DNA of 64,000 nucleotides, taken from IMG/VR virus record IMGVR_UViG_3300027730_000005. One strand, given 5' to 3'. The notes beneath the pieces were generated by a model, which had not been told where the DNA came from, made no database searches, and saw only the letters and a list, made by a program, of their open reading frames with translations. This document shows, piece by piece, positions 1 through 64,000 of this stretch. The stretch comes from a virus. Its lineage: Duplodnaviria > Caudoviricetes. Positions within the stretch are counted from its first letter, which is position 1, and each line of letters opens with the position of its first letter. A program made the translations under genes and the position numbers.

Positions 1-378
1 TATTCTACAGGCCATATTGCATTTGTTACTAAATGTAACAAACATAAGAAAGTTATCAATTTTTTTAGTTGTTAAAAATTTATTCAACTCTCGAGGACTT
101 AAAGAAGCTAACGCCCGTTGTCTACCGCTAAACTGATTGTTAGTTTCTTTTTTATGACATAAATGACAATTTTTATCAATCTTCCTTGATTCAATATGTT
201 GTTTGACTTCGGCGATAGGGTTATCACCAGCGGATCGATACCAGCAACAAGGATCTTGTTTAATCGAACTAAAGTGAACACCTAAATTAGAATATGGTAT
301 TACACATATATGTTGATTGTCCATTGACCATTGATTAAACTCCACGCTGTAGTCAAATGTTGTACTATGCGGAATCAT
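1..378 (-). CDS. Radical SAM protein with N-terminal SPASM/twitch-like Cys cluster (partial, runs off window start)
   Basis: Not in ORF track; hand translation from ATG 378 (abutting iscU stop, TAAATG): MIPHSTTF...HICVIPY...DPCCW...NCHLCHKKE...TFSNKCNMACRI, open to base 1; start of CxxxCxxC motif; same layout as 6573..7616. Confidence 0.8.
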   Translation of the reverse strand, partial: MIPHSTTFDYSVEFNQWSMDNQHICVIPYSNLGVHFSSIKQDPCCWYRSAGDNPIAEVKQHIESRKIDKNCHLCHKKETNNQFSGRQRALASLSPRELNKFLTTKKIDNFLMFVTFSNKCNMACRI

Positions 379-753
379 TTAATGCTTGCTCTTGTAATCA
401 ATTATTGCTGCTTTGATCGCATCTTCTGCAAGTATTGAACAATGAATTTTAACTGGGGGGAGGGCAAGCTCGCCAGCAATCTCGCTATTCGTAATCTCTG
501 CCGCTTGGGCAAGTGTCCGTCCTTTGACCCATTCAGTAACCAGCGAACTCGACGCAATCGCGCTTCCGCAACCATACGTTTTAAATCTTGCATCTGTGAT
601 AATTCCATCAGTTACTTTTATGCTCAATTGCAAAACATCACCGCAACTTGGTGCTCCAACGAGTCCTATCCCGACTCCCTCTTCGTCTTTTTTATAAGAT
701 CCAACATTTCTTGGATTATTATAATGATCGAGAACAGCTTCACTATACGCCAT
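379..753 (-). CDS. iscU: Fe-S cluster scaffold IscU
   Basis: YSEAVLDHYNNPRNVG, GAPSCGD, FKTYGCGSAIASSS, LPPVKIHCSILAEDA: three conserved Cys and LPPVK motif. Confidence 0.97.
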   Translation of the reverse strand: MAYSEAVLDHYNNPRNVGSYKKDEEGVGIGLVGAPSCGDVLQLSIKVTDGIITDARFKTYGCGSAIASSSLVTEWVKGRTLAQAAEITNSEIAGELALPPVKIHCSILAEDAIKAAIIDYKSKH

Positions 754-1339
754 ACTTATCTCCTATTATAGATTTTACTACATCGTCTGATTGAAAATAA
801 TCCCATTTGGATCTATTCTCTTCTCCTAGTATATACCTTAAATTTTTCCTTCCTCCAATTACGGTAGGATCTATACCTAATGTGTATCCTTGCCTGTAAG
901 GAATGATATGATCAAGTTGATAATCAGTTTTCCTTTTTCCAGTTATTTTAGCTGTTCCTTCTTTTTTCATAGCATACACAGTTCTATAAGTTGCTTTCTG
1001 GCATTCTCTTTTGTATGCAGTGAAATTATCATCTACATAGTTTTTAGGTCTGAGATTATTCAGTTTACCATTTTTGTTAGGATTATCAATTAACCACTTT
1101 TCTCGTTGTCTTTCATTTGGAATACCTTTGTTCCACCCATGTCCTTTAGCAAGCCCCGATGTGTTTTGTTTTGCTTTTTGGTCATCATTGAGTTTAACAC
1201 CCTTATTCCATGGAATGTGGCCTGGTCTGTTATGTGGATTTTTACACGGTTGAGAACAATATTCAAGTAACCGCGGCTTAGTAATAAATTTGTTACCGCA
1301 GAATAAACATATTTTTTGTATACCATACTTGTTTTTCAT
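743..1339 (-). CDS. HNH homing endonuclease with N-terminal Zn finger and WNKG (NUMOD-like) repeats
   Basis: CLFC...CSQPC; PWNKG/GWNKG; C-terminal LDHIIP...NLRYILGEEN. Confidence 0.75.
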   Translation of the reverse strand: MKNKYGIQKICLFCGNKFITKPRLLEYCSQPCKNPHNRPGHIPWNKGVKLNDDQKAKQNTSGLAKGHGWNKGIPNERQREKWLIDNPNKNGKLNNLRPKNYVDDNFTAYKRECQKATYRTVYAMKKEGTAKITGKRKTDYQLDHIIPYRQGYTLGIDPTVIGGRKNLRYILGEENRSKWDYFQSDDVVKSIIGDKYGV

Positions 1340-1376
1340 ACAAGTATTTATGATAGGCGCACCAGTCTGTGCAGGG

Positions 1377-1724
1377 TTAAACGCTGCGATCTTTTTTCAT
1401 TGCGGATTGTGCGGCTTGTGCTACAATATCTTGTGCTTGATTAACTGGCATGGTGACTGGTCCAGGCTTATCGCCACCTTTGAATATTAGTTCTGTAGCG
1501 TCGGGACTCATTGGCTCAATCAAACCACTCAATGGAGGTTGTCCAATTAAGGTTTGCAAAGTGTCGGGAGTGATATCTACGCCCATACTTTGTGCTCGAT
1601 TGATAAATGCCTGCACTGGCATTTGCATCTTGGCAGAAGTGTCTTGTGCTCTACCCACAGCAAACTTGGCCAAGGCCATGAGTTTGTCTGCGGTAGCATC
1701 TGCTTCTACTTCGTTGATTCGCAT
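1377..1724 (-). CDS. Hypothetical protein
   Basis: 115-aa ORF, start overlaps upstream stop; N-terminus MRINEV. Confidence 0.75.
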   Translation of the reverse strand: MRINEVEADATADKLMALAKFAVGRAQDTSAKMQMPVQAFINRAQSMGVDITPDTLQTLIGQPPLSGLIEPMSPDATELIFKGGDKPGPVTMPVNQAQDIVAQAAQSAMKKDRSV

Positions 1725-2623
1725 TATCTGCGCTCGCGTCCTAGTGCTGCGGCCGGTGCGGCTGCACCTGGTTCAACGGCTGCTATTTCAATTTCTTCTT
1801 CGCCTGGCGCAGGACCTGCTAGTCCCATATCTCCTTCTGGAGGGGACATACCTGCATCGGCTCCTGGCATTTCTACAGGACCTTGCCCAGTTACAACACC
1901 CAATGCTTGTTCTAGCTGTTGCTTGCTGCTTTGCAAATTCTGCACTAGACCACTCAATGCCGCTTGTGCATCACTGTTAAACTGTGCAGCTTGGTTAGCC
2001 CCAATTTGATTCTTGATCGAATCCACTAATGCTGGCAATTCTTTGAATTGCATCTCGGTGCTGTCTTCAATCATGTCTTGCAGTTTGTCAACCATATCTT
2101 GTGCGGCCAATACAACTTGAGCTTGTTGCACTTCACTTTCGCTGAGATAGTAACCGTAGCCTTGCGCACGTAATCGAAGTTTGGTTTCTTGTACCGAAGT
2201 AGTGGTGTTAATACTGTTGAGTTCGTTCTGCTTATCAGTTACTTGTTTTTTCAAATCGTCAAGTTCTTGTTGCACCTGCTTTTTTTGATCCATCTTTTGC
2301 TTCACAGCCATAGCAGCGGCCTGTTGAGGATTTACACCAGGAGCTGCTCCTGGTGCAGTAGTTGCGACCATTTCGGCTTCGTAGATCTTTTCAGCTAATG
2401 CTTGTTCCATCATCATGAGCTTGAGATAAGCTGGATTCTTTTGGCTGGTATGACGAGCAGAACTGCTGCGCACTTCACTTAACACACCTCGTACCTGGCG
2501 ATACATGTTATGCAGTTGTTTGCGATTCAAAGTATCAAAGTTGACCGATTGATCAAAATGACTTTCAAATACTTTAGAGATTTGTCGTGTAGGGCGTGTT
2601 ACGGCCAATTCGTTTAGTTTCAT
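1724..2623 (-). CDS. Hypothetical coiled-coil late protein (possible head/scaffold-associated)
   Basis: 299 aa, TAAATA at 2647-2652 plus GAGG SD; internal (I/V/L)xE motifs (IYEAE, VQET, LSESE). Confidence 0.75.
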   Translation of the reverse strand: MKLNELAVTRPTRQISKVFESHFDQSVNFDTLNRKQLHNMYRQVRGVLSEVRSSSARHTSQKNPAYLKLMMMEQALAEKIYEAEMVATTAPGAAPGVNPQQAAAMAVKQKMDQKKQVQQELDDLKKQVTDKQNELNSINTTTSVQETKLRLRAQGYGYYLSESEVQQAQVVLAAQDMVDKLQDMIEDSTEMQFKELPALVDSIKNQIGANQAAQFNSDAQAALSGLVQNLQSSKQQLEQALGVVTGQGPVEMPGADAGMSPPEGDMGLAGPAPGEEEIEIAAVEPGAAAPAAALGRERR

Positions 2624-3065
2624 TTGAGTTTCCTCGTAGTTGCCAGTATTTAGCCAAATTTATACATTTTGCTAGTTCTTTTTCTAGGACCTGAGTATAT
2701 TCTTGCCTAGCACTTGTTTTATTAATCAAGTTTTCCCATGTGTTTCCGGCTGTGCGATCAGCCAATGCACGACGTACATATATGTCATTGCGCAATCTAA
2801 CGACAGATTGATCTAATTCTTTTATTTGTCTAGCCAAGTTGAAATGATGTAGATTATCTGCTATGCACCAAGCCAATGCAGATTTGGTAGCAGAAAATGT
2901 GCCAATCTCATCATCACGCTGACAAACTTGAAATCCTGCAGGTACAGGGTATATGGTGTATTTGCCAAATACTCGATACTTCTTGCCATCTTCTATAATT
3001 ACTTTGTTTAAAAGCAGCGGCAACTCTTGTTCTGCTAATGCAGCCAATTTACGACTGGCTTTCAT
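2574..3065 (-). CDS. Hypothetical protein
   Basis: Track ORF 2574..3134; more likely start is ATG 3065 (MKASRKL), an ATGA overlap with the upstream stop. Confidence 0.7.
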   Translation of the reverse strand: MKASRKLAALAEQELPLLLNKVIIEDGKKYRVFGKYTIYPVPAGFQVCQRDDEIGTFSATKSALAWCIADNLHHFNLARQIKELDQSVVRLRNDIYVRRALADRTAGNTWENLINKTSARQEYTQVLEKELAKCINLAKYWQLRGNSNETKRIGRNTPYTTNL

Positions 3066-3322
3066 TTGAATACGTAGTTTGTTAGCATCCAACCCACAGT
3101 GGCCACAAGGAATCCAATTATAGCTATTCCCCACCCAACGAGTTGATCATTACGTTTGGCTGACATGGTATGCACCATTTCATGCACTGACTCTACCATG
3201 ACTTTTACCGATTCGATTCCTGATTCAACAGTTTGAATTTTGAGTTCTAGCATGCGATAACGTTCGGCACAAAGCTCAACGTGCGCCTCTAAACTTTTCT
3301 TCTCGATGTCTGTGGTGTCCAT
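3062..3322 (-). CDS. Coiled-coil protein with single C-terminal TM helix (XhlA/holin-like)
   Basis: Heptad-rich N-terminus then LVGWGIAIIGFLVATVGWML; TAAATA 4 nt before ATG. Confidence 0.6.
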   Translation of the reverse strand: MDTTDIEKKSLEAHVELCAERYRMLELKIQTVESGIESVKVMVESVHEMVHTMSAKRNDQLVGWGIAIIGFLVATVGWMLTNYVFK

Positions 3323-3325
3323 GAG

Positions 3326-3736
3326 TTATTTATGGTTCAACGGTTCAAACCAGATGTTAACATCTGGACGTAGTAATGTAGTCAATTGTTGCTCAACATA
3401 GTTAATGATAGGTACACCATCGCAGGCTTGTCGTAATCTTCCCACAGGATCATTTTCCACTGCAAACACATCATCAAATTCTGTATCAAACTCAAATTGC
3501 CAACGTTGGTCTTTGATTCTCACACGAGACACTCGTACTGGTTGTGTGTAAAGACCAATCAACTGCATGATAGTTTCCCAGTTGCGTTGTTGGTTACGAC
3601 TGCGAACCCATGTGGATACGTCAGTTACTTGCTGCCCCAGCTGATCCGTAAACGGCAGCAAATTTTCTCTTAGATGTCCGGTAACTCCAGTGGGTCTGCA
3701 ATCAAAGTCAGTGGTTATTTGTATACTCAATGTCAT
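3326..3736 (-). CDS. Hypothetical protein
   Basis: 136-aa ORF with TAAATA 4 nt upstream. Confidence 0.75.
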   Translation of the reverse strand: MTLSIQITTDFDCRPTGVTGHLRENLLPFTDQLGQQVTDVSTWVRSRNQQRNWETIMQLIGLYTQPVRVSRVRIKDQRWQFEFDTEFDDVFAVENDPVGRLRQACDGVPIINYVEQQLTTLLRPDVNIWFEPLNHK

Positions 3737-3751
3737 ATGGTATTTACGACC

Positions 3752-3780
3752 AAAAAAAAGCCCTGGAAATAAACCAGGGC
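3752..3780 (-). terminator. Rho-independent terminator
   Basis: GCCCTGG/CCAGGGC stem followed by T8 on minus strand, downstream of 3805..4236. Confidence 0.85.
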
Positions 3781-3804
3781 CTTGATTTTTGCTACCGCTT
3801 AGAA

Positions 3805-4236
3805 TTAAGTCGGAGCAAAGTTGGTTGCGCTTGTGACAAACACAGCATTACCTGCGCATGAGCTCAATTCCAGGTTCTGACCACCTGAAGCCACAGTAGC
3901 ACTGGTATTAGCAGTAGCTAGCAATGTGACGTTGGTGTAAGCACCTGTGGGATACACAGCCAAGTTCAACACTGTAGGTGCTGCTGGGCTAACTTGATAC
4001 ATGGCCACTGTGGCTTTGGTCTGAATAGCTTGCATCAGGTTGTTGATGTAGCCATTGACGTTACCGGATGTGGTCAATGAACCATTGGCTACCAAGCTGA
4101 AAAAGTCCAGCTTAGGGCCTTGGAAGTTAACTGAGCCTGTGGCTGCAATGTTAGCTGTACCTTGAATGTTACCATTCGCAGTGTCCATGTGGAATACTGG
4201 TTGTGTAGTTCCGTTTACTCTTGTAAATACTGCCAT
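3805..4236 (-). CDS. Small Ala/Thr/Asn-rich probable virion protein
   Basis: Own late box (4275-4280), AGGAG SD and terminator; beta-rich composition. Confidence 0.65.
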   Translation of the reverse strand: MAVFTRVNGTTQPVFHMDTANGNIQGTANIAATGSVNFQGPKLDFFSLVANGSLTTSGNVNGYINNLMQAIQTKATVAMYQVSPAAPTVLNLAVYPTGAYTNVTLLATANTSATVASGGQNLELSSCAGNAVFVTSATNFAPT

Positions 4237-4296
4237 TTTAAAATCTCCTAGTTAGTGGGTTTTTGCCCTACACTTATTTATGAATTTGGCAAAAAA

Positions 4297-6273
4297 TTAG
4301 GCAGTTGGCGGATTGTTTCTGGCTTTATTTCGAGCAGTAAAATCAAACCTATTCACTGCTTTGCCATAGCCTGCAGGGGTAGCAAATACCCATCCTTCGT
4401 TGCCGGGCACTTGCGTATCCAGCTGCGACAACAGATCTAGTTTTAAATCATGCAATAGTTCAAACAACAAGAATGCAGCAGCCAAGGCCTGTTCATTTGA
4501 AGTAGGGCTACGCAGGTATTGTGCAATGTTGTTTACTTTCTGCGGAGTTTGAGTTTGTTGTAACCATGATAAAAATCCTGGAACTAGATCACTGAAATCA
4601 CCAGTATACGCAGCATGATTTGGATCCACACGTTTGTTAATATAATCCACTGCCAATTTGGCCAAGTCGGTTATTTTCATAGCACGTAGTTCAGTGGGAT
4701 TAAACAACGTATCCAATACTGCACGATTCTGACGTAACAGTGTTTTGATCTGTTTGACTATGGCATCGTTCTTTGGTACAGGTTTGGCGTAGATAGGTTC
4801 AATCAGCAACAATCCTGGCACAGGATTAAACTTGACTCTACTGAGTGGTTGTTTGGACGCACCTGCATCTTCATACATGGTATGTACTGCCACACCCACA
4901 TCGCTGTTGGCAATTTGCTGTCCTAGCTTGCTACCAGCAGGAATACGATACTGTACTGTGTTAGGTTGGAATACTAAATTTCCAGCCTCCACAGGCGGGG
5001 TTTGTGTGTATAACAGATCACCTTTGACAAAACCACGAAAGTTGGTAGGGGTAGCTGCTTCAAGATATGGCCAAATAGTTTGATATACTGGTAGTAATGT
5101 GTTTACTCTAGTGGCTGCATTACCTTTGGCTGCTGCATTGGCATCTCTGCGAGCCATATCGTCAGCGATGGCATCCGGACTGGTAAACAATCCGTCATAT
5201 CCGGCGGCAGTGAATCCTGCATCATCTGTAAGCACAAACTCGCCGGTCTCGGGCTTTCTACCAAATACCACAGCAGGTTTACCGTCCCATTTTACTGATC
5301 CAGTTTTGGAATTTTCATAGAATGAATCTGCAATAGCCAATGCTCGATCCACACCCGCAGTGCCCTGGCGGAACACATAGTCTTCTAGGTGTTCAATACC
5401 CTTGGCTTTGCCGCCGATTGCAGCAGGTTCTTGCTCGTACAGTTGATATATTTTCTTGGTTTCAATCAACGGCATCATGCCTTGATTTACAATTCTATCA
5501 CGTAGTCTTGCCAAAAAGTTAACATCATTTTCCTTGACTGTGGTAGTAGGCTCCTGAAGTTCTTCACGTGCCAGATATTCGCGGAAGTCTGCTAGCTTGG
5601 TATCTCGTGAAGGGTCTTGTGCCAATGCAGCATAAATGGATTCTACATTCTTTAGATTCTCACGGTCGGCACCTTGCCCTAGCAGCACACTTGCCACGTA
5701 GTCAGGATCCATACCACCATCCACTAGCTGATTTGTGGTGCGAGAGAACATACCATTGGCACCCACTTTGAGTCCCAGTTGCTTGGCTATGCTGCTCATT
5801 AGCACATTGCGGTTCATTCCTTTGTATGCAGAATCTGTGCCGCCAGCATAAAAGAATTGGCCCCAATCCAAATTAGGGAAAAACATAAAATCTGTTTGTA
5901 CAAAGCCTTTGTTGGAATCGCCTGCAATAGGTGTTCGCAAGTGTACTTCGCCGCCCTTTTTGACCCACTCTCTAGGATCAAGTTCTTGACTCTGCACAAA
6001 CTGTGTGAGAATAGCAGCCAATTGTTCTTTGCTGATCTCATTGAGATCCACAGCTAGATCCAAATCGCCTGATGTGGGCTTTTTACCTGTGCTGCCCAAC
6101 CAACGTAGTGGTATGCCATCTGACCCTTTTTCTGTAGTAAAGTCTATACCGGTGACTTGTTCGATCCAATCAATTGTGGCTGGCACATCTTGCAGATTGA
6201 TACGTTGGGTTAATGACTCACCCGATTTGGTTTTGAATACGTTGCCACCTTCAAGTAGCTGTTTAATTTGCAT
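4297..6273 (-). CDS. PolX/pol-beta-like nucleotidyltransferase fused to an ATP-dependent ligase-fold (KxDG) domain
   Basis: LGSTG...GDLDLAVD (G60,S61,D70,D72), VQTDFM (D128); C-half KWDG (K328), VKGDLLY, EGWVF...GKAVNR resembling ligase motifs I, III, IV, V. Confidence 0.7.
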   Translation of the reverse strand: MQIKQLLEGGNVFKTKSGESLTQRINLQDVPATIDWIEQVTGIDFTTEKGSDGIPLRWLGSTGKKPTSGDLDLAVDLNEISKEQLAAILTQFVQSQELDPREWVKKGGEVHLRTPIAGDSNKGFVQTDFMFFPNLDWGQFFYAGGTDSAYKGMNRNVLMSSIAKQLGLKVGANGMFSRTTNQLVDGGMDPDYVASVLLGQGADRENLKNVESIYAALAQDPSRDTKLADFREYLAREELQEPTTTVKENDVNFLARLRDRIVNQGMMPLIETKKIYQLYEQEPAAIGGKAKGIEHLEDYVFRQGTAGVDRALAIADSFYENSKTGSVKWDGKPAVVFGRKPETGEFVLTDDAGFTAAGYDGLFTSPDAIADDMARRDANAAAKGNAATRVNTLLPVYQTIWPYLEAATPTNFRGFVKGDLLYTQTPPVEAGNLVFQPNTVQYRIPAGSKLGQQIANSDVGVAVHTMYEDAGASKQPLSRVKFNPVPGLLLIEPIYAKPVPKNDAIVKQIKTLLRQNRAVLDTLFNPTELRAMKITDLAKLAVDYINKRVDPNHAAYTGDFSDLVPGFLSWLQQTQTPQKVNNIAQYLRSPTSNEQALAAAFLLFELLHDLKLDLLSQLDTQVPGNEGWVFATPAGYGKAVNRFDFTARNKARNNPPTA

Positions 6274-6508
6274 TGCTGCGCCTCACTGTTCTTGCAAACT
6301 TACTTGTATCACGAGTACGGATAGCATTGAGTAATTTGCGTGTTAAATTTTCTGCTTGTTCCTGTGTGTACGAAGCATCAATCTGTTCTAATAGATTGAT
6401 TGCACCGGCAATGATATTTGCAGCACGACTCTCTATCACTAGGTCGCGTTCACGCTCAATGTACATAGAATCTAATTCTTCTAATAGACTACGAGTTCGT
6501 TTCTGCAT
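6263..6508 (-). CDS. Hypothetical protein
   Basis: 81-aa helical ORF overlapping start of 4297..6273; TAAATA upstream. Confidence 0.7.
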   Translation of the reverse strand: MQKRTRSLLEELDSMYIERERDLVIESRAANIIAGAINLLEQIDASYTQEQAENLTRKLLNAIRTRDTSKFARTVRRSNAN

Positions 6509-6572
6509 ATGGATAAAGGCCTTTGGATTATTTATTTAAATTTGCACATACAACTTATTAATTAAATACCTG

Positions 6573-7616
6573 ATGAACAACTACTTTTGCGTTTTACCTT
6601 GGTACAGTCAAGAACTAGGATCTCAAAATAGTCCATGTTGCCTATTGCCGGACAAATACAATATTAATCAAATAAAACAAGATTTGCTCAATAACATTCC
6701 ATCTGTAGATTGTAAAAAATGTTGGGATATAGAATCCACTGGAAACAAAAGTCGCCGTCAATTTGAGAATGAATTTTTAGACTATAAATTGGATAGAGAT
6801 TTAGATAAGATTCAACAAGATTGTGCAGACTTAAAACATCAAACTTTACTTTATCAAATAACCACTAGTAATCTGTGTAATCAGGCATGTGTGAGCTGTG
6901 ATAGCAGCTTATCAACTAAATGGGCGCAGATTGAAAAACGCATGGACATAATTCCTAAATCTCAATATCAAATTGAATTAGATCCAACAATTATCAATTA
7001 CAGTTCAGCAAAACGAATTTCTTTGCTGGGCGGCGAACCGTTATTTGACCCTAAGACTTTTAAAATATTACAAAACTTAATTGACCACAATAACACTAAT
7101 TGTTTTATATCATTGATCACCAATGGCAGTATACATCTAAACATACAACAAATTGACTTACTGAAGCAGTTTAATGATTTGAATATTTGTATCAGCATTG
7201 ATGGCATTGGTACTGTATTTGAATACATGAGATGGCCCGGAAAGTGGAATAACCTACTAGAAAATATTAAACAGTACAAAAACATAGCAAAAAATATCAG
7301 TGTAAGCTACACAATTAGTTCATTGAATGCTATGTACTATAACGAAACTGTTGAGTGGTTTCAACAGAATAATCTAACATACAATCACAATGTTGTTTCA
7401 TCTCCAGAATGGCTATCACTAGCAAACATGCCAACCATACTAAAACAACACTTAACTCAACAAGATAATTTTATCAAAATGTATTGTAAGCCCAATGGAT
7501 GTGAGATAGATTTAAAAATCCTAACACAAAATATTGTTAAACAAGACCATGCAAAAAAAATAAACATCAAAGACTATATGCCTGAACTAGCTGCTGTTAT
7601 TTTTGATACTGTATAA
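6573..7616 (+). CDS. Radical SAM protein with N-terminal SPASM/twitch-like cluster
   Basis: CVLPW...PCC...CKKCW; CNQACVSC; GGEPL; ITNGS; ISIDG; EYMRWPGKW. Confidence 0.9.
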   Translation: MNNYFCVLPWYSQELGSQNSPCCLLPDKYNINQIKQDLLNNIPSVDCKKCWDIESTGNKSRRQFENEFLDYKLDRDLDKIQQDCADLKHQTLLYQITTSNLCNQACVSCDSSLSTKWAQIEKRMDIIPKSQYQIELDPTIINYSSAKRISLLGGEPLFDPKTFKILQNLIDHNNTNCFISLITNGSIHLNIQQIDLLKQFNDLNICISIDGIGTVFEYMRWPGKWNNLLENIKQYKNIAKNISVSYTISSLNAMYYNETVEWFQQNNLTYNHNVVSSPEWLSLANMPTILKQHLTQQDNFIKMYCKPNGCEIDLKILTQNIVKQDHAKKINIKDYMPELAAVIFDTV

Positions 7617-8715
7617 ATTCAGCAACTTCAGGGAATACTGCTGTCATGTTTAAGTTTCTGCGATGATCATTTTTTTGTAACTCTTCCAGTACTCTTGTTA
7701 AATTGTATTGTTGTGATCCTAGAATTTTCAATTGTTGTATCCAAGGTTGGCAGTAATTGGATTGAGATTTAAAATACTCAATCATTGCATTGGGCATGGA
7801 CTCTAGTCCGATGGACTCTAGTCCGTAAATTCCAAATGCTTGATGTGTGTATATTTCTATATCGTCACCAAATACAGATTTTGAAAAGTTTTGTTCATGC
7901 CAGTTGTACACATTATTAAGACTTAAAACATTTAAAATGCTAGCAGTCACAGTCAATGACAACATGCTGTTGTGAGGTAAATTTTTCTGCCACCACAATA
8001 AATTTTCTTCAACTTTATCCCATTTAGCTGGATATCGCAAATACTCAAATTGATTACCAATCTCGTCGATACTGAAACTTATTCGAGCAAACTTAAATTT
8101 TTCAATAAGTTCTTTTGTTGATTGATCTATGCGTTGGGTACCATTAGTGTTGTACATTAATTTGATTTGGCTAACATCTGTATGATCAACTAGGTGTTGT
8201 AATATTTGTTTATGAGTTAATGTTAAAAATGGCTCGCCTCCCCACATACGAAGTTCTCGCAAATTTGAAAGATCGAGAGCCTGCAATTTTGTTTTTATAA
8301 AATTGTCAATGTTAGGCCTAACATTGAGGCCTTTTATCCCAAGTTCTTTTCTCCAGGTGGTACTTAGCTCCGGGCCGCATGTTACACAAGCCAAATTACA
8401 AGTATAGTCAATATTAACGTCAAGGTATTGAATGCCTGGATCATGTGTTTCTGCACCATGGGTTTCAAGGTAACCTACCCGCATGCTTTTTTTATTTGTC
8501 TCTTCTTGAGCAATACATTTAGAACAAAAAGATTTTGGCAAAATATTTTGTTGATTTTTAACACGCAGTTGGATTAGATCTGGGTGAAAAAAATCAACAT
8601 GATCCGAAGTTTGAATTAACTGGTTTGCCCAACAACATGCCGAGTATGATACTGATTGTTTGTCAATTTTGGCTAGCATAAGCCCATGATGTATCCTAGG
8701 GCAGTATTTGCTCAT
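7597..8715 (-). CDS. Radical SAM protein with N-terminal SPASM/twitch-like cluster
   Basis: CPRI...ACC...CSKC; CNLACVTC; GGEPF; NTNGT; SID; EYLRYPAKW. Confidence 0.9.
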   Translation of the reverse strand: MSKYCPRIHHGLMLAKIDKQSVSYSACCWANQLIQTSDHVDFFHPDLIQLRVKNQQNILPKSFCSKCIAQEETNKKSMRVGYLETHGAETHDPGIQYLDVNIDYTCNLACVTCGPELSTTWRKELGIKGLNVRPNIDNFIKTKLQALDLSNLRELRMWGGEPFLTLTHKQILQHLVDHTDVSQIKLMYNTNGTQRIDQSTKELIEKFKFARISFSIDEIGNQFEYLRYPAKWDKVEENLLWWQKNLPHNSMLSLTVTASILNVLSLNNVYNWHEQNFSKSVFGDDIEIYTHQAFGIYGLESIGLESMPNAMIEYFKSQSNYCQPWIQQLKILGSQQYNLTRVLEELQKNDHRRNLNMTAVFPEVAEFIQYQK

Positions 8716-10148
8716 GATGTTTTGATCTTTCCTAACAACTGCTTGAGTTTGGTACTTTGCACATCTGCTGAGATTTTTGGATCTGACGAGTCATTACTAT
8801 CTTTAGGAGTCGGACGGTCCCACCTGCTGCCTGAATTGATAGATTCTGCTGGAGTGACTGACGCTTTTGCTTTGATAGAATCCATCAAGCTGGGTTTGCG
8901 GAACGAATTTTCACCGCCTTCGTCTCCAGCATCTGTAATACGCATAGTGTCAATATCATATTCAAGATCAATTTTTTGTCCTACTCCTGTTGAACTGCGC
9001 GACTTCATACATTGAATTTGATACTTGCCACGCTCTTTCATTTGTCTGCTGGTAAGGATACCAAACACATTATCTGCTGTGTTGATCTTGCTAATACCAC
9101 CTGAAATATGACTGTGGTCAAACTCTACTTCTTCTACAGCTGATCGATTCAACTGACTTGCAGTGACCATGAGTATTTGTAATTCTTTGGCCAAATTACG
9201 TAGTTCTTCACTCACATATTTGTCTTTAACAAACAAATCATTAGGACTTACTTTTGCGCTCACTGGCATCAACAAATCCAAATAGTCAATCATCACAAAG
9301 TCCACACGCTTGCCTGTTTGAATTTGATATTCTTTCAAGTATGCTCGTATATCATTGATGTTGCTCTGTGCCGGTAATCCTTTCACTTGATAGTTTCCAG
9401 ATTTCTTACCCACTAGTTTGACTTTGAGCTCAGTGGTATCAATATCTTTACGAATATCCTTGGTGCTCATGTTGGTCAGCATAGCATCAGTTCTTAGACT
9501 TGTGAGTTCTTCACTCAACTCCAATGTGATGTACACCCCGCTCAATCCTGTTTGTACCCAATTCAATGCTATGTTCATCATGACCAAACTCTTGCCCGAA
9601 CCCGACCCACCAGCAAAGATGTTTAATTCACCGCGACTGAATCCACCATACAACAGTCGATCCATCTGCGGCCATCCTGTGCTGACTTGTCCGCCAGAGT
9701 TGAAATACTTTTCAATTCTACCCTTGGGATCAGCAAAGTAATCAGTGCCCATGTCTTTAGTCAAGCTGATTTGCACAGCATCTTTGATCAGTTTCTCCAC
9801 TGGATCATAATCGCCTTTTTCCAACAAGTCTGCTGCTTTGAGAATTGCACGTTCCAGTTCTTGACGGCGAGTGAATGCTTCAAACTCTGTCATGAACCAT
9901 TCAAAGTGTCCTTCGTTCAGCTCCGGCACTGGTTGTAGTTTCACTCCTGTTGTGGCTGATATCTGTGCTCTATCAGGAAGTGTTTTGTATTTGTCTCCGT
10001 GTTCTTTAAGAAACTCAGCAGCTGGTCTCAAACTTCGATCAAAGTTTTCTGGATTATAGATGTTCTGTACACGTACATAGCCTTGTGCGTCTTCCAACAT
10101 CATTTCCAAAAATAACTTTTGTACTTCAATAGAATAATCTTTAAGCAT
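8712..10148 (-). CDS. gp41: Replicative DnaB-like helicase (T4 gp41 type)
   Basis: Walker A GGSGSGKS, YITLELSE, VMIDYLDL, TASQLNR, K.R arginine finger (MKSRSS). Confidence 0.93.
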   Translation of the reverse strand: MLKDYSIEVQKLFLEMMLEDAQGYVRVQNIYNPENFDRSLRPAAEFLKEHGDKYKTLPDRAQISATTGVKLQPVPELNEGHFEWFMTEFEAFTRRQELERAILKAADLLEKGDYDPVEKLIKDAVQISLTKDMGTDYFADPKGRIEKYFNSGGQVSTGWPQMDRLLYGGFSRGELNIFAGGSGSGKSLVMMNIALNWVQTGLSGVYITLELSEELTSLRTDAMLTNMSTKDIRKDIDTTELKVKLVGKKSGNYQVKGLPAQSNINDIRAYLKEYQIQTGKRVDFVMIDYLDLLMPVSAKVSPNDLFVKDKYVSEELRNLAKELQILMVTASQLNRSAVEEVEFDHSHISGGISKINTADNVFGILTSRQMKERGKYQIQCMKSRSSTGVGQKIDLEYDIDTMRITDAGDEGGENSFRKPSLMDSIKAKASVTPAESINSGSRWDRPTPKDSNDSSDPKISADVQSTKLKQLLGKIKTS

Positions 10149-10153
10149 GATTA

Positions 10154-11140
10154 TTAAGAACTCCGTATTCTTTTAACAAGATTTTTCTTTCTCATTTCAA
10201 TTTTGATTCGACTGGTTTCACGATTTTCAAATATAGTTAGCAGAGTTGTCAACCTACCATAGCGAACCACGCTGTCATTCACATCCTTGATATCTGCGGG
10301 CCACGGTGGCATGCTTACTGCCCATCCTAGTTCCACAGCACGATCCACAAGTTCCATACCTGCTGAATCTTGATCTGGCACCACAGTAATCTCTCGGCCA
10401 AGTCCGCGAATTAGTCTAGCTTGTTCATCTGATATAGTGTTGTGCATTACTGCTAGGCCACCAATACTGAGTGCATCAAATATACCCTCTACTACAATTG
10501 CATTGGTCCAATCCGCATGTTGCAAATCTGTGCCAAACACATATCCCTGTTGGCTATCACTGATGTATTTGGGTGTTTTATTATCCAGAAATCTGCGAGT
10601 ATATCCCACAATGCGATTATCATGAGTAAATGGTATGATTACATTAGGTCGTGTTAGGAAGGAACGTTCTCTGTGCAATTCTATCATCAATGGATAATCA
10701 TCTGGCACATGTCTGTTTTGTACATAAGTTCTATACGGTTCTTGATCGACCAGCAATTCGCTAAAATCTGGTAGTTCACGTTCTTCAAAATTAATACCTG
10801 CTAATGTAGAATACAGTCGCTGCCGGTCATCAACGATACCGTATATGCCTCGATGTCTTAGACTTTCTAAGTTTAGCATATCAATTTCGGTGATAGGCAC
10901 ACCCATCCAGCTCAAGAGCCTACGGGCCTTATAACTCAGTGTTCGGCCAAGGATAAAGCTGGCGGTGTAGTTGCAGTTGAAGCAATGATAGCTCCACCCT
11001 TGTTCCGTAGGCTTAATTCCACCACGATTGCGTTGATCTTTTGTACTGCCATTGTGTTGACAACATACTGCATTGAAACTGGTCCAGCCTGACGGTGTGG
11101 TCTTTCGTTTTGCTGGCAAGTATTCAAGGATATCTAGCAT
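10154..11140 (-). CDS. gp61: DNA primase (T4 gp61/DnaG type)
   Basis: Zn-binding CCQH...YHCFNC; TOPRIM VVEGIFDA, VPDQD, KDVND. Confidence 0.92.
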   Translation of the reverse strand: MLDILEYLPAKRKTTPSGWTSFNAVCCQHNGSTKDQRNRGGIKPTEQGWSYHCFNCNYTASFILGRTLSYKARRLLSWMGVPITEIDMLNLESLRHRGIYGIVDDRQRLYSTLAGINFEERELPDFSELLVDQEPYRTYVQNRHVPDDYPLMIELHRERSFLTRPNVIIPFTHDNRIVGYTRRFLDNKTPKYISDSQQGYVFGTDLQHADWTNAIVVEGIFDALSIGGLAVMHNTISDEQARLIRGLGREITVVPDQDSAGMELVDRAVELGWAVSMPPWPADIKDVNDSVVRYGRLTTLLTIFENRETSRIKIEMRKKNLVKRIRSS

Positions 11141-11142
11141 CC

Positions 11143-11877
11143 TTACATTGTAGCAGAGTCTATGGTAGAAATCAACTTTTCAGTAATCATTACGTGGCCA
11201 ATTTCATTGGGGTGGCCTCCGGGCATGACAAGTTCGCGATTTCGATTTCCAGGATGGTCTCGAAACCAAAGTGTAGTTGCAAAGTTGGGCCAAATTATAG
11301 TAGGGGTGTTTTTCATTTCACATTCAGCTGGCATGATGTGAAACTGCATTATAGGTATGTTGTGTCTAGCAGATACTCCGTCAAAGAACATCACAGTCTG
11401 TTGATAGTTTAATCGTGTGAGTTCAGCACAGTTGGTCAATACCAGTTGTTGCTTGATCATGGTACGGAATTCTTCAGGTACTACACTGCTTCCAAATTCC
11501 ACCCAGGTAGAATGTATGAACTTGTTCCAAGGTGGATCGTTGGAGTAACTACGATGATTAGGATTGTAAAAGCTAAGTCTGTCAGAATCAGTGTGTCCTA
11601 CCAATACCAAACATTGTTCTGGATTGGGTTCATGCTCTAACCACCATTGAAATGTCCAAATTGAACTTTGCATGGATCCACCTGGGATGCCAAAATTTTC
11701 AACAGGTACATTGTAATGTTTACCAAGCAACCCTAAAAAGTTATGATTGGTTCGATATGTAGTATTCTGTACCCAACACGAGTGTGCATCAGAGTGTTTT
11801 TGTGCTAGTGCTGGATCCAGTAACTCGTCACCATACATCCATGAGTCACCAAATCCTACAATTTTTTTATATTTCAT
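11143..11877 (-). CDS. SGNH/GDSL-like hydrolase
   Basis: Block I VGFGDSWMYG, block II FGIPGGS, block V GGHPNEIGH. Confidence 0.7.
   Translation of the reverse strand: MKYKKIVGFGDSWMYGDELLDPALAQKHSDAHSCWVQNTTYRTNHNFLGLLGKHYNVPVENFGIPGGSMQSSIWTFQWWLEHEPNPEQCLVLVGHTDSDRLSFYNPNHRSYSNDPPWNKFIHSTWVEFGSSVVPEEFRTMIKQQLVLTNCAELTRLNYQQTVMFFDGVSARHNIPIMQFHIMPAECEMKNTPTIIWPNFATTLWFRDHPGNRNRELVMPGGHPNEIGHVMITEKLISTIDSATM
11147..11175 (-). promoter_or_regulatory. Sigma70-type promoter for primase
   Basis: TTGATT-N17-TACAAT; ATG 6 nt after -10. Confidence 0.6.
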
Positions 11878-12962
11878 CTAACTAGTATGCTTACAATGGC
11901 TCCACGATTGATACTGATCGCAGCAATCTGATTGCTGCGTTGCGGATTGGCTACATATCCCTGACCACCATTAATAACATTTATGGCACTTACTGAGTTG
12001 CCTTCAATTTCTGCTTCGGCCACAGCACCAGCACCTAGACCAATGATATTCACACGTGGTGGTGCTAGATACCCGTATCCAGACTGATTCACAGTGATAC
12101 CAGTAATCACTCCATTGGCTCCGTAAGCTGTAGCAGTGGCCAATTGTACCTGTTCTGTACCCGGCCATTGATCTGACACAAGTCTCAACAAAGGATGATA
12201 TCCTAATACATTGATATAGGCTGTACCAGTTTTATTGTAATAGCTTTGCTGTTCAGTAACATCTACCCAAACTGATTCATAATTTTGAGCACCTTGTGCT
12301 TTGACATTTCCAGTAAAGTGATCCATTTCCATCTGGAACGTGGTCAAGCTGCTGCCATTACTGTCCACATGACTGCTAAATCGTTGCGGATCATTGAAAA
12401 CATTTCCAAATGCACCTGGTGGATTTAATGCCCAGTCTGGATAATTGGAATTGAATACAGGATCTATATATGCTTCTGGACCGTAAATGGTAGGAATAGT
12501 TACCAAATGGCTGGGTACAAAAGCAGGTTTTACACTGTCTACAATATCCACGTCGCCACGAGCTTGGGCTTGTGCATCTACAAACACAGCTTCTACTAGA
12601 TTACCGCTGGCACGTTCTATACTGTAGCTGCTGGGGTCAGGTGGGAATTCAGAAGTTTCTGCAGAAGTTAATGTGACTTTGGCTCGCCCGTATTGTGCAT
12701 TGATAATGACCATGTCTTTTTCAATCAACTGTGCAGTACCTGCTAGATTGATCAATTTGAATCGTAATTCAGACCCTGTGATATTCACAGGCTTTTGGTC
12801 TTGGTTGACAAACTCAAACAAGATCACGTTGTCAACACCTTTGTTGATGGTTAATTTTTTAGCGTACACAGGGTCCCACCTCCGGTCAAAATAAGCACCG
12901 CTGGAATCTAAGACCAACACTCGTTGGATTTGTTGATAGATATAGATCTGAGTTGAATACAT
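11874..12962 (-). CDS. Probable virion/baseplate protein (BppU-N-like start, Gly-rich beta C-terminal module)
   Basis: LTINKGVDNVILFEFVNQDQKPVNITG; C-terminal ITVNQSGYGY...INVINGGQGY; likely start ATG 12962 after TAAATA and GGAG. Confidence 0.55.
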   Translation of the reverse strand: MYSTQIYIYQQIQRVLVLDSSGAYFDRRWDPVYAKKLTINKGVDNVILFEFVNQDQKPVNITGSELRFKLINLAGTAQLIEKDMVIINAQYGRAKVTLTSAETSEFPPDPSSYSIERASGNLVEAVFVDAQAQARGDVDIVDSVKPAFVPSHLVTIPTIYGPEAYIDPVFNSNYPDWALNPPGAFGNVFNDPQRFSSHVDSNGSSLTTFQMEMDHFTGNVKAQGAQNYESVWVDVTEQQSYYNKTGTAYINVLGYHPLLRLVSDQWPGTEQVQLATATAYGANGVITGITVNQSGYGYLAPPRVNIIGLGAGAVAEAEIEGNSVSAINVINGGQGYVANPQRSNQIAAISINRGAIVSILVR

Positions 12963-13022
12963 ATGGTGCTCCAATGATATTTACCTAGAGTCTCCGGGTA
13001 TAAATATCCAAACTAATACAAT

Positions 13023-13400
13023 ATGGGCAGAGACTTATTTCAAAAACTTGCAGACAAATATCCGTTTATAACGCTGTGTGTGTACGCCACCAACGAATAT
13101 GTAGGTATCGTGCAGAATAGAGATGATATAATCACCACTATCTATGACTTTGGAAACGTAAAAGATCTAGAACAAAAACGTCGATACCTGGAATTGGCCA
13201 ACACCTGGTGGTGGGAATCAAATCGTAGTATACCTATTAACATATTCCTACGTGGCGAATGGGACGAATTCCGCGGATGTTTAAGAACTTTTGTAAACAA
13301 GGACTTGGAAATACTGCATGGTCCTGTATGCAGCTTAAACGATATTGCCCGTAGAAAAGGCAAACGCAAATCAATTACCTTGGTCAGGCGTATGGAGTAA
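13023..13400 (+). CDS. Hypothetical protein
   Basis: 125 aa, full TATAAATA at 12999-13006 upstream; WWWESNRSIPINIFL. Confidence 0.8.
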   Translation: MGRDLFQKLADKYPFITLCVYATNEYVGIVQNRDDIITTIYDFGNVKDLEQKRRYLELANTWWWESNRSIPINIFLRGEWDEFRGCLRTFVNKDLEILHGPVCSLNDIARRKGKRKSITLVRRME

Positions 13401-13940
13401 ATTCATATGTAGCGCAACTAATGCTGCATATCCCACAGCATGAGCTTTTTTGAATACATATCCTCGGCTGTCATCGCCATCCCATACTGATTCAAATACT
13501 TGAGACCAAGGCTGATTCTGCAAGTGTGCTTTGCCCGGACGTATCACACTGATAAATGCTGCCATTCTGGGAATAGAGTCAGGCCGCATACTTTTTAACA
13601 ACTGAGTGTAGTTGCCAATATGAATCAACTGGTTGGCCCATTCTGAATCTTGCCACAATCTATCCCACGGCGGTGTGGCTGTTAACATTTGTTCATAATG
13701 TGCAGGATCTGTTACCAAGCTATAAACACTCATGTTCAACAAGTCAATCTTGAAATAGCCTCTTGTTTCTGCGGTTTCGTAATCCAAGGCTGCACATCCT
13801 AGTATTGGATCACGTGGAATATCTGTAACGTAGATTCCTGAGTTGTGCTTTTTTCCATTGCTTTGCCGTGCAGCGGTGTGCTGTATCAATGCCAACACAG
13901 CATCTCTATTGGGCATGTCAATGTCAATATCTGCACTCAT
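13371..13940 (-). CDS. Miniature DNA polymerase III alpha (DnaE, family C)-like protein
   Basis: DIDID, KHNSGIY, FKIDLL, SVIRPG, GYVFKKAHAVGYA in DnaE order within 189 aa. Confidence 0.8.
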   Translation of the reverse strand: MSADIDIDMPNRDAVLALIQHTAARQSNGKKHNSGIYVTDIPRDPILGCAALDYETAETRGYFKIDLLNMSVYSLVTDPAHYEQMLTATPPWDRLWQDSEWANQLIHIGNYTQLLKSMRPDSIPRMAAFISVIRPGKAHLQNQPWSQVFESVWDGDDSRGYVFKKAHAVGYAALVALHMNLLHTPDQGN

Positions 13941-13944
13941 AATT

Positions 13945-14637
13945 TTACCATCCTGCTTGTGTTAAGATTTCTTTTGCGTAGGCCTGGTCTGCCGGATAAT
14001 CCACAAACTTCTTTTGCCATACGTCTGAATCAATATACGGCCATATTATTGCCACTTGTTCTGCATTGAGTTCATTCAAGAACTTCTGTCCTGATTCACT
14101 ATTATAAATTACCCAAGCACTTATCCTGCCAGTGGTGATTGCATAGCATGTGGCATTGATACTGCCATATCTCAAACAATCGTGTGCCGATGCATGTTGC
14201 TTTTCACTCCACCCTATACCGTGTTCAATGGCTCGAGCCAATGCATCATCCACTGATTCGCGACGCACATATTCCACTAGATATTCTGTGTATAGTTTGT
14301 CGCTGCACCAGTTGTCTATCTTCTTGTTGTTCTTCAACAACCATTCTATGAAACGCACGGGATTGATCACCTTGACATCTACACAATATCTACCCCACTT
14401 GACAAATGCACGGTAATAAGGAGATGTGGCAAAGTCGTTCCACGTCTTGACTTTGGCGGATCCTTGGGTGTATTCGTAGAACTTTAGATACCCTTGTAGT
14501 CCTAATTGCACGCCACGTTCTGCAGATTCCTGATATCGTTTCTTCTGTTCACAAACATGCACACTCAGACTAGATTCCTTGCTGAATGATCGATTGCAAT
14601 ACTTGCATGTGAAATTACTTGTCGTTGCCATGGTCAC
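13945..14637 (-). CDS. Hypothetical protein with N-terminal C2H2-like zinc finger
   Basis: FTCKYCNRSFSKESSLSVHVC = Cx2Cx3Fx5Lx2HxC. Confidence 0.7.
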   Translation of the reverse strand: MTMATTSNFTCKYCNRSFSKESSLSVHVCEQKKRYQESAERGVQLGLQGYLKFYEYTQGSAKVKTWNDFATSPYYRAFVKWGRYCVDVKVINPVRFIEWLLKNNKKIDNWCSDKLYTEYLVEYVRRESVDDALARAIEHGIGWSEKQHASAHDCLRYGSINATCYAITTGRISAWVIYNSESGQKFLNELNAEQVAIIWPYIDSDVWQKKFVDYPADQAYAKEILTQAGW

Positions 14638-15058
14638 GTATGAGTTGTGTGACTTCTTTTTTAGTGGTCATTGTGGCCATCAAATCAATTTCATCTTCTT
14701 TGAAATGCGGATACAATTCTCTCAATTGCTTCTTCATGGCTGAATCACCAGCTTCTTTCTTTTTAAGTGAGATCCAACTATGCCGCCTGGCACCCATACC
14801 CGGACTGGCTGCTGTGGCCATGAGCCATTGCAGTTTGGGATGCCGATGCATAGTAAAGAAGTGCTTGTTGAGATAGTGATTCACACTCTGCACATAGTAT
14901 TCCTGTAGTTCCTGGGCACCGTCTACTGTGCTGCCCCAACGAACCATAAGGAACGTGCTGAATTTCTTACGTTCTTCAGGAGTAAGCTCATCGTAGAACG
15001 CTCGATTCTTTGCGTCCATTTGCCGCATTTCGTTGCTGATGTTTAGTTTATCGCTCAT
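14615..15058 (-). CDS. Clamp-loader small subunit-like (T4 gp62 type)
   Basis: FSTFLMVRW...VNHYLN...HPKLQW...RHSWISLKK...LRELYP pattern; replication context. Confidence 0.55.
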   Translation of the reverse strand: MSDKLNISNEMRQMDAKNRAFYDELTPEERKKFSTFLMVRWGSTVDGAQELQEYYVQSVNHYLNKHFFTMHRHPKLQWLMATAASPGMGARRHSWISLKKKEAGDSAMKKQLRELYPHFKEDEIDLMATMTTKKEVTQLIRDHGNDK

Positions 15059-15294
15059 TTTGTCTTGGTAAGATGATAGATCATTATAGCACGTTCTAGT
15101 GCATCTTGTAAAGTGGGATTGGTATCAGCTGCTCGACGTATGTTGCCCCAGAGCTTGTCTTCCTGGATGTGTTCGTACAAGGGTCTACCGTCTGATGTTC
15201 TGCTGTCATATGATTCTACCAACTCACGGTCTGTACAGCCCGAGTCTCGACGATACACAGTATTACCACCATCAGGACTTTCAAACACTGGCAT
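15055..15294 (-). CDS. Small hypothetical protein
   Basis: VFESPDGGNTVYRR N-terminus; ATGA coupling to the next gene. Confidence 0.7.
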   Translation of the reverse strand: MPVFESPDGGNTVYRRDSGCTDRELVESYDSRTSDGRPLYEHIQEDKLWGNIRRAADTNPTLQDALERAIMIYHLTKTK

Positions 15295-15297
15295 AAT

Positions 15298-16110
15298 TTA
15301 CTCGTTTAATGTCATGGCATCTTTAAAATTCAAAGTTGCTCCATTGGTACGCCATTGTTCAGCAACCAGACGATGCGACCAGTACTGTGAGTCGTTGGCT
15401 GTGTCTACTCCTAATGTGATTTTGTTCTTGTTCTTAAAGGTGGTATCAAATGATGCGTCTTCAAACAACATTGGAAAATTAAACACACCGCCCAATTGCA
15501 GATACAGTAAATTTTCTATGATAGGCCCGTAAGGAACTCCATTAAGATAAATGAAATCCAGTTGATAACTGTTGTACCCTTGGCACACTCTATCTAATAA
15601 AAGTTTAACATAGGATCTTCTGAACAACGAATGTGCTCCCCACCAACGTCCACGTGTTATCTTTAATGATAATTTGGGATCACCAGCAGGATTACAGTAA
15701 GGCATCATGACTTTGGTCAGTTGCACGCCATTCCAGTGCATGGGTAGATTTTGTACAAACTCGTCCCAGGTAAAATTCCAATGCTTTATGCTTTCAAAGC
15801 TAACGTCATCTTCACAAAAAATAGCATATTCTTCATCAGTGGAAACATACCAATTTCTCAAAAGATTTATGTGAGATATTATAGTGCCCATCTGTGTGCG
15901 AACTTCGGGCATACCCAATCCTGTGCCTGTTACTTGAACATAATCAGATATTTTTTCAAATCTTTCAGTTAGGTATACATTTGTTTTTGTAATACCATAA
16001 TGGTCAAATTGATTTTGCATGTATGCTCTACGGTCCGTACTTTCCCGCAAACTGGTATAGTTTACTGAAGGAAAATTTTTAAGTTTTTCACTGTAGGATA
16101 ACTCTGCCAT
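15298..16110 (-). CDS. Glycosyltransferase family 25-like
   Basis: SLRESTDRRAYM, SHINLL, AIFCEDDV. Confidence 0.7.
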   Translation of the reverse strand: MAELSYSEKLKNFPSVNYTSLRESTDRRAYMQNQFDHYGITKTNVYLTERFEKISDYVQVTGTGLGMPEVRTQMGTIISHINLLRNWYVSTDEEYAIFCEDDVSFESIKHWNFTWDEFVQNLPMHWNGVQLTKVMMPYCNPAGDPKLSLKITRGRWWGAHSLFRRSYVKLLLDRVCQGYNSYQLDFIYLNGVPYGPIIENLLYLQLGGVFNFPMLFEDASFDTTFKNKNKITLGVDTANDSQYWSHRLVAEQWRTNGATLNFKDAMTLNE

Positions 16111-16113
16111 GAC

Positions 16114-16614
16114 CTACCACGCTTTATTGTAATCAACAATCTCACAGTTACGACTGATATCTTTAACAAAATACACACAGTCCGGTTGTGGGTCGTCATT
16201 AATAGGAACGCATAACATCTGCCCATTTTTTAGTTTGGGTGCATACCATGACACTTCTTGATATACATCCACAATTTCTATAGGAGGAAAACTTGGGCGG
16301 AAACTGGAGAGAGGATTAAACTGAAAAAGTTTGAATCCACGGTCATTAATACTGGTGAGTGGTAACGTTTCCAGGTCGCCTACATCAGGTTCACCAATCA
16401 ACACTTGCCAATCCATGGGCATTTTGATTCGAGCATCACCTATCTGCAAAACCAATGCAGGTGCATTAAAACTTTCCAGGAAAATTAAAGGGATGTAATG
16501 GTAGTCAGGATTGGCTGGATCAGAATTATCTAATATAGCAAATCTCATGTCATCTACTTCTTCGGGTAAATGTGTGAGATCATATGGTCGGTTGTCTAAT
16601 GTAAGGATACGCAT
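16114..16614 (-). CDS. Hypothetical beta-rich protein
   Basis: 166 aa, preceded by TTGCAT-N17-TACAAT (16621-16649). Confidence 0.8.
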   Translation of the reverse strand: MRILTLDNRPYDLTHLPEEVDDMRFAILDNSDPANPDYHYIPLIFLESFNAPALVLQIGDARIKMPMDWQVLIGEPDVGDLETLPLTSINDRGFKLFQFNPLSSFRPSFPPIEIVDVYQEVSWYAPKLKNGQMLCVPINDDPQPDCVYFVKDISRNCEIVDYNKAW

Positions 16615-16620
16615 GAGTTT

Positions 16621-16649
16621 ATTGTACTGTATTTTTTATAAAAATGCAA
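16621..16649 (-). promoter_or_regulatory. Sigma70-type promoter
   Basis: TTGCAT-N17-TACAAT; ATG 6 nt after -10. Confidence 0.65.
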
Positions 16650-16651
16650 CC

Positions 16652-18112
16652 TCATTGCCAGTTTAATTTTTCCTGAGTATAAGGATATTCAGCATCATTA
16701 TAGTAGGCCTTGCGCTTGGCCAGGTGGCGTTTGCTGAATCTGCAGGTTGATGTGATATCCCAAATCTGCACATGATCTTTGTCTTCGGCTTTTCTGATGC
16801 CACGACCAATTGATTGAATTACTCTGGTGAAACTTTTTCCCGACTCGATCATGACCAAATTAAAGATTCTTGGTATGTTAATACCCACTGCTGCTACACC
16901 ATATGTGGCCACAATAATTTTGCCAGTGGCTGTGGCCACTTCGTCGTATTCTTCCTGCCGCGCAGCACCTTTGGTTGCACCCGAAACAAACACTGCTCGA
17001 TCACCCAGCCTTGCAACTAATTCATGCCCGGGTGCCACTCGATCTACCAACACTAGAGTGTTACCAGTTTCATTAACTTGCAATACCAACTTAGCAATGG
17101 CATCCAAGCGCCCTGATTCTTCTAATAGATATTTTAGTTCTTGCTGATAAGTCTTGTGTTCTACTGTGTCTACCATTTGCACTACATTCACGTGACATTG
17201 TGCCAACACACCTCGATCTTGAAGTTCACTGGCAGCCAGTTTTGAAATCACTGGACCAAGACTTACTAGCAATGCCTGACTTTCAAACGTTTCTTTGGGT
17301 ATAGTTCCTGTCAATCCCCATCGAATCGGCACTTGCGCCATCACCGTGGTCAACAAGGTTTTTAATGCATCTGCTTTGGCCATGTGTACTTCGTCTACTA
17401 TTACACAAACAACATCTTCAATGAATTCTTGTATGGTGCAATCACCTATGCCGTTCTTAGTATTCTTCATGAGATTGTTTAGACTTTGCCAGGTGCATAT
17501 GGTGTGACTCCGGCCATATTCTTTTCTATCTCCAAAATAAACACCCACATCTAGTTCCATGTTGATGTAGTCTTTTTCTGTTTGTGTCACAAGACTTTTG
17601 TTGGGTACAATCACAATGCTGCGACCATACTTGCTCACAGCATCACTCAGTGCAGCAGTCATAATGGTCTTGCCTGCACCAGTGGCCACTTCTTGTAGGC
17701 ATTGCGGGTTGGCTAGAAAATTATTGATAATTTCCACCTGATAGTCACGTAGCTCAATGGGTTTGCCTGCCATTGGGTGCTTGTCTGGCCAAGCTTTGTG
17801 GGCATAGGTCTGTTCGTGTACTTGATCAAACTCAAATGTGGTTGTGTAGGTGCGTTGGTCATCTAGCTCAACATCATAATTGTGTTTATCTAGAATGGGT
17901 AAAATTTCAGGCAACAAGTTTACATAAGTGCTGCCACCAAGTTGGAAGTAGGCCACTTTACCATCCCAGCGTCCCAGTCTCACTGCTGGTAGATACCGTG
18001 CGTAAGGTACATCGTATTTGAATTTCTTTACTAGATCTCTGCGAGTGTCGAGATCCAGACCTTCAATTTTGATGTTGACTTCGTCTCGGATTATTATGGT
18101 TGCTTTTTTCAT
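16652..18112 (-). CDS. uvsW: UvsW-like SF2 DNA helicase
   Basis: LRDYQ, ATGAGKT, DEVH, GLTGT, QSIGRGIR. Confidence 0.92.
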   Translation of the reverse strand: MKKATIIIRDEVNIKIEGLDLDTRRDLVKKFKYDVPYARYLPAVRLGRWDGKVAYFQLGGSTYVNLLPEILPILDKHNYDVELDDQRTYTTTFEFDQVHEQTYAHKAWPDKHPMAGKPIELRDYQVEIINNFLANPQCLQEVATGAGKTIMTAALSDAVSKYGRSIVIVPNKSLVTQTEKDYINMELDVGVYFGDRKEYGRSHTICTWQSLNNLMKNTKNGIGDCTIQEFIEDVVCVIVDEVHMAKADALKTLLTTVMAQVPIRWGLTGTIPKETFESQALLVSLGPVISKLAASELQDRGVLAQCHVNVVQMVDTVEHKTYQQELKYLLEESGRLDAIAKLVLQVNETGNTLVLVDRVAPGHELVARLGDRAVFVSGATKGAARQEEYDEVATATGKIIVATYGVAAVGINIPRIFNLVMIESGKSFTRVIQSIGRGIRKAEDKDHVQIWDITSTCRFSKRHLAKRKAYYNDAEYPYTQEKLNWQ

Positions 18113-18972
18113 TCAATAGATACTCGGGTGATATGTTGTCGTGATGCAATGAGATTGATTATCTCTTCTTGTGTTCTGTTGTCTTGTAAATCTGCTACTG
18201 GATATCTTAATGGTAATGCATATACATTGTACACATTTGCGATGCCGCGAGCAACAAAAAACTCTCGATGTTGTTGAATATATTTTTCTATAGAATCCAA
18301 TTTTGAAGAATTATCAATATTATAAAACGGAATAAAAAAATCTGCAGAGTATCGTTGCCAGGGTTGGAATGCATCGTTACTAATGTATTGATCGTTATCG
18401 TATGTGAGATCTTCAAGAGTCTTTCCTATCTCCACATAGTTCAAACACACAGTACCAAACGGCACTTTCAACGAACCATATTCGACGGCTGTGTCAAGAT
18501 CCAGTTTGTATAGTTTAGGCATACCGAACCAAGTGCAGACCAGTCTGGGGCGATTATATCGTAAACTCTCGCATCTATGCACAGCTATGTTAAGATTAGC
18601 CAATGCTGCACGAACAGTGTGCGGAGCCTGCAGCCAGAACTCATGATTTTGTTGATCTAACAATCCATGATAAGTTTCAAATACATGATGCAGATAATTA
18701 AGATAATCCTGATCAGTAACTGAAGTAAAAGGCCTATCAATGATTGTCTGATAGGAGTTGATTACATTCACACACTCAAGTATGTAACTTTCTGCTTGAT
18801 GTGACTGGTGTTCTAGTGAGTTGAACCCATAAAATCTTTTAGGGTCGTCTAATGACCAACTATTGCGTATGCTCATACGTTCCAACCAGGCCGCCGCAAT
18901 AGGAGTATCTCTCAGTTTAAAACGTAAACTTATAGGATCGTGATTGCCCAGTTCTAACACAAGATGAGTCAT
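18109..18972 (-). CDS. Hypothetical protein, paralogue of 34896..35819
   Basis: DQDYLNYLH, NIAVHRCES, LNYVEIGKTL; ATGA overlap with uvsW. Confidence 0.8.
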   Translation of the reverse strand: MTHLVLELGNHDPISLRFKLRDTPIAAAWLERMSIRNSWSLDDPKRFYGFNSLEHQSHQAESYILECVNVINSYQTIIDRPFTSVTDQDYLNYLHHVFETYHGLLDQQNHEFWLQAPHTVRAALANLNIAVHRCESLRYNRPRLVCTWFGMPKLYKLDLDTAVEYGSLKVPFGTVCLNYVEIGKTLEDLTYDNDQYISNDAFQPWQRYSADFFIPFYNIDNSSKLDSIEKYIQQHREFFVARGIANVYNVYALPLRYPVADLQDNRTQEEIINLIASRQHITRVSIE

Positions 18973-18977
18973 AGTAC

Positions 18978-19006
18978 AATATATAGTAGATATAAATAAA
19001 AGTCAA
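18978..19006 (-). promoter_or_regulatory. Sigma70-type promoter
   Basis: TTGACT-N17-TATATT; ATG 5 nt after -10. Confidence 0.55.
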
Positions 19007-19030
19007 AAAAACAGGCACCGAAGTGCCTGT
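19005..19030 (-). terminator. Rho-independent terminator with UUCG tetraloop
   Basis: ACAGGCAC-TTCG-GTGCCTGT-TTTTTT on minus strand. Confidence 0.9.
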
Positions 19031-19090
19031 ATAAAAGAGTCGCCGGGCTAGAAAAACTTTAGCGACTCTATTTGGGATAAACCCAAAATC

Positions 19091-19198
19091 TTACTTGGCA
19101 TTGATCTGAATTTGAAAGCCAGCTTCTGCAGCCTCATCGGCTTCATACTCTGTATTCACAGCATACAAAAACATATCACCATCCCAAATCTCGTACAT
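19091..19198 (-). CDS. 35-aa acidic small protein
   Basis: Hand translation MYEIWDGDMFLYAVNTEYEADEAAEAGFQIQINAK with AAGGA SD. Confidence 0.6.
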   Translation of the reverse strand: MYEIWDGDMFLYAVNTEYEADEAAEAGFQIQINAK

Positions 19199-19206
19199 AT
19201 CGTTCC

Positions 19207-19359
19207 TTAAAAAATTGCATTGGCCGCAGCAGCAACGTTCCATGCACTGAAAAAAATGTTTACCCAGCCTAGCGTGTTGTTTCCGTTTTCAAAGTCACGT
19301 TTGGCCCATTTGAGCATGAGCCATGTAAGAAAAATATTTAAAATGACCCAGCCACTCAT
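19207..19359 (-). CDS. 50-aa small membrane protein
   Basis: Hand translation MSGWVILNIFLTWLMLKWAKRDFENGNNTLGWVNIFFSAWNVAAAANAIF; TAATG coupling. Confidence 0.6.
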   Translation of the reverse strand: MSGWVILNIFLTWLMLKWAKRDFENGNNTLGWVNIFFSAWNVAAAANAIF

Positions 19360-19463
19360 TATATCACCGCAATCAAAAAAATCAACAAAGCTACCACAGG
19401 ATGTCCAAACAACAAGGCCATCATGGCTAGTATGGTGCCAAAGAAGGCCTTGTCGCTGTCCAT
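19359..19463 (-). CDS. 34-aa small membrane protein
   Basis: MDSDKAFFGTILAMMALLFGHPVVALLIFLIAVI; starts 1 nt after the AAA gene stop. Confidence 0.6.
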   Translation of the reverse strand: MDSDKAFFGTILAMMALLFGHPVVALLIFLIAVI

Positions 19464-19464
19464 C

Positions 19465-20487
19465 TTAGTCCCCAACACGCATACATGTAGTCTCTGCCAG
19501 TCGCTTCCAGTTGCCTTCGCTGAGTTTGCGCAGATCGGCAATCTTCAATGCCATACGCAAACTCATCTCACGCAAACGAGTCTGATTCTTTTCCATGAAC
19601 TCAAAGATTGCATCTTGAGTTTCAGTCTCAAACTCATAATCCTTAAACAACACACCATCTTTGGCAATCTGCTTGATGCGCAAAATCTTGTCACGCATGG
19701 TGTCTAGAGTCAAGTCCAAGTAGTGGCAGCGACTTTGCAGTGCATCCAAGTGATCCCGCAGCTTCTGCGATTTCATAGTCTCAAACTTCAAGTTAGTGAT
19801 AAAGATCACACTGCCTTTGAACTCAAAACTGTCTGGGATGCCTTCACGACGCAGTGTAGAACTCTCGCTCAACCAAGAAATTTTACGTTTCTTGCCAGAG
19901 TCCAATGCACCTTTCAGCAAGTTCAGTGCAACGTCATCTACAAGAATGCTGTCGCAGTCATCAAACACCAGCACACAGTTTTCGTCTGAATACTTGTAAA
20001 GAGTTTGATACAAGCCAATAGGAGTAGCACTGCCTTTGACAACTTCTGCACGAATACGCTTGCCTGCAATGCGATCAAACAATGTGGCTTTGTCAATTTC
20101 TTGTTCAACACCAAAGCTCTTGCCTACGCCTGGAGGGCCACTTACGATCATGGCACGGATACCGCCGTCGATCGCAGCACGGGTCATTTCTGTGAGAATT
20201 TCAAAACGCTCGCGGATACGATCCATTGCAGCTTGTTCAGTTTCTGCCACAAAAGACGTCACAGGTACCGCGGGCGTATGCACTGTATCACCATTTATCA
20301 TTTCATAGTCAGTGATAGCATCAACGCGAATGCGAACAGCAGCAGGGCAGTTGGGAAAGTTCCCGTCATTTTGCACTGTCACAAAGCCGCCTTTGGCACC
20401 TGTTTGAAACCCGTTAATCAGCGTGAAGCTTTGATTTTTAACAGACTTGCCGCGGTACTCGCCGCGAATAATACGAATTGCACTCAT
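19465..20487 (-). CDS. AAA+ ATPase with N-terminal extension
   Basis: Walker A SGPPGVGKS, Walker B LVFDDCD, IFITN, ALQSRC. Confidence 0.85.
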   Translation of the reverse strand: MSAIRIIRGEYRGKSVKNQSFTLINGFQTGAKGGFVTVQNDGNFPNCPAAVRIRVDAITDYEMINGDTVHTPAVPVTSFVAETEQAAMDRIRERFEILTEMTRAAIDGGIRAMIVSGPPGVGKSFGVEQEIDKATLFDRIAGKRIRAEVVKGSATPIGLYQTLYKYSDENCVLVFDDCDSILVDDVALNLLKGALDSGKKRKISWLSESSTLRREGIPDSFEFKGSVIFITNLKFETMKSQKLRDHLDALQSRCHYLDLTLDTMRDKILRIKQIAKDGVLFKDYEFETETQDAIFEFMEKNQTRLREMSLRMALKIADLRKLSEGNWKRLAETTCMRVGD

Positions 20488-20519
20488 GGTTTCTAGCCCC
20501 GTTTTGTTAATATGTTACT

Positions 20520-20548
20520 ATTGTAGCAGTGGTTGAATTACCAGTCAA
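20520..20548 (-). promoter_or_regulatory. Sigma70-type promoter (AAA operon)
   Basis: TTGACT-N17-TACAAT. Confidence 0.75.
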
Positions 20549-20649
20549 CTCCTTTTTACAGGATTTTTCCAACTTTTTTGCAAAAACTGTGGGTTTTTTG
20601 CCACACTGTTTAGCAGTGTTTTTGTTGGTATCTTTGTTGACATGCAGAT

Positions 20650-20678
20650 ATTATAACGCAGATTGCATTAGTGGTCAA
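20650..20678 (-). promoter_or_regulatory. Sigma70-type promoter
   Basis: TTGACC-N17-TATAAT. Confidence 0.8.
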
Positions 20679-20685
20679 TGATCAT

Positions 20686-20712
20686 AAAAAAACCCTACAA
20701 TCTGTAGGGTTG
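20686..20712 (-). terminator. Rho-independent terminator
   Basis: AACCCTACA/TGTAGGGTT stem followed by a T-run on minus strand. Confidence 0.8.
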
Positions 20713-20729
20713 TTGTGTGGTGTATTAAC

Positions 20730-21290
20730 TTATACGGGTGTGCTATTCCCTACAGGAACTGTGTCGTTGAATTTTTGAATATAAGCACCAAATGATACTA
20801 TTTCACCTCTGTAAATAAACATGCAACCTGGGCCAGTTTTACCAAAATTATCATCAATGTTATATCTGTCAGATATAACATTGCCGTTAACTAATGGTTG
20901 AGTATCTATATTGTAAAGTACGAATGTATTTGCATTTCCCGGAATAGCAATGTACTTAGTAGGATCAGTGGGATCTATTTCAAAACTAATACAGTAATTT
21001 GAATAAATGCCTTGCAAGCATATATCTCCACCAGCACAAGTGAATTCCATCGGAACATTAATTGAATCATCTGTAGTGCCAGGAGCCCAATCGGCAATAT
21101 CAAGATCAAACACAGCTTCCGAGTACGGTGTTAATGTACTCAAAACCTGAGCCGGAAATGAATCCAAAGTTTCAGCCAAATAACCTGAAAATACTTCGTT
21201 ACCATTGGCCATAATGGTCACTAACGCTTGCCCAAGACTGCCATCACAGTTACTAACTTGAAATCTTGCTTTTAATGTTTTAATACTCAT
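20730..21290 (-). CDS. Hypothetical late protein
   Basis: 186 aa, TAAATA and AGGAG upstream, terminator downstream. Confidence 0.75.
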   Translation of the reverse strand: MSIKTLKARFQVSNCDGSLGQALVTIMANGNEVFSGYLAETLDSFPAQVLSTLTPYSEAVFDLDIADWAPGTTDDSINVPMEFTCAGGDICLQGIYSNYCISFEIDPTDPTKYIAIPGNANTFVLYNIDTQPLVNGNVISDRYNIDDNFGKTGPGCMFIYRGEIVSFGAYIQKFNDTVPVGNSTPV

Positions 21291-21318
21291 TCTGATATCT
21301 CCTGATAATGTATTTATC

Positions 21319-22155
21319 TCAACACCAGTGTTTTTTTATTACAATATCGTCGGCTTCGTGCGGTTTAGGATCTCCATGAAATACTAACACACTGTTGCCG
21401 GGTGCAAGTATAGTACCACGCCCAGGGCGATTATAAGTTCTATTTTTAAAATTCATTCCGCCATCTAATGCAGTCCATCTCCAACTTACAATTCGGTCTG
21501 AATCCATAAATTGGCGTTTTTCTGGAGCAATTACTGATGTAAGATATTCCTGATCACCACCGTGTTGATATCTGCTGATTATTTTGTTAGCACCATTTTG
21601 TTCAAAGTTTGACCACACATGAGACCATTTGGTAGTGTCCCAATACATCACAGATGAGTTCATATTTTGTATATCTGATTTCCATAGCATTCTGAAATCT
21701 CGTATGGTCCAAAAATAAAATGGGCTGAGATCCACAATCCAATCTATATTGTCAACAATTACAGTATCTAGATCAAAGTACAACAATTGTCCTTGATGGT
21801 GTACTGGATTGAACATTTGCATTTTGTACCACCAGCTGCGTTTGCGACCACTTATGCCTGTCCATTCTGTCAAATCATGTTTGACCATATGCGGTGGCAC
21901 TGGTCGGCTGGGTTCTGTATACACATGCAATCTCACGCCACGTGTCAAATGGCGACTCAACATGCTGTGTAATTTTTCTACGTAAACCCAATCGTATCCA
22001 TTACCATGTATAACACAGGCACAATCAACAGGTCCAGTTGTGTCAGACACAGTAGGAGCAATATATCCAGGTAGTTTTTTTGCTCGATGTGCTGCTCTTT
22101 CAGCACGGTGCCTTTCTTTTTCTTGTTTTTTAGATAGTTCCTGGTGATATGACAT
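21319..22155 (-). CDS. GT-A glycosyltransferase (GT8-like)
   Basis: WWYKMQMF, LYFDLDTVI (DxD), NSSVM, GDQEYL, VFHGDPKP. Confidence 0.8.
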   Translation of the reverse strand: MSYHQELSKKQEKERHRAERAAHRAKKLPGYIAPTVSDTTGPVDCACVIHGNGYDWVYVEKLHSMLSRHLTRGVRLHVYTEPSRPVPPHMVKHDLTEWTGISGRKRSWWYKMQMFNPVHHQGQLLYFDLDTVIVDNIDWIVDLSPFYFWTIRDFRMLWKSDIQNMNSSVMYWDTTKWSHVWSNFEQNGANKIISRYQHGGDQEYLTSVIAPEKRQFMDSDRIVSWRWTALDGGMNFKNRTYNRPGRGTILAPGNSVLVFHGDPKPHEADDIVIKKHWC

Positions 22156-22197
22156 ATGTAATAATTATCTGTTGGCCCCGAGACATAAATATCTTTA

Positions 22198-22884
22198 ATG
22201 ATACCTAAAATTATACACCATGTGTGGCCCGGTGCTGACCCATTTAGAAAAAAGTTTCACTCATGGCGTAATAGTTGGATGAAGGAACATCCCGATTGGA
22301 CATTTCATTTCTGGCGGTTGGACAATTTACCCAACCATATTAATCCTGACGTAAAACAAGCTGTAAACGATCCTGGGTTTGCATTGTGCCCAAAATCAGA
22401 CATGATAAGATTTGAAATAGTGAGATTGTTTGGTGGCATTTATGTAGATACTGACATGGAATGTCTTAAATCATTTGAGCCATTTCTCAAGCACTCGTTC
22501 TTCACCGGGCACGAAGATGATCAGCGCAGGATATGCCCTAGTGTGTTTGGAGCAGAACCCAACCATCCTATATTAACTCAAATGTCATTGACCAGTGTTG
22601 CCAACTCCCAACGTTACGGGTATGAATTGTGTAACACACAACCACACAAATATACTAGTGTAAAACCCTTTACTAAAATAGTACGAGCACACATAGCACA
22701 ACTTACCGAGCCTGTTGATGCTGCCGGGGTTGAATTGATCAAGGTATACGATCGAAATTACTTTTATCCTGTTTATTACAATGAAAAACATCGATTAACA
22801 GAAGAGACTCCCGAATCTTATGCCAAGCATCACTGGACTGGTAATGACCCTGACGGCTGGACCAACGGGCCAAAGTTTGCTTGA
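22198..22884 (+). CDS. Glycosyltransferase GT32/OCH1-like
   Basis: MIPKIIHHVW, SDMIRFEIVRLFGGIYVDTD, HHWTG. Confidence 0.88.
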   Translation: MIPKIIHHVWPGADPFRKKFHSWRNSWMKEHPDWTFHFWRLDNLPNHINPDVKQAVNDPGFALCPKSDMIRFEIVRLFGGIYVDTDMECLKSFEPFLKHSFFTGHEDDQRRICPSVFGAEPNHPILTQMSLTSVANSQRYGYELCNTQPHKYTSVKPFTKIVRAHIAQLTEPVDAAGVELIKVYDRNYFYPVYYNEKHRLTEETPESYAKHHWTGNDPDGWTNGPKFA

Positions 22885-23654
22885 TCTGACCACCATTGGT
22901 AGTGTTTGATCACTGCCATTACATTGTTGGGATATGGGTAATCAACATAATCAGTCTTGCATTTATGATTGATAGCTTGGTCGGGATTTCCAGTTTTAAA
23001 TGATGCCAACACTTGGTCAGGATCTCTGTATTGACTTTCAATATTGCTGATCACTTTGCTTTGTATCCGCGTGTCATTTCCCATCCAAGTCCAATGCCAT
23101 CCTGCAATGCCTGGAAATTTTGCACAATGAGCTCGATTTTTTCTTTTGTGCTGATCACCTTTGTACAGTTGTTGAGGGTTTTGAATCATGTGTTTTTTTG
23201 CTATCACATGTCCTTGCCAAGTCCTATAGGCTTTTTGGTCAAGACGATAAATGAACATATCCAAGGTGCAGCACACAGGTTGATTGGTTTTGTTGATTAA
23301 CTCAACAATGTCAGCCAACACATTAGGATCAAGTATCTCGTCGAGATCACTGTGTATTACGATATCGTCGAGGTCTAGTAGATCTATACCTTGTTGTAGA
23401 CTGGCTCTGCTAAAATTTTCACATTGCCAATCTCTATAGTCGCTGGGTATGTCAAGACAGATCACATGGAATTTGTCGCCATATTTTTGTTTATATGCGC
23501 TGAGCCGTTGTGAGAAATAATAAGGTTTAAGTTTCCCACTCCAGGTCCTATTGCCTTCAAGTATGATCCAACGATCAACATAGTTCTTTGAAAGATCTAA
23601 TCTTAGATCTAACATATCAAACTCATCGTTAAACATAAAAGAATCTGCTATCAT
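22830..23654 (-). CDS. Glycosyltransferase GT17-like
   Basis: DSFMFNDEFDMLDLRL, HSDLDEI, GWHWTW. Confidence 0.82.
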   Translation of the reverse strand: MIADSFMFNDEFDMLDLRLDLSKNYVDRWIILEGNRTWSGKLKPYYFSQRLSAYKQKYGDKFHVICLDIPSDYRDWQCENFSRASLQQGIDLLDLDDIVIHSDLDEILDPNVLADIVELINKTNQPVCCTLDMFIYRLDQKAYRTWQGHVIAKKHMIQNPQQLYKGDQHKRKNRAHCAKFPGIAGWHWTWMGNDTRIQSKVISNIESQYRDPDQVLASFKTGNPDQAINHKCKTDYVDYPYPNNVMAVIKHYQWWSDQANFGPLVQPSGSLPVQ

Positions 23655-24286
23655 AATTTGTAAATTATCTGATAATCATCGTGAATAGGATATATTCTTT
23701 TTTGCTCAAGATATTCAAATATTTTACGACCTTTACCTGCTCGTTGATTGGTTTCAATTAATCTTGAATTATCATCTATGGCCACTATTACACCTGGCTT
23801 TAAAAAAGGTTCTATAACAAGAAATTCTTGAAGATGATGTTCAGCACTAGGATTATCATCGTGCCATGTAACATCATAGCTGTCTAGATAAAACAAGTCT
23901 ACTTGATCAAGATCAGGCTGTTGTTTTAGCCAGGCCACACTGTCTGAACATTCTGCTCGATGATAAACAGGATCAATGAATGCATTAGCGGCATCTACTG
24001 CGTTTTGATTTATATCCACGCTGCGAACTGATCCACCGTGATGTTTGACAAAGTCTGCAAACAACACCCCGCTGTTCCCGTCTTTCCAGTTATTAGGTTG
24101 GCGTGTGCTACCTGTTTCGATGATTTTAAAATTATTGTTTTTGATTTTTAATAGCTCATGTAACATGATCTCAAATCCGGCAGCTCGCTGATACAGACCA
24201 GTGACCAGGCCGCGTTTTTTAGCACTGACATTGATATTTAAAAAAGGTTTGTATTGATGTTCAAATCTCTCAGACCATGGTTTCAT
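23651..24286 (-). CDS. Class I SAM-dependent methyltransferase
   Basis: IIETGS, VRSVDIN, SDSVAWL, DLFYLDSYD, LKPGVIVAIDD. Confidence 0.75.
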   Translation of the reverse strand: MKPWSERFEHQYKPFLNINVSAKKRGLVTGLYQRAAGFEIMLHELLKIKNNNFKIIETGSTRQPNNWKDGNSGVLFADFVKHHGGSVRSVDINQNAVDAANAFIDPVYHRAECSDSVAWLKQQPDLDQVDLFYLDSYDVTWHDDNPSAEHHLQEFLVIEPFLKPGVIVAIDDNSRLIETNQRAGKGRKIFEYLEQKRIYPIHDDYQIIYKL

Positions 24287-24298
24287 AATAAGTCTTTC

Positions 24299-25063
24299 TT
24301 ACACAAAGTTAATAGTATCAGCATACAACTGCCGTGGATCATTTTTGACCAATTCCGCCCATTCAATCATGGAATCTATACTGAGGGTTTTTCCTTTGTT
24401 CAATGCATAGGAATTGCTAAACAAGCGGAAAAAATCATCAAGGTAATGCATGTCAAAATTGTTTTCTGCCAACAGCACAGGACAAAACTCTAAAATCACC
24501 AAACAGTCTTTGGGTAGATTTTTCATAGTGTTTGCAGCACCATCTAATACATATGGTTCCCAGCCCTGCACATCCATTTTTATAGCACGTATTTCGCTGG
24601 CCCGATCACCAACTATGGTGTCTAATGTGATCTGAGGTACAGCAATAGATCCAGCAGATGACACTCTAGTGTCTCCAAAATTGTCTGGATTATAGTTGAT
24701 AGTTACCGTGGATTCTGAATCTCCTAGTGCTGCTTCAAACAAATGTGCAGAGGGGCAGTTTTGTTTCAGTACCTGGAAGTTCCTGGGATCGGGTTCAAAC
24801 GCAAACACTTCAGCTTGTTTAAGTTCAGCCATTTTGCTATACCATCCGATGTTGGCACCTATATCAATCACAACATCTCCAGGGCGGATATGATCCATCC
24901 ATATTTTTGTTATGTCACTTTCCCAGCCATTGTGCTTTAGTATTTTTCTGCTGACCATTCGATCTTCTTTAGGATCATGTATATAAAAATCAAAATTTAA
25001 GTCGTGACAGTTGAGATTAAGTTTGTGCATATGGGATATTTTCAAATAACAGTCTCTGATCAA
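24299..25063 (-). CDS. FkbM-family methyltransferase
   Basis: VIDIGANIGWYS, FAFEPDPRN, IKMDVQGWEPYVLDGA. Confidence 0.9.
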   Translation of the reverse strand: MIRDCYLKISHMHKLNLNCHDLNFDFYIHDPKEDRMVSRKILKHNGWESDITKIWMDHIRPGDVVIDIGANIGWYSKMAELKQAEVFAFEPDPRNFQVLKQNCPSAHLFEAALGDSESTVTINYNPDNFGDTRVSSAGSIAVPQITLDTIVGDRASEIRAIKMDVQGWEPYVLDGAANTMKNLPKDCLVILEFCPVLLAENNFDMHYLDDFFRLFSNSYALNKGKTLSIDSMIEWAELVKNDPRQLYADTINFV

Positions 25064-25748
25064 ACTCTATTAAAGAAAGATTCAGAGTTGGTCGACGGCC
25101 CACATATCTTGGATATTCTCTCCAGGAATGACGTGGAAGATTGTGTAAATCATTGACATTATCCATTCTGTCGGGCAGATAGAAAAACCCATTTACTCCG
25201 CAAGTGTCCACAGTGAAAAATTCATAACCAAATTGTTTGGTCAGTTGTTGATATGCACTTAAACTGGCTCCGCAGGTTGCAATTTTGTATTTGTGCAAAT
25301 TGGGATGCACAGTGCATATCCAGTCAGCTCCGTAATAGCTCAAGTATTCCAAGCACATCACTGCCGGGCGGAAATTGTAATTGTATAAGAGATCTTTTAA
25401 TACCCAAAAATCAAAACTGTCAATGTCTAAACTAAAAAAGTCCGGAGTGCGTGTGGGCCAATTTCCTACCAACTGGTCTAATTGCCCCAATGTCACATTA
25501 CACACTCTATGATCATAGTCAGAGTGAACCCATCTTGGTTGATTCATGTCATGCCCGATACCATTGTAACCGCGATTCTCAACAAGGTTACGAATCATGT
25601 TTTGTTCACCTGTTCCTGATCCAATTTCTATAGCCCAATGATTGGGATTCTTAACATGTGAGCATAACAGATCAATTATTCCATCTTCTCGGTGTTGTGA
25701 ACTAAACTGTGATTCGTATGGGAGGAAATCTTCGTCGGGATAATGCAT
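25017..25748 (-). CDS. FkbM-like methyltransferase
   Basis: SQHREDGII, IEIGSG, FSLDIDSFDFWV, FRPAVMCLEY, GVNGFF. Confidence 0.7.
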   Translation of the reverse strand: MHYPDEDFLPYESQFSSQHREDGIIDLLCSHVKNPNHWAIEIGSGTGEQNMIRNLVENRGYNGIGHDMNQPRWVHSDYDHRVCNVTLGQLDQLVGNWPTRTPDFFSLDIDSFDFWVLKDLLYNYNFRPAVMCLEYLSYYGADWICTVHPNLHKYKIATCGASLSAYQQLTKQFGYEFFTVDTCGVNGFFYLPDRMDNVNDLHNLPRHSWREYPRYVGRRPTLNLSLIEFDQRLLFENIPYAQT

Positions 25749-25788
25749 GATATTTTATTTACCGTTATGTGTGCCGATAAATATTTCT

Positions 25789-26562
25789 ATGGACACTATG
25801 AAAATTGTAATCGTTACAGGTGGATTTGACCCCTGTCATTCCGGACACCTTGCCTACTTCAAAGCAGCCCGCACCCTGGGCAATTGGCTAATTGTAGGTG
25901 TTAACTCTGACGCATGGCTTACTCGTAAAAAAGGTAGGCCATTCATGCCTTTGAGCGAACGTGTTGCACTGGTAAGCAATCTTGCCATGGTAGATGAAGT
26001 TGTTACCTACGATGACTCAGATGGTTCAAGTTCAGATGCTATCCGGGTAGTTCGTGCCAGATATCCCAATTCTGATATTGTGTTTGCCAATGGCGGTGAT
26101 AGAACACAAGAAAACATTCCCGAAATGAGTGTGCAAGATTCCCGCTTGGAGTTTGCATTTGGTGTAGGTGGTGAAGACAAAAAGAATAGCAGCAGTTGGA
26201 TCTTGGAAGAATGGAAAAAACCCAAAACAGATCGTGCGTGGGGATATTATCGTGTTCTGCACGAAGTTGGACCACATGTCAAACTCAAAGAACTAACGGT
26301 GATGCCCGGGCAACGACTCAGTATGCAACGTCATGAAAAACGTGCTGAGTTTTGGTTTGTAGCCGAAGGTGAAGCTACTGTATACACAGTAGATCCATAC
26401 AGCACAGACTATGATTTACTGGCCAGACCTGCTCGGCATCAACATACCTGGATTCGACTAGGAGAATGGCATCAGCTATGCAACGAAACTGATCAATTGC
26501 TTAAACTAATTGAAATCCAATATGGTGAAGATTGCATAGAAGAAGATATTCATCGCAAATGA
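25789..26562 (+). CDS. Cytidylyltransferase (HxGH) fused to mannose-6-phosphate-isomerase-type cupin
   Basis: TGGFDPCHSGH, VGVNSD, FANGGDR, KNSSS; C-terminal RAWGYY...SMQRH...EFW; start likely ATG 25789. Confidence 0.85.
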   Translation: MDTMKIVIVTGGFDPCHSGHLAYFKAARTLGNWLIVGVNSDAWLTRKKGRPFMPLSERVALVSNLAMVDEVVTYDDSDGSSSDAIRVVRARYPNSDIVFANGGDRTQENIPEMSVQDSRLEFAFGVGGEDKKNSSSWILEEWKKPKTDRAWGYYRVLHEVGPHVKLKELTVMPGQRLSMQRHEKRAEFWFVAEGEATVYTVDPYSTDYDLLARPARHQHTWIRLGEWHQLCNETDQLLKLIEIQYGEDCIEEDIHRK

Positions 26563-27251
26563 AAAACATCATACCAGTGTTTGTAGGGTACGATCCTAGA
26601 GAAGCTATTGCATATCACACCTGTGTGAATTCAATCATACGCAACAGTAGCAAACCTGTGGCCATTATACCATTAGCATTGAATCTTTTTAAAGATTATT
26701 CTGAAACACACACTGATGGATCTAATCATTTTATATACACACGTTTCCTAGTACCGCATTTGATGCAATATCGTGGCCATGCTATCTTTATAGATGGTGA
26801 TATGATTGTGCGTGGAGATATTGCCGAGTTATGGGAATTGCAAAACAGTTACATGGATGTGCAAGTTGTCAAACACAATTACGAAACACGCATGACTGAA
26901 AAGTACCTTGGCAGCAAAAACGAAAACTATCCACGCAAAAACTGGAGCAGTGTGATGTTGTGGAACTGCAATAGTTTTCCCAATCGTAAACTAACTCCAG
27001 AATTCATTGAAAAATCTACTGGTGCCGAACTGCATAGATTTACCTGGCTTGATGATGACCGCATAGGGGAATTACCTGCTGAATGGAATTGGTTGGATGT
27101 AGAATACGAATATAATCCATCGGCAAAATTAGTTCACTTCACACTAGGAACTCCTTGTTTTCATGAATTTGCCAATCAAGGCAATTTCTCAAATGAATGG
27201 CATCGAGAACGTATCTTCACTGAACACTGTCAACAGAGAGATATTGCATGA
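26559..27251 (+). CDS. GT-A glycosyltransferase (GT8-like)
   Basis: FVGYDPRE, FIYTRF, FIDGDM, YPRKNWSS, LHRFTW, VHFTLGTP; start at ATGA overlap 26559. Confidence 0.82.
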   Translation: MKNIIPVFVGYDPREAIAYHTCVNSIIRNSSKPVAIIPLALNLFKDYSETHTDGSNHFIYTRFLVPHLMQYRGHAIFIDGDMIVRGDIAELWELQNSYMDVQVVKHNYETRMTEKYLGSKNENYPRKNWSSVMLWNCNSFPNRKLTPEFIEKSTGAELHRFTWLDDDRIGELPAEWNWLDVEYEYNPSAKLVHFTLGTPCFHEFANQGNFSNEWHRERIFTEHCQQRDIA

Positions 27252-27919
27252 CTATTGATAGTAAAAACTTTGATATAGATTGTTTACATTCGGCTCAAGT
27301 CATTGACTGTAATAACAAAAGCAAACGTCCCCAGCGGCACAGTCATTTAAATCATGCACTACAAAAAGTCAAACTAGCTGGTCATGTGATGGAATTTGGA
27401 GTATATCAAGGCACCACACTGAAAATTATCTCAGATTATTTTTGCAATCAAACTGTGTGGGGATTTGATAGTTTTGAAGGATTACCTGAACCTTGGTTTA
27501 TGAAAAGTTCGCAATCAGGGCCTCGACACCCAACTGGAAAATTTGCATTGGACAAAGAAGAACTGCTATTTGTTGCAAACCAGTTTGCGAAAAGAAACGT
27601 AAAATTAATACCTGGATGGTTTAATCAGTCTATAGTTCCTTGGATGAACACCAATCCCGGAGCAGTATCATTCTTACATATAGATTGTGATCTATACAGT
27701 AGTACACTAGACATATTAACTTTGTTGAATGATCGTATTGTTCCTGGTACTGTGATAGTGTTTGATGAGATGTATCCTTGGAATAATTTTGATCAATACG
27801 ATCTCTGGGAACAAGGTGAATTTCGAGCATTAAGCGAATGGATTAGTAATCATCAACGTACTTTTCGCACATTGTATCGCAGCCAACATCAACAATGCAG
27901 CATTGAGGTAATATCATGA
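27248..27919 (+). CDS. TylF/MycF-family O-methyltransferase
   Basis: EFGVYQG, FDSFEGLP, GWF, LHIDCDLYSST, VFDE. Confidence 0.85.
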   Translation: MTIDSKNFDIDCLHSAQVIDCNNKSKRPQRHSHLNHALQKVKLAGHVMEFGVYQGTTLKIISDYFCNQTVWGFDSFEGLPEPWFMKSSQSGPRHPTGKFALDKEELLFVANQFAKRNVKLIPGWFNQSIVPWMNTNPGAVSFLHIDCDLYSSTLDILTLLNDRIVPGTVIVFDEMYPWNNFDQYDLWEQGEFRALSEWISNHQRTFRTLYRSQHQQCSIEVIS

Positions 27920-28728
27920 GCAGTTGGGTTTTTCTCAGCAAAGGCGGCCAGGACGAGTATGTAAACATGCTGGCCCACAGTGCAAAAATGAAATCAACAG
28001 ATAGCGATTACTTTGATTATCATTATGATGTAGCAATAGACCGTAATCAGCTGGTTCTGCGTGGCATTCTCAAACACAAGATAATGAAACAATGCCTAGC
28101 CGATGGCAACAATTTTTACTATATGGATTCAGGATATGTCGGAAACAATCTAAGTAGAAAAAACATTCAAGGCATCAAGCAATATCATAGGATTGTGCTC
28201 AATGACTTGCAGCATCGGACTATTCGTCAACGTCCTAGCGATAGATGGGATTTACTGGGTATTACCCCAGATGCTCGACGATCAGGATATAAAATTATAG
28301 TAGCAGCACCAGATGAAAAACCTTGCAGGTATTATGGCATTGATCAGCAACAATGGATTCAAGATACTGTGGCTGAAATCAAAAAGCATACAGATCGTCC
28401 AGTGGAAGTTCGTGAACGTGCAGCATTGCGCATAGATAGAGTAATGAATCAACCGTTGAGTCAGGTTTTGACACAAGATGTGCATGCGTTGGTAACATTT
28501 AACAGTGTTGCAGCAGTAGAAAGCATATTGTCCGGTGTTCCTGCATTTGTCATGGCACCCAGTCATGTGGCAGAACCAGTGGCCAATCGAGAGTTATCTA
28601 AGATAGAAAATCCTTTTTATCCAGATCAAGACTTGTTGATGGCGTGGTGCCACAGCATGGCATATGGACAATATCATGTGCGCGAATTAAAAAATGGTAT
28701 AGCATTTAGAATGATGCAAGAAATATGA
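27916..28728 (+). CDS. Capsule-synthesis (KpsC/KpsS-like) GT-B protein
   Basis: YYMDSGY; VTFNSVAAVESILSGVPAFV. Confidence 0.6.
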   Translation: MSSWVFLSKGGQDEYVNMLAHSAKMKSTDSDYFDYHYDVAIDRNQLVLRGILKHKIMKQCLADGNNFYYMDSGYVGNNLSRKNIQGIKQYHRIVLNDLQHRTIRQRPSDRWDLLGITPDARRSGYKIIVAAPDEKPCRYYGIDQQQWIQDTVAEIKKHTDRPVEVRERAALRIDRVMNQPLSQVLTQDVHALVTFNSVAAVESILSGVPAFVMAPSHVAEPVANRELSKIENPFYPDQDLLMAWCHSMAYGQYHVRELKNGIAFRMMQEI

Positions 28729-29690
28729 GAGTTATAAGTTACACAGCAACCTTGCCCAGAAAAGAGCAGTACACTGCCGAGGGTCTAAAAAATGCCACTG
28801 ACAAAGTCAACACATTAACGTATTTTGCTCAAGGAGTAAATGCGCAAGGTGACCAAGGTATTGTTGAATCTAACATGGTTTATCAACCCAGTGAAGTAGC
28901 AGTTATATTAGGATGGGTACACGAGCACGGCAAGACTGCTGCACATTTGCAATTTCGTCAAGAAATTCTTGATGGGCAACGTGAATCTGGTGGTAGGACT
29001 ATTATAGCAGACAGCAATCTATTCCTGTATAAAAACAAACAAAATCCCGGATATTGGTTACGTTACAGCTACGATGGTATATTTGCCAACACTGGTGAAT
29101 ACTGTAATCAAACTCCTAATCCTTTTAGATGGGATCAAATTCAACAACATTCAGGATTAGATTTAAAGCCCTGGAGAACCAATGGAAATCATATCTTGTT
29201 GTGTTTGCAACGTGATGGTGGATGGAGCATGGGCGGGTGGGATGTAATAGATTGGGCTATCAAGACCATAGTTGAAATACGCAAGTACAGTGATCGACCC
29301 ATACGCATTCGTCCACATCCAGGAGACAAACGTGCATCAAAGTATTGTGATCGATTATTAAAATTATGTCAAGGACGTCGTTTAATCAACATTGAAATAA
29401 GTCAATCAACATCATCGTTAATGCAGGATTTTGTTAATTGTTGGGCAGTTGTAAATCATAACTCCAGCCCAGGTGTGGCAGCAGTAATAGAAGGTATTCC
29501 TGTGATACTAACAGATGCAGAACGTAGCCAAGCACGTGATGTGGCCACAGTAGGTCTACATTTTATAGAGAATCCAGCAATGCCTGATCGTCAGACCTGG
29601 ATAGAACGCATCAGTCAGTTTCATTGGAGCCATGCAGAACTACAGTCAGGTGCGTGTTGGCAACACATGAAGAAATGGGCAAAAAAATGA
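28725..29690 (+). CDS. Capsule-synthesis (KpsC/KpsS-like) GT-B protein
   Basis: LLCLQ, IRIRPHP, VVNHNSSPGVAAVIEGIPV. Confidence 0.65.
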   Translation: MRVISYTATLPRKEQYTAEGLKNATDKVNTLTYFAQGVNAQGDQGIVESNMVYQPSEVAVILGWVHEHGKTAAHLQFRQEILDGQRESGGRTIIADSNLFLYKNKQNPGYWLRYSYDGIFANTGEYCNQTPNPFRWDQIQQHSGLDLKPWRTNGNHILLCLQRDGGWSMGGWDVIDWAIKTIVEIRKYSDRPIRIRPHPGDKRASKYCDRLLKLCQGRRLINIEISQSTSSLMQDFVNCWAVVNHNSSPGVAAVIEGIPVILTDAERSQARDVATVGLHFIENPAMPDRQTWIERISQFHWSHAELQSGACWQHMKKWAKK

Positions 29691-30436
29691 TACAAGTAAT
29701 AACCAGTTTTAATCAACTTTACCACGATCTAATTGGTAAAGATTCGGTCAGCAGTTTTCTAGAACATTGGCCTGCCAATCTCAAATTGACCTGTTATGTA
29801 GAAGGATTTCAATTGCCCAATAATGATCGTGTTGTTCAGATTGAATTTTCTAAATTAGATCCAGACTATGATCAATATCAACTGGATACTTCGTTGAATC
29901 AAAGCATGAAAAAGTTTGCCAAGAAAGCCTACAGTTTCATGCATGCCATGCATCACAGTACTGCTGAATGGATTGTGTGGTTAGATGCTGATGTAATCAC
30001 TGTGAAATCATTGCCAATTGAACTATTACAAAGAGTATTATGTCCAGATCATCTAGCCATGTACATGGGTGTAACATACTTCACCGACAAGAGTGGAAAT
30101 CCAGGCCAATGGTTAGTTCCTGAGACTGGAGTGTTTGCAGTGAATACTCGACACAAAGATTTTGCTGCGTTTAGAGCAGAGTATTGTAGACGTTATCACG
30201 ATCGTGATTATGCAGATCTACGTAGATACTATGACAATGATGTGTTTGGTGCTGCCTTGTTGGCAGTGCCTAATGCTGCTGTATTAGATCTATGCGCAGG
30301 ATTTACAAAAAGTTACAAAACTCCATTACGTCACACTGTGCTAGGTGATCATCTCATACATTACAAGGCCAAACATTCAAAGGCCGAATACGTGCAAGGT
30401 GACGTAGATGGTATCTGTGTGGCCGACAACGACTGA
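29687..30436 (+). CDS. Nucleotide-diphospho-sugar transferase (GT-A)
   Basis: ITSFNQ..Y, KFAKKAYS, VWLDADV, HYK; start at ATGA overlap 29687. Confidence 0.7.
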   Translation: MIQVITSFNQLYHDLIGKDSVSSFLEHWPANLKLTCYVEGFQLPNNDRVVQIEFSKLDPDYDQYQLDTSLNQSMKKFAKKAYSFMHAMHHSTAEWIVWLDADVITVKSLPIELLQRVLCPDHLAMYMGVTYFTDKSGNPGQWLVPETGVFAVNTRHKDFAAFRAEYCRRYHDRDYADLRRYYDNDVFGAALLAVPNAAVLDLCAGFTKSYKTPLRHTVLGDHLIHYKAKHSKAEYVQGDVDGICVADND

Positions 30437-31255
30437 TTAGCTAGTCCAATACTTTTCGCTTCTAGGACGTATGAGATCTTTGGAATTACTGCGTCCAGTG
30501 GTTTTTCTATTGCCTTTGAGGTGGTCTAAATGTGCTCCCCAAACTGTGTTGATCAGTGGATGACCTTCACCTTGGATCAATCCTTCACTCCAGTTTAATA
30601 CTTGCCATTCAGGATGTGCAGCTTTGACTTCTTTACGAGTCTCGTCAAACACCCAGCAATCATTCCATTCAGCCATGGTCATAAGGCGTCCTGAATCATA
30701 TGCTAATTGAAACTCAGCAAGCCATTTGCGAGTGATTGGGTTTCGCAGATTCATTCCGTACAACCCACATTCTGAGAACTTCTTTTCTCGTCCTAAGTAT
30801 GCTAGACCCACATCAGATGGCATTTGCAGCAACAAAAATGCTTCATTAAGTCCAGTATGACATATCATATCAGCATCCATCCAAAATAGCACATCAGTTT
30901 TGCAGTTGGCAGCAGCATGAAATACAGAATAGGCTTTGTGGCTGAATCGAATGGCATCCCAGCGGAATCCAAGTCCGGGTGCTTTGCCTTTTTTATCTGT
31001 AGGACCAGTTGCTACTTCACCACGAGCTCTGGGATCCGAACCCCATCGTTGCTTGAACGCAACAATTTCCGGACTTGATGCATGTAGATCTCTCACATGC
31101 AAATTACAATCCGATTGTGTGATTGTGCAATTTTCCGTATACACATACAGATTAACTGCTTTTGGCCAATTTTGTAAAAAAGTATCAATCATTCGGCTGG
31201 CGTACTTGTCGTAACCTTCTTGATTGAATGTAGTAACTACTGCATATTTTGTCAT
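30437..31255 (-). CDS. Nucleotide-diphospho-sugar transferase (GT-A), paralogue of 29687..30436
   Basis: VTTFNQEGY, RFSHKAYS, FWMDADM, ECG, WNDCWVFD, DHLKG. Confidence 0.75.
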   Translation of the reverse strand: MTKYAVVTTFNQEGYDKYASRMIDTFLQNWPKAVNLYVYTENCTITQSDCNLHVRDLHASSPEIVAFKQRWGSDPRARGEVATGPTDKKGKAPGLGFRWDAIRFSHKAYSVFHAAANCKTDVLFWMDADMICHTGLNEAFLLLQMPSDVGLAYLGREKKFSECGLYGMNLRNPITRKWLAEFQLAYDSGRLMTMAEWNDCWVFDETRKEVKAAHPEWQVLNWSEGLIQGEGHPLINTVWGAHLDHLKGNRKTTGRSNSKDLIRPRSEKYWTS

Positions 31256-31292
31256 GGGAGTCCAGTTTTGAATAACTATTTAACACAATATC

Positions 31293-32135
31293 ATGAACAT
31301 CAGTATTTTTACTAAATTTGGTGCCCTTAATTCAGGGCCAGTATTTGAAGCATTTCGCAACGGTTGCAAAAAACATCGTATACGTGTGACTGAGCACAAC
31401 ACATCAGCAGATGTAGCAGTGATCTGGAGTCAACTATGGACAGGACGTATGGCTCCTAACAGGGCAATATGGGACGAGTTCTCTGCGTCTGGCCGTCCAG
31501 TGATTGTGTTAGAAGTAGGACAATTGAATCGTGGCGTGACTTGGAAAATGGGTATCAATGGTGTAAATGCTCGTGCCTGGTTCGGCGAAGGGATTGAACC
31601 TGGTCGAGCAAAAAAACTAGCAATGCGATTACAACCCTGGCATCAAGGCGATCATATCTTGATAGCCATGCAACGCACTGACAGTGAACAATGGGCTGGA
31701 CTGCCTCCTGCACAACAATGGTTGGATCAGACCATTGCCAAGCTGCGTGAACATACTGATCGTGCTATTGTAGTAAGACCTCATCCTAGGCAAAAACTAC
31801 AACCAAAGATGGGCGTGAAGTTTCAAACACCACTGTCGTTGCGTGGAACTTATGATGAATTTGATTTCAGATCAAATTTAAACAATGCCTGGGCGGTGGT
31901 TAATGAAAATTCAGGTCCTGGTAGTCAAGCTATTATAGATGGTGTGCCGGCATTTGTAGGTGCATACTCAATGGCGGCCCCTGTGGCCAACTTAGACTAT
32001 GCTCAAATAGAAAAACCACACATGCCTGATAGAGCAGCGTGGTTAGATGATTTATGTCACACAGAGTGGACTCTGGGAGAGATTGCTACCGGTGCACCAA
32101 TTGGAAGATTGCTAGGTAGATTGCAGTCTAGCTAA
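31293..32135 (+). CDS. Capsule-synthesis (KpsC/KpsS-like) GT-B protein
   Basis: LIAMQ, IVVRPHP, VVNENSGPGSQAIIDGVPAFV. Confidence 0.65.
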   Translation: MNISIFTKFGALNSGPVFEAFRNGCKKHRIRVTEHNTSADVAVIWSQLWTGRMAPNRAIWDEFSASGRPVIVLEVGQLNRGVTWKMGINGVNARAWFGEGIEPGRAKKLAMRLQPWHQGDHILIAMQRTDSEQWAGLPPAQQWLDQTIAKLREHTDRAIVVRPHPRQKLQPKMGVKFQTPLSLRGTYDEFDFRSNLNNAWAVVNENSGPGSQAIIDGVPAFVGAYSMAAPVANLDYAQIEKPHMPDRAAWLDDLCHTEWTLGEIATGAPIGRLLGRLQSS

Positions 32136-33089
32136 ATCAGCATCCACCATGCTGCGTATCATAGTGGCAAAATCAGTACGCGGTTTCCATCCTAGTAAAT
32201 CTCTAGCCGAAGTTGAATCACCACATAGGCTATGAAGTTCAGCAGGACGTTTGAATCTAGGATCTGATTTGATCATGGATTGCCAATCATCAATGCCCAC
32301 ATGACCAAATGCAATGTCACATAGTTCTCTGATGCTATGCTGTTCACCTGTGGAAATAACGTAGTCTCTGGCTTCTGGTTGTTGCAGCATCAGCCACATG
32401 GCTTCTACAAAGTCGCCGGCAAACCCCCAATCTCGACGTGAATCAAGATTGCCCAATGTAATAGATTTTTCTAATCCTAGTTTGATACGTGCAACCCCGT
32501 CAGTTACTTTGCGGGTAACAAACTCACGACCGCGTAATGGGCTTTCGTGATTGAACAAGATACCTGAGCAAGCATAGAGACTATAACTTTCACGAAAGTT
32601 TATGGTCATCCAATGACTATACAGTTTGCTGACTCCATACGGGCTGCGGGGGCGGAAAGGTGTAGTTTCTCCTTGCTGCCCAGCTTCTGTGGCGTTACCA
32701 AACATTTCACTTGTGCTGGCTTGATAAAACCGTGCATTGGGGTTGTGAGTACGAATAGAATTGAGCAAATTCAGTACTCCAATTGAGTTCACTTCTGTTG
32801 TGAGTTTGTTGAGATCCCAACTTGAACCTACAAAACTCTGTGCTGCAAGATTATACACTTCAGCAGGTTTAAGAGTTTGCATGAGATGATTCATGTTGTT
32901 CTCGTCAGTGATATCTCCAGTGACTAACTCAATATCGTTTTCTATCCCTAACCACTTGATATTGTCTAGGTTTGGGTTTGAGTATCGTTTCACAAGGCCA
33001 TGCACATGATAGCCTTTTTCAACCAATAGCTTGGCAAGATATGGACCGTCTTGGCCGGTCATGCCTGTTATAAATGCAGTACGTTTCAT
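32112..33089 (-). CDS. gmd: GDP-mannose 4,6-dehydratase
   Basis: ITGMTGQDGPYLA, YNLAAQSFV, YQASTSEMFG, SPYGVSK, FNHESPLRG, RDWGFAGD. Confidence 0.96.
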   Translation of the reverse strand: MKRTAFITGMTGQDGPYLAKLLVEKGYHVHGLVKRYSNPNLDNIKWLGIENDIELVTGDITDENNMNHLMQTLKPAEVYNLAAQSFVGSSWDLNKLTTEVNSIGVLNLLNSIRTHNPNARFYQASTSEMFGNATEAGQQGETTPFRPRSPYGVSKLYSHWMTINFRESYSLYACSGILFNHESPLRGREFVTRKVTDGVARIKLGLEKSITLGNLDSRRDWGFAGDFVEAMWLMLQQPEARDYVISTGEQHSIRELCDIAFGHVGIDDWQSMIKSDPRFKRPAELHSLCGDSTSARDLLGWKPRTDFATMIRSMVDADLARLQST

Positions 33090-33113
33090 AATATTATGTA
33101 TCACAAACGTCAG

Positions 33114-33566
33114 TCATACTGTAATATCTTCCATGCCTGCGGTACGAAGTTTAACCACGTGGCCCATTTGCCATTGTTTGCTGTCTAGACCTTTGAGAAT
33201 ACCCAGCCAACGATTGCGCAAGTATGCCACTTCGTTAATTATGGTTTCATAATCAATTACTTCATCTTCACCTTCGGCATACTTTTCAGCATCTCTACTG
33301 GTAAGTGCGCGAGCATATCCTTCAAGATATTTCTTGTAATGTTTTCTACGTATCTTGCGCAGTTGTATGTTGAGATAGTTCAACACTGCCTCGACTTCCT
33401 GTAGCTGATTAAATCGTTGTTCTGTAATGCCCGGAAGAGCGGTGATGTTTTTTTCTAAAACACCACGTATCCTACAATCATTTTGAGCTGCTGCTAGTTC
33501 GGTTTCGTAGTATGTGATAAAATCTGGAATGGCTGAAAGATCAGCTACCACACGACTATACCACAT
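33114..33566 (-). CDS. uvsY: Recombination mediator UvsY-like
   Basis: YKKYLEGY...RDAEKYAEGED; downstream of uvsX in the gp32 operon. Confidence 0.75.
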   Translation of the reverse strand: MWYSRVVADLSAIPDFITYYETELAAAQNDCRIRGVLEKNITALPGITEQRFNQLQEVEAVLNYLNIQLRKIRRKHYKKYLEGYARALTSRDAEKYAEGEDEVIDYETIINEVAYLRNRWLGILKGLDSKQWQMGHVVKLRTAGMEDITV

Positions 33567-33832
33567 TAGTTTTCCCAGTCGTCGGCGTGATAATCTTCTT
33601 CTTCAGCTTCATCATCCTCGTCCTCATAGCTCTTGTCATTGTCAAGGTATGCTGTTAGAGCACGTTTAATGTCTGAATCACCTTTGAATGCATTTTTGAT
33701 GTCATCAACATCACAATCATTATCAACCAAGATTGCAACTATAGTTTCGGCTGCCTCATTTCGATCGACAGTATTTACATATCTCTTGAGTTCGGACCAG
33801 ACTTCGCTAGCCACTGCTACTGCTTCATTCAT
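33566..33832 (-). CDS. Small acidic hypothetical protein
   Basis: 88 aa, coupled between uvsX and uvsY. Confidence 0.75.
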   Translation of the reverse strand: MNEAVAVASEVWSELKRYVNTVDRNEAAETIVAILVDNDCDVDDIKNAFKGDSDIKRALTAYLDNDKSYEDEDDEAEEEDYHADDWEN

Positions 33833-34899
33833 TCTACTGTATCCTCCAGGGTACTTACCTCTTCTTTATGATTTCCAAAGTCTGCCATAGCACGATCCAA
33901 GCAGCCGTCCTCATTGGCCTCCCACTTCTTGCGGAACTTCTTGATGATCTCACCGTCGGTAGTAACAAACACTAAACTATTGCCTTCTTTCTTTAGCAGA
34001 TTGCGTTTCTCCATGAGATCCACCATACCCGAATATGGGCTCATACCTGTTTCATACGGAATCTTGATCTGCACACCTTCAAAGGGCTTGGCATAGCGTG
34101 TTTTCATTACCTTGCAGGCAGCACGAATACCCATGACATCTGTGATCTTATTGCCGTCTTCATCTTCTTTGAGCTTGAGTTTTTTCATGGCCACAACAAT
34201 TGAGCTGGCATAGATGAATCCTTGCCCGCCGGATATCTTATCATCTGGATCAAACATGTCTTGACTTGCATAAGTGTGATTGGTACAAACCAGTCCCACA
34301 TTGTATGAACCAAACATGTTCACACAGTTACGCACCAAACTAGTAAGTGCTTTGGGCTTGCGACCAAGATCACCTTTCATCTCGCCTGCTTCAAACTGAT
34401 TTACATCAGTGGGTGTAAGCAACATTCCTAGTGAATCAATTACAAACATAACTTTAGGACGATCAGCATCAGGTAGTGTCTTGTAGTCGCCCATAAATGT
34501 GGAGATTGTTTTGGCCACATCGTCAATCATTGCCATGCTTAGTTTAAGCAATTTTGAATCGCTGGTATCCACACCTAGTGCTTTAAGCCAATCTTCATCC
34601 AAAGCATTTTCGCTATCCACTAGCACTACATAGATGCCCTGTTCTTGTGCGTTCTTGATGATGTTACCAGAACAGATGTAACTTTTACCTGCGCCGGATT
34701 CACCAGCAAATACAGTGACCTTGCCCAATGGAATACCTCTATTGAAGTCTCCAGAGATCAAATAGTTCAATGCGTAGTTACCTGTGGATACCCAGTCTGT
34801 GGGATCGTTAAAACCAATACTCAATCCTTCGATTGATTTGGTAATTTCCTTTCGGAACTTGCTTACGTCAAATGGTTTTCCCATGATAGTTTCTTTCAA
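33829..34899 (-). CDS. uvsX: RecA-like recombinase UvsX
   Basis: AGESGAGKS, LVDSENA, VIDSLG, NHTY, SGGQG, K.RY. Confidence 0.93.
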   Translation of the reverse strand: MKETIMGKPFDVSKFRKEITKSIEGLSIGFNDPTDWVSTGNYALNYLISGDFNRGIPLGKVTVFAGESGAGKSYICSGNIIKNAQEQGIYVVLVDSENALDEDWLKALGVDTSDSKLLKLSMAMIDDVAKTISTFMGDYKTLPDADRPKVMFVIDSLGMLLTPTDVNQFEAGEMKGDLGRKPKALTSLVRNCVNMFGSYNVGLVCTNHTYASQDMFDPDDKISGGQGFIYASSIVVAMKKLKLKEDEDGNKITDVMGIRAACKVMKTRYAKPFEGVQIKIPYETGMSPYSGMVDLMEKRNLLKKEGNSLVFVTTDGEIIKKFRKKWEANEDGCLDRAMADFGNHKEEVSTLEDTVE

Positions 34900-35819
34900 T
34901 GTAAAATAATGCTGGCAAAGTTGTTTGCCCGTGAGTTATTATAAAGTATTTTGCGATACTCTGTCAAGTGTTTGTCTAGACCAATCACATTGGCGATAGG
35001 AACTTGTTTGGCCATAGGCCGGCGATTATGCTGATTGCACCATGCTAGAAATTCTGGACTAAACGCCACAGTCTCAGGCTGTTGTAGATTGAGATTGAAA
35101 GAGTATTCTAATGTCTCGTAGTTGTAATGATCTTGGCAATCAAGATTCATGTCAAAATATTCAAACTTGTTGTAAAGTTGTCGTCCCACATAGGTATATC
35201 CAAACGTAAAATTCATCTTGTTTTGATTGGATACCATAGATGTTTGTTGAAATGGATTATCAAACACTTCCCACTTGTCACCAGCATCAAAATTGATATT
35301 GTTAGTAAAAATTGATTCCAGTCTATGAACTGCCATGTTTACATCTTCGTATGGAAAAATGCGTCCAATGTGTTTCATGGCCACTGCTAATCTTGTTTCT
35401 ACTATTTCGTCAGGAAACTGATCATGCAGTTGTTCTCCTAGTTTGGCAGCATTTGAGTTTTGACTAAATCTCAAATGATGTACCTGCACTTTATAATTTT
35501 GTGAAAATACCCATTCAGCATGTATACGATTAAGAAAACTTTGATCTAAGTATGTTTCTAAATTATCAGATTGTGGAAAATTGATACCAACAAGGTTATG
35601 AAGAACTTCGTTGGTATTTGATAGTGCCCAGTGAATGTCTGTTAACCCTTTGCTGACTTGTTGTGCTATTTTTTGCTGGTCAGAAAATCTATTTTGATTT
35701 TGACTAATTGATTTTTTTACAAAAAATTCAAACAACTCATGATTGTACGCAACCTCAAAAGGTATACTGTCACCAGTATTCTCAAATACTAAAGAAAATT
35801 TCATAATAGATAGACGCAA
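34896..35819 (-). CDS. Hypothetical protein, paralogue of 18109..18972
   Basis: DQSFLNRIH, NMAVHRLES, FGYTYVGRQL; ATGA overlap with uvsX; start may be ATG 35804. Confidence 0.8.
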   Translation of the reverse strand: MRLSIMKFSLVFENTGDSIPFEVAYNHELFEFFVKKSISQNQNRFSDQQKIAQQVSKGLTDIHWALSNTNEVLHNLVGINFPQSDNLETYLDQSFLNRIHAEWVFSQNYKVQVHHLRFSQNSNAAKLGEQLHDQFPDEIVETRLAVAMKHIGRIFPYEDVNMAVHRLESIFTNNINFDAGDKWEVFDNPFQQTSMVSNQNKMNFTFGYTYVGRQLYNKFEYFDMNLDCQDHYNYETLEYSFNLNLQQPETVAFSPEFLAWCNQHNRRPMAKQVPIANVIGLDKHLTEYRKILYNNSRANNFASIILH

Positions 35820-35840
35820 GCACTCGACCCGAGTGCTTGC
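35816..35840 (-). other. Strong 11-bp stem-loop after gp32 (weak terminator or RNA stabiliser)
   Basis: GCAAGCACTCG-ACC-CGAGTGCTTGC; no clear U-tract. Confidence 0.6.
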
Positions 35841-35852
35841 AATACTGGTCAG

Positions 35853-36845
35853 TTACTTGGCGGTGCGTGAGCGTATCATGGCCAGGATGTCTTCGGCCTT
35901 TTTGCTGCCTTCTGCTGGCTTAGACACAGGTGCCGATACCACTGCTGGCTCGTCATCAAAGTCATTTGCCACCGGTGCGTTGGCTGCTGGCTTGAACGCT
36001 GGCTTAGCTACTGGTGTATCTTCATCCACATCTGCCGCGGCTGCTGTTCCAACTGGCGCACTCATTCCGGCTGGGCGGTAGTATTGGCCCCAACGTTCCG
36101 TATCAAATGGTTGGCCGTCCACGCTGGCTTCAAACATCTCTTTGATCACGTTGAGTTCCACCGATGTAGGCTTCTTGGGCAAGAAGGTGCTGAGATCAAA
36201 CAAACCATATTTTTCAACTGCTGCTTGTTCAACTTCAGTAAGTGCAGACTCTTTACGTGCCCACTTGCTGGTGTTGTAATCAGCATAGCCGCCCTTTTGA
36301 GTTTTTGCAATACGGAAGTCTAGACCAGCTGTGTAATCAGTTGGCAAGTTTTCCAATTCTGGATCCATCAATGCACCTTTGATGATTGCAAAGATCTGAG
36401 GCCCAATCACAAACTTACGGATGGGATTGTCTGGAGTTTTGTCGTCAGCGAGCGGATTGTCGCGCACAAAACCTTGATAGATATAACTGCGTTTTTTCCA
36501 ATACTTACGACCCATCTCTTCAAGACTCTTGTCTTTGAACCAAGGACGTACTTCAGTAAGAATTGGACAAGTTTCTCCCCACATTTCCATGCAAGGAACT
36601 TGTATCATAACTTGTTTGGATTCCATTTCTCCTTTGATGCCGTTGAAGGGCAGTCGAATCATGGCCCGTTCGGCCCAGAAGAATGTGTTTTTGTTGTTGC
36701 CATCCGGTAAGAATCGGAAGGTTGCGGCTTGTCCTTCATCCATGTTCCAGTGTGGATAAATTGAATTATCGCCTCCACCTGTGGATGTTTTGCCTTTGTT
36801 TTCTGCTGCCTGTAGTCTTGCTCGAATTTCTGATAAAGTTGCCAT
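35853..36845 (-). CDS. gp32: Single-stranded DNA-binding protein (T4 gp32 type)
   Basis: ATFRFLP, PC.EMWGETCPI, YWKKRSY, acidic C-terminus; operon with uvsX/uvsY. Confidence 0.88.
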   Translation of the reverse strand: MATLSEIRARLQAAENKGKTSTGGGDNSIYPHWNMDEGQAATFRFLPDGNNKNTFFWAERAMIRLPFNGIKGEMESKQVMIQVPCMEMWGETCPILTEVRPWFKDKSLEEMGRKYWKKRSYIYQGFVRDNPLADDKTPDNPIRKFVIGPQIFAIIKGALMDPELENLPTDYTAGLDFRIAKTQKGGYADYNTSKWARKESALTEVEQAAVEKYGLFDLSTFLPKKPTSVELNVIKEMFEASVDGQPFDTERWGQYYRPAGMSAPVGTAAAADVDEDTPVAKPAFKPAANAPVANDFDDEPAVVSAPVSKPAEGSKKAEDILAMIRSRTAK

Positions 36846-36939
36846 AGTTTTTTCTCCTGTAAATGCCTATGTAAAATGCCTATCTAATGATTTAGATTGT
36901 GTTGCCTGTGCCACAAATGAAAAAGCGCAAACACAGTGT

Positions 36940-36968
36940 AGTATATGCGCTTTCTGTCTCTGTGTCAA
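36940..36968 (-). promoter_or_regulatory. Sigma70-type promoter for gp32 operon, overlapped by an AAAGCGCA/TGCGCTTT inverted repeat (probable terminator of the upstream late gene)
   Basis: TTGACA-N17-TATACT; inverted repeat 36922-36953. Confidence 0.75.
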
Positions 36969-36979
36969 TGTTATTTATG

Positions 36980-38548
36980 TCATTTGAGCAAACTCAATGA
37001 TTTTATTCTTGCCAATTGTGTTTCGTAGATGCTGTCGGAGCATTCTGCCAGGCTGTGTACTGGACAGTAATGATTCTCCATAGTGTAATTGCATTCTTTC
37101 ACAGGTTGTTGTGTTTCAAATGTAGATGGATCATCACCTTCTGCTACCGGTGCTACCGGTGCTACTGGTGCAACCTGATCTGGAGGAGGTGCTTCTACTG
37201 GCTCAGGTTGTACTGCTGGTTCCTGCACCGGCACTGGCTCAGCCACTGGCTCTGCTGGTTGTTTTAACGCACTTGACAGTTCAGCAAGTTCAGGTAGGCG
37301 GTCTTCGTTACGGTCAACCCAGGCTTGCACTAGTGGTACTGCATCTGCTGTAGGATCTTCTTGAGCCATTGCTGACAGTTGATCAAACAATACATCATCG
37401 CCGATCAAGTTGAACAATACATCTGTTACATCTTCTGCATCTGGTCCTAGTGGGCGCGGTTGACTCATCCACATTTTGAGTTCATCAATTTGTTCAGGAG
37501 TTTCAGGCACAGCCCATGTTCCTTCAACTAATTTACTTGCCCAAGATTCAAATATGTCAGCTTCTTTCATGGCTTGTGATTCTTTTTGTATACGTGCCAG
37601 CATAGGCAATGCTTGCTCTATTCTAGGATCAATACGTGTTTCAATAAACATTTCACGTAGGTCTTCCACAACCATGTCTGATTCAGTAACCTCTGCGGGT
37701 TGCCAGGATTCAAAATACTTCTCGTATCCACGACTGTTGGCCATGTATTTTAAATTTTGATTAAGCTGCTGGTAGTATTGATTGGTTTCTGTTACCAAGT
37801 TAGCCGCAGATCCTTCGTACACACGACCTTGTTGTGCTCTGCGGAACTGGCTCAAAGTATTAAGTTGACTTACTGTTTCAGATATGTGTTGTCCACGCAG
37901 ATCGTAAGGATTGCCACCTTGACGCACATGTTCTACCATGGCTCGACCACCGGCTAGTTTACGGAATGGCAAACGGAATCGTTCACCCTCGGCAGTTTCA
38001 ATAAACAAACTTTCCACATAGCGATAACGCTTGTCACCTTCTACTATGGGTTTGGAATGCTTGATCATGAGTCTAGCATCCGTTGGCTCACCAGAGTAAC
38101 TGACCTTGCGTGTGCCGTAAAAACTTTCTGTCAGTGCTGCTTGACCAGCTATGGCATACTTGAGTCTGCTGATGTTATCCAAGCTGAATCCACCACGTAC
38201 TTTACTGGTACGGATAGCAAAGTTTTTAAGTTGTTCCAAGAACCCTGTTTGCCCTGTTTCTGGATCACCATACCAGGCTTTTTTATCTTCTGGATCCATG
38301 GTACGACCTAGATTGTCACCAAAGTACACAGTCATGCCGCCATTTTGGTCCATCAGGATTACCATGGTTCCGTAGTTCTTACCAGTGGGTCCTACCCAAT
38401 CAAAACTAAACATGTCTGCTTCGGAGACATCAGGAACTCCGCGATCGTTTACAGCGGGTTTGCCGGTCTTGGTACTGAGTGCGTCAACGTCAAAATCACG
38501 AGTGATTAAGAGATTGTTGAGTTCGCTTGCGATTGAATTTTGTGCCAT
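36980..38548 (-). CDS. Large hypothetical late protein downstream of terminase
   Basis: 522 aa; TAAATA 4 nt before ATG; Pro/Ala/Glu linker near the C-terminus. Confidence 0.8.
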   Translation of the reverse strand: MAQNSIASELNNLLITRDFDVDALSTKTGKPAVNDRGVPDVSEADMFSFDWVGPTGKNYGTMVILMDQNGGMTVYFGDNLGRTMDPEDKKAWYGDPETGQTGFLEQLKNFAIRTSKVRGGFSLDNISRLKYAIAGQAALTESFYGTRKVSYSGEPTDARLMIKHSKPIVEGDKRYRYVESLFIETAEGERFRLPFRKLAGGRAMVEHVRQGGNPYDLRGQHISETVSQLNTLSQFRRAQQGRVYEGSAANLVTETNQYYQQLNQNLKYMANSRGYEKYFESWQPAEVTESDMVVEDLREMFIETRIDPRIEQALPMLARIQKESQAMKEADIFESWASKLVEGTWAVPETPEQIDELKMWMSQPRPLGPDAEDVTDVLFNLIGDDVLFDQLSAMAQEDPTADAVPLVQAWVDRNEDRLPELAELSSALKQPAEPVAEPVPVQEPAVQPEPVEAPPPDQVAPVAPVAPVAEGDDPSTFETQQPVKECNYTMENHYCPVHSLAECSDSIYETQLARIKSLSLLK

Positions 38549-38555
38549 ATAGTAT

Positions 38556-40127
38556 TTACCTCACCATTACAGAGATAAAGGGCATGGGTTCAATCACTTC
38601 TTCTCCATGATCTCGCATCTGTGTGCTTAATTCAGCATAGAAACTTTGCAGTATAGTAAGCATACGAACAGCTAATATAGTGGCCATTATAAGGTCGTCT
38701 GTTTCACCAATTTTGGCGGCATAACTTGTGCCATGTGCCACAAAGTTCTTAAGCTCGCTGATCAAGCTCTTGCTGTTAATGGTCATTCTCCCCGATTCTA
38801 TCAGATTTTTCAATTTACTACAAGCAGCCAACTTGGTTTTGTTTGTGGTGTTAAATCCTTTGCGGAATCTACGTGTACCTGGGCCAGTGGTATCACTAAG
38901 AAAATATCCTTTGATGTTCTCTTCACCCCATTCAGCAATAGAAATCAATGCTGCTTCGCCAATGGTATTGTTTTCTACTGAATAGTAAATGCTTTTCTCA
39001 TCGCCCACAGTATCATATATGTGTTTGATAATATCCTTTAAGATACGTATCTGCTCTGGAATAGGTGTTTTGTTATGTCGCCATTCACCAACTTGACGTG
39101 TGGTGTTGGCTTCAAATATCTGTATAGCGGCGGGGTCTCCACCTGTTCCCAAGCTGGGATCTAATGCCACAACGTACACTTGATCTCGGCGTATGGGTTC
39201 ATACCAACGCACTTGCCCAGTCTTGTGTATAGGATCAATCCCAGTGAGATCTAACAATTTGGCAGGTGCTATTAAAGTCTCATCATTGATAATGAATTCA
39301 CAATTCATCTCACGACGGAATCGATCATCGCCCAACTGCGCTCGCATATTATCGCCCCAGGCTTGATCACGATCTGGATGTTCTTCCCAATAGCTGCGAT
39401 AGGCTTTGAATCCATTCATACCCAGCTCAGTGGGATTGCCATATTCATCTTCACATTTGTTGGCCCCTTTCCACAAGTAAGCAAACTGGTCCTCGTCTGA
39501 ATTGGGGGTTGATGTGATAATAGCTTTACCACCTGTGGCCAGTGTGGGCGATATACTTGTCCAAAACTCTTTGGCAATAGTAGGACGCACATAAGCAAAC
39601 TCGTCGGCGTACAGCAAGGTAATACTCATACCACGACCAGTTGTTTCAGTTGTGGTAGCTGAAACTATTCGGCTACCGTTTTCAAAGTCTATGGATCCTT
39701 TGTTGTAGTTTGTGGCACCTGCTCGTATGTGATCAGGGCACAACTCATAAGCAAATCTTATTCGTTGCATGATCTCTTGAGCGCCGGTGTATTTGTGTGC
39801 TGCTATCAAGATAGTGGAATCAGGTACAAACATAGCGTACCAAAGTATGTAACCTGCTGCTGATGTTGATTTGCCGGTCTGTCGCGGCATCATGGAGATT
39901 GAATATCTGTTGTGATGATATGTATCAATCAGGTTCTTTTGATATTCAAAAGGATGATACAGCATCTTGCCCTGTGTGGGGTGCTGGATATAGAAGAAGT
40001 TGTCCATGAAGTAGTGTGGCCCTGTATCAGGGTCAGCACATTTCAAAAATTCGTCTAGTTCTTCTTCGGTAAATTTCTGACGACGATGTGGTGCCTTGAT
40101 CAGCACCCCTTCAATTGGTTTTGCCAT
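38556..40127 (-). CDS. gp17: Terminase large subunit (T4 gp17 type)
   Basis: RQTGKS, LYADEFA, ITSTPN, nuclease LDPSLG, DDLIMA. Confidence 0.95.
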   Translation of the reverse strand: MAKPIEGVLIKAPHRRQKFTEEELDEFLKCADPDTGPHYFMDNFFYIQHPTQGKMLYHPFEYQKNLIDTYHHNRYSISMMPRQTGKSTSAAGYILWYAMFVPDSTILIAAHKYTGAQEIMQRIRFAYELCPDHIRAGATNYNKGSIDFENGSRIVSATTTETTGRGMSITLLYADEFAYVRPTIAKEFWTSISPTLATGGKAIITSTPNSDEDQFAYLWKGANKCEDEYGNPTELGMNGFKAYRSYWEEHPDRDQAWGDNMRAQLGDDRFRREMNCEFIINDETLIAPAKLLDLTGIDPIHKTGQVRWYEPIRRDQVYVVALDPSLGTGGDPAAIQIFEANTTRQVGEWRHNKTPIPEQIRILKDIIKHIYDTVGDEKSIYYSVENNTIGEAALISIAEWGEENIKGYFLSDTTGPGTRRFRKGFNTTNKTKLAACSKLKNLIESGRMTINSKSLISELKNFVAHGTSYAAKIGETDDLIMATILAVRMLTILQSFYAELSTQMRDHGEEVIEPMPFISVMVR

Positions 40128-40172
40128 AGTCAGTTAGTTATGCCGAATTTATTCAGATCGGCCTTATTCGGT

Positions 40173-40610
40173 CTAATTACACCAGCTTTGCTTTGCTTCG
40201 CCATAATACTCACGTGCAAATCCATTGGCTATCAACATACTGCGTAGGCTTTGTCCGTTTAGGATCACATCCCCCAACACACGCCCGCCATACTTGTCCC
40301 AATCAATCAATGCAATTTGTCTTGTAGTAGATGTAGAAATTACATTCTTGGTAAATGCAGACGCAGCTTCGCCGCGAGCAGCTTCTGAGGGGCATTCTGC
40401 ACGGAATCCTTTTTCAGGTGTATCAACTCCATACACACGGATACTAAGTTCTTTTTTGAGTGGTGCAGGCAAAAAGTCTGCTTGGAATGCCACCGTGTCA
40501 CCGTCAATCACTCGGGTGATCACAGCATCGTAAATCACGCTAGGACGTTGTTTGGGTTGTGCTATAACTAGTGCAGGCACGATCAGAAAGAGTAGGAATA
40601 GTTTTTTCAT
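40173..40610 (-). CDS. SNase/thermonuclease-family nuclease with signal peptide
   Basis: MKKLFLLFLIVPALVIA; RVIDGDT, IRVYGVDTPE, DKYGGRVLG. Confidence 0.88.
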   Translation of the reverse strand: MKKLFLLFLIVPALVIAQPKQRPSVIYDAVITRVIDGDTVAFQADFLPAPLKKELSIRVYGVDTPEKGFRAECPSEAARGEAASAFTKNVISTSTTRQIALIDWDKYGGRVLGDVILNGQSLRSMLIANGFAREYYGEAKQSWCN

Positions 40611-40611
40611 G

Positions 40612-41220
40612 TCATGCTATTTGATATGTGCCCGAGATATCAAAGTGTGCGCCTGCTTGCCAGGCGCCTGTGGCTGGAGTGTTGAATTTCCAAACTAGAT
40701 CAGAGACGCTACCAGAATAATACAGTTTCATCACTGTAGGGCTGTCGCTGATGTCTGTGATGCCAGCAATATGGTATAAGGCAGGAGAACCAGCACCTGC
40801 TGTTTGATGCAGGCTGCCGCCGGCCAGTCTAAATGTGTTTATTGCTGGCGTGGGCAATGTTATCTGATATCCTGTGCTGCCAAAGTTGGTAACTCCTGTA
40901 AAATCAATATATACATGTATAAACATCAAAGGACCCATGCGCACATAGGATGCTGTGACAGTACCTCCAGCAAATGTACCCGATCCGTCAGTAAATTGCG
41001 GGTTGAATGTTGTGCTGCTGGTAACGCCAGATCCGTATGCGACCAAATTTAGATTTCCATTGACGTTGCCCACATAGATATCTTGTGTGAGTTGGTTGAC
41101 TACTAATTCACTTGGGCGAGCAACGCCATTGTAGTCAGCAATGGTCTCTTGAGCATTGTCTTTCATTACTGCACGGCTTATGCCGGTGATATCATCATAG
41201 GGTGGTGGTGGATTTGCCAT
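40612..41220 (-). CDS. Small fibre/decoration protein
   Basis: N-terminal ELVV...IYVG anchor-like motif; C-terminal YVRMGPLMFIHV receptor-binding-type beta domain. Confidence 0.55.
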   Translation of the reverse strand: MANPPPPYDDITGISRAVMKDNAQETIADYNGVARPSELVVNQLTQDIYVGNVNGNLNLVAYGSGVTSSTTFNPQFTDGSGTFAGGTVTASYVRMGPLMFIHVYIDFTGVTNFGSTGYQITLPTPAINTFRLAGGSLHQTAGAGSPALYHIAGITDISDSPTVMKLYYSGSVSDLVWKFNTPATGAWQAGAHFDISGTYQIA

Positions 41221-41258
41221 AGTCGTTTATTTAGCAAACATTGTTTAATGCTAGAATC

Positions 41259-42170
41259 CTAAAAGAACGCAAAGAAGTTTCCAGCATATCCGCCCACAGG
41301 CGCTGGCGGTGCAGTAAATATCCAGCCAAGATTGTTGCTGACATTGGTTGATGTTGTGCCTGCATACCACGCTGCACCGCCAGTGGCATTGGAATCTCGG
41401 ATACTTAAAAAACCAACACTCACCGTGCCCGATGATTTGCTCAATGTGGCCCGAGTGGCTGCGATACTGCTGTTGATCGTGACCAAACTGCCCAATACCC
41501 CTGACAAAGTAAAATCAGCGAATGTCTGTGTAGAACTTGCTGTAAAAGTAATCGTGCTGGGTCTTGTGGTTGCTGTTAGATCAGCAAATGAATTATTGCC
41601 CGATATGGTCAATGCACCAGCACCGCCTTGATTCAGCGTTGAGAACGAACCGCTGCCGCCGGCAAATGTTTTTGCTGTGGCCGCTGTCATACTGATAATC
41701 AATCCACCGGGGTCAAACACTGCCACATTGTTGGTACCGTCAACCCCCACAGTGACATTGCCGTTTGCACTCACTATGGACACATTGCTTGTGCCATTGC
41801 TGATGTTGGACACATTGCCGCCGCTGCCACCTGAAATGGTAATAGTTACCGTATTACCCACGTTAGAAGCAACAACACCTGCACCTACAAAATTAAAACT
41901 GCTGACATTAGAGGTCAATAAAGACCCTTGATTAGACACAGAAATATTAGCAGTTGAATTGGCACCGCCACCGACCATTATACCGCCAGGTGTGTTACCG
42001 TTGCTGTAGTAGAACGCATTGGAAACAGGGTTCCACCAGATGCGTCCCTCTTGACCTACATAAGCAGCAGCATTGGCTTCAGCTTCTTGAACATTTCCCT
42101 GTGTGAAGTTATCACGACTGGTAAAAAGTTTTTGTATGTATACTGAATCGTTAGTATTGCCGGTACTCAT
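41259..42170 (-). CDS. Gly/Ser/Asn/Thr-rich virion protein
   Basis: YVGQEGRIWW..YYSNGNTPGG N-terminus; beta-helix-like C-terminus ending NLGWIF...FFAFF. Confidence 0.6.
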   Translation of the reverse strand: MSTGNTNDSVYIQKLFTSRDNFTQGNVQEAEANAAAYVGQEGRIWWNPVSNAFYYSNGNTPGGIMVGGGANSTANISVSNQGSLLTSNVSSFNFVGAGVVASNVGNTVTITISGGSGGNVSNISNGTSNVSIVSANGNVTVGVDGTNNVAVFDPGGLIISMTAATAKTFAGGSGSFSTLNQGGAGALTISGNNSFADLTATTRPSTITFTASSTQTFADFTLSGVLGSLVTINSSIAATRATLSKSSGTVSVGFLSIRDSNATGGAAWYAGTTSTNVSNNLGWIFTAPPAPVGGYAGNFFAFF

Positions 42171-42179
42171 TGTGGCTCT

Positions 42180-42548
42180 TTAGTCGTCTACGGAACCGTC
42201 TCCGCCAGCATCAACTTGTAAAAGAGACGCTATTCTGCGGCGCAGTTGATTCATATCATCCTCGCTGTGAATTTGCGTTGTAGAGTATTCCTGTTGTGTT
42301 TCTGCATTGTTGTTACTTTGGCTAAGACTCAAATGATGTGCAGGAACACAACCGTCTTGATCAGGAACATTTGGCGAGTAGATGTTGTTTACATCCACTG
42401 CTTTTTTTAATAGTTCTAATTTGAGTTGCAATGGTGGAACAAATCGTTGAGGTGCTAGATCACCTTCATTGCTGCCACTTTCCGCTGATGATTGTCGTTC
42501 CAGATCAATCACATCGGCCAAGTTTCTTAAAAGTTCAGCAATTTTCAT
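42180..42548 (-). CDS. Hypothetical protein
   Basis: MKIAELLRNLAD; FVPPLQLKLELLKK. Confidence 0.7.
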   Translation of the reverse strand: MKIAELLRNLADVIDLERQSSAESGSNEGDLAPQRFVPPLQLKLELLKKAVDVNNIYSPNVPDQDGCVPAHHLSLSQSNNNAETQQEYSTTQIHSEDDMNQLRRRIASLLQVDAGGDGSVDD

Positions 42549-42555
42549 AATATGA

Positions 42556-42939
42556 TTACCTTGGATAACCGTTGAAGGCTTTTACAGGACTTTGATGATT
42601 TACCAATGAAGGCTCTAAGCTGTTTGGCGTGCTTACTTGTATTTTTTTACTAGGTAGTCCTGCCATTTTTAACGCTTGATCAATTACTGGTTCAACGGAA
42701 TTATCAAACCCAGCCACAACTGCATGCTCGCCAAATGCTGTCTCTGCTGTCCAGACTGGCATGTTGGGGATTTTGTCTGTGCCAGCATCGCTTCTAGCAC
42801 GGGCCATAGCTACACCAAATCTATATATCTGATACGGATCGGAGGAATTTACACCAGGCAACACAAACACATGATTCATAGGATCTGCTTGCTCTGACGG
42901 TAAATTTTTTTCTTCAGTAATAAACTCTCGGGCTCTCAT
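42556..42939 (-). CDS. Probable internal head protein (paralogue of 42936..43304)
   Basis: MRAREFITE resembles T4 internal-protein capsid-targeting sequence; ends SPVKAFNGYPR. Confidence 0.6.
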   Translation of the reverse strand: MRAREFITEEKNLPSEQADPMNHVFVLPGVNSSDPYQIYRFGVAMARARSDAGTDKIPNMPVWTAETAFGEHAVVAGFDNSVEPVIDQALKMAGLPSKKIQVSTPNSLEPSLVNHQSPVKAFNGYPR

Positions 42940-43304
42940 CTAGGATATCCTTTGAATCCTTTTACAGGACTCACTGTGCTGGTGCTGGGTATTTCTTGAC
43001 TGCGAAGATCACCTTTGTTGAGATCCCGGAAGTCAGTTCCTACGGCCTTGTAGGCCAGTTTCAACATGTCAGCTTCTATTGGTGTGTAAGGTGCAGCGAT
43101 GTCATTCCTCCCAGCCCAGGATTCACCGTCTATGTCCGGAGGAGTGACTCCATCTGTGCTGGCCACTGCCATCATAACACGATTTAATACATACGCTCGA
43201 TCTGCTACATCAGAAAATTTGTGTAATCCCACAGTGGCAAAACTTTTTGTTTTGCTGAGTCGGCCTACTTTTTGACCTTCTGATATAAACTCACTGGCTC
43301 GCAT
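42936..43304 (-). CDS. Probable internal head protein (paralogue of 42556..42939)
   Basis: MRASEFISE; ends SPVKGFKGYPR. Confidence 0.6.
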   Translation of the reverse strand: MRASEFISEGQKVGRLSKTKSFATVGLHKFSDVADRAYVLNRVMMAVASTDGVTPPDIDGESWAGRNDIAAPYTPIEADMLKLAYKAVGTDFRDLNKGDLRSQEIPSTSTVSPVKGFKGYPR

Positions 43305-43305
43305 A

Positions 43306-43629
43306 TTAGATACCGTTCAATCCTGCTGTAGCAGATGAGGCTGTGCCCAGTGCTGTGGCGCTGAATTCTGTTCCTGTGATGATGTTTAAATAGTTTCCTG
43401 CACCAACATAGTATTGTTGTACAGTATTACCTGGAACCACAATAGCGTTGGCATACAAGTTTCCCGTAGGTGTGGTCATTGTGGCATTTGCCACAACACC
43501 ATTGGCCTGTACATAGGTCAACTGCACTACTGAAACTTGAAAAGTCACGTTTGCAGTAGTGGTAGAAATTTCCACTTTGTCTGTGGTCCAGGCCACATTG
43601 CTCACAGCGTTAACAACTTGAATAGCCAT
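43306..43629 (-). CDS. Small beta-rich probable virion protein
   Basis: 107 aa, Ala/Thr/Val/Asn-rich, in late cluster. Confidence 0.65.
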   Translation of the reverse strand: MAIQVVNAVSNVAWTTDKVEISTTTANVTFQVSVVQLTYVQANGVVANATMTTPTGNLYANAIVVPGNTVQQYYVGAGNYLNIITGTEFSATALGTASSATAGLNGI

Positions 43630-43808
43630 TATTTGTTATCCTTATTTAGATCTGACACATCCACAGGGCGGAACAGATTTGTGGTTTGACTGAACACTCC
43701 TGGAATCATAGCAGGTTGATTACGCACTTCTGAAGGGGTAGGTGCTGGCGGATGTCTTTCCGCCAGTCTACTCATGGTCTCTGCGTAAGTTTGAAATTGT
43801 GTGCTCAT
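43629..43808 (-). CDS. Small hypothetical protein
   Basis: Track ORF 43629..43829; likely start MSTQFQ just after the 43810 stop. Confidence 0.55.
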   Translation of the reverse strand: MSTQFQTYAETMSRLAERHPPAPTPSEVRNQPAMIPGVFSQTTNLFRPVDVSDLNKDNK

Positions 43809-43809
43809 A

Positions 43810-46320
43810 TTATCTAGAGATTCCAGCAATTTCCATCATACGGCGCAGTTCGTGATCACCTTCATATGTGTGTTGACGGTCTTCTTGGCTGGCCAACACT
43901 GGTACAGTTGATTGCCCTGTTGACTTAGGGCCATTTAACCCACCACTATACATCATAGCGTCATCTGTTCCTACTTCATCAGTGGGATAGTCTGGTTCGT
44001 TGTCTGTAGCATCAGTATCGCCATATGCTTCATTCATCTCATCGCATTCGCAATCTGAAGAACCGTATGCAGGGCATGGCTCGTCGCCGTGATCGTGATC
44101 CATGTCATGGATAGCATCCATTTCAGAATCAGTGTCAGTCATGCTATGAATATCACCACCGTGATCTTGAGAACCAATACCAGCTGATTTCAACAGCATG
44201 GCCAATTGCATTGCATCTTCGTCTGTGGCAGTAACTGTGAGGGTGTGTGCAGGACCGCCGTGACTGTCGTTGTTCATGCTCATGTTTATGCTCATGGATT
44301 CAGCAATCATTTTTTCAACTTCACGATTCAAGCTGTCGTAGATACCTTTTCCGTAACTTACACCGCCGCCGGACTTGGGTGCAGCAGCACCACTGGTTGC
44401 TACAGAACCAGAACTAGTAGTTTCATCTACTTCTTTCTTCTTGTCTTTTTTCTCGTCGTACTCAATATCTTTAGTAACTTTACGACCAGCACGTTCTGCT
44501 TTGTTATCTTCGCTGCCACGACGTTGGCCGTGAATGCCATCTTTTTCTTTTTCGTCGTACTCAATGTCCTTGGCTACTTTCTTACCAGCTTTCTCGGCAT
44601 GACTGTCACGAGTGTCAGTTGACTCTTCTTCAACCGATTTCTTACGAGCCTTTCCACTGGAGTTGGGCTTGTCTTTTTTCTCGTCGTACTCGATATCTTT
44701 AGTAACTTTACGACCAGCACGTTCTGCTTTGTTGTCTTCGCTGCCACGACGTTGGCCGTGAATACCATCTTTTTTCTTTTCGTCGTATTCAATATCTTTG
44801 GCTACTCGACGTCCAGCACGTTCAGCACGATTGTCACGTTTGTTAGTGGATTCTTCGTCCATTTTCATTTCGTCGTCTTGCTGATTCTGCATGTAGTCAT
44901 CCACCGCAGTCATCATGCTTTCAATTTTGGCCAACTTGGATTGAACCCATTCAGGCAAGTTGTCGTTGTCGCCAAGAATCTTTTCTAAGGCCATTGCATG
45001 ACGCACAACAGTTTGGATACTGTCTTTGGCCATTGAACCTTCTTGATCGTATTCACCCTGATCTTCTGGATCCATGTCACCTTCTCTGGTCATTAATTTG
45101 GATTTCCCAGTATTGATTTTGGCACCAATCTTTTTACCCATTCCGGCACCAACTGTGCGTCGGCCAGCTTGTCCACTTCTTGGCGCATCATCAGCACCCA
45201 CATCATGGCCAGCACCGCTGTAACTCTTGCCTGCGTGATGACGGGTCACACCTGGGCGGGTGGTATCAATTCTACCACCTGTGCTCGATTTGCGGCTAAA
45301 GGGATCGTCATCCATGGATCCTTCATCCATGTCACGAGTGCGACTTTGGATGGCTTTTTTCATGGCATTGGCTGCTACATCGCCTAACATTTCGTCAACT
45401 TCTTTTTTGGCGCCAACAATCTTGTCGGCAAAAGTGATCTTGTCCACAGGAGGTGCTAGTTTAGCAAATCTCTGTTGATTGGGTGTCATCGGCATGCCAC
45501 CTTCTTTCATTGCAGGATTAGTTGGTCCTGGAGTACTAGGACTCCAACGCTTGCCTTTGTTTGGGCCTGACGTTACAATAGGATATTGGCCGTCTTTGCC
45601 TTTTAGAGGAGGCGCTGTAGCACCATCTGGATTCATTGGAGCCATACCTTGCTGGGCCTCTCCTATTTCAAGTTCGCCACGGCGAGCCATTCGGTTTTGT
45701 AATTTATCCAATTGGCCTGACTTTAACCGACTGTCAAGTTGTGGCAGCATTTGGGCAAGAACAGCAGTATCCATTTCAATATCGAATCGATCTGACAGTA
45801 TCTTTTGCCAATTTAATATTCTTCTCTTCTGTGGTGTTCCCAGTGGAGCCATGACTACTGCTTTTAGATATGCCATTGCTAAATCTGTTTTGTTTGCTCC
45901 CATGCCTTCCGCCACACCTTGTTCTCTCACTGGATATTGTTTACCACCAACTTGGATTTTTTCACCAGGTTGAATACCATCTCTTTTGGCATCAACCACT
46001 GCTTTGCTAAAAGCGTTGCCTTCGTCGGTCACGCTTTCTTCAGTAGGGTGACGCAGTTTGTTCAACACAGCACCTGCCACACGCTTACCAGCTTCTGCAC
46101 TGCCATACTTCTTGGCAGCACCGGCAGCAATCTTGCTAAAGTTTTTGCCTGGCTTGCCAATGTCTTTACCAGCAGCAGCTTTCTTAGCTGAATAATCAGC
46201 AGCAGCTTCTGTCAACTTGCTCTTGGGTGCAGGAGCAGGTACTGAACCCTCTCTAAGCTGTTGCTTATCAGCCAAGTCGGCCATCTTTTTGTTTAAATCG
46301 TAGAAAAAATAATCGCTCAT
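43810..46320 (-). CDS. Large low-complexity modular head-core/polyprotein-like protein
   Basis: 836 aa, highly charged; many (L/I/V/M)xE motifs; internal 76-aa duplication. Confidence 0.7.
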   Translation of the reverse strand: MSDYFFYDLNKKMADLADKQQLREGSVPAPAPKSKLTEAAADYSAKKAAAGKDIGKPGKNFSKIAAGAAKKYGSAEAGKRVAGAVLNKLRHPTEESVTDEGNAFSKAVVDAKRDGIQPGEKIQVGGKQYPVREQGVAEGMGANKTDLAMAYLKAVVMAPLGTPQKRRILNWQKILSDRFDIEMDTAVLAQMLPQLDSRLKSGQLDKLQNRMARRGELEIGEAQQGMAPMNPDGATAPPLKGKDGQYPIVTSGPNKGKRWSPSTPGPTNPAMKEGGMPMTPNQQRFAKLAPPVDKITFADKIVGAKKEVDEMLGDVAANAMKKAIQSRTRDMDEGSMDDDPFSRKSSTGGRIDTTRPGVTRHHAGKSYSGAGHDVGADDAPRSGQAGRRTVGAGMGKKIGAKINTGKSKLMTREGDMDPEDQGEYDQEGSMAKDSIQTVVRHAMALEKILGDNDNLPEWVQSKLAKIESMMTAVDDYMQNQQDDEMKMDEESTNKRDNRAERAGRRVAKDIEYDEKKKDGIHGQRRGSEDNKAERAGRKVTKDIEYDEKKDKPNSSGKARKKSVEEESTDTRDSHAEKAGKKVAKDIEYDEKEKDGIHGQRRGSEDNKAERAGRKVTKDIEYDEKKDKKKEVDETTSSGSVATSGAAAPKSGGGVSYGKGIYDSLNREVEKMIAESMSINMSMNNDSHGGPAHTLTVTATDEDAMQLAMLLKSAGIGSQDHGGDIHSMTDTDSEMDAIHDMDHDHGDEPCPAYGSSDCECDEMNEAYGDTDATDNEPDYPTDEVGTDDAMMYSGGLNGPKSTGQSTVPVLASQEDRQHTYEGDHELRRMMEIAGISR
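44441..44857 (-). repeat. Intragenic duplication, 228-nt period, four copies of AE(R/K)AG(R/K)(R/K)V(A/T)KDIEYDEK
   Basis: 44441-44580 nearly identical to 44669-44810. Confidence 0.95.
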
Positions 46321-46323
46321 GGT

Positions 46324-46932
46324 TTATCCTCTTGGTGTTGCGAAAGTAGCAGGCCGTGGCATGCGTTTGACGTCAGTCATTGGACTCTTGGTGTCCTGCT
46401 TGATGTCATTGGTGGTTTTTGCTGGAGGTGTTTTGCCGCCGGCTACTGTGAAATCAGAACGATATGCATTTTGCAATACCGAATGCTGATATGGATTACC
46501 AGAGTAATCTTTCTTCAATTCTTGCTGTTCAGCATCAGGTGCAGGATAATCGGTATCAGCAATCAAGTCCTTGTTTTGTGCTCGGATGTCTGTGATCTCT
46601 TTATCAATGCTATCTGAATATGATTGTGTTAACAATCGGATTCTGTTGGGGCTAAATCCCAACAGCTGAGCCAGTTGTTGCACTTGTGGTTCGATAGCTG
46701 GATAACGAAAACTTACATCTACAGATGTTACCATGTCATTTTCTGCTTCAGGAAAATCCTTTAACAGTTTTTGTACAGGGGTAGTTTTCTTGCTTGACAT
46801 TTTTACAATGTCAAACTGCTCAAGTTTTTGTTCGAGATCTTTGATAAAGGTAGGCGGCACATCACCCAGGATTTTGATCCTGTAGTCATATGTTCTTTCC
46901 GATTCAGCGAGATATTGGTGGAATTTTTTCAT
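46324..46932 (-). CDS. Hypothetical late protein
   Basis: MKKFHQYLAES N-terminus (CTS-like); TAAATA and AGGA upstream. Confidence 0.75.
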   Translation of the reverse strand: MKKFHQYLAESERTYDYRIKILGDVPPTFIKDLEQKLEQFDIVKMSSKKTTPVQKLLKDFPEAENDMVTSVDVSFRYPAIEPQVQQLAQLLGFSPNRIRLLTQSYSDSIDKEITDIRAQNKDLIADTDYPAPDAEQQELKKDYSGNPYQHSVLQNAYRSDFTVAGGKTPPAKTTNDIKQDTKSPMTDVKRMPRPATFATPRG

Positions 46933-46952
46933 ATCAGTGTCCTATGTGATAT

Positions 46953-47447
46953 TTAGCCTTTTTTGGCATTTGTCTTTCTATCGCCTAACAATCTATCCAA
47001 TAGTTCGTTACGATCTAGCACATGTCCATGGCCCGGCTGCGGTGCTGCTGCACCACCATCAGCTTGTTTCATATCTAGATTGGCTTTTTTTAACTGTAGA
47101 TCAATCATTTTTAACTTCTTGTTGAGTTTGGCTTGTTTGGCTGTGAGTGCATGTCCTAGCATAGCGCCTGCCACACTGAAGATTTCGGCAGCGAATCGTG
47201 AATCGACATTCATCCCTAAATCCATGAGATCCTTGTAGCTGCCTTTGGCCAAGTCAGCTAGTTCATCCATTTCGTTATCGGCGGCTGACAAGTCACGCAC
47301 ACCCGGCAAGGCGGCATCAATCTTGTCAATCACGTCGTCGATCTCTGCCATTGCTGTTTTGGTCTCTTCAGGAGTATACACCAATTCTTCTTCAGGGTCA
47401 TCAAAAGAAGGGGGCAAGTCGAATAAGGCCTCAAGTTTTTTAGTCAT
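46953..47447 (-). CDS. Probable terminase small subunit (gp16-like)
   Basis: Two long helices (..AAEIFSVAGAML..KLKMIDLQLKK) and C-terminal DRNELL; size and late context. Confidence 0.45.
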   Translation of the reverse strand: MTKKLEALFDLPPSFDDPEEELVYTPEETKTAMAEIDDVIDKIDAALPGVRDLSAADNEMDELADLAKGSYKDLMDLGMNVDSRFAAEIFSVAGAMLGHALTAKQAKLNKKLKMIDLQLKKANLDMKQADGGAAAPQPGHGHVLDRNELLDRLLGDRKTNAKKG

Positions 47448-47483
47448 ACCATATTTACCGGATCTGTAATCCTGGTAAACTCT

Positions 47484-47915
47484 TCATCCCTTGCCGTTGG
47501 CAAACATGTCAGATTCTGTAATTACGCGAAAGTGTATACCTGCTCGTTTGCACCAGGCTTGTGCTGCTGCCCATTTGGCATAGTTAACAGCAACCACAGC
47601 ACGATCTCGGCTGTTCATCTTGCTTTCAATTACACTTTGATTCTTGGGTTTGATTTCAATCATTTCTGCACGCTGCTGATTACCACGTGTTTGATATGTG
47701 ATAAAGAAATCAGGAACATACATGGAGTTCTTGCCAGTTATGGGATTCTTGTAAGGTATGGCTATACTTTCGCTAGCCCATTGCAACACAGCTTTGTTGT
47801 TGTCACAAAATTTCATAAACGAATGCTCCCATCCCGATCTGTACCTAGGTTGATTTTTACCCACATACTTTTCTGGGTTAGTGATCACATACAAGCCGTT
47901 GGCCCATCGACTCAT
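47484..47915 (-). CDS. gp4: Head completion nuclease (T4 gp4/TnsA-like)
   Basis: NPEKYVG...YRSGWE..F, WASE, YVPDF, IEIKP, KW.AA..WC, FRVITE. Confidence 0.88.
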   Translation of the reverse strand: MSRWANGLYVITNPEKYVGKNQPRYRSGWEHSFMKFCDNNKAVLQWASESIAIPYKNPITGKNSMYVPDFFITYQTRGNQQRAEMIEIKPKNQSVIESKMNSRDRAVVAVNYAKWAAAQAWCKRAGIHFRVITESDMFANGKG

Positions 47916-48274
47916 GCCAATACATTCCTTGCGGTATAATAGTTAGGAGTTACACCGGCACCAATTCCTAACAAAGTGCTGCCACTTCTCAAGTTATTGA
48001 GATAATAACATAGTGTTTGTGTGAGTTGAATTGAATCTTGACCTTGTATGTTTGCTAGTAGTGTCAGTACTGGTGTACGTGTTTGATCAGCTATTCTAAA
48101 CAAAGACACAGTAAAGTTACCAGCAGCAAGGTCGGTGGTAAACACAGATTTCATATAGCTGAATACCACATCATATTCTTCTGCACTTACATAAGTCTCG
48201 TAGGTATAGAACTGATCGTAGATCCTAACTGTGAGATCTACGTTGGTGTTGAGTGCATTGACTGTTCCGCCCAT
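47912..48274 (-). CDS. Hypothetical virion-cluster protein
   Basis: 120 aa, coupled on both sides. Confidence 0.75.
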   Translation of the reverse strand: MGGTVNALNTNVDLTVRIYDQFYTYETYVSAEEYDVVFSYMKSVFTTDLAAGNFTVSLFRIADQTRTPVLTLLANIQGQDSIQLTQTLCYYLNNLRSGSTLLGIGAGVTPNYYTARNVLA

Positions 48275-49419
48275 TATCTAGGTCCTGGTGGTCTTGGAAA
48301 AACAAATCCGCCTGGGCTGTTTTGAGCTTGTCTTACTGCGGCTGGAATACTGGTTTTCAGTACGCTGTTGAGTGCAGCGTTAGCTTCTTCGTTTACAATT
48401 GATCGTATAGGAGCGCCTTTGAAAGTGTTGTAGGCAGTTCCTGCTTTTTGCACAGCACCAATGATACCTGCAACACCGCCACTTTGTAAATCTTCTATAA
48501 TGCCAATGCCAGCATCCAATAAGCCGCCTTGCCCTAAAACAGTTTGTGTGCTACCTGGTCTTGCCAAACTGCTACGAACATTATCATAGTATGCAGGGTC
48601 AGCAAATCCAACCACATTAGTATCTGGTCTAACTCTGCCAATGGCGCCTGTGAAATATTTTACAGTTTCGTATTCAATGGTCATGGAGTTTTGCATGATA
48701 CCACCACCTTCACTGTAGTTATATGTGTCATGATCCCAGCTGCTGATTAAAGGATTGATCAATGTATAGCTAGCCCATTTATGTTGATTCATACCGTAAA
48801 TGGTTATGTCTCTAAAGAATGGTGGTTTGCCAGAAGTTTGGTCTCCGCCGGATCCTACTCCATTGCTGCCGGCGTTGCCTTGATCGTAGCTTTCACCAAC
48901 ATATCCCCAGTCGTTGACTACTCGATCATTGGCATAGATATCTCTAGCATTGTAGCTGAACCCTGGCAAGGTCTGTATAGAACCAATTGTGCCATTCTGT
49001 GCTGGTGGGCCATATGCTTGGTTAGGGTCTTTGTAGTAATAACTGTAATAGTTATACCACATGTTGCGTATTAAATCGCCGCCATCATCGTGAAACGTGG
49101 TTGTTACAGGCAGGTAGTTAATCTTTTTTTGGATAACTCGTTTGCGGTTGTATTGATTTAGTGTTTCAGTTTCTAACTTGAACTTGGGTAAACTTATGGT
49201 TTTGACCATGAGTCCAATGGTGGCTTTTTCTGTGCTGTTGTATATTGCCGCTAGGCTTGGTATCATTGACGTATTGATATTAAAGTAGCAATGAAACAGG
49301 AATTTGTTTCGTGGTGCATACTCGTATCCATTACTACGAAAGGTCTTTGAAGCGTGAGCATAATCTTTAAGACCTTGCCCACCAAAAAAGCCTTTGAGGA
49401 AATCTTCTCCCCAGGCCAT
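48274..49419 (-). CDS. Tail-tube-fold protein (gp54/gp48-like tube initiator)
   Basis: VKTISLPK, YNRKR, TTTFHDD, MTIEYE; directly downstream of tube gene. Confidence 0.65.
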   Translation of the reverse strand: MAWGEDFLKGFFGGQGLKDYAHASKTFRSNGYEYAPRNKFLFHCYFNINTSMIPSLAAIYNSTEKATIGLMVKTISLPKFKLETETLNQYNRKRVIQKKINYLPVTTTFHDDGGDLIRNMWYNYYSYYYKDPNQAYGPPAQNGTIGSIQTLPGFSYNARDIYANDRVVNDWGYVGESYDQGNAGSNGVGSGGDQTSGKPPFFRDITIYGMNQHKWASYTLINPLISSWDHDTYNYSEGGGIMQNSMTIEYETVKYFTGAIGRVRPDTNVVGFADPAYYDNVRSSLARPGSTQTVLGQGGLLDAGIGIIEDLQSGGVAGIIGAVQKAGTAYNTFKGAPIRSIVNEEANAALNSVLKTSIPAAVRQAQNSPGGFVFPRPPGPR

Positions 49420-49425
49420 ATATTA

Positions 49426-50043
49426 TTATCCTGTAACTACGTCGTTGACAGTTCTAGCAATAGTGCTACCTACACCAGTTCCGTTAGGCACTTGGTTGGC
49501 ATTGTCGTACACAATAGTCATGGCAATTTGCATGGGCTTGCTGTCAGAATAAGTAGTAGTTCCGTAATCCGCACTTGAAAGATAGCAACCATATAGTTCC
49601 CATGTTTCTAATACAATTGGTGTAGCAGCACCGTTGCCGCCGTCTAGAACTTCGTAACGAGTGGTAAACTTGTAGTCAATACCACTTGCAGCACTGGCCA
49701 TTTCCAAGAAGTCCATCTGTTTCTGTAATTGTTCGCCAACCAAGCGGCTCACAGCACCTGACGCATCGTCACGTAGGTTACATGTGACATCGCCCCATTT
49801 GTATTTGCCAGCCAGCTTTAGATCACTGTTATAAATTGGAATAACAATAGGGTCAAAAGTCAAAGTAGGACGCTTGAAGTCCATGACTTGTTTAGTAAGT
49901 TCTGTTCGGGGTGTGCTTATTCCAAAGTTTTCAAATATCACTCGGAAGCGATAGCTGAGTTTGGGCATGAGCAAGCCTTGGTTGCTCGCGCTTTGATCGC
50001 TTGCCAAGGGCACTGTCATTCTGGTTAATGATGAAACGGCCAT
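49426..50043 (-). CDS. gp19: Tail tube protein (gp19-like)
   Basis: KLAGKYKWGDVTCNLRDD, ETWELYGCY, IAMTIVYDNA; follows sheath gene. Confidence 0.85.
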   Translation of the reverse strand: MAVSSLTRMTVPLASDQSASNQGLLMPKLSYRFRVIFENFGISTPRTELTKQVMDFKRPTLTFDPIVIPIYNSDLKLAGKYKWGDVTCNLRDDASGAVSRLVGEQLQKQMDFLEMASAASGIDYKFTTRYEVLDGGNGAATPIVLETWELYGCYLSSADYGTTTYSDSKPMQIAMTIVYDNANQVPNGTGVGSTIARTVNDVVTG

Positions 50044-50082
50044 ATTTGTAATCTCCTATGCAGTTATTTACCTCTGTTGAGG

Positions 50083-50115
50083 CCAAAAGAAATGGGGTGT
50101 GCCACCCCATTTCTT
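50083..50115 (-). terminator. Terminator between sheath and tube genes
   Basis: 13-bp stem AAGAAATGGGGTG/CACCCCATTTCTT plus TT; tube has its own TAAATA at 50065-50070. Confidence 0.8.
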
Positions 50116-50130
50116 AGTCTAGCGGTATCG

Positions 50131-53100
50131 TTAGATAGAAGCTTGTGTTGCACTCTGTGAGTCAGCAATTGCACCAGTTGCCTTGATACGCAATGGAATA
50201 TAGATAAATTCCACAGCCTTCACAGGTTCAATAGCAATATCCACCCACAACTCGTTGGCATCAATTCTAGCAGGTGTGTTGTTTGAATCATCACAGATTA
50301 CCAAGAAATCATAGATACCACGCTTGGCCACAAGATCAATACACAATCCATTTATGGCATTGGCAATTTCATTACGAGTGATTTGATCATTGGGTTCAAA
50401 CAAGAATTGTTTGCCAATTTCATCTAACCGACCACGCATGAACGCAATCAGTCGTGCCACGTTAATACGATCCAATGCACTGGTAACACCGTAGATGGTC
50501 TTGTTACCAAAGTTGGTAATGCCCACACCAGGTACGAATGTGATTGGGTTGATTTTGTTGAAATACTCAACGTCACGTAGACCTTGATTATTACCAATTG
50601 TAACAAACTCACCTGTGATAGAATTAATATATCCAATTCTAACAGCATTGTCAATCACACCACGACGTGTTCCAGCTGGCGCCAACCATGGATAGCTAAC
50701 CGAATCACTGCGGATAATGGTACGTACCATCATGTGGCTAGCAGCAGTAACCACAGCACTTCCACCAAGGTCGGTAGTCTGGCAACTTGGATAGAACACT
50801 GCGGCATATGGAGTACTGGTGGTCAGCCCATCTTCTGCAAATATTCCATTACCACTGTTGTTTGTGGCCCAGGCGGCAATATCTGTAGCATTTGATCCCA
50901 GTCTCATTGGTGTATCACCCACTACAAATAAAGTGTTATTGCGTTCATTGCTGAGTGCTACCATGTTAGGAATCAATTCAGGATATGCAGTACAAGCTGC
51001 CAAATTGAATTGTGCTTGTTCTTCACGTGCTGTAACACTGGTATCAATGCCCGATTTCAGTGCAGCCACAATCAATGCACGTTGAGCAAAACGTCCCATG
51101 TACGGAGACCCATCAGCTCTGTTACTAGATGCAGTTACCCATGAATTGGTTTCCAACACATCCCAGAATGAAGTTTGTGTCTCTGGATTTTGATTAGTAC
51201 CGGCTTGAATGGCCACATACAATACTGCATTATACAATACTTGATCGCCTACTGCATAGGTTGTAGAACTAGACCATGTTGGGTAGCTGAAACTGCTGGC
51301 ATTGAAATAGTCAACTTGAAAACTTTTGACATTATAACCTGATCGGCGTGTGTTCCACAACAACATCCCGTCGGGGAACAGTGTAGGATCTGGTGCATCT
51401 ACATCTAGATAGTTGCTGGTCAACAAGCTGGTGATTGAAGGCAAATTGTCAGAAATAGGATTTGCTGTTCCTGTTGTGCTCCAACGAGCGTCTTCAAACA
51501 AAATACCATTTGAGGTTTGTTGATCAGTATTGTCCAGTGTTACCCATTGATTTACACCATCAACTGCTTGCCAACGATTCAACAATGGATATAGTTCAAG
51601 ATTGCTAGTATCTACCCATAAGTCACCGTATACCAACACAGTACCATCTGTTTGAGTAGTAGGTGCAGTGGCCGAAATAATAGGACCAGTTGGATTGGTA
51701 TTGCTTAGATTGTAACCACGTGTGTCGTTGGTATCATTCTGATATCCTACCCATTCAGACCCATTGTTGATCATGATGTCAACTTGACTAGGGCTACTGT
51801 AATACCAGTAGGTTCCGTCAGCAGGATCTTGATCTGGAGCCACAGCACTGGCTGTGTAGCTTAATGGAACCCAGCCACTGAGTTGTAAGTAAGCAGTTTG
51901 ATCGTCATTGACAATATTACGGCAACCTGTGGTGCTGGTTGTGAATCCAGCAGCCGCCAATGGAGTTCCTGTAACGTTTTGCAACAGAATAACACCACCC
52001 TGAGTTTGTGTCAGAACAATTGCACCAGCTGAAGTAACCGACGCTACAACATTTGAAAAACCTGCTGAACTCACAGCAGTATTAAATGCTGCTGCATCAG
52101 TACCCGTGATAGTCACTGTCACGGTGGAAGTCAAATTGGTAGAGTTTGGAATGCTTGTGGTGATAGTAAATTGATTACCGTTCACAAATGTAGGAACCGC
52201 CACACTACCTGTAACAATTGTAGCACCTTGACTGGCTCGCTCAAACACCTGTAATGTGTAGGTGTTGTTGTATGGGTACGCACCAACGGTACTAACAGCA
52301 GGATTCACGTTGTATTGTGTATAGGTACTGCCAACTGCAATATTTTTGCCACCGCCAGTGGCATCCAATGCAGCATTAGCACTCCAGTCATTTTCGTAAA
52401 CTGGAGCAGCTTGTTGTACCCAACTGCCTAATGCTGTACTGTATTTTTGCACTACCATTAATGTGCCTAGATTTTGCGCAGTGATCTTGTTCCACACACT
52501 ACCTGTAGGACGTGGTGTTGTATCTGTAGACAACCAACGAGGAAATGTGTAATTAGGACTTTGTTGCAGTGCTGGAGCATAGTATGTGACATCTGCTGTG
52601 ATACCCAGGGTAGTCAACAATCCAGGAGTTGACCCAGTTGAAGTGATTACAATTGCACCATCATCAGCTGTGGATCCGTCGGCTGTGGCTGTGCTGTTGG
52701 CAAACAAGCAAAGTTTATTGCTGATAACTGCTGAATACACTCCAGTGATCGCAGCACTATTAATGGCTGCACTGAGTCCTTGTATAGTGTTGTTTGTTGA
52801 AACAGGCACTGCTACAGTTGTACCGTTGATCACAATGGTATTCCCAGCTGTGAGTGTAGCAGTCACAGCGTTGGCACCTTGAATTGTGGGATAGCTTAAT
52901 TTCCATTCGTCGCTGCCCACTAGAACCCAATTGTTATACAAGTTAGTCAACGTGGTAGAGTTACCAGTGGCAACTGTGGCCACTGCACCATTTTTATAGT
53001 ACAATGGATTTTGAACATTAGTAGCAACAATAGCATAACCGTTGATGGTACCATAATCTTGCAACGGCACACCATTTAGCAATTCAGTTGTACTGGTAAT

Positions 53101-53589
53101 AACTGAAGGAATCTGGTTGGAGAATGCTCCTGTGGTTTGATTCCATTCAAAAATACCCCATTGACTGGTTGCTGTATTCAGCCAGTAAGTGCCATTGTTG
53201 GGTTCGCCTGTGGGACGCACCAATGTGGCTGTAAGCTGAGTAAGATCAATATTCACACGTTGAACAAACGCACGATTGGTAACACCCAATGCACTGTACG
53301 CTGCCAACAATCCATATTCATTTAGTTCATATCCATTGATAGGAGTACCAATGGTAGTTTTGTAGAAAAACGGATTACCAAATGTAGCTGCAAGATCTCT
53401 CTGGCTGGTGATTTGATAAACACGGTTGGCATTGATTTCAAGTGTGCCTGCTGCTACACCAACACCACTGCCAGACGCCTTGTTCTGTGCTGTGGCGATA
53501 AGAAAATACGGTACTGAGTTGGTAGCAGCTGGAAGATATTGACTCTCATCAATTACCGATACTTCTACGCCTGGGGAGTCTAGAGCCAT
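50131..53589 (-). CDS. gp18: Contractile tail sheath protein, expanded (1152 aa)
   Basis: SPGVEVSVIDES, WLAPAGTRRG, INPITF, FGNKT, DRINVARL, FLFEPND, IEPVKAVEFIYI. Confidence 0.95.
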   Translation of the reverse strand: MALDSPGVEVSVIDESQYLPAATNSVPYFLIATAQNKASGSGVGVAAGTLEINANRVYQITSQRDLAATFGNPFFYKTTIGTPINGYELNEYGLLAAYSALGVTNRAFVQRVNIDLTQLTATLVRPTGEPNNGTYWLNTATSQWGIFEWNQTTGAFSNQIPSVITSTTELLNGVPLQDYGTINGYAIVATNVQNPLYYKNGAVATVATGNSTTLTNLYNNWVLVGSDEWKLSYPTIQGANAVTATLTAGNTIVINGTTVAVPVSTNNTIQGLSAAINSAAITGVYSAVISNKLCLFANSTATADGSTADDGAIVITSTGSTPGLLTTLGITADVTYYAPALQQSPNYTFPRWLSTDTTPRPTGSVWNKITAQNLGTLMVVQKYSTALGSWVQQAAPVYENDWSANAALDATGGGKNIAVGSTYTQYNVNPAVSTVGAYPYNNTYTLQVFERASQGATIVTGSVAVPTFVNGNQFTITTSIPNSTNLTSTVTVTITGTDAAAFNTAVSSAGFSNVVASVTSAGAIVLTQTQGGVILLQNVTGTPLAAAGFTTSTTGCRNIVNDDQTAYLQLSGWVPLSYTASAVAPDQDPADGTYWYYSSPSQVDIMINNGSEWVGYQNDTNDTRGYNLSNTNPTGPIISATAPTTQTDGTVLVYGDLWVDTSNLELYPLLNRWQAVDGVNQWVTLDNTDQQTSNGILFEDARWSTTGTANPISDNLPSITSLLTSNYLDVDAPDPTLFPDGMLLWNTRRSGYNVKSFQVDYFNASSFSYPTWSSSTTYAVGDQVLYNAVLYVAIQAGTNQNPETQTSFWDVLETNSWVTASSNRADGSPYMGRFAQRALIVAALKSGIDTSVTAREEQAQFNLAACTAYPELIPNMVALSNERNNTLFVVGDTPMRLGSNATDIAAWATNNSGNGIFAEDGLTTSTPYAAVFYPSCQTTDLGGSAVVTAASHMMVRTIIRSDSVSYPWLAPAGTRRGVIDNAVRIGYINSITGEFVTIGNNQGLRDVEYFNKINPITFVPGVGITNFGNKTIYGVTSALDRINVARLIAFMRGRLDEIGKQFLFEPNDQITRNEIANAINGLCIDLVAKRGIYDFLVICDDSNNTPARIDANELWVDIAIEPVKAVEFIYIPLRIKATGAIADSQSATQASI

Positions 53590-53686
53590 GTTATGGTTTC
53601 CTTTTCAAGTTACAGATATTTATCGGATGCCACCAAAAGTCACGGTGTTGCGGCTACCTTTGCAAAGGTTTACGGCTAAATATCAC

Positions 53687-54031
53687 ATGAGACCCATGTG
53701 CAATGTATGTAATCAACGAATGGTAGCAGTAAACTATCGAAAAGATGATGTTGTTCATTATCGATCAAGATGTGATCGATGTATCAAACAAAAAAAGAAA
53801 ATTCGTCCATCAGAAGCATTGTGGAAAAAAGCAGGATACAAGAAAAAACCCACATGCGATCGCTGTGGGTTTAGACCTAGACTAACCAGTCAAACTCTAG
53901 TGTATCACATGGATGGTAACATGCGAAACGTTGCGCTGACCAATCTTAGAACAGTGTGTTTGAACTGTGTAGAAGAAGTCAAGCGGCTTGACGTTCCGTG
54001 GGTTCCAAATCCGTTACAAGCAGATCATTGA
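53687..54031 (+). CDS. Zn-finger HNH-like protein
   Basis: CNVC, CDRC x2, YHMDGNMRN..LTNLRTVCLNC; likely start ATG 53687, 4 nt after TAAATA. Confidence 0.7.
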   Translation: MRPMCNVCNQRMVAVNYRKDDVVHYRSRCDRCIKQKKKIRPSEALWKKAGYKKKPTCDRCGFRPRLTSQTLVYHMDGNMRNVALTNLRTVCLNCVEEVKRLDVPWVPNPLQADH

Positions 54032-54656
54032 GCTGACGGTAAAGACTGTCAATACTACCGTTGTTTTCTACAATGTAATCAAATTGAGTACCGGCCCAGG
54101 AGTATTCACTGGCATGAATTCCTTGTTGTTCTAACCAACGTTGTGCTGCTGAATCACCACGATTGGCCTGTGTTGCAATACTGTACCAATGTGGCGTAAT
54201 TCCACGCTGAATCCAAATCACTTGACCACCTTGATTCTTGATTGATGCTACTTCATTGTAAAATCTGCAATCTGAAATCACTGTGTTATTACGGCTACGT
54301 CGAAGTTTGTTTTCCAAACTGGCAATCCAAATATCATTATGAAATGCATTTCTACATACTTCTGTGCCCCAGTTTTGTAGCACCCACCTTGGAGTGAGAG
54401 TGGGCATCTCCAGTCTTTCAGCCCACCAAGGATCTACTTGTTCTCGCCACTCACGAGCTTCTTTGGTGCGCCCTTCTAGCAGTTCACGATCCCACCCGAA
54501 CACAGCAGACACAGCATCTTTGAGTGTGTTAGCAAACGAGTCTCGTCTAAACTCATGAAAATTCACAAGATAGTCAGCAGCAGTGTCTTTGCCTGCACCT
54601 ATAAAGCCAACTAGTGCGATTAACCTTTTGTTATTTTCTATATTTACATCTATCAC
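53979..54656 (-). CDS. Deoxynucleoside monophosphate kinase (T4 gp1 type)
   Basis: GFIGAGKDT, SFANTLK, TPRWVLQNWGTEVCR, ISDCRFYNE. Confidence 0.9.
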   Translation of the reverse strand: MIDVNIENNKRLIALVGFIGAGKDTAADYLVNFHEFRRDSFANTLKDAVSAVFGWDRELLEGRTKEAREWREQVDPWWAERLEMPTLTPRWVLQNWGTEVCRNAFHNDIWIASLENKLRRSRNNTVISDCRFYNEVASIKNQGGQVIWIQRGITPHWYSIATQANRGDSAAQRWLEQQGIHASEYSWAGTQFDYIVENNGSIDSLYRQLNDLLVTDLEPTERQAA

Positions 54657-55368
54657 CGTGCCACCTCTTATAATTCATTGGATCAACTAGTTTACTACAA
54701 TAAGGACATTGTTGTCTAGTAGAATTGAGTTTTTCTTCACGCTTTTTTTGGCGTTGTTCTAGTGAATGTTGTTTACCAAAAAAACCATTTTTCTCTCCCG
54801 TTGGCCCTGGGCGACCCTTGTTGGCCATACTTAACTTTTTTCTAGTTTCATCAGTAACCGGAGGTTTATTTTTTCCGGCTATAGATTTTATAAGTTTAGT
54901 TTCAGGAGAGTCTTTTTTTCCTAGTCTAGACTGTCTTATTTTTTCTTTTGTTTCTTCAGAATGTGCCCTGCCCAAAAATGTACCATCTCCATCTTTGAAT
55001 CTTTCTTTTTGTGATTGACTAAGTTTCAACCTGGTTTCGTCTGGCATAGGTGGCAACGATGTTTTTAAAATTTCGTAAATCCTACTTGTGGTTTTGTATC
55101 GCTGTTGACCAGGGCCAATGCGATTAGCCATCATTATCGATGCTTTGACCATCTTATATCTTAAAGTACCGGCAAGCATTTTTGTTAGCAACAAGTGGCA
55201 TATAAAATGCTCTTTTGCGGTCAAGATAACAAGATTGGAAATGTCATTACTTCCGCCCATACACTTTGGTACAATGTGGTGCTTTTCTGTATATCCATCT
55301 AATTTACGGGATGAAGCTTTTGCAATTATATTATTATAACATTTTGTATATTTGTTATCAATGAACAT
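54631..55368 (-). CDS. HNH homing endonuclease with NUMOD3 repeats
   Basis: YTEKHHIVPKCMGGSN..NLVILTAKEHFICH; HSEETKEKIR, ETRKKLS; C-terminal CPYC. Confidence 0.88.
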   Translation of the reverse strand: MFIDNKYTKCYNNIIAKASSRKLDGYTEKHHIVPKCMGGSNDISNLVILTAKEHFICHLLLTKMLAGTLRYKMVKASIMMANRIGPGQQRYKTTSRIYEILKTSLPPMPDETRLKLSQSQKERFKDGDGTFLGRAHSEETKEKIRQSRLGKKDSPETKLIKSIAGKNKPPVTDETRKKLSMANKGRPGPTGEKNGFFGKQHSLEQRQKKREEKLNSTRQQCPYCSKLVDPMNYKRWHGDRCKYRK

Positions 55369-55412
55369 ACTTTATTTAGTCTAATATGTCCAGGATAAGA
55401 TATTACTTTAAA

Positions 55413-55907
55413 TTAGTTATCCCTAACAATCTCCTGCAACCATGTGTGGCACTCGGGCCACTGTCTGTAAATATGTGCCTGTCCTCCAGCTCTGATCCAC
55501 TCTTCACAGTTGCTAGTTCGGTCGTCAATCAAGATATCCCCAGGCTCACAGTGTCGCCATTTGTCATGACTGAATGGGCCAAACAGTACAGGAATACCCG
55601 GGAAGCGTTCAAACGCCCACAAAACTTTGTCATAGCTGGCAAATGGCACACTATAGTCATGCGGCAATGCTGTTAAGAAATTCAAGTCTTTGATTTTCCC
55701 TTTACTCAATAAGTCTTGGCAGTATGTTACCAACTCATGTGCACCGGGCTTGATTGGCAAATCACGATAGAAACGATGTTTGGCTTTGACTTTGCTCCAG
55801 TCACTATCCGGAATACGTTCACCATATGCCCAGTTGCGTTTGACAATTGTTCTGGCAGAAGGCATCCAGTCGGCAACTACGTCGTCCATGTCTAGGTAAA
55901 TTTTCAT
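55413..55907 (-). CDS. 5'(3')-deoxyribonucleotidase (HAD)
   Basis: IYLDMDDV, FLTA, K.W, ILIDDR..N. Confidence 0.85.
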   Translation of the reverse strand: MKIYLDMDDVVADWMPSARTIVKRNWAYGERIPDSDWSKVKAKHRFYRDLPIKPGAHELVTYCQDLLSKGKIKDLNFLTALPHDYSVPFASYDKVLWAFERFPGIPVLFGPFSHDKWRHCEPGDILIDDRTSNCEEWIRAGGQAHIYRQWPECHTWLQEIVRDN

Positions 55908-56425
55908 ACTAATTTTTCAATGTTAAGGTGTTTAAGGGTGACTTGCAGTAGATCAATCTGTCGGCGGCAATCTTCTAATGCATGGTGACTTGCTGGTGGT
56001 TTGCCCAAGTCAGGATACAATGAATATACTGTTCGTGCATCTCTTACTTTGTAGTATTTCCAAGGCAAGGGTCGATTGAAACTTTTGTAAGCATGTTCTA
56101 ATATGTTCATGTCAAATGTGGGACCTTGCGCCCAGATCCGCTTGCTTTGCCAAATCAATTTACCCAGTTCTTCTAGTGCTGTATCCAGAGGAATTCGATT
56201 GTCTTCGCCAAATGCTTCTTCTTGTGCTTCGGGCGGTTGAGTTGCCCACCAGTCTATGGTGCCTTGCTCAATGTTGCGCCCAGGTTGACTATCAGGATCA
56301 ATTCGGGCATAAAAATGCCGGGTATAATAACCCGTGCCCAGCGGGTCAAAACTCTGTGCAGCAATGGTCAGAATACATGCTTCTGGACCAGTGCCCACAG
56401 TTTCAATATCAATCATACAATCCAT
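55904..56425 (-). CDS. 3'-5' exonuclease (DEDDh)
   Basis: MIDIET, WAQGPTFD, VRDART, HHALEDC. Confidence 0.85.
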   Translation of the reverse strand: MDCMIDIETVGTGPEACILTIAAQSFDPLGTGYYTRHFYARIDPDSQPGRNIEQGTIDWWATQPPEAQEEAFGEDNRIPLDTALEELGKLIWQSKRIWAQGPTFDMNILEHAYKSFNRPLPWKYYKVRDARTVYSLYPDLGKPPASHHALEDCRRQIDLLQVTLKHLNIEKLV

Positions 56426-56430
56426 GCTGT

Positions 56431-56459
56431 ATTATAGCATGACATGTGAGTTTATGCAA
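56431..56459 (-). promoter_or_regulatory. Sigma70-type promoter
   Basis: TTGCAT-N17-TATAAT; ATG 5 nt after -10. Confidence 0.7.
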
Positions 56460-57310
56460 GCAAAAAAGTGGTCAAAAAGCTCTTTTTGGCTTTTGTCACA
56501 CCGCATACCCTTGATGCTATTTTCACTTAGACTGATAACTCTCAGATTGGTATAATGCCCAATTATGTAAGGTGGAATACAATCACGATACCCTTGCTGT
56601 ATGCTGTAAATATGATCTAACGCATTATGTGAGCGATCCAACCGACTTGGATTTATTTGATCAAAATGAGTCTTCCAACTTTGTTCAGTAAATCTCCATA
56701 CCGCATCATAGTACAACCTACGTAAAGGTCTTAGGTGCTTGGGTGTGCAACCTCGTGCCACTGCTTGTTGGTATATTTTTTCTTGGACTGCTTTGTCTTT
56801 ACTTGGATTATCTACACCGTATTTTCCTAAACAGGTTTGTTTAGATTTTTCTCTGTCGGCTTCTGTATATGTTATAGGATCTCTATATTTTCGACCACGC
56901 TCAACTGCGTTTTTATTTCCAATACTGCGGTGTTTATTTGCTTCTTGTGAATGAGCATTATCATAATCACCCTTGCTCCATTTATACTTTTGTTTGGCGG
57001 TTCTACTTGAAGTAATAAGATAGCGATTTTCCCACCACTTGACTGGAATATTTTCTACAGGACAAAGGGGTATTTCATAAACATTGTTTACTATATGCCA
57101 GACCCGTTGTTTGGCCAATGCTGTGTCGGACAGGAATGATGTTTTTTCTACTACCTGTTGCCAGAGCTCGGGGTGCGTCTTGTATAGATATCGCGTTGCA
57201 GATTTGTTATAGCTAGTGTCAGTTTGAATAATGTTTAGTAGTATGTCTTTCACACTACTATTTATCATTATCCTATTATGTACGTTATTTATTCTTAGCC
57301 AATTATCCAA
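56432..57310 (-). CDS. HNH homing endonuclease (C-terminal HNH related to 743..1339)
   Basis: KYGVDNPSK module; LDHIYSIQQGY...NLRVISLSEN; true start may be GTG 57253, 5 nt after TAAATA. Confidence 0.75.
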   Translation of the reverse strand: MDNWLRINNVHNRIMINSSVKDILLNIIQTDTSYNKSATRYLYKTHPELWQQVVEKTSFLSDTALAKQRVWHIVNNVYEIPLCPVENIPVKWWENRYLITSSRTAKQKYKWSKGDYDNAHSQEANKHRSIGNKNAVERGRKYRDPITYTEADREKSKQTCLGKYGVDNPSKDKAVQEKIYQQAVARGCTPKHLRPLRRLYYDAVWRFTEQSWKTHFDQINPSRLDRSHNALDHIYSIQQGYRDCIPPYIIGHYTNLRVISLSENSIKGMRCDKSQKELFDHFFACINSHVML

Positions 57311-58073
57311 TAACCCAGCTTAAAGGAGCACTGCCATCAACATAATTAACCAATTGTGTGATCAATGCATCCATTTCAGCTTTGGCTTCGCTTTTCATTG
57401 CTGCACCGTTGAGAGTACCGCCGCCGTTGGGGCCAGCAATAGTGCCAAATTTCTCTCTTGCTTCACCAATGATCATCTTGCTAGCTGCCACAAGATAGTC
57501 TTTGATCCATTGCTGAATTTGAAAGTCACTTAGCAATTGTATTTCAGGTTTGAGATTGTAAGTCCATAGCAACACTACTTCACCTCCGCCTGCAGGACTA
57601 CGGATCAGCTGTAGTTTTTTGGTAACTGGATTCCAAGTGTAGTTTAAGAATCCACCAAACATTCTAGCAGCTAGCTCTACGTATTGACTGTAGAAGTCGT
57701 AAGTGGCCAGGCCACCTGATTGGTTAAAGTTGATTAGATACACATTCATCTGTGCTTGGCTAAACGGGTCAAAGTTTGAACCAAATGGACCCGATGCTAT
57801 ACCAAAACTACGTTTGAAAATCTGTCTAACACTTTGCACTTCCTGGGGCAAAGTGTAGATGTTTTGCTGGTTAACCAGCTGCATGAAGCTGTAACTTTCT
57901 TCATATGCATTGTTAGCACGTTGGCGGTAGGTGCCAATGGTTTTTTGATATGCAGCTTCAAAGTGTGCTGGGTCCAGTTCGATGTCAATGATCTGGTGGC
58001 CCAACATCAGGCGCACGTACTCAAACAAATTGTTTTTGAGTGTTACTAGGTCTATAGGTTGTTGTTCTTGCAT
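57303..58073 (-). CDS. gp13: Neck protein (T4 gp13-like)
   Basis: RLMLG..IIDIEL, AASKMIIGEAREKF, GGGTLNG. Confidence 0.8.
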   Translation of the reverse strand: MQEQQPIDLVTLKNNLFEYVRLMLGHQIIDIELDPAHFEAAYQKTIGTYRQRANNAYEESYSFMQLVNQQNIYTLPQEVQSVRQIFKRSFGIASGPFGSNFDPFSQAQMNVYLINFNQSGGLATYDFYSQYVELAARMFGGFLNYTWNPVTKKLQLIRSPAGGGEVVLLWTYNLKPEIQLLSDFQIQQWIKDYLVAASKMIIGEAREKFGTIAGPNGGGTLNGAAMKSEAKAEMDALITQLVNYVDGSAPLSWVIG

Positions 58074-58097
58074 CAGGGACTCCGTCCCTGATATTTA
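58072..58097 (-). promoter_or_regulatory. Late TAAATA box overlapping a hairpin that sequesters SD and start codon
   Basis: TAAAT-ATCAGGGAC-GGA-GTCCCTGAT-G on minus strand. Confidence 0.75.
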
Positions 58098-58102
58098 GCC
58101 CG

Positions 58103-59266
58103 TTACCACACCTTGAGAATGATGAGATTGTCGTTGCCACGCCCGTTCCACTGAGTCTCAGTTGTGGTCAGTTCCTTGAAGATCTTGCGTGTGGCTGGTT
58201 TGCCCGCAGACATTAGTGCTTTGATAGTTTCTGCAGGCTTTCGCAGTGTTTTTTGCGAGCTTGTGCCTGTATCAAACCCAATCACAGCTGAACTTTTTAC
58301 AGTAAAGTTACCGCGGTGTGCATCGCCTACCACATGGATTAGTTTACGCTTCACAGTATCGTACAACCACGCTTCTGTTGCATTCACCAGCTTCACAGCA
58401 GGTTCTGATACCAGTTTGAGATCTGGAAAAGTCTTGAGATACTTGAACTTGGCTGTGACTTTTTCGGCACTCACTGCTTTCTTGGCACGTGGCTTGCGTT
58501 CAACTTTCTTGATCTGCACATAGTTGTTGCAATCAGTAATCACTTGTTCAGCAAACTTTACCAGTTGTTTCAACTGAGTTTTGGTCAGATAGCCGTAGCC
58601 TTCTACCAACTGTGCATCCTTGCCTACTACAACAGCTTCTAGCTCTGTGAGATGGCGTTTCCAGATCTGTTGAATCTGATGAATCAGTTGTGGTGCTACA
58701 TTGTGTCCACGAATGATTGTAATGGGTTGAAATTGCGCAGACATCTTTGCGCCTGCTGCAATAAAGTCATCAAACAAGCCTTCGAGTTCACCAGCTGCTT
58801 CACTTGCTCTTTCTCGCAGTCGATCCTGGATAGAAGGGCCTGCTACTTTGGCTTCTACACTTGCTTCAGGCTTGGTTGACTCTTCGTCCGTCAATGCGTC
58901 CTGAATAAATGCATCCAGTTTGGCTTGCTCCGGCTCACTCAGTTCCAGGCCCATGGTACTCATGCGGCACAACCACCCTGTGGTCAGATGTATTTGACTG
59001 TCAGGTAGAGCCCGGATTTTCTTGGCTTCTCGATTGCGATTGTGTGCATCCAAGTAATATGCAATAAAGTCTTTGGCATCTTTCTTGCTGTAGAAATAGT
59101 TATACCAACCAAACGCATGGCTCAGTCTGCTGATGCGATTGCTCACAGGTTGCAAATGCCATTCAGGTTCATTGCCCATATACTTGGTGTCTGGACTACG
59201 GGGATTTAACGATTTAACGTTGGCTTTTGCAGCTAGGACCATGAGTTTTACTTTAGTAGTTGTCAT
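58103..59266 (-). CDS. Hypothetical early protein
   Basis: 387 aa after TTGACC-N17-TATAAT (59273-59301). Confidence 0.8.
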   Translation of the reverse strand: MTTTKVKLMVLAAKANVKSLNPRSPDTKYMGNEPEWHLQPVSNRISRLSHAFGWYNYFYSKKDAKDFIAYYLDAHNRNREAKKIRALPDSQIHLTTGWLCRMSTMGLELSEPEQAKLDAFIQDALTDEESTKPEASVEAKVAGPSIQDRLRERASEAAGELEGLFDDFIAAGAKMSAQFQPITIIRGHNVAPQLIHQIQQIWKRHLTELEAVVVGKDAQLVEGYGYLTKTQLKQLVKFAEQVITDCNNYVQIKKVERKPRAKKAVSAEKVTAKFKYLKTFPDLKLVSEPAVKLVNATEAWLYDTVKRKLIHVVGDAHRGNFTVKSSAVIGFDTGTSSQKTLRKPAETIKALMSAGKPATRKIFKELTTTETQWNGRGNDNLIILKVW

Positions 59267-59272
59267 GCTGTA

Positions 59273-59301
59273 ATTATAGCAGGTTAGTCTTTTTTGGTCA
59301 A
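59273..59301 (-). promoter_or_regulatory. Sigma70-type promoter
   Basis: TTGACC-N17-TATAAT; ATG 6 nt after -10. Confidence 0.8.
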
Positions 59302-59565
59302 GTCAGTACAAAGTAGTACAAAACTCAAATCAGATTCTTTACGAAACATGATAAAGTAAGGAGTGGCGGCGTATACGTTTCTTTTTCCGAAATAGCCAGT
59401 CCAACTTGAATCACCAGGCTGAAAACAGCCCGAGGGTCCTAGCCGTTCGCGGCAAGAGCTCTCAATCTCACGAGCATTGTTGCCATAGGTGTTGAACCGC
59501 AATCCAGCTTGGTACCTGTGCTCGTTGAAAATTCGATATCTACGATTTAGCTTTATAACTTTCAT
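59284..59565 (-). CDS. Hypothetical early protein
   Basis: 93 aa after a consensus promoter. Confidence 0.7.
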   Translation of the reverse strand: MKVIKLNRRYRIFNEHRYQAGLRFNTYGNNAREIESSCRERLGPSGCFQPGDSSWTGYFGKRNVYAATPYFIMFRKESDLSFVLLCTDLTKKD

Positions 59566-59571
59566 GTGTGT

Positions 59572-59600
59572 ATTATACCTGAAGCAGACTTTCTGGTCAA
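59572..59600 (-). promoter_or_regulatory. Sigma70-type promoter
   Basis: TTGACC-N17-TATAAT; ATG 6 nt after -10; back-to-back with TAAATA 59609-59614 on plus strand. Confidence 0.8.
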
Positions 59601-59621
59601 CCTGGGCATAAATAACACACT

Positions 59622-60995
59622 ATGCCAAAACTTTCCATGTACAGGCCTAATCGAACGGCCGACTATCGATTTTTTGATCGAACTATTTCAGAAATGTATC
59701 AGGTCGGGGGAGTCGACATGTATCTGCACAAATACCTAGGTCCGCAAACTGGTGACAATACTGGTAACAATGATGCTACATTGCCCAAATACGACACAAC
59801 TAATCCGCTGTTTATTGAAGATTTACTACTGTTAGAAAATCGTGACAGAACCTACGATCCAGATATCTATGTCATGCGTGGTGTTTACAAAACACAGGAC
59901 ATTGATTTTGATCTCACCCAGTTTGGCCTGTTCTTAAACAATGACACTGTGTTTATCACATTCCATTACAATGACATGATTGATACCATGGGTCGCAAAC
60001 TCATGAGCGGGGATGTTCTAGAGCTGCCTAATTTACGTGACTACAATCCGCTGGATTCTACCATACCCAGAGCCTTGCCCAAGTGGTATGTGATTCAAGA
60101 CGCTGCATTTGCCAGCGAAGGTTTTAGTCAAACCTGGTTACCTCACTTGTGGCGTGTGAAAGCCACTCCTATGGTCAATGCACAAGAATTTGATCAAATT
60201 ACCAAACAACCGTTTGAACCCATTAACATTTGGGATCCAGGCAATTTTTATCCAGGTGGTGTCACAGTGCTGTATGGCGACAAATATTACACATCAAACA
60301 AAAATGTTCCACCAGGAACAGATATTACCAATACAGAATACTGGACAGAAAAGACCAATCCAGAAACCATTGAGGATCGACAAAGTACCCGCCCGCGCAA
60401 TTTGGCAATCAATGATGCTATCTTGGTGCAAGCAGAAGCAGAAGTACCACGTTCAGGGTTTGATGTTGTGAAGTTTTATATTGTAGCAACCAATCCTGAC
60501 GGCACACCTGCTAATCCTGAATCCGCCACTTACACTGCTGACTACACTATTAGTGATGCTAGCCGTACCGTGGCCAATGATGGCAATTCACCCAGAAGTG
60601 ATGGCTATACAGCTGGTTACTTGACTGGAGATGGTGTAGCGCCCAACGGATTGCCAGTCACTGCTGGTGTTAATTTTCCACCCAACCCCACTGCTGGACA
60701 GTTTGCATTACGCTTGGATTATTTCCCCAATCGACTGTTTCGTTTCAACGGATCAGGTTGGGTCAAGATTGAAAGCAATGTACGAACCAATCTCACACCG
60801 GGTGCCAACAACGATACTTTACGCTCATCGTTTGTTAACAATACATACACTGTGAATACCACAGACCTTGGTAACGTACCTAGCCGTCAGAGTTTGAGTG
60901 AAGCATTGATACCCGATGCAGCCAACGGTGATCAAGGTGGTAATTTGCCACCCAATCCGTATCCGCCAACACAACCTTACCAAAAATCCAGCTAA
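59622..60995 (+). CDS. Neck/head-closure protein (gp14-like)
   Basis: FFDRTISE...GVDMYLHKY, QFGLFL, GDVLELP; adjacent to gp13 and gp15 genes. Confidence 0.6.
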   Translation: MPKLSMYRPNRTADYRFFDRTISEMYQVGGVDMYLHKYLGPQTGDNTGNNDATLPKYDTTNPLFIEDLLLLENRDRTYDPDIYVMRGVYKTQDIDFDLTQFGLFLNNDTVFITFHYNDMIDTMGRKLMSGDVLELPNLRDYNPLDSTIPRALPKWYVIQDAAFASEGFSQTWLPHLWRVKATPMVNAQEFDQITKQPFEPINIWDPGNFYPGGVTVLYGDKYYTSNKNVPPGTDITNTEYWTEKTNPETIEDRQSTRPRNLAINDAILVQAEAEVPRSGFDVVKFYIVATNPDGTPANPESATYTADYTISDASRTVANDGNSPRSDGYTAGYLTGDGVAPNGLPVTAGVNFPPNPTAGQFALRLDYFPNRLFRFNGSGWVKIESNVRTNLTPGANNDTLRSSFVNNTYTVNTTDLGNVPSRQSLSEALIPDAANGDQGGNLPPNPYPPTQPYQKSS

Positions 60996-60997
60996 AC

Positions 60998-62389
60998 ATG
61001 AGTCAATTATTTTTTTATGACGAACAAATTCGTCGCTACCTACTGCAATTCACCCGCATGTTCAGCTTGTTTGAAGTTGAGTATGGGCGCAATGAACAAG
61101 GTACATCTGATTTGATCCGTGTGCCTATACGCTATGGTGATGCCAGTAGACAAGCACAGACTATATTAAATCAAAACTCTGCTAACTCATTGAATGCCAC
61201 TCCACTGATGACATTTTACATTACTGATTTAGCATATGATAGAGAGCGCATGCAAGAGCCTTATCATGTGAACAAGATGTTTGTGCGTCAACGCACCTGG
61301 GATGCAAGCACAGAAAGCTACGAAACCACACAAGGTAATGCATTTCAAATTGAAAGACTCATGCCTGTGCCTTACAAGCTCACTATAAATCTGGATATCT
61401 GGACCAGTAATACCAATCAAAAGATGCAGTTGTTTGAACAAATTGCTACCTTGTTTAACCCTGCGTTGGAAATACAGGCTACAGACAATTATATTGACTG
61501 GACCAGTCTCACTGTGTGCAACCTTGACAGTGTGAAGTGGAGTTCAAGAGTTATTCCAGTGAATAATGACAATCCCATTGACATCATGACCATGACATTT
61601 AGTTTGCCAATCTGGGTCAGTAGCCCAGCCAAAGTCAAGAAGCTAGGCGTGGTAGAACGTGTGATTGCCAGTATCTTTGATGCACAAGGTGATGCTGTTA
61701 ATGCGTTGACTGACAATGATTTGTTGTTAGGTACCCGAGTCAAAGTCACACCGTGGAGTTATCAAGTGTTGCTGCTGGACGGACAACTTCAAATATTACA
61801 ACCCTCGCAACCGGTAAATTCAGATCGTAGCACATTTCCTATACCAGAAAATCCACAGATTACTTGGCCCGCAGTAATTGCAGCATACGGTGTGTTACGT
61901 CCAGGCATCAGCTATATTACTCTAGACAATCCTTGGGTACCTGATTCTAGTATCATTGGTACCATTGCTGTGAATCCAGCTGATGATCGATTGCTAATTT
62001 ACAACATTGATCCTGATACTGCGCCACAAAACACATTGAGTCCTGTAGATGCTATTATTAATCCGCTGACTACTGCGCCCGGAGATGGGTTGCCTGTTGC
62101 TGCACTTGGTCAACGATACTTAATAAACAACAGCACAGGTAGTTTAGCAAATCCAAGCAATCCTGTGGCCTGGGAAGGTATCAGTGGACAACCACTGATT
62201 GCCAATGCCAATGATATCATTGAGTATGACGGCGCACGATGGGTTATTGCATTCAACAGTAGAGGTACTACGGATCCGCAATATGTAATTAACCTGACCA
62301 CTGGCATTCAATTTTATTGGAATGACACCAAATGGGTCAACAGTATTGATGGATTATACCCTGGTGGCACATGGAAACTGGTATTGTAA
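60998..62389 (+). CDS. gp15: Tail terminator/sheath stabiliser (gp15-like)
   Basis: FFYDEQIRRY, VPIRYG, PVPYKL, EQIATLFNP, MTFSLPIW. Confidence 0.8.
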   Translation: MSQLFFYDEQIRRYLLQFTRMFSLFEVEYGRNEQGTSDLIRVPIRYGDASRQAQTILNQNSANSLNATPLMTFYITDLAYDRERMQEPYHVNKMFVRQRTWDASTESYETTQGNAFQIERLMPVPYKLTINLDIWTSNTNQKMQLFEQIATLFNPALEIQATDNYIDWTSLTVCNLDSVKWSSRVIPVNNDNPIDIMTMTFSLPIWVSSPAKVKKLGVVERVIASIFDAQGDAVNALTDNDLLLGTRVKVTPWSYQVLLLDGQLQILQPSQPVNSDRSTFPIPENPQITWPAVIAAYGVLRPGISYITLDNPWVPDSSIIGTIAVNPADDRLLIYNIDPDTAPQNTLSPVDAIINPLTTAPGDGLPVAALGQRYLINNSTGSLANPSNPVAWEGISGQPLIANANDIIEYDGARWVIAFNSRGTTDPQYVINLTTGIQFYWNDTKWVNSIDGLYPGGTWKLVL

Positions 62390-62805
62390 GGGCCGTAGGC
62401 GTTTGGTTTTATTCTGTAGATACCAACAGGTATCTGTATCTATTACGCAACGATTCAAAATATCCTGACACATGGGGACTAGTTGGCGGCAAAGTAGAGC
62501 ACAACGAAACACTAGTTGCTGCCATGGAAAGAGAATGTGCAGAAGAGCTGGGAGTTGTTCCTAAGTATCAGCAGTTGATTCCAATTGAAAAATTCACCAG
62601 TCCCGACTCTGCGTTTGAGTATCACACCTTCTGGTGCAGAGTAGATGGTGAATTCACTCCTAATTTAAATCACGAACACATAGGTTATGCTTGGATTGAA
62701 ACTGGACGCTGGCCAAGGCCATTGCATCCAGGGTTGTGGAACACAGTAAACTTAGATACTATTCAAAAGAAGATAACTTCTCTTGAACGTACTTGCACGA
62801 GATAA
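62371..62805 (+). CDS. NUDIX hydrolase
   Basis: WGLVGGKVEHNETLVAAMERECAEELG. Confidence 0.9.
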   Translation: METGIVRAVGVWFYSVDTNRYLYLLRNDSKYPDTWGLVGGKVEHNETLVAAMERECAEELGVVPKYQQLIPIEKFTSPDSAFEYHTFWCRVDGEFTPNLNHEHIGYAWIETGRWPRPLHPGLWNTVNLDTIQKKITSLERTCTR

Positions 62806-64000
62806 TCAATCAAAGAAGAACATTTGCCACAGTCGACAATTCTCGTTGGTAAATCCAAAATAGTCTGTGGCTGAATGAATATATCCAGCATTGAATATAA
62901 CCAAGCGGTTGTATACGTTACCAAATGAGTCCACTGGTTCAAAGATGGTTCTATCTAGATTGCGACTGCCAGGTCTAAAGCATCTTGAAATCTCCGGATG
63001 ACTTATGTGTCTAATGTCTGTGCCTTTGAGCGCATGAGTTGCGGTACCCGATTGGTACGGTGCATTGGGAGTTAAGTATAACATGGCTGCCCAGGCTTGT
63101 TCATCACAGTGATACACCAGTGGCTCACCTTCCTTACACACCTGGAATCGACCGTTCATAGCATGACTTTCCCAGTTTAAAATCTTGCGATTCATAATAT
63201 ATTCAAATTCTTCTCGAAGTCCTGGAAATAAGAATTGTTCTTTAGTACGATCACCAATGTAAGGTTTATCAAATCCGCCTTGATTGTATTCTTGTGCCAA
63301 TGCAAACTTGCGTATCTCGTCAGGATTCTGATAAAAATTATCAACTATCCATATACCAGGCATGGGTTTCTGGTTGATCAATGTAGAAGCAGTACGAGCA
63401 ATATTTGACTTGGTAGTAATTGCAACTGCTGCGGTTGGCAAACTTGGAGGGAACATGTAGTCTGTGGCAAACTTTATATCGTTGCCAACAGCTCTGAGAC
63501 TGTTTCTTGTGGCTTCATCCACTAGCTCAGGATGTACCCACCAATCTTCATAGCTGTGAACTTTATTATAAGCGAGATCGCTGACCAACAGTTCGTAACC
63601 TTGGCTTTTGAGAAATTCTCGACTTTGATCTCTAACGTTTTGGTTCCAGTAATGATCATGCTCAAACGTTATCACAGCAAATCTGTATTGATCAAACGGC
63701 ATGCTCTTTAAAATTCCAAACGAAATTTCTGGTGGGTCGCAATCAACTTGCAAGTAATCAATGTCCTTGGTGAATCCTTTGGTAGCAAGAATTGCAGCAT
63801 AGTTCACTGTGGTTGCATCTGTGCATATCACGGGGTTTTTGCGTCTGTACTCAAAGTCTTTGACTTTGGCTAAATCATATTCAATGCTCAACCCTTTCCA
63901 GTCAAACATTGTTTCCAACAAAGCTGTGTTGTTGCCGTAAAAAGGTTCAGCACTGCCAATTTCTAAATATTGCCCGTTGCGTTTGCCTTTGGTTGCTGCC
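62806..64000 (-). CDS. FkbM-like methyltransferase fused to 2OG-Fe(II) dioxygenase-like domain (partial, 5' end outside window)
   Basis: Frame open to window end: ...NGQYLEIGSAEPFYGNNT, YLQVDCD, ITFEHD; C-terminal IVDNFY, HCD, LYL, NRLVIF, HSA, RLWQMFF. Confidence 0.75.
   Translation of the reverse strand, partial: AATKGKRNGQYLEIGSAEPFYGNNTALLETMFDWKGLSIEYDLAKVKDFEYRRKNPVICTDATTVNYAAILATKGFTKDIDYLQVDCDPPEISFGILKSMPFDQYRFAVITFEHDHYWNQNVRDQSREFLKSQGYELLVSDLAYNKVHSYEDWWVHPELVDEATRNSLRAVGNDIKFATDYMFPPSLPTAAVAITTKSNIARTASTLINQKPMPGIWIVDNFYQNPDEIRKFALAQEYNQGGFDKPYIGDRTKEQFLFPGLREEFEYIMNRKILNWESHAMNGRFQVCKEGEPLVYHCDEQAWAAMLYLTPNAPYQSGTATHALKGTDIRHISHPEISRCFRPGSRNLDRTIFEPVDSFGNVYNRLVIFNAGYIHSATDYFGFTNENCRLWQMFFFD

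Follow-up and report, generated by a model that had tools for sequence, protein, structure and literature searches.

Promoter boxes adjoining start codons suggest leaderless early and late mRNAs in a freshwater jumbo phage

How is a gene translated when its promoter leaves no room for a ribosome-binding site? The question is raised by a 64,000-nt stretch of DNA (the window) from an uncultured giant phage of lake water (IMG/VR record IMGVR_UViG_3300027730_000005), best explained as part of a freshwater jumbo myophage of the PA5oct / Atu_ph07 / Rak2-like branch of T4-related phages. Gene starts were assigned by the longest-ORF rule, with no independent gene model, giving 80 genes; SD sequences were scored as AGGA, GGAG or GAGG on start calls that are crude. 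Three large relatives (G003, G001 and G002) were included for clade comparison, with T4 and PA5oct passed through an identical pipeline as controls.

A first-pass annotation had reported the late promoter motif TAAATA 4-7 nt before 14 start codons, and sigma70 promoters with 17-nt spacing whose -10 box lies 5-6 nt before the ATG of six genes. Every one of these elements is present (14/14, and 6/6 with the pattern TTGnnn, 17 nt, TAnnnT; Table 1), the GTG start at 57253 being doubtful for want of ortholog or profile support. Three of the 14 late starts differ from the longest-ORF start; those at 25789 and 53687 are backed by orthologs that begin at the same residue behind a box of their own, and 25789 also by a PHROG profile beginning at residue 4. 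Of the promoters in the window, about half of the late ones and most of the early ones are fused in this way. With T4 or sigma70 geometry, transcription from such elements would start at, or within ~3 nt of, the AUG in some 20 of roughly 80 genes. These genes have no SD, and no space for one.

Table 1. Promoter elements and the start codons that they precede in the window. Spacings are given in the order in which the elements occur.
Class	Elements and spacing	Start	Span	Strand	Gene and context	Orthologs
Late, fused	TAAATA 1345-1350, 5 nt	ATG 1339	1337..1350	-	198 aa, phrog_5104; box intergenic, upstream gene ends at 1377	
Late, fused	TAAATA 3327-3332, 4 nt	ATG 3322	3320..3332	-	86 aa; box overlaps stop of upstream gene	layout kept in G003; no box in G001
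Late, fused	terminator-like hairpin and T-run, TAAATA 3741-3746, 4 nt	ATG 3736	3734..3790	-	136 aa	same layout in G003
Late, fused	TAAATA, 4 nt	ATG 6573	6563..6575	+	radical SAM protein, 347 aa	
Late, fused	TAAATA, 6 nt	ATG 22198	22186..22200	+	glycosyltransferase-like, 228 aa	
Late, fused	TAAATA 25756-25761, 7 nt	ATG 25748	25746..25791 (pair)	-	back to back with ATG 25789, start codons 40 nt apart	
Late, fused	TAAATA 25778-25783, 5 nt	ATG 25789	25746..25791 (pair)	+	back to back with ATG 25748	start confirmed in G003 and G001
Late, fused	TAAATA 38553-38558, 4 nt	ATG 38548	38546..38558	-	virion protein, 522 aa; TAA of box is the terminase stop	fused in G003 (4 nt) and G002 (7 nt); PA5oct, 25-nt leader with AAGG
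Late, fused	TAAATA, 7 nt (aacgACT)	ATG 41220	41218..41233	-	202 aa	G001, leader present, no box
Late, fused	TAAATA, 4 nt	ATG 47447	47445..47457	-	164 aa, phrog_16202	TAAATA-N4-ATG in G003 and G002, spacer letters differ
Late, fused	TAAATA, 4 nt	ATG 53687	53677..53689	+	114 aa; divergent from sheath gene	same start residue behind box in G003 (N4) and G002 (N5)
Late, fused	TAAATA, 4 nt	ATG 55368	55366..55378	-	homing endonuclease, 245 aa	G002 homolog, 20-nt leader with AGGA
Late, fused	TAAATA, 5 nt	GTG 57253	57251..57264	-	non-ATG; not the longest-ORF start	no support
Late, fused	TAAATA 59609-59614, 7 nt	ATG 59622	59563..59624 (pair)	+	56-nt divergent control region shared with ATG 59565	see text
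Early, fused	TTGACC 59595-59600, 17 nt, TATAAT 59572-59577, 6 nt	ATG 59565	59563..59624 (pair)	-	shared with ATG 59622	
Early, fused	TTGACC, 17 nt, TGC-TATAAT, 6 nt	ATG 59266	59264..59301	-	387 aa; 11/12 consensus matches, TG ahead of -10 box	
Early, fused	TTGCAT, 17 nt, TGC-TATAAT, 5 nt	ATG 56425	56423..56459	-	exonuclease, 173 aa	-10 box 5-6 nt before ATG in G003, G001 and G002
Early, fused	TTGACT, 17 nt, TATATT, 5 nt	ATG 18972	18970..19006	-	287 aa	G001, TTGACT-N17-TATAAT-N5-ATG
Early, fused	TTGCAT, 17 nt, TACAAT, 6 nt	ATG 16614	16612..16649	-	166 aa, phrog_11279, profile aligned from residue 1	kept in G003 and G001; PA5oct, leader of roughly 20 nt
Early, fused	TTGATT, 17 nt, TGC-TACAAT, 6 nt	ATG 11140	11138..11175	-	primase, 328 aa	kept in G003 and G001
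Late, SD-led	TAAATA 53617-53622, 27-nt leader with AAGGAAA	ATG 53589	53587..53622	-	tail sheath, 1152 aa	
Late, SD-led	TAAATA, 21-nt leader with AGGAG	ATG 50043	50041..50070	-	tail tube	
Late, SD-led	TAAATA, 18-nt leader with GGAG	ATG 58073	58071..58097	-	head-tail adaptor, gp13-like	
Late, SD-led	TAAATA, 38-nt leader with AGGAG	ATG 4236	4234..4280	-	143 aa	

The motif is not over-represented in the window as a whole (41 copies on both strands vs 46.7 expected), and 10-14 copies lie 4-7 nt before gene starts vs 0.1-0.64 expected. TAAATA is the top hexamer ending at that distance from longest-ORF starts (10 of 80 genes; runner-up, 5), while the 14 hexamers of the same composition counted there as a control average 0.64, with a maximum of 3 (Poisson p ~2e-9 for TAAATA). 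Enrichment at this position without an excess over the window as a whole excludes chance. Hexamers resembling a -10 box likewise peak 5-6 nt before starts (8 in the window vs 1.2 per 3-nt bin elsewhere), and the sites before 59565 and 59266 are the top two returned by an independent promoter scanner within 55000-60000.

Major structural genes follow a different plan: for the sheath, the tube, the gp13-like adaptor and the gene at 3805-4236, the longer leaders with AGGA/GGAG described in the first-pass annotation are indeed found behind TAAATA. Across the window and its three relatives, the distance from box to start is bimodal, with 61 cases at 4-7 nt, 2 at 8-12 nt and 70 at 13-30 nt (respectively 10, 0 and 9 in the window; 12, 0 and 16 in G003; 23, 2 and 29 in G001; 16, 0 and 16 in G002), as against 0, 3 and 28 in T4 and 1, 8 and 37 in PA5oct. 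Abutting boxes and SD sequences are mutually exclusive features: the short class has ATG in 60/61 cases and an SD in 3/61, the long class an SD in 49/70. Because a separate class with SD-bearing leaders stands beside the fused class, the two translation classes of the first-pass annotation are a fair description. Among other genes, ~28-35% have AGGA, GGAG or GAGG on these crude start calls, many operon-internal genes being without a clear SD. The first 40 nt fold more weakly in the short class than in other genes (-2.4 vs -4.1 kcal/mol, p 7e-6), with no separation from SD-led promoter-proximal genes (p 0.07); in Caulobacter, the measured determinants of leaderless mRNAs are likewise a preference for ATG and a weakly folded 5' end (PMC8459731).

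The layout is conserved in the clade. It is retained in G001, G002 or G003 at 16614, 56425, 11140, 18972, 47447, 38548, 53687 and 25789; in PA5oct, the orthologs of 16614, 38548 and 59622 are preceded by leaders containing purine runs that resemble an SD. For gene 59622, 67 distinct orthologous loci were compared. The short layout persists in 55, all with ATG, none with an SD and with varying spacer letters, and 32 of the 55 also carry a divergent sigma70-type promoter abutting an ATG. Of the 12 loci that lack the short layout, 11 have AGGA or GGAG, and five start with ATT or GTG. On a tree, at least 5 changes of layout are seen, none accompanied by a shift of the SD in the same direction; at this one gene, independent contrasts number 4-5 pairs (sign test p 0.125-0.25), too few for significance. 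A gp55-type late sigma factor gene was found in the relatives G001 and G002 (phrog_12791, E 4e-75), not in the window. The first-pass annotation had suggested that the layout may match a host rich in leaderless mRNAs, or may favour phage mRNA under impaired SD-dependent initiation. The sole host hint obtained is a phage bS21 in one relative that looks betaproteobacterial; the host is probably a proteobacterium, and Betaproteobacteria are not known to be leaderless-rich. A search of three relatives for an IF3-like gene found none.

From this layout we infer the start of transcription, the mode of translation and any regulatory benefit. Replication genes would be read from host sigma70-type promoters (TTGnnn, 17 nt, TAnAAT), and late genes from a T4-family box with the core TAAATA by the gp55-type factor. 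Since 4-7 nt lie between the end of the -10-type element and the ATG, RNA polymerase is predicted to initiate on the A of the AUG or no more than about 3 nt ahead of it; such an mRNA would lack an SD and thus require the leaderless pathway, in which a 5'-terminal AUG is recognized. The remaining late promoters, including those of sheath, tube and adaptor, would yield 13-30 nt leaders with AGGA/GGAG and SD-dependent initiation. We consider it likely that leaderless or near-leaderless mRNAs (0-3 nt), early and late, are made beside SD-led sheath, tube and adaptor mRNAs.

The geometry qualifies this picture. The T4 late box lies at -13 to -6, so that +1 is the sixth base after it (PMC2988020); by that numbering the commonest spacer, 4 nt, would put +1 on the U of the AUG, which requires a start that is flexible or lies one base nearer the box than in T4. 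Spacers of 7 nt imply leaders of 2-3 nt, and in Caulobacter each added 5' base roughly halves leaderless initiation (PMC8459731). Enrichment of A at box+5 in both classes (36/61 short, 36/69 long), together with 7-nt spacers that read NNNNACT, gives a hint of where transcription may begin. The earlier proposal of about 20 mRNAs starting at or next to the AUG holds for the placement of the elements and the absence of an SD; the exact start is less secure, as the 4-nt spacer fits T4 numbering poorly.

Among the 61 fused boxes of the clade, 49 are wholly intergenic, 24 of these in divergent gaps, some just 24-56 nt long, and 12 overlap the end of an upstream gene. Two window gaps, 25749-25788 and 59566-59621, hold two promoters each and nothing else; TAAATA also follows terminator hairpins (as before 3736) and precedes SD-led virion genes. 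These contexts bear on whether the pattern might be an artefact of AT-rich intergenic DNA, of stop codons within TAAATA and of over-extended or mis-called starts, AT content and stop overlap having been named in the first-pass annotation as what could undo its claim. TAAATA does contain TAA, which at a 6-nt spacer would by itself make the start ‘the first ATG after a stop’, and the three starts that depart from the longest-ORF rule, with the unsupported GTG, point the same way. However, most spacers are 4, 5 or 7 nt, out of frame with TAA; the location of most boxes in intergenic DNA and divergent gaps means that stop-codon overlap does not explain the layout; enrichment over same-composition hexamers exceeds 10-fold; T4 and PA5oct, though more AT-rich (35% and 33% GC), give 0 and 1 cases; and both orthologs and PHROG profiles show N-terminal conservation beginning at residue 1. 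An artefact is therefore largely refuted and, in our view, very improbable.

A rather less remote reading is that the promoters are real, and the AUGs are translated mainly from read-through RNAs by SD-independent or coupled initiation (termination-reinitiation, or S1-assisted entry at A/U-rich sequence), RNAs from the fused promoters yielding little protein. Termination-reinitiation could serve as an alternative at the 12 boxes that overlap an upstream 3' end, such as the 38548 box with its terminase stop; the many operon-internal genes that also lack a clear SD, and the poor fit of the 4-nt spacer to T4 start-site geometry (PMC2988020), favour it too. We nevertheless think it unlikely: boxes facing a divergent gene have no upstream same-strand transcript or ribosome, terminator hairpins precede some boxes (3736), and coupling needs no conserved box at a fixed 4-7 nt and predicts neither the empty 8-12 nt zone nor the absence of the layout from T4 and PA5oct. 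Somewhat less probable still is that start-adjacent TAAATA acts in the RNA, whether by enhancing translation as an A/U-rich element or by serving as an alternative site of ribosome binding. Its A/U-richness and its placement would suit an enhancer, but the hexamer also occurs 13-30 nt upstream of genes that then have a canonical SD, too distant for a ribosome-binding site and matching the position of T4-family late promoters (PMC5259590); same-composition hexamers are not enriched; and in the early class the element fused in this manner is another one, a complete sigma70 promoter with -35 and -10. That fusion is common to two different promoter elements argues for a transcriptional signal, and leaderless transcription from abutting promoters is the reading we prefer.

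T4 late promoters carry TATAAATA at -13 to -6, which gp55 reads together with gp33 and the gp45 clamp (PMC2988020); for CBB and GAP32, two jumbo phages of Rak2-like type, an ATAAATA late motif has been predicted (PMC5259590). The window's TAAATA matches these motifs (PMC5259590, PMC2988020), and the resemblance to T4, CBB and GAP32 extends to the lack of a conserved -35, occurrence ahead of virion genes on either strand and a gp55-type sigma (in the relatives); positions -13/-12 differ from TA, which is also the case in Aeromonas phage Aeh1. In contrast to the T4-type comparison phages, about half of the window's boxes abut a start codon: boxes 4-7 nt ahead of an ATG are not in excess in T4, PA5oct, Atu_ph07, GAP32, Phosso, SCTP-2, a Vibrio jumbo phage or two cyanophages, whose late genes have SD-bearing leaders. 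We found no paper describing a leaderless programme for T4-type late promoters. The cultured Pelagibacter (SAR11) myophage HTVC008M, which is T4-like, has 13 boxes at 4-7 nt, 10 of them at exactly 5 nt (same-composition hexamers, mean 1.7), so that the layout also occurs in a phage that has been cultured. HTVC008M is from another family (Kyanoviridae-like; 147 kb, 33% GC), its almost fixed 5-nt spacer fits T4 geometry, and it shows no sigma70-type -10 peak at 5-7 nt; no paper that we found calls its transcripts leaderless.

In the Thermus phages phiYS40 and Lalka27a, most middle and late transcripts are leaderless (Sevostyanova et al. 2007, as cited in PMC3594737 and PMC12340547; bioRxiv 10.64898/2026.04.20.719267). 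As there, the arrangement in the window is phage-wide, the -10 element adjoins the ORF and more than one temporal class is involved, an RNA start at the initiator codon being predicted here from sequence and mapped there experimentally as 5' ends. Those phages are unrelated, have a different late -10 (TAGGGT in Lalka27a) and infect a phylum in which leaderless mRNAs are the norm (PMC12340547), whereas the window has a discrete SD-led class alongside and a host that is probably a proteobacterium. Leaderless mRNAs are also known for single phage genes, among them lambda cI from PRM (Shean and Gottesman 1992, as cited in PMC12340547), and from Caulobacter, mycobacteria and Deinococcus (PMC8459731, PMC4633059, PMC4007540). 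They share with the window a -10 ~6 nt before the AUG, a marked preference for AUG, little 5' structure and the lack of an SD; they are single regulatory genes or host-wide, whereas in the window a large share of phage promoters is involved, some read by a phage-encoded sigma. Across this phage and its numerous relatives, roughly one gene in four has a promoter box 4-7 bases before the start, a layout that T4 lacks and that most likely gives rise to leaderless mRNA.

All 14 TAAATA boxes that the first-pass annotation had placed 4-7 nt before start codons are present in the window, with spacers of 4 nt (seven genes), 5 nt (three), 6 nt (one) and 7 nt (three), and the sheath, tube and adaptor genes and gene 3805-4236 have, as it claimed, TAAATA and a longer leader containing AGGA or GGAG; these leaders measure 18-38 nt. 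The observation itself is confirmed. For three of these late genes (named here, like the early ones, by start-codon position) the longest-ORF start differs from the proposed one: starts 25789 and 53687 are confirmed by orthologs that begin at the same residue behind a box of their own, the former also by a profile alignment from residue 4, and GTG 57253, which has neither ortholog nor profile support, is a doubtful member. An apparent 3-nt spacer before TTG 12974 was dropped, the likely start being ATG 12962, with GGAG 6 nt upstream; the longest-ORF start at TTG 12974 is probably wrong, and the TAAATA 15 nt before ATG 12962 defines the shortest leader with a Shine-Dalgarno sequence (SD) in the window. 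A second box nearby serves the divergent gene 13023.

Could such boxes arise by chance in AT-rich DNA, or from stop codons that overlap the next gene? The overall number of TAAATA copies is not raised (41 in the window, against 46.7 expected from shuffles), so the unusual feature is their position. Among genes called without reference to any motif (longest ORFs, chosen greedily; 80 in the window), TAAATA is the commonest hexamer ending 4-7 nt before starts (10 of 80 genes), followed by the SD-like AGGATA (five); across the 14 hexamers that share its base composition, the mean is 0.64 occurrences and the maximum 3 (Poisson p ~2e-9 for TAAATA), which makes an explanation by AT content very unlikely. 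A histogram of box-to-start distances, suggested by the first-pass annotation as a check, is bimodal, with a short peak exceeding controls: boxes at 4-7, 8-12 and 13-30 nt number 10/0/9 in the window and 12/0/16, 23/2/29 and 16/0/16 in three large IMG/VR relatives (G003, G001 and G002, respectively), compared with 0/3/28 in T4 and 1/8/37 in the Pseudomonas phage PA5oct, both of them more AT-rich. TAAATA-N4-ATG lies well over its reversed-pattern control in the three relatives and at or below it in T4, PA5oct, Atu_ph07 and GAP32; TAAATA-N4-5-ATG has no clear excess over control in Phosso, SCTP-2, a Vibrio jumbo phage or two cyanophages. Overlap with stop codons fails as well, since 49 of the 61 boxes of this short, or fused, class in the window and the three relatives are wholly intergenic (24 of them in divergent gaps, some just 24-56 nt long) and the TAA of the box is out of frame for most spacers.

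The six early promoters (TTGnnn-17 nt-TAnnnT) described as ending 5-6 nt before ATG were likewise all recovered, at a spacing of exactly 17 nt. All have TTG at -35 and are of the standard sigma70 type, whose -35 and -10 resemble TTGACA and TATAAT at a distance of 16-18 nt; three of the six carry TGn before the -10 box, and the sites before 59565 and 59266 are the two best in 55000-60000 (11/12 matches) in an independent consensus scan, the -35 elements of 56425 and 16614 matching at just 3/6 positions. TATAAT-like hexamers peak 5-6 nt before starts in the window (8, versus 1.2 per 3-nt bin elsewhere), and no such peak occurs in T4, PA5oct or the SAR11 myophage HTVC008M. Under a strict -35/-10 definition, promoters ending 4-8 nt before a start number 3 in the window, 3 in G003, 6 in G001 and 1 in G002, with 0 in T4 and 1 in PA5oct. 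The early class shows the same fused signature as the late class, on a smaller scale. Candidates with -10-like hexamers 5 nt before 49419 and 43829 were dropped, one belonging to the SD AGGATAAT and the other resting on a doubtful TTG start.

The window (GC content 41-45%) also encodes tube proteins, a head-tail adaptor, helicases, a primase and a ssDNA-binding protein, in addition to the features in the table. None of 50,697 phage genomes compared with it is near-identical, and the closest cultured relatives by protein similarity are the Pseudomonas PA5oct group (terminase 52.6% identity), Atu_ph07/Phosso and Rak2-like jumbo phages. The sequencing runs listed as containing 50001-60000 or 59230-61000 are all DNA, from lake and freshwater metagenomes, with no RNA run among them. 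IMG/VR includes hundreds of related contigs, of which the three large relatives (G003, 157 kb; G001, 317 kb; G002, 209 kb) were analysed whole; G003 is ~97% identical to the window at gene 59622. The glycan-synthesis cluster comprises a cytidylyltransferase-cupin fusion, a GT8 glycosyltransferase, a TylF-type methyltransferase and a DXD glycosyltransferase.

Coordinates of features in the window, its relatives and comparison phages
Feature	Sequence	Coordinates	Strand	Details
T4-type terminase	window	38556-40127		
Tail sheath	window	50131-53589		1152 aa
Glycan-synthesis cluster, first part	window	25789-30436	+	behind fused late promoters
Glycan-synthesis cluster, second part	window	22198-22884	+	behind fused late promoters
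Homing endonuclease	window	54631-55368	−	phrog_655, E 7e-52; between virion genes; own TAAATA-N4-ATG promoter
Paralogous pair	window	743-1339 and 56432-57253	− (both)	both phrog_5104 at C-termini; TAAATA 5 nt before proposed start in each; one ATG, the other GTG
SD-led start ATG 12962	window	12960-12983	−	
Second TAAATA box	window	13001-13006	+	
gp55-type late sigma factor	G001	L084:4292-5206		phrog_12791, E 3.8e-75; phrog_234, E 1e-23
bS21	G001	L141:1480-1683		PF01165, 60 bits
bS21	PA5oct	~170988-171104		
First gene, annotated translation initiation factor	Atu_ph07 (NC_042013.1)	244-747		

Several features point to TAAATA as a late promoter of the T4 family. The boxes are of the TATAAATA type and take the place of a -10 element, and a conserved -35 is lacking; the core TAAATA is invariant because boxes were selected on it. 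The T4 late motif, TATAAATA, lies at -13 to -6 (PMC2988020), and that of the related phages CBB and GAP32 is ATAAATA (PMC5259590); TAAATA matches all three. The eight positions upstream of the box lack strong conservation, and those equivalent to -13/-12 are not TA in this clade, as is also the case in Aeh1 (PMC2988020). Boxes precede the genes for sheath, tube, adaptor and virion structural proteins, as well as glycan-synthesis, radical SAM and homing-endonuclease genes, and their distance to the SD-led virion genes is that expected of a -10 element. Terminator-like hairpins stand before 13 of 131 boxes of both classes, compared with 2.5% of other genes; before fused boxes the figure is 4 of 61 against the same background, in weak agreement with promoters. 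A gp55-type late sigma factor was found in relatives only, outside the 64-kb window: G001 and G002 each encode one, that of G001 with strong profile matches, and T4 gp55 itself matches both genomes (tblastn, E ~2e-6). CBB was reported without detectable gp33 and gp45 (PMC5259590). The G001 sigma is 304 aa long, compared with 185 aa in T4, and the matches to residues 1-33 and 6-115 of T4 gp55 are separated by ~330 nt in G001, G002 and PA5oct, so this branch may share an inserted segment or an extended N-terminus.

The two classes of late gene differ in more than spacing. Of the 61 fused genes, 60 start with ATG and three have an SD (AGGA, GGAG or GAGG); an SD accompanies 49 of the 70 boxes of the long class, 13-30 nt before the start. 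In Caulobacter, three determinants of leaderless initiation have been measured (a preference for AUG, the lack of a leader and accessibility of the 5' end), and 4.4% of leaderless mRNAs have non-AUG starts (PMC8459731). Folding of the first 40 nt is weaker in fused genes than in other genes (p 7e-6) but not clearly weaker than in SD-led promoter-proximal genes (p 0.07). From the 4-7 nt promoter-ATG spacing we infer a 5' end on, or within a few nucleotides of, the start codon.

In the early class, sigma70 geometry with 5-6 nt spacers would have transcription begin at the A of the start codon. If late promoters follow T4 numbering, their +1 would be the sixth base after the box, which suits 5-nt spacers; with the 4-nt spacer, the commonest, the RNA would begin on the U of AUG. 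At the fifth base after the box (box+5), A is enriched in both classes (fused, 36/61; SD-led, 36/69) and conserved in 7-nt spacers, a hint that the start may be nearer to the box by one base than in T4. Given this A and the misfit of the 4-nt spacer, the holoenzyme of the clade is predicted to start at box+5 or box+6, which would yield 5' UTRs of 0-3 nt; this placement is the weakest point of the mechanism.

Conservation was followed most closely at gene 59622, which encodes a virion protein, across 67 distinct orthologous loci (55-97% N-terminal identity). TAAATA lies 4-7 nt before ATG in 55 of these, all with ATG and none with an SD; the spacer is mostly 7 nt, of the form NNNNACT, its other letters varying freely. 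The box is 13-60 nt upstream in eight loci, every one with AGGA or GGAG, and there is no box within 90 nt in four, three of which have an SD. The 12 loci lacking the short layout start with ATG in seven cases and with ATT or GTG in five; in L062, L073 and L077 the SD-led form appears to start at ATT behind a strong GGAG. The protein tree implies at least five changes of layout, and the SD never shifted in the same direction; all 4-5 independent contrasts between layout and SD run as expected, a number too small for sign-test significance. Fisher tests across these loci take no account of relatedness and serve as description only. The 56-nt gap before the gene also bears, in 32 of the 55 fused loci, a divergent sigma70-type promoter abutting the neighbour's ATG, so that this intergenic region is two back-to-back promoters and nothing more. 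The fused layout is also kept in G001, G002 or G003 orthologs of 16614, 56425, 11140, 18972, 47447, 38548, 25789 and 53687; leaders with SD-like purine runs occur in the PA5oct orthologs of 16614, 38548 and 59622, and in the G002 relatives of 55368 and 59266. The leaderless interpretation offered by the first-pass annotation is partly supported: the layout, the two classes and their conservation are established by the sequences, and the start sites and purpose are proposals.

Translation genes carried by the phages were considered in relation to host and function. The bS21 of G001 has its best bacterial matches nearly all in Betaproteobacteria (Burkholderiales, Neisseriales; 55-70% identity), the exceptions being one Francisella and one unclassified Proteobacteria MAG, a weak hint that the host may be betaproteobacterial. 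We dropped bS21 as a correlate of the fused layout, since PA5oct carries bS21 and has no such layout; the gene is not linked to the trait. PF00707 (IF3_C) has no match in G001, G002 or G003; in Atu_ph07, the annotation of the first gene reads translation initiation factor.

We think it improbable, on present evidence, that translation is deliberately split into two tiers in a large, abundant freshwater clade of T4-related jumbo phages and, independently, in HTVC008M, with about half of the late-sigma promoters and many early ones yielding true leaderless mRNAs and SD leaders reserved for the virion proteins made in greatest amount. If it were, the phage could partition or protect protein synthesis, for example when infection restricts or remodels 30S- or SD-dependent initiation, and gp55-type holoenzymes would be tunable to start exactly on AUG.

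If starts lie where spacing predicts, T4-type late transcription would gain a second expression mode, with promoters fused to the start codon; gene finders reliant on the SD would misplace such starts, and a quantitatively important part of virus production in lakes and, via HTVC008M, in the ocean's most abundant bacterium would run through leaderless initiation. For annotation, it also matters that two full promoters fit into an "intergenic" 24-56 nt, and synthetic biology could draw on the layout for very compact promoter-ORF cassettes. The cultured pair HTVC008M and Pelagibacter HTCC1062 makes the predicted start sites experimentally accessible.

Phage-wide leaderless transcription is described, as shown by experiment, for the Thermus phages phiYS40 and Lalka27a (PMC3594737; bioRxiv 10.64898/2026.04.20.719267), in whose host phylum the -10 region commonly adjoins the ORF (PMC12340547). 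No leaderless transcripts are found in phiKZ and AR9 (PMC8244752, PMC5312081), and the PA5oct omics paper gives TTGAC/TATAATA promoters and leaves leaderless mRNAs unmentioned (PMC7318152); our literature searches found no paper in which leaderless mRNAs are tied to late promoters of the T4 type or to jumbo phages. HTVC008M shares the late layout, with 10 of 13 spacers exactly 5 nt, which fits T4 geometry, and differs from the window in lacking the sigma70-type -10 peak near starts. The layout has known counterparts in T4-type late promoters and in leaderless phage programmes.

Follow-up and report, generated by a model that had tools for sequence, protein, structure and literature searches.

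Which enzymes are joined in a single long gene of an uncultured lake giant phage, on what polynucleotide would they act, and would they enter the host together with the phage DNA? The gene lies on the minus strand of a 64,000-nt stretch of DNA, analysed here as a whole and called the window (Caudoviricetes; IMG/VR record IMGVR_UViG_3300027730_000005). A first-pass annotation had read it as a PolX-like nucleotidyltransferase fused to a ligase-fold domain, possibly packaged in the head, cut into two enzymes and injected for RNA or DNA repair as a pre-armed counter-defence. The open reading frame, peptides and residue numbers that it gave are correct, as is the K328 codon at 5290-5292, all on the minus strand (Table 1). 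Based on structural models, we assign the two halves to two enzyme folds with high confidence; how such a protein may be used is weighed below.

Table 1. Features of the fusion gene and its upstream region (positions in the window)
Feature	Position	Strand	Remark
Whole ORF P0001, 658 aa, ATG start	4297..6273	-	PolX-like module + linker + DUF6267 ligase-like module
MQIKQLLE leader, residues 1-8, L-L-E right before conserved GGNVFK	6250..6273	-	candidate targeting/cleavage peptide
Minimal family-X polymerase-like module, residues 9-236	5566..6249	-	palm + thumb; without 8-kDa and fingers domains
GSTGKKPTSGDLD, residues 60-72, hGS...DxD nucleotidyltransferase motif (D70, D72)	6058..6096	-	conservation
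D128, third carboxylate	5890-5892	-	at least 90% conserved
Linker, residues 237-291, conserved helix FLARLRDRIVNQG, sites LQE241, VKE248, LIE271, LYE280	5401..5565	-	
DUF6267, ligase-type covalent nucleotidyltransferase domain without OB domain, residues 292-658	4300..5400	-	
K328-W-D-G, motif I, predicted nucleotidyl-accepting lysine	5281..5292	-	K328, D330, G331 invariant; loop between two strands in model
Helical insertion, residues ~503-618, between central sheet and motif IV	4420..4767	-	model secondary structure
E626-G-W-V ... K638-A-V-N-R642, motifs IV + V	4348..4398	-	conservation
81-aa ORF upstream of fusion gene	6263..6508	-	11-nt overlap with fusion gene start
TTTAAATAAATA, two overlapping NTAAATA late-promoter-like elements	6529..6539	-	20-24 nt upstream of 81-aa ORF

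The N-terminal half is a minimal PolX-like module

The N-terminal half (N module) is specifically PolX-like, of the DNA gap-filling type represented by ASFV Pol X, and is neither CCA-adding-like nor a member of the RlaP family. Its modelled palm superposes on Pol beta and is followed by the PolX-specific thumb (C-terminal subdomain); with this thumb it scores far above RNA-specific nucleotidyltransferases, which share the palm only. A BFVD fold search found giant-virus PolX, with CCA and poly(A) enzymes below significance. In an alignment of 62 sequences, G60, S68 and D72 are invariant, and D70 and D128 are at least 90% conserved. Because the module begins about 50 residues ahead of the GS motif, there is no room for the 8-kDa dRP-lyase or the fingers (HhH) domains; both are missing from ASFV Pol X too, which places the N module among the minimal family-X members. 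Sequence identity to ASFV Pol X is about 15%, and sequence searches of Pfam and the PDB gave no match for the module. The RlaP profile PF10127 matched neither residues 1-285 (hmmscan, E<=10) nor anything in the related contigs.

Both the PolX thumb and the missing PF10127 match speak against an RNA repair pair, in which the N module would restore the 3' nucleotides of nuclease-cut tRNA or other RNA and the C-terminal half would act as an Rnl-type ligase, countering anticodon nucleases or RNase defences. RlaP together with RNA ligase has been proposed to work in this way. We consider this alternative rather unlikely but serious.

The C-terminal half is a ligase-type module without an OB domain

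The C-terminal half (C module) corresponds to DUF6267, whose ligase-type nature was previously unrecognised. The nucleotidyltransferase fold is present, and the model matches ligases, which rank above capping enzymes throughout. Its best structural matches are RNA ligases (NgrRnl, REL1, Trl1, T4 Rnl2 and Rnl1), and among named AFDB clusters 'RNA ligase domain-containing protein' ranks first. Across 72 aligned homologues, K328, D330, G331, E626, G627, V629 and R642 are invariant, and K638 is conserved in at least 90%. The covalent nucleotidyltransferase motifs proposed earlier are supported for motifs I, IV and V, which are conserved and sit in the model's strands as expected. For VKGDLLY, proposed as motif III, the strand order of the model suggests another placing, in which FVLTDD (346-351) may be motif III and FRGFVKGDLLY motif IIIa.

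The protein ends 16 residues past motif V, and an OB-fold domain with motif VI is absent. To our knowledge, every known DNA ligase has an OB domain, so its absence here argues against DNA nick sealing. An Asp at +2 of motif I, as in KWDG, is a feature of DNA ligases, Rnl1 and Rnl3. The OB-less RNA ligases (T4 Rnl2, trypanosome REL1 and Naegleria Rnl5) show no sequence-level similarity to the C module, which differs from them further in carrying a helical insertion of about 115 residues ahead of motif IV. Sequence-level links to solved structures or canonical ligases were not found: PF01068 (ATP-dependent DNA ligase) gave no profile match to the fusion protein, and comparison of the C module with the phage group's own DNA ligase gave an hhalign probability of 0.1%. 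That canonical PF01068 ligase (455-462 aa) is present in 5/5 related contigs, 8-31 kb from the fusion gene, which rules out DUF6267 as the phage's only (replicative) ligase.

The RNA ligase matches, the missing OB domain and the possession of a canonical ATP-dependent DNA ligase by the phage group all favour an RNA repair pair. RlaP (PF10127) provides a precedent, as a Pol-beta nucleotidyltransferase that adds 1-2 NMP to damaged RNA and is found beside RNA ligases (PMC7824862; bioRxiv 10.64898/2025.12.29.696909); this family, treated by Burroughs and Aravind, Iyer et al. (2021, PMC7824862) and Carruthers et al. (2025 preprint), is widespread in jumbo phages. Both systems couple a Pol-beta-superfamily transferase to a ligase, and for RlaP the replacement of 1-2 nucleotides ahead of ligation has been predicted or shown. 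However, RlaP as described has a helical C-terminal domain where the phage N module has a PolX thumb, and the partner ligase in the phage is DUF6267 rather than Rnl1, Rnl2 or RtcB.

Linkage of the two modules across the family

The fusion query retrieved 1383 representatives at E<=1e-3, and domain linkage was surveyed in 150 representatives at 50% identity. N-C and C-N fusions as well as N-only and C-only proteins are all present among the 150. Such either-order fusions, found in many lineages, together with confident models, fold searches and invariant motifs, bear out the pairing of a Pol-beta/PolX-type nucleotidyltransferase with a ligase fold, and the fold check of each half gave the same result, PolX-like for the N module and ligase-type for the C module. 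The PolX-ligase family is abundant in lake metagenomes, whereas no N-C fusion with a leader turned up in the phage collection searched for cultured relatives.

The modules are also fused to NT5C/HAD phosphatase or CTP_transf_like (cytidylyltransferase-like) domains. The phosphatase fusions in some relatives, as seen with end-healing enzymes, would suit RNA repair. Against it, no polynucleotide kinase, cyclic phosphodiesterase or end-healing module was found fused or adjacent, although cuts by anticodon nucleases need healing, and no tRNA genes were found in the 64-kb window. Given the lack of an end-healing module and the PolX-like N half, the tRNA repair envisaged by the first-pass annotation survives as just one of two live options.

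Of 24 multidomain representatives, at least 10 have a HIGH-motif cytidylyltransferase-like domain fused or adjacent to DUF6267, as do cyanophages. This linkage, which no ligase pathway explains, and the large helical insertion would fit a KxDG module that is no polynucleotide ligase and passes its nucleotide to something else, such as a protein, a small molecule or a cap-like 5' end. It might act jointly with the cytidylyltransferase-like partner, and the N module would be a non-templated transferase. We regard this as very improbable, since capping enzymes score below ligases in all comparisons and fusion in both orders to a polymerase-type module fits consecutive steps on one polynucleotide.

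Gene neighbourhoods point in more than one direction. In favour of packaging, one C-N fusion adjoins terminase and Portal_T4 genes. The C-only gene of cyanophages lies among replication genes, next to gp41 helicase and MazG, the N-only gene of Atu_ph07 adjoins primase/helicase, and the fusion gene itself is 2.4 kb away from DnaB-like helicase and primase genes. These replication neighbours favour an unpackaged intracellular accessory of repair or replication (base-excision repair, gap repair or lagging-strand back-up), in which the h-x-E sites described below would belong to the structure or reflect a habit of linkers, and would not be cut by a protease; we judge this doubtful, at clearly less than even. 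In L093, a different Pol-beta-type nucleotidyltransferase gene abuts the C-only gene. In L093 and P-TIM40, hhalign ruled out that the gene upstream of C-only DUF6267 is an N module that has split off.

Probable late expression and conserved sites at module boundaries

The 81-aa ORF shares 11 nt with the beginning of the fusion gene and belongs to the same transcription unit; its PHROG match is phrog_11854, a 'virion structural protein' (E 1e-14). Neighbours of the fusion gene match 'virion structural' PHROGs; by tblastn these ORFs have no match in cultured phages, and comparison of the small upstream ORFs across loci found no homology. The flanking 81-aa and 143-aa ORFs equal EST35_0230 and EST35_0232 of PA5oct in length, without similarity, and synteny with PA5oct was rejected. 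In the window, 33 of the 41 TAAATA copies sit 3-70 nt upstream of ORF starts, those of the tail tube and sheath genes among them. For TATAAATA, the late promoter of T4, no enrichment was seen, the shorter NTAAATA being the recurrent element. Judged from these sequence elements, expression of the fusion gene appears to be late. The late-type promoter element and the structural neighbours weigh against an unpackaged enzyme.

The T4 internal proteins IPI, IPII, IPIII and Alt carry a capsid-targeting sequence (CTS) and are cleaved by gp21 at (L/I)-x-E. Sites of this type had been noted in the fusion protein, and that claim stands in part. The protein as a whole has no excess of (L/I/V)xE (8 versus 6.6 +/- 2.3 in shuffles), but 4/8 fall in a 42-residue linker, and the recurrence of such sites at module boundaries is, at the sequence level, far above chance family-wide. 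Ahead of GGNVFK, E occupies -1 in 75/78 N-module representatives and L/I/V occupies -3 in 75/78, internal modules included. An h-x-E lies within 25 aa upstream of the C module in 101 of 105 cases (at an offset of 6-8 in 67) and within 30 aa downstream of it in 23 of 24 multidomain proteins. Linkers of 36 N-C fusions contain 5.4 sites per 100 aa, compared with 1.26 elsewhere. Leaderless M-GG variants of the N module occur, and so the h-x-E motif is no part of the module fold. Alternatively, the conserved motif could be a structural cap that each module has kept from its ancestor. Yet it precedes two folds that are unrelated and also follows the C module, with leaders that vary in length and sequence, which argues against a structural feature or linker habit.

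The leaders themselves are less uniform. Residues 1-10 of the fusion protein have a pLDDT of 58. Read off the T4 genome, the T4 CTS is MKTYQEFIAE/A (slashes mark cut sites, in the window candidate ones). Other proteins of the window, small ones among them, begin with T4-like CTS leaders (MRASEFISE/G, MRAREFITE/E and MKLNELAVTRPTRQISKVFE/S), which again disfavours an unpackaged enzyme. A regular expression in the T4 register matched zero family leaders. A CTS one residue shorter matched 31/140 representatives versus 5.8% of background ORFs, in a post hoc comparison whose background hits are largely neighbours of the gene. Like the T4 internal proteins, the fusion protein has a short N-terminal leader ending in h-x-E, comes from a phage with EFIxE leaders elsewhere in the window, and is apparently late. 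In contrast to them, what is packaged would be a 72-kDa polyprotein of two enzymes with further sites inside it, and MQIKQLLE is shorter and only loosely CTS-like.

Mass spectrometry of virions also speaks for packaging: PA5oct EST35_0231, an N-only homologue, is annotated 'structural protein, ESI-MS/MS' (PMC7318152). On the other side, the same virion proteome held seven 'virion-unrelated enzymes', this virion-detected homologue has no leader, and the cyanophage and Atu_ph07 versions are likewise leaderless, as would suit an unpackaged enzyme. A T4-type prohead protease (PF03420) and a Gp23 capsid protein (PF07068) were not found in five related contigs, as would also suit an unpackaged enzyme; these contigs are 29-75% complete and the control genomes gave no signal for either family, so that this negative tells little. 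The packaging and cleavage proposed by the first-pass annotation thus gain indirect support from the h-x-E boundaries, the CTS leaders of the window, the late-type promoter and the PA5oct detection, and lose some from the protease gene not being found; on sequence evidence, we put the chances of packaging and cleavage at about even.

Discussion

We propose that this gene encodes a late-made polyprotein of two enzymes, whose catalysis, substrate, cleavage, packaging and ejection we infer as follows. The first module (residues ~9-236), of ASFV-PolX size, would add nucleotides to a 3'-OH by means of D70, D72 and D128, and the second (~292-658) would be adenylylated at K328 and then seal the remaining nick, so that together they would fill and seal polynucleotide breaks. 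Gapped or nicked duplex DNA is the most likely substrate and broken RNA the main alternative: the PolX likeness points to DNA, whereas the lack of an OB domain in the ligase, together with the RlaP precedent, points to RNA. With T4-type (L/I/V)-x-E sites ahead of each module, the most likely life cycle is one in which the polyprotein would be loaded into the prohead, split by the head protease to set both enzymes free (candidate cuts LLE8/GG and, in the linker, VKE248, LIE271 and LYE280) and delivered with the DNA. Repair activity would then be on hand before expression of any phage gene. For the whole chain, from a late two-enzyme polyprotein through packaging and cleavage to fill-and-seal repair, we see the odds as evenly balanced.

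In ASFV, base-excision repair is carried out by Pol X (174 aa) together with the virus's own DNA ligase. The phage fusion differs in holding both predicted activities in one polypeptide, and in that its ligase partner is DUF6267, without an OB or DNA-binding domain. Bacterial LigD likewise contains a polymerase and an ATP-type ligase module in a single polypeptide, and relatives of the fusion that add an NT5C/HAD phosphatase would match its three activities (ligase, polymerase and phosphoesterase). However, the LigD polymerase is archaeo-eukaryotic primase-type rather than PolX-like, its ligase has an OB domain, and LigD works with Ku in non-homologous end joining.

Of the 467 phage records that contain DUF6267, 453 belong to cyanomyoviruses. 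No homologue of the g30 ligase has reportedly been recognised in these viruses, with a distant one left possible (PMC2984593), and in P-TIM40, which has DUF6267 (gene 182; gene 160 in Syn1), no PF01068 or PF01653 ligase was detected. A tentative and on balance unlikely extension of our proposal is that DUF6267 is a new OB-less polynucleotide ligase family, serving some phages as part of a capsid-delivered, protease-released PolX-ligase kit and cyanomyoviruses, in its leaderless form, as the missing replisome DNA ligase. As a predicted ligase, DUF6267 gains a testable function.

According to a 2022 review on the DNA polymerases of phages, ASFV is the sole viral example of family X (PMC8775771). 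With a PolX-like module that is widespread in phages, phage biology would gain a further polymerase family. The two modules may also be a source of compact polymerase and ligase enzymes. If the kit is delivered by the capsid, the incoming genome or host RNA would be mended before phage gene expression. There is recent evidence that ligases of phages weaken the effect of cuts by restriction and CRISPR systems (bioRxiv 10.64898/2026.09.21.753257), which an injected repair machine, if true, would complement. The polyprotein, if packaged and cut, would thus represent a new principle of counter-defence, in which a phage injects a repair machine instead of an inhibitor.

The fusion gene and its distribution

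The 658-codon frame that the first-pass annotation placed at 4297-6273 is open, on the minus rather than the plus strand; its product, P0001, contains all the peptides quoted there, and the K328 codon does occupy 5290-5292. The window derives from an uncultured jumbo myovirus and, besides a large terminase and a tail sheath, encodes a gp32-like SSB, a UvsX-like recombinase, a DnaB-like helicase, a primase and several radical-SAM proteins. Megablast of positions 3000-8000 against 50,697 phage records returned no match. Relatives of P0001 are nonetheless very common in metagenomes (more than 3,800 matches among 8,000 candidates scored), full-length ones (638-675 aa, 68-97% identity) lie on contigs of up to 343 kb, and IMG/VR holds 454 related loci. 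Pfam names only the C-terminal part, as DUF6267 (E 4e-29), a family mentioned in no paper found by our literature search. The PHROG matched by P0001 is of unknown function, and PDB sequence searches were empty.

We ran HMMER exhaustively over 1.84 billion cluster representatives and recovered 1383 proteins at E<=1e-3. Mapping both halves onto the best 150 of these revealed two independent modules, N (residues ~5-240) and C (~290-655, DUF6267). N-C is the commonest order; each module also occurs alone and within longer proteins, and six relatives have the reverse order, C-N (P0136, P0144, P0152, P0184, P0194, P0261). Fusion in either order is a classic mark of two activities sharing one pathway. 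Additional domains recognised by Pfam in relatives are NT5C (a HAD phosphatase), DUF2608, DUF5661 and CTP_transf_like. In P0136, P0192 and P0214, a third, unnamed module follows DUF6267 and starts h-x-E↓GGWL-x-P-x-LTS, the same boundary motif as that of the N module (h-x-E, an (L/I/V)-x-E triplet as cut by the T4 prohead protease gp21; the arrow marks the putative cut).

A PolX-like N module and a ligase-like C module

The AlphaFold model of the N module, built from an alignment of 62 diverse N modules, has a mean pLDDT of 91. Foldseek against the PDB gave 64 matches at E<=1e-3, the best 50 of which are all family-X polymerases, and in the key control, an unbiased structure search of 48,161 chain representatives, the first ten rows are again all family X. 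Matches in the viral structure-model database BFVD are uncharacterised phage homologues, followed by giant-virus PolX. Across the alignment G60, S68 and D72 are invariant and D70 and D128 at least 90% conserved; the local sequence, LGSTGKKPTSGDLDLAV, is spaced like the GS...DxD segment of Pol beta. The PolX-like character proposed for this half is thus upheld by both fold and motif residues. Like ASFV Pol X, the module has no space for 8-kDa or fingers domains, and its model suggests that it is a minimal family-X polymerase. Searched against Pfam at E<=10, it matched neither RlaP (PF10127), a Pol-beta-type nucleotidyltransferase linked with RNA ligases, nor any other family.

The C-module model, from an alignment of 72 sequences, reached pLDDT 94 and pTM 0.90. 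Foldseek against the PDB gave it only weak matches, the best at E 0.03, nearly all of them to DNA or RNA ligases; in the unbiased structure search, ligases take all of the top 25 places, with 142-193 residues aligned. Among AlphaFold DB clusters, unnamed relatives come first; the best cluster with a name, at E 1.2e-5, is an 'RNA ligase domain-containing protein'. Two 'cytidyltransferase-like domain-containing' proteins also match, in each case over the first ~400 residues. The model places motif I (K328-W-D330-G331) in an inter-strand loop, motif IV (E626-G627-x-V629) on a strand, and motif V (K638 and R642) on the strand after it. The ligase fold anticipated for this half is borne out, with motifs I, IV and V in place. 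E297, D298, G414, Y442, H464 and K611 are also invariant. The module differs from known ligases in a ~115-residue helical insertion (~503-618) ahead of motif IV and in lacking an OB domain, since P0001 ends 16 residues past motif V. Because a profile-profile alignment to the canonical ligase of the phage group found nothing, it is by fold and motifs, not sequence statistics, that we would place the C module in the covalent-nucleotidyltransferase superfamily.

Genomic context and nucleotidyltransferase partners

Features of the window and of two cyanophage loci
Feature	Coordinates	Strand	Remarks
Gene next to the 299-aa protein gene	1377-1724	-	follows the 299-aa gene; starts MRINEVEAD
299-aa protein gene	1724-2623	-	downstream of the fusion gene; phrog_14154, 'virion structural protein'
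81-aa ORF	6263-6508	-	end overlapped 11 nt by the fusion gene; matches a 'virion structural protein' PHROG
TTTAAATAAATA	6529-6539	-	upstream of the 81-aa ORF
Two radical-SAM genes	6573-8715		convergent; between the fusion operon and the helicase gene
Large terminase	38556-40127
Three tandem small ORFs	42180-43304	-	122, 127, 122 aa; start MKIAELL, MRAREFITE↓E, MRASEFISE↓G
TAAATA copy	50065-50071	-
Tail sheath	50131-53589
TAAATA copy	53617-53623	-
Cyanophage P-TIM40, DUF6267	3983-6247		directly followed by a cytidylyltransferase-like gene
Cyanophage Syn1, DUF6267	3477-5233		directly followed by, and overlapping, a cytidylyltransferase-like gene

The element (N)TAAATA occurs 41 times in the window; in 33 cases an ORF start follows 3-70 nt downstream, those of tail sheath, tail tube and terminase-adjacent genes among them. 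We interpret it tentatively as late-promoter-like and related to T4's TATAAATA; several copies lie only 3-7 nt from a start codon, a spacing that a simple -10 element fails to explain. Only 2.4 kb separates the fusion gene from those for helicase and primase, and a replicative helicase is likewise near the N-only gene of Atu_ph07 and the C-only genes of P-TIM40 and Syn1. The first radical-SAM gene is AT-rich (GC 0.35 in 6001-8000, against ~0.42 elsewhere).

We searched five related IMG/VR contigs, 29-75% complete. Each encodes a canonical ATP-dependent DNA ligase (455-462 aa) at a distance of 8-31 kb from the fusion gene, which rules out DUF6267 as this phage's sole ligase and makes a specialised role likely. 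None of these partial contigs (29-75% complete) yielded an NAD-dependent ligase, RlaP or a separate Rnl2-type ligase, the PF09414 matches being the same loci as those of PF01068. A separate cytidylyltransferase-like gene is present in all five, 9-77 kb from the fusion gene (~17 kb in the closest relative).

DUF6267 is partnered with a HIGH-motif nucleotidyltransferase in at least 10 of 24 multidomain representatives, and by a neighbouring gene in P-TIM40 and Syn1. A domain of this kind (FPGSFKPPHKGH-type) follows DUF6267 in P0142, P0149, P0153, P0158, P0161, P0173, P0232, P0264 and P0271. To our knowledge, no known ligase pathway explains the pairing. At a C-only locus (L093), two other Pol-beta-superfamily nucleotidyltransferase-like genes (3261-4022 and 5306-6004) precede DUF6267; one, with the motif TGS-x10-DVD, has a 4-nt overlap with the start of DUF6267, and the other bears a weak likeness to AbiEii. 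Different nucleotidyltransferase families thus serve as partners of the ligase-like module.

A tblastn search with P-TIM40 DUF6267 matches 467 phage records, and in 354 the match spans 80% or more of the query. Synechococcus or Prochlorococcus phages account for 453 of the 467; the matching genes are nearly always annotated 'hypothetical protein' and are often adjacent to one annotated 'cytidyltransferase'. Neither PF01068 nor PF01653 has a match in the complete P-TIM40 genome. Clokie et al. (2010) found no g30 ligase homologue in cyanomyoviruses and left unrecognised distant homologues possible (PMC2984593). DUF6267 is a candidate for this 'missing' ligase, although its OB-less architecture and HIGH-motif partnership urge caution.

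Proposed cleavage and packaging

The gp21-type cleavage sites proposed for P0001 are weak evidence when taken alone (8 triplets, against 6.6 +/- 2.3 in shuffles), but h-x-E recurs at module boundaries throughout the family. With the caveat that representatives are homologous and such counts are not independent events, Glu at -1 and Leu, Ile or Val at -3 precede the conserved GGN(V/I)FK in 75 of 78 N-module representatives, both in N-terminal modules and in those that lie hundreds of residues into a longer protein. Leaders of N modules span 5-29 aa (for example MLLTE, MKLLNE, MRFTEFKTTLLE and MRFNELRKPILSE). Under the same caveat, 101 of 105 C modules have an h-x-E in the 25 residues before the conserved R-I-x-H-x-E-D, at offset 6-8 in 67 of them (as in LTE↓GAR-IEHPED), and 23 of 24 multidomain proteins have one in the 30 residues that follow the C module; linkers of 36 N-C fusions hold 5.4 triplets per 100 residues vs 1.26 elsewhere. 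Stand-alone C modules have leaders such as MRLFEFTQPLME↓APAR and MRFFEFKQIVNE↓VEAR.

The triplet could instead be a structural element of each fold. Leaderless N modules exist, however, starting M-GG or M-SG (two representatives and the Atu_ph07 and PA5oct proteins), so the triplet is dispensable for the fold; leaderless C modules start MSR-IQH or, in P-TIM40, MAKNTH-LEHLED. That one short signal recurs ahead of two unrelated folds, behind leaders that vary, points to a putative shared processing or targeting signal more than to structure peculiar to each fold.

The T4 capsid-targeting sequence (CTS), read from the T4 genome, is MKTYQEFIAE↓A in IPII and IPIII and MKTFKEFTSTTTPVSTITE↓A in IPI. 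Two of the tandem small ORFs, starting MRAREFITE↓E and MRASEFISE↓G, match its EFIxE core; the three ORFs have no PHROG match and look like internal-protein genes. The 299-aa protein starts with a 20-residue leader, MKLNELAVTRPTRQISKVFE↓S, resembling that of IPI. Its leader and that of the gene after it are conserved in many related IMG/VR loci. The EFIxE-type and IPI-like leaders suggest that a T4-type leader system operates in this phage. MQIKQLLE↓GG, the leader of the fusion itself, is shorter than the T4 CTS and resembles it only loosely.

As independent hints, a C-N fusion adjoins terminase and Portal_T4 genes, and the PA5oct N-module homologue, EST35_0231, is annotated as virion-detected by ESI-MS/MS. 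As a caveat, this homologue is leaderless, and the PA5oct virion proteome comprises 93 proteins, seven of them 'virion-unrelated enzymes' (PMC7318152). PF03420 and PF07068 were not found in the related contigs (29-75% complete). Overall, we regard packaging plus cleavage of the fusion protein as an evenly balanced proposition.

DNA or RNA as substrate

We consider DNA somewhat more likely than RNA as the substrate. In favour of DNA, the N module resembles PolX specifically, has its thumb, which holds the nascent base pair, and is similar in size to ASFV PolX; the gene lies near replication genes, and leaderless DUF6267 is near-universal in cyanomyoviruses. An RNA substrate would fit the RNA ligases that top the C-module structural list (by less than 1 Z unit), the lack of an OB domain, the canonical DNA ligase already present in the phage group and the HAD phosphatase fused in some relatives. 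It also has a precedent in the association of the Pol-beta-fold transferase RlaP with RNA ligases: RlaP is predicted, in a jumbo-phage survey, to add 1-2 nucleotides to damaged RNA ahead of ligation (PMC7824862), and this addition has now been reported (preprint 10.64898/2025.12.29.696909). Repair of tRNA in particular is disfavoured by the lack of a kinase or cyclic-phosphodiesterase module and of RlaP or CCA-type features in the N module.

A 2022 review of phage DNA polymerases lists no phage family-X polymerase (PMC8775771). The jumbo-phage survey describes RlaP plus Rnl1, Rnl2 or RtcB, and searching it by term turned up neither PolX nor family X (PMC7824862). All the parts are of known kinds: PolX, the ligase superfamily, polymerase-ligase fusions (LigD) and CTS-directed head proteins. 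What would be new is their combination, namely a probable phage PolX, a putative OB-less ligase family with a helical insert, and likely capsid delivery as a protease-cut polyprotein.
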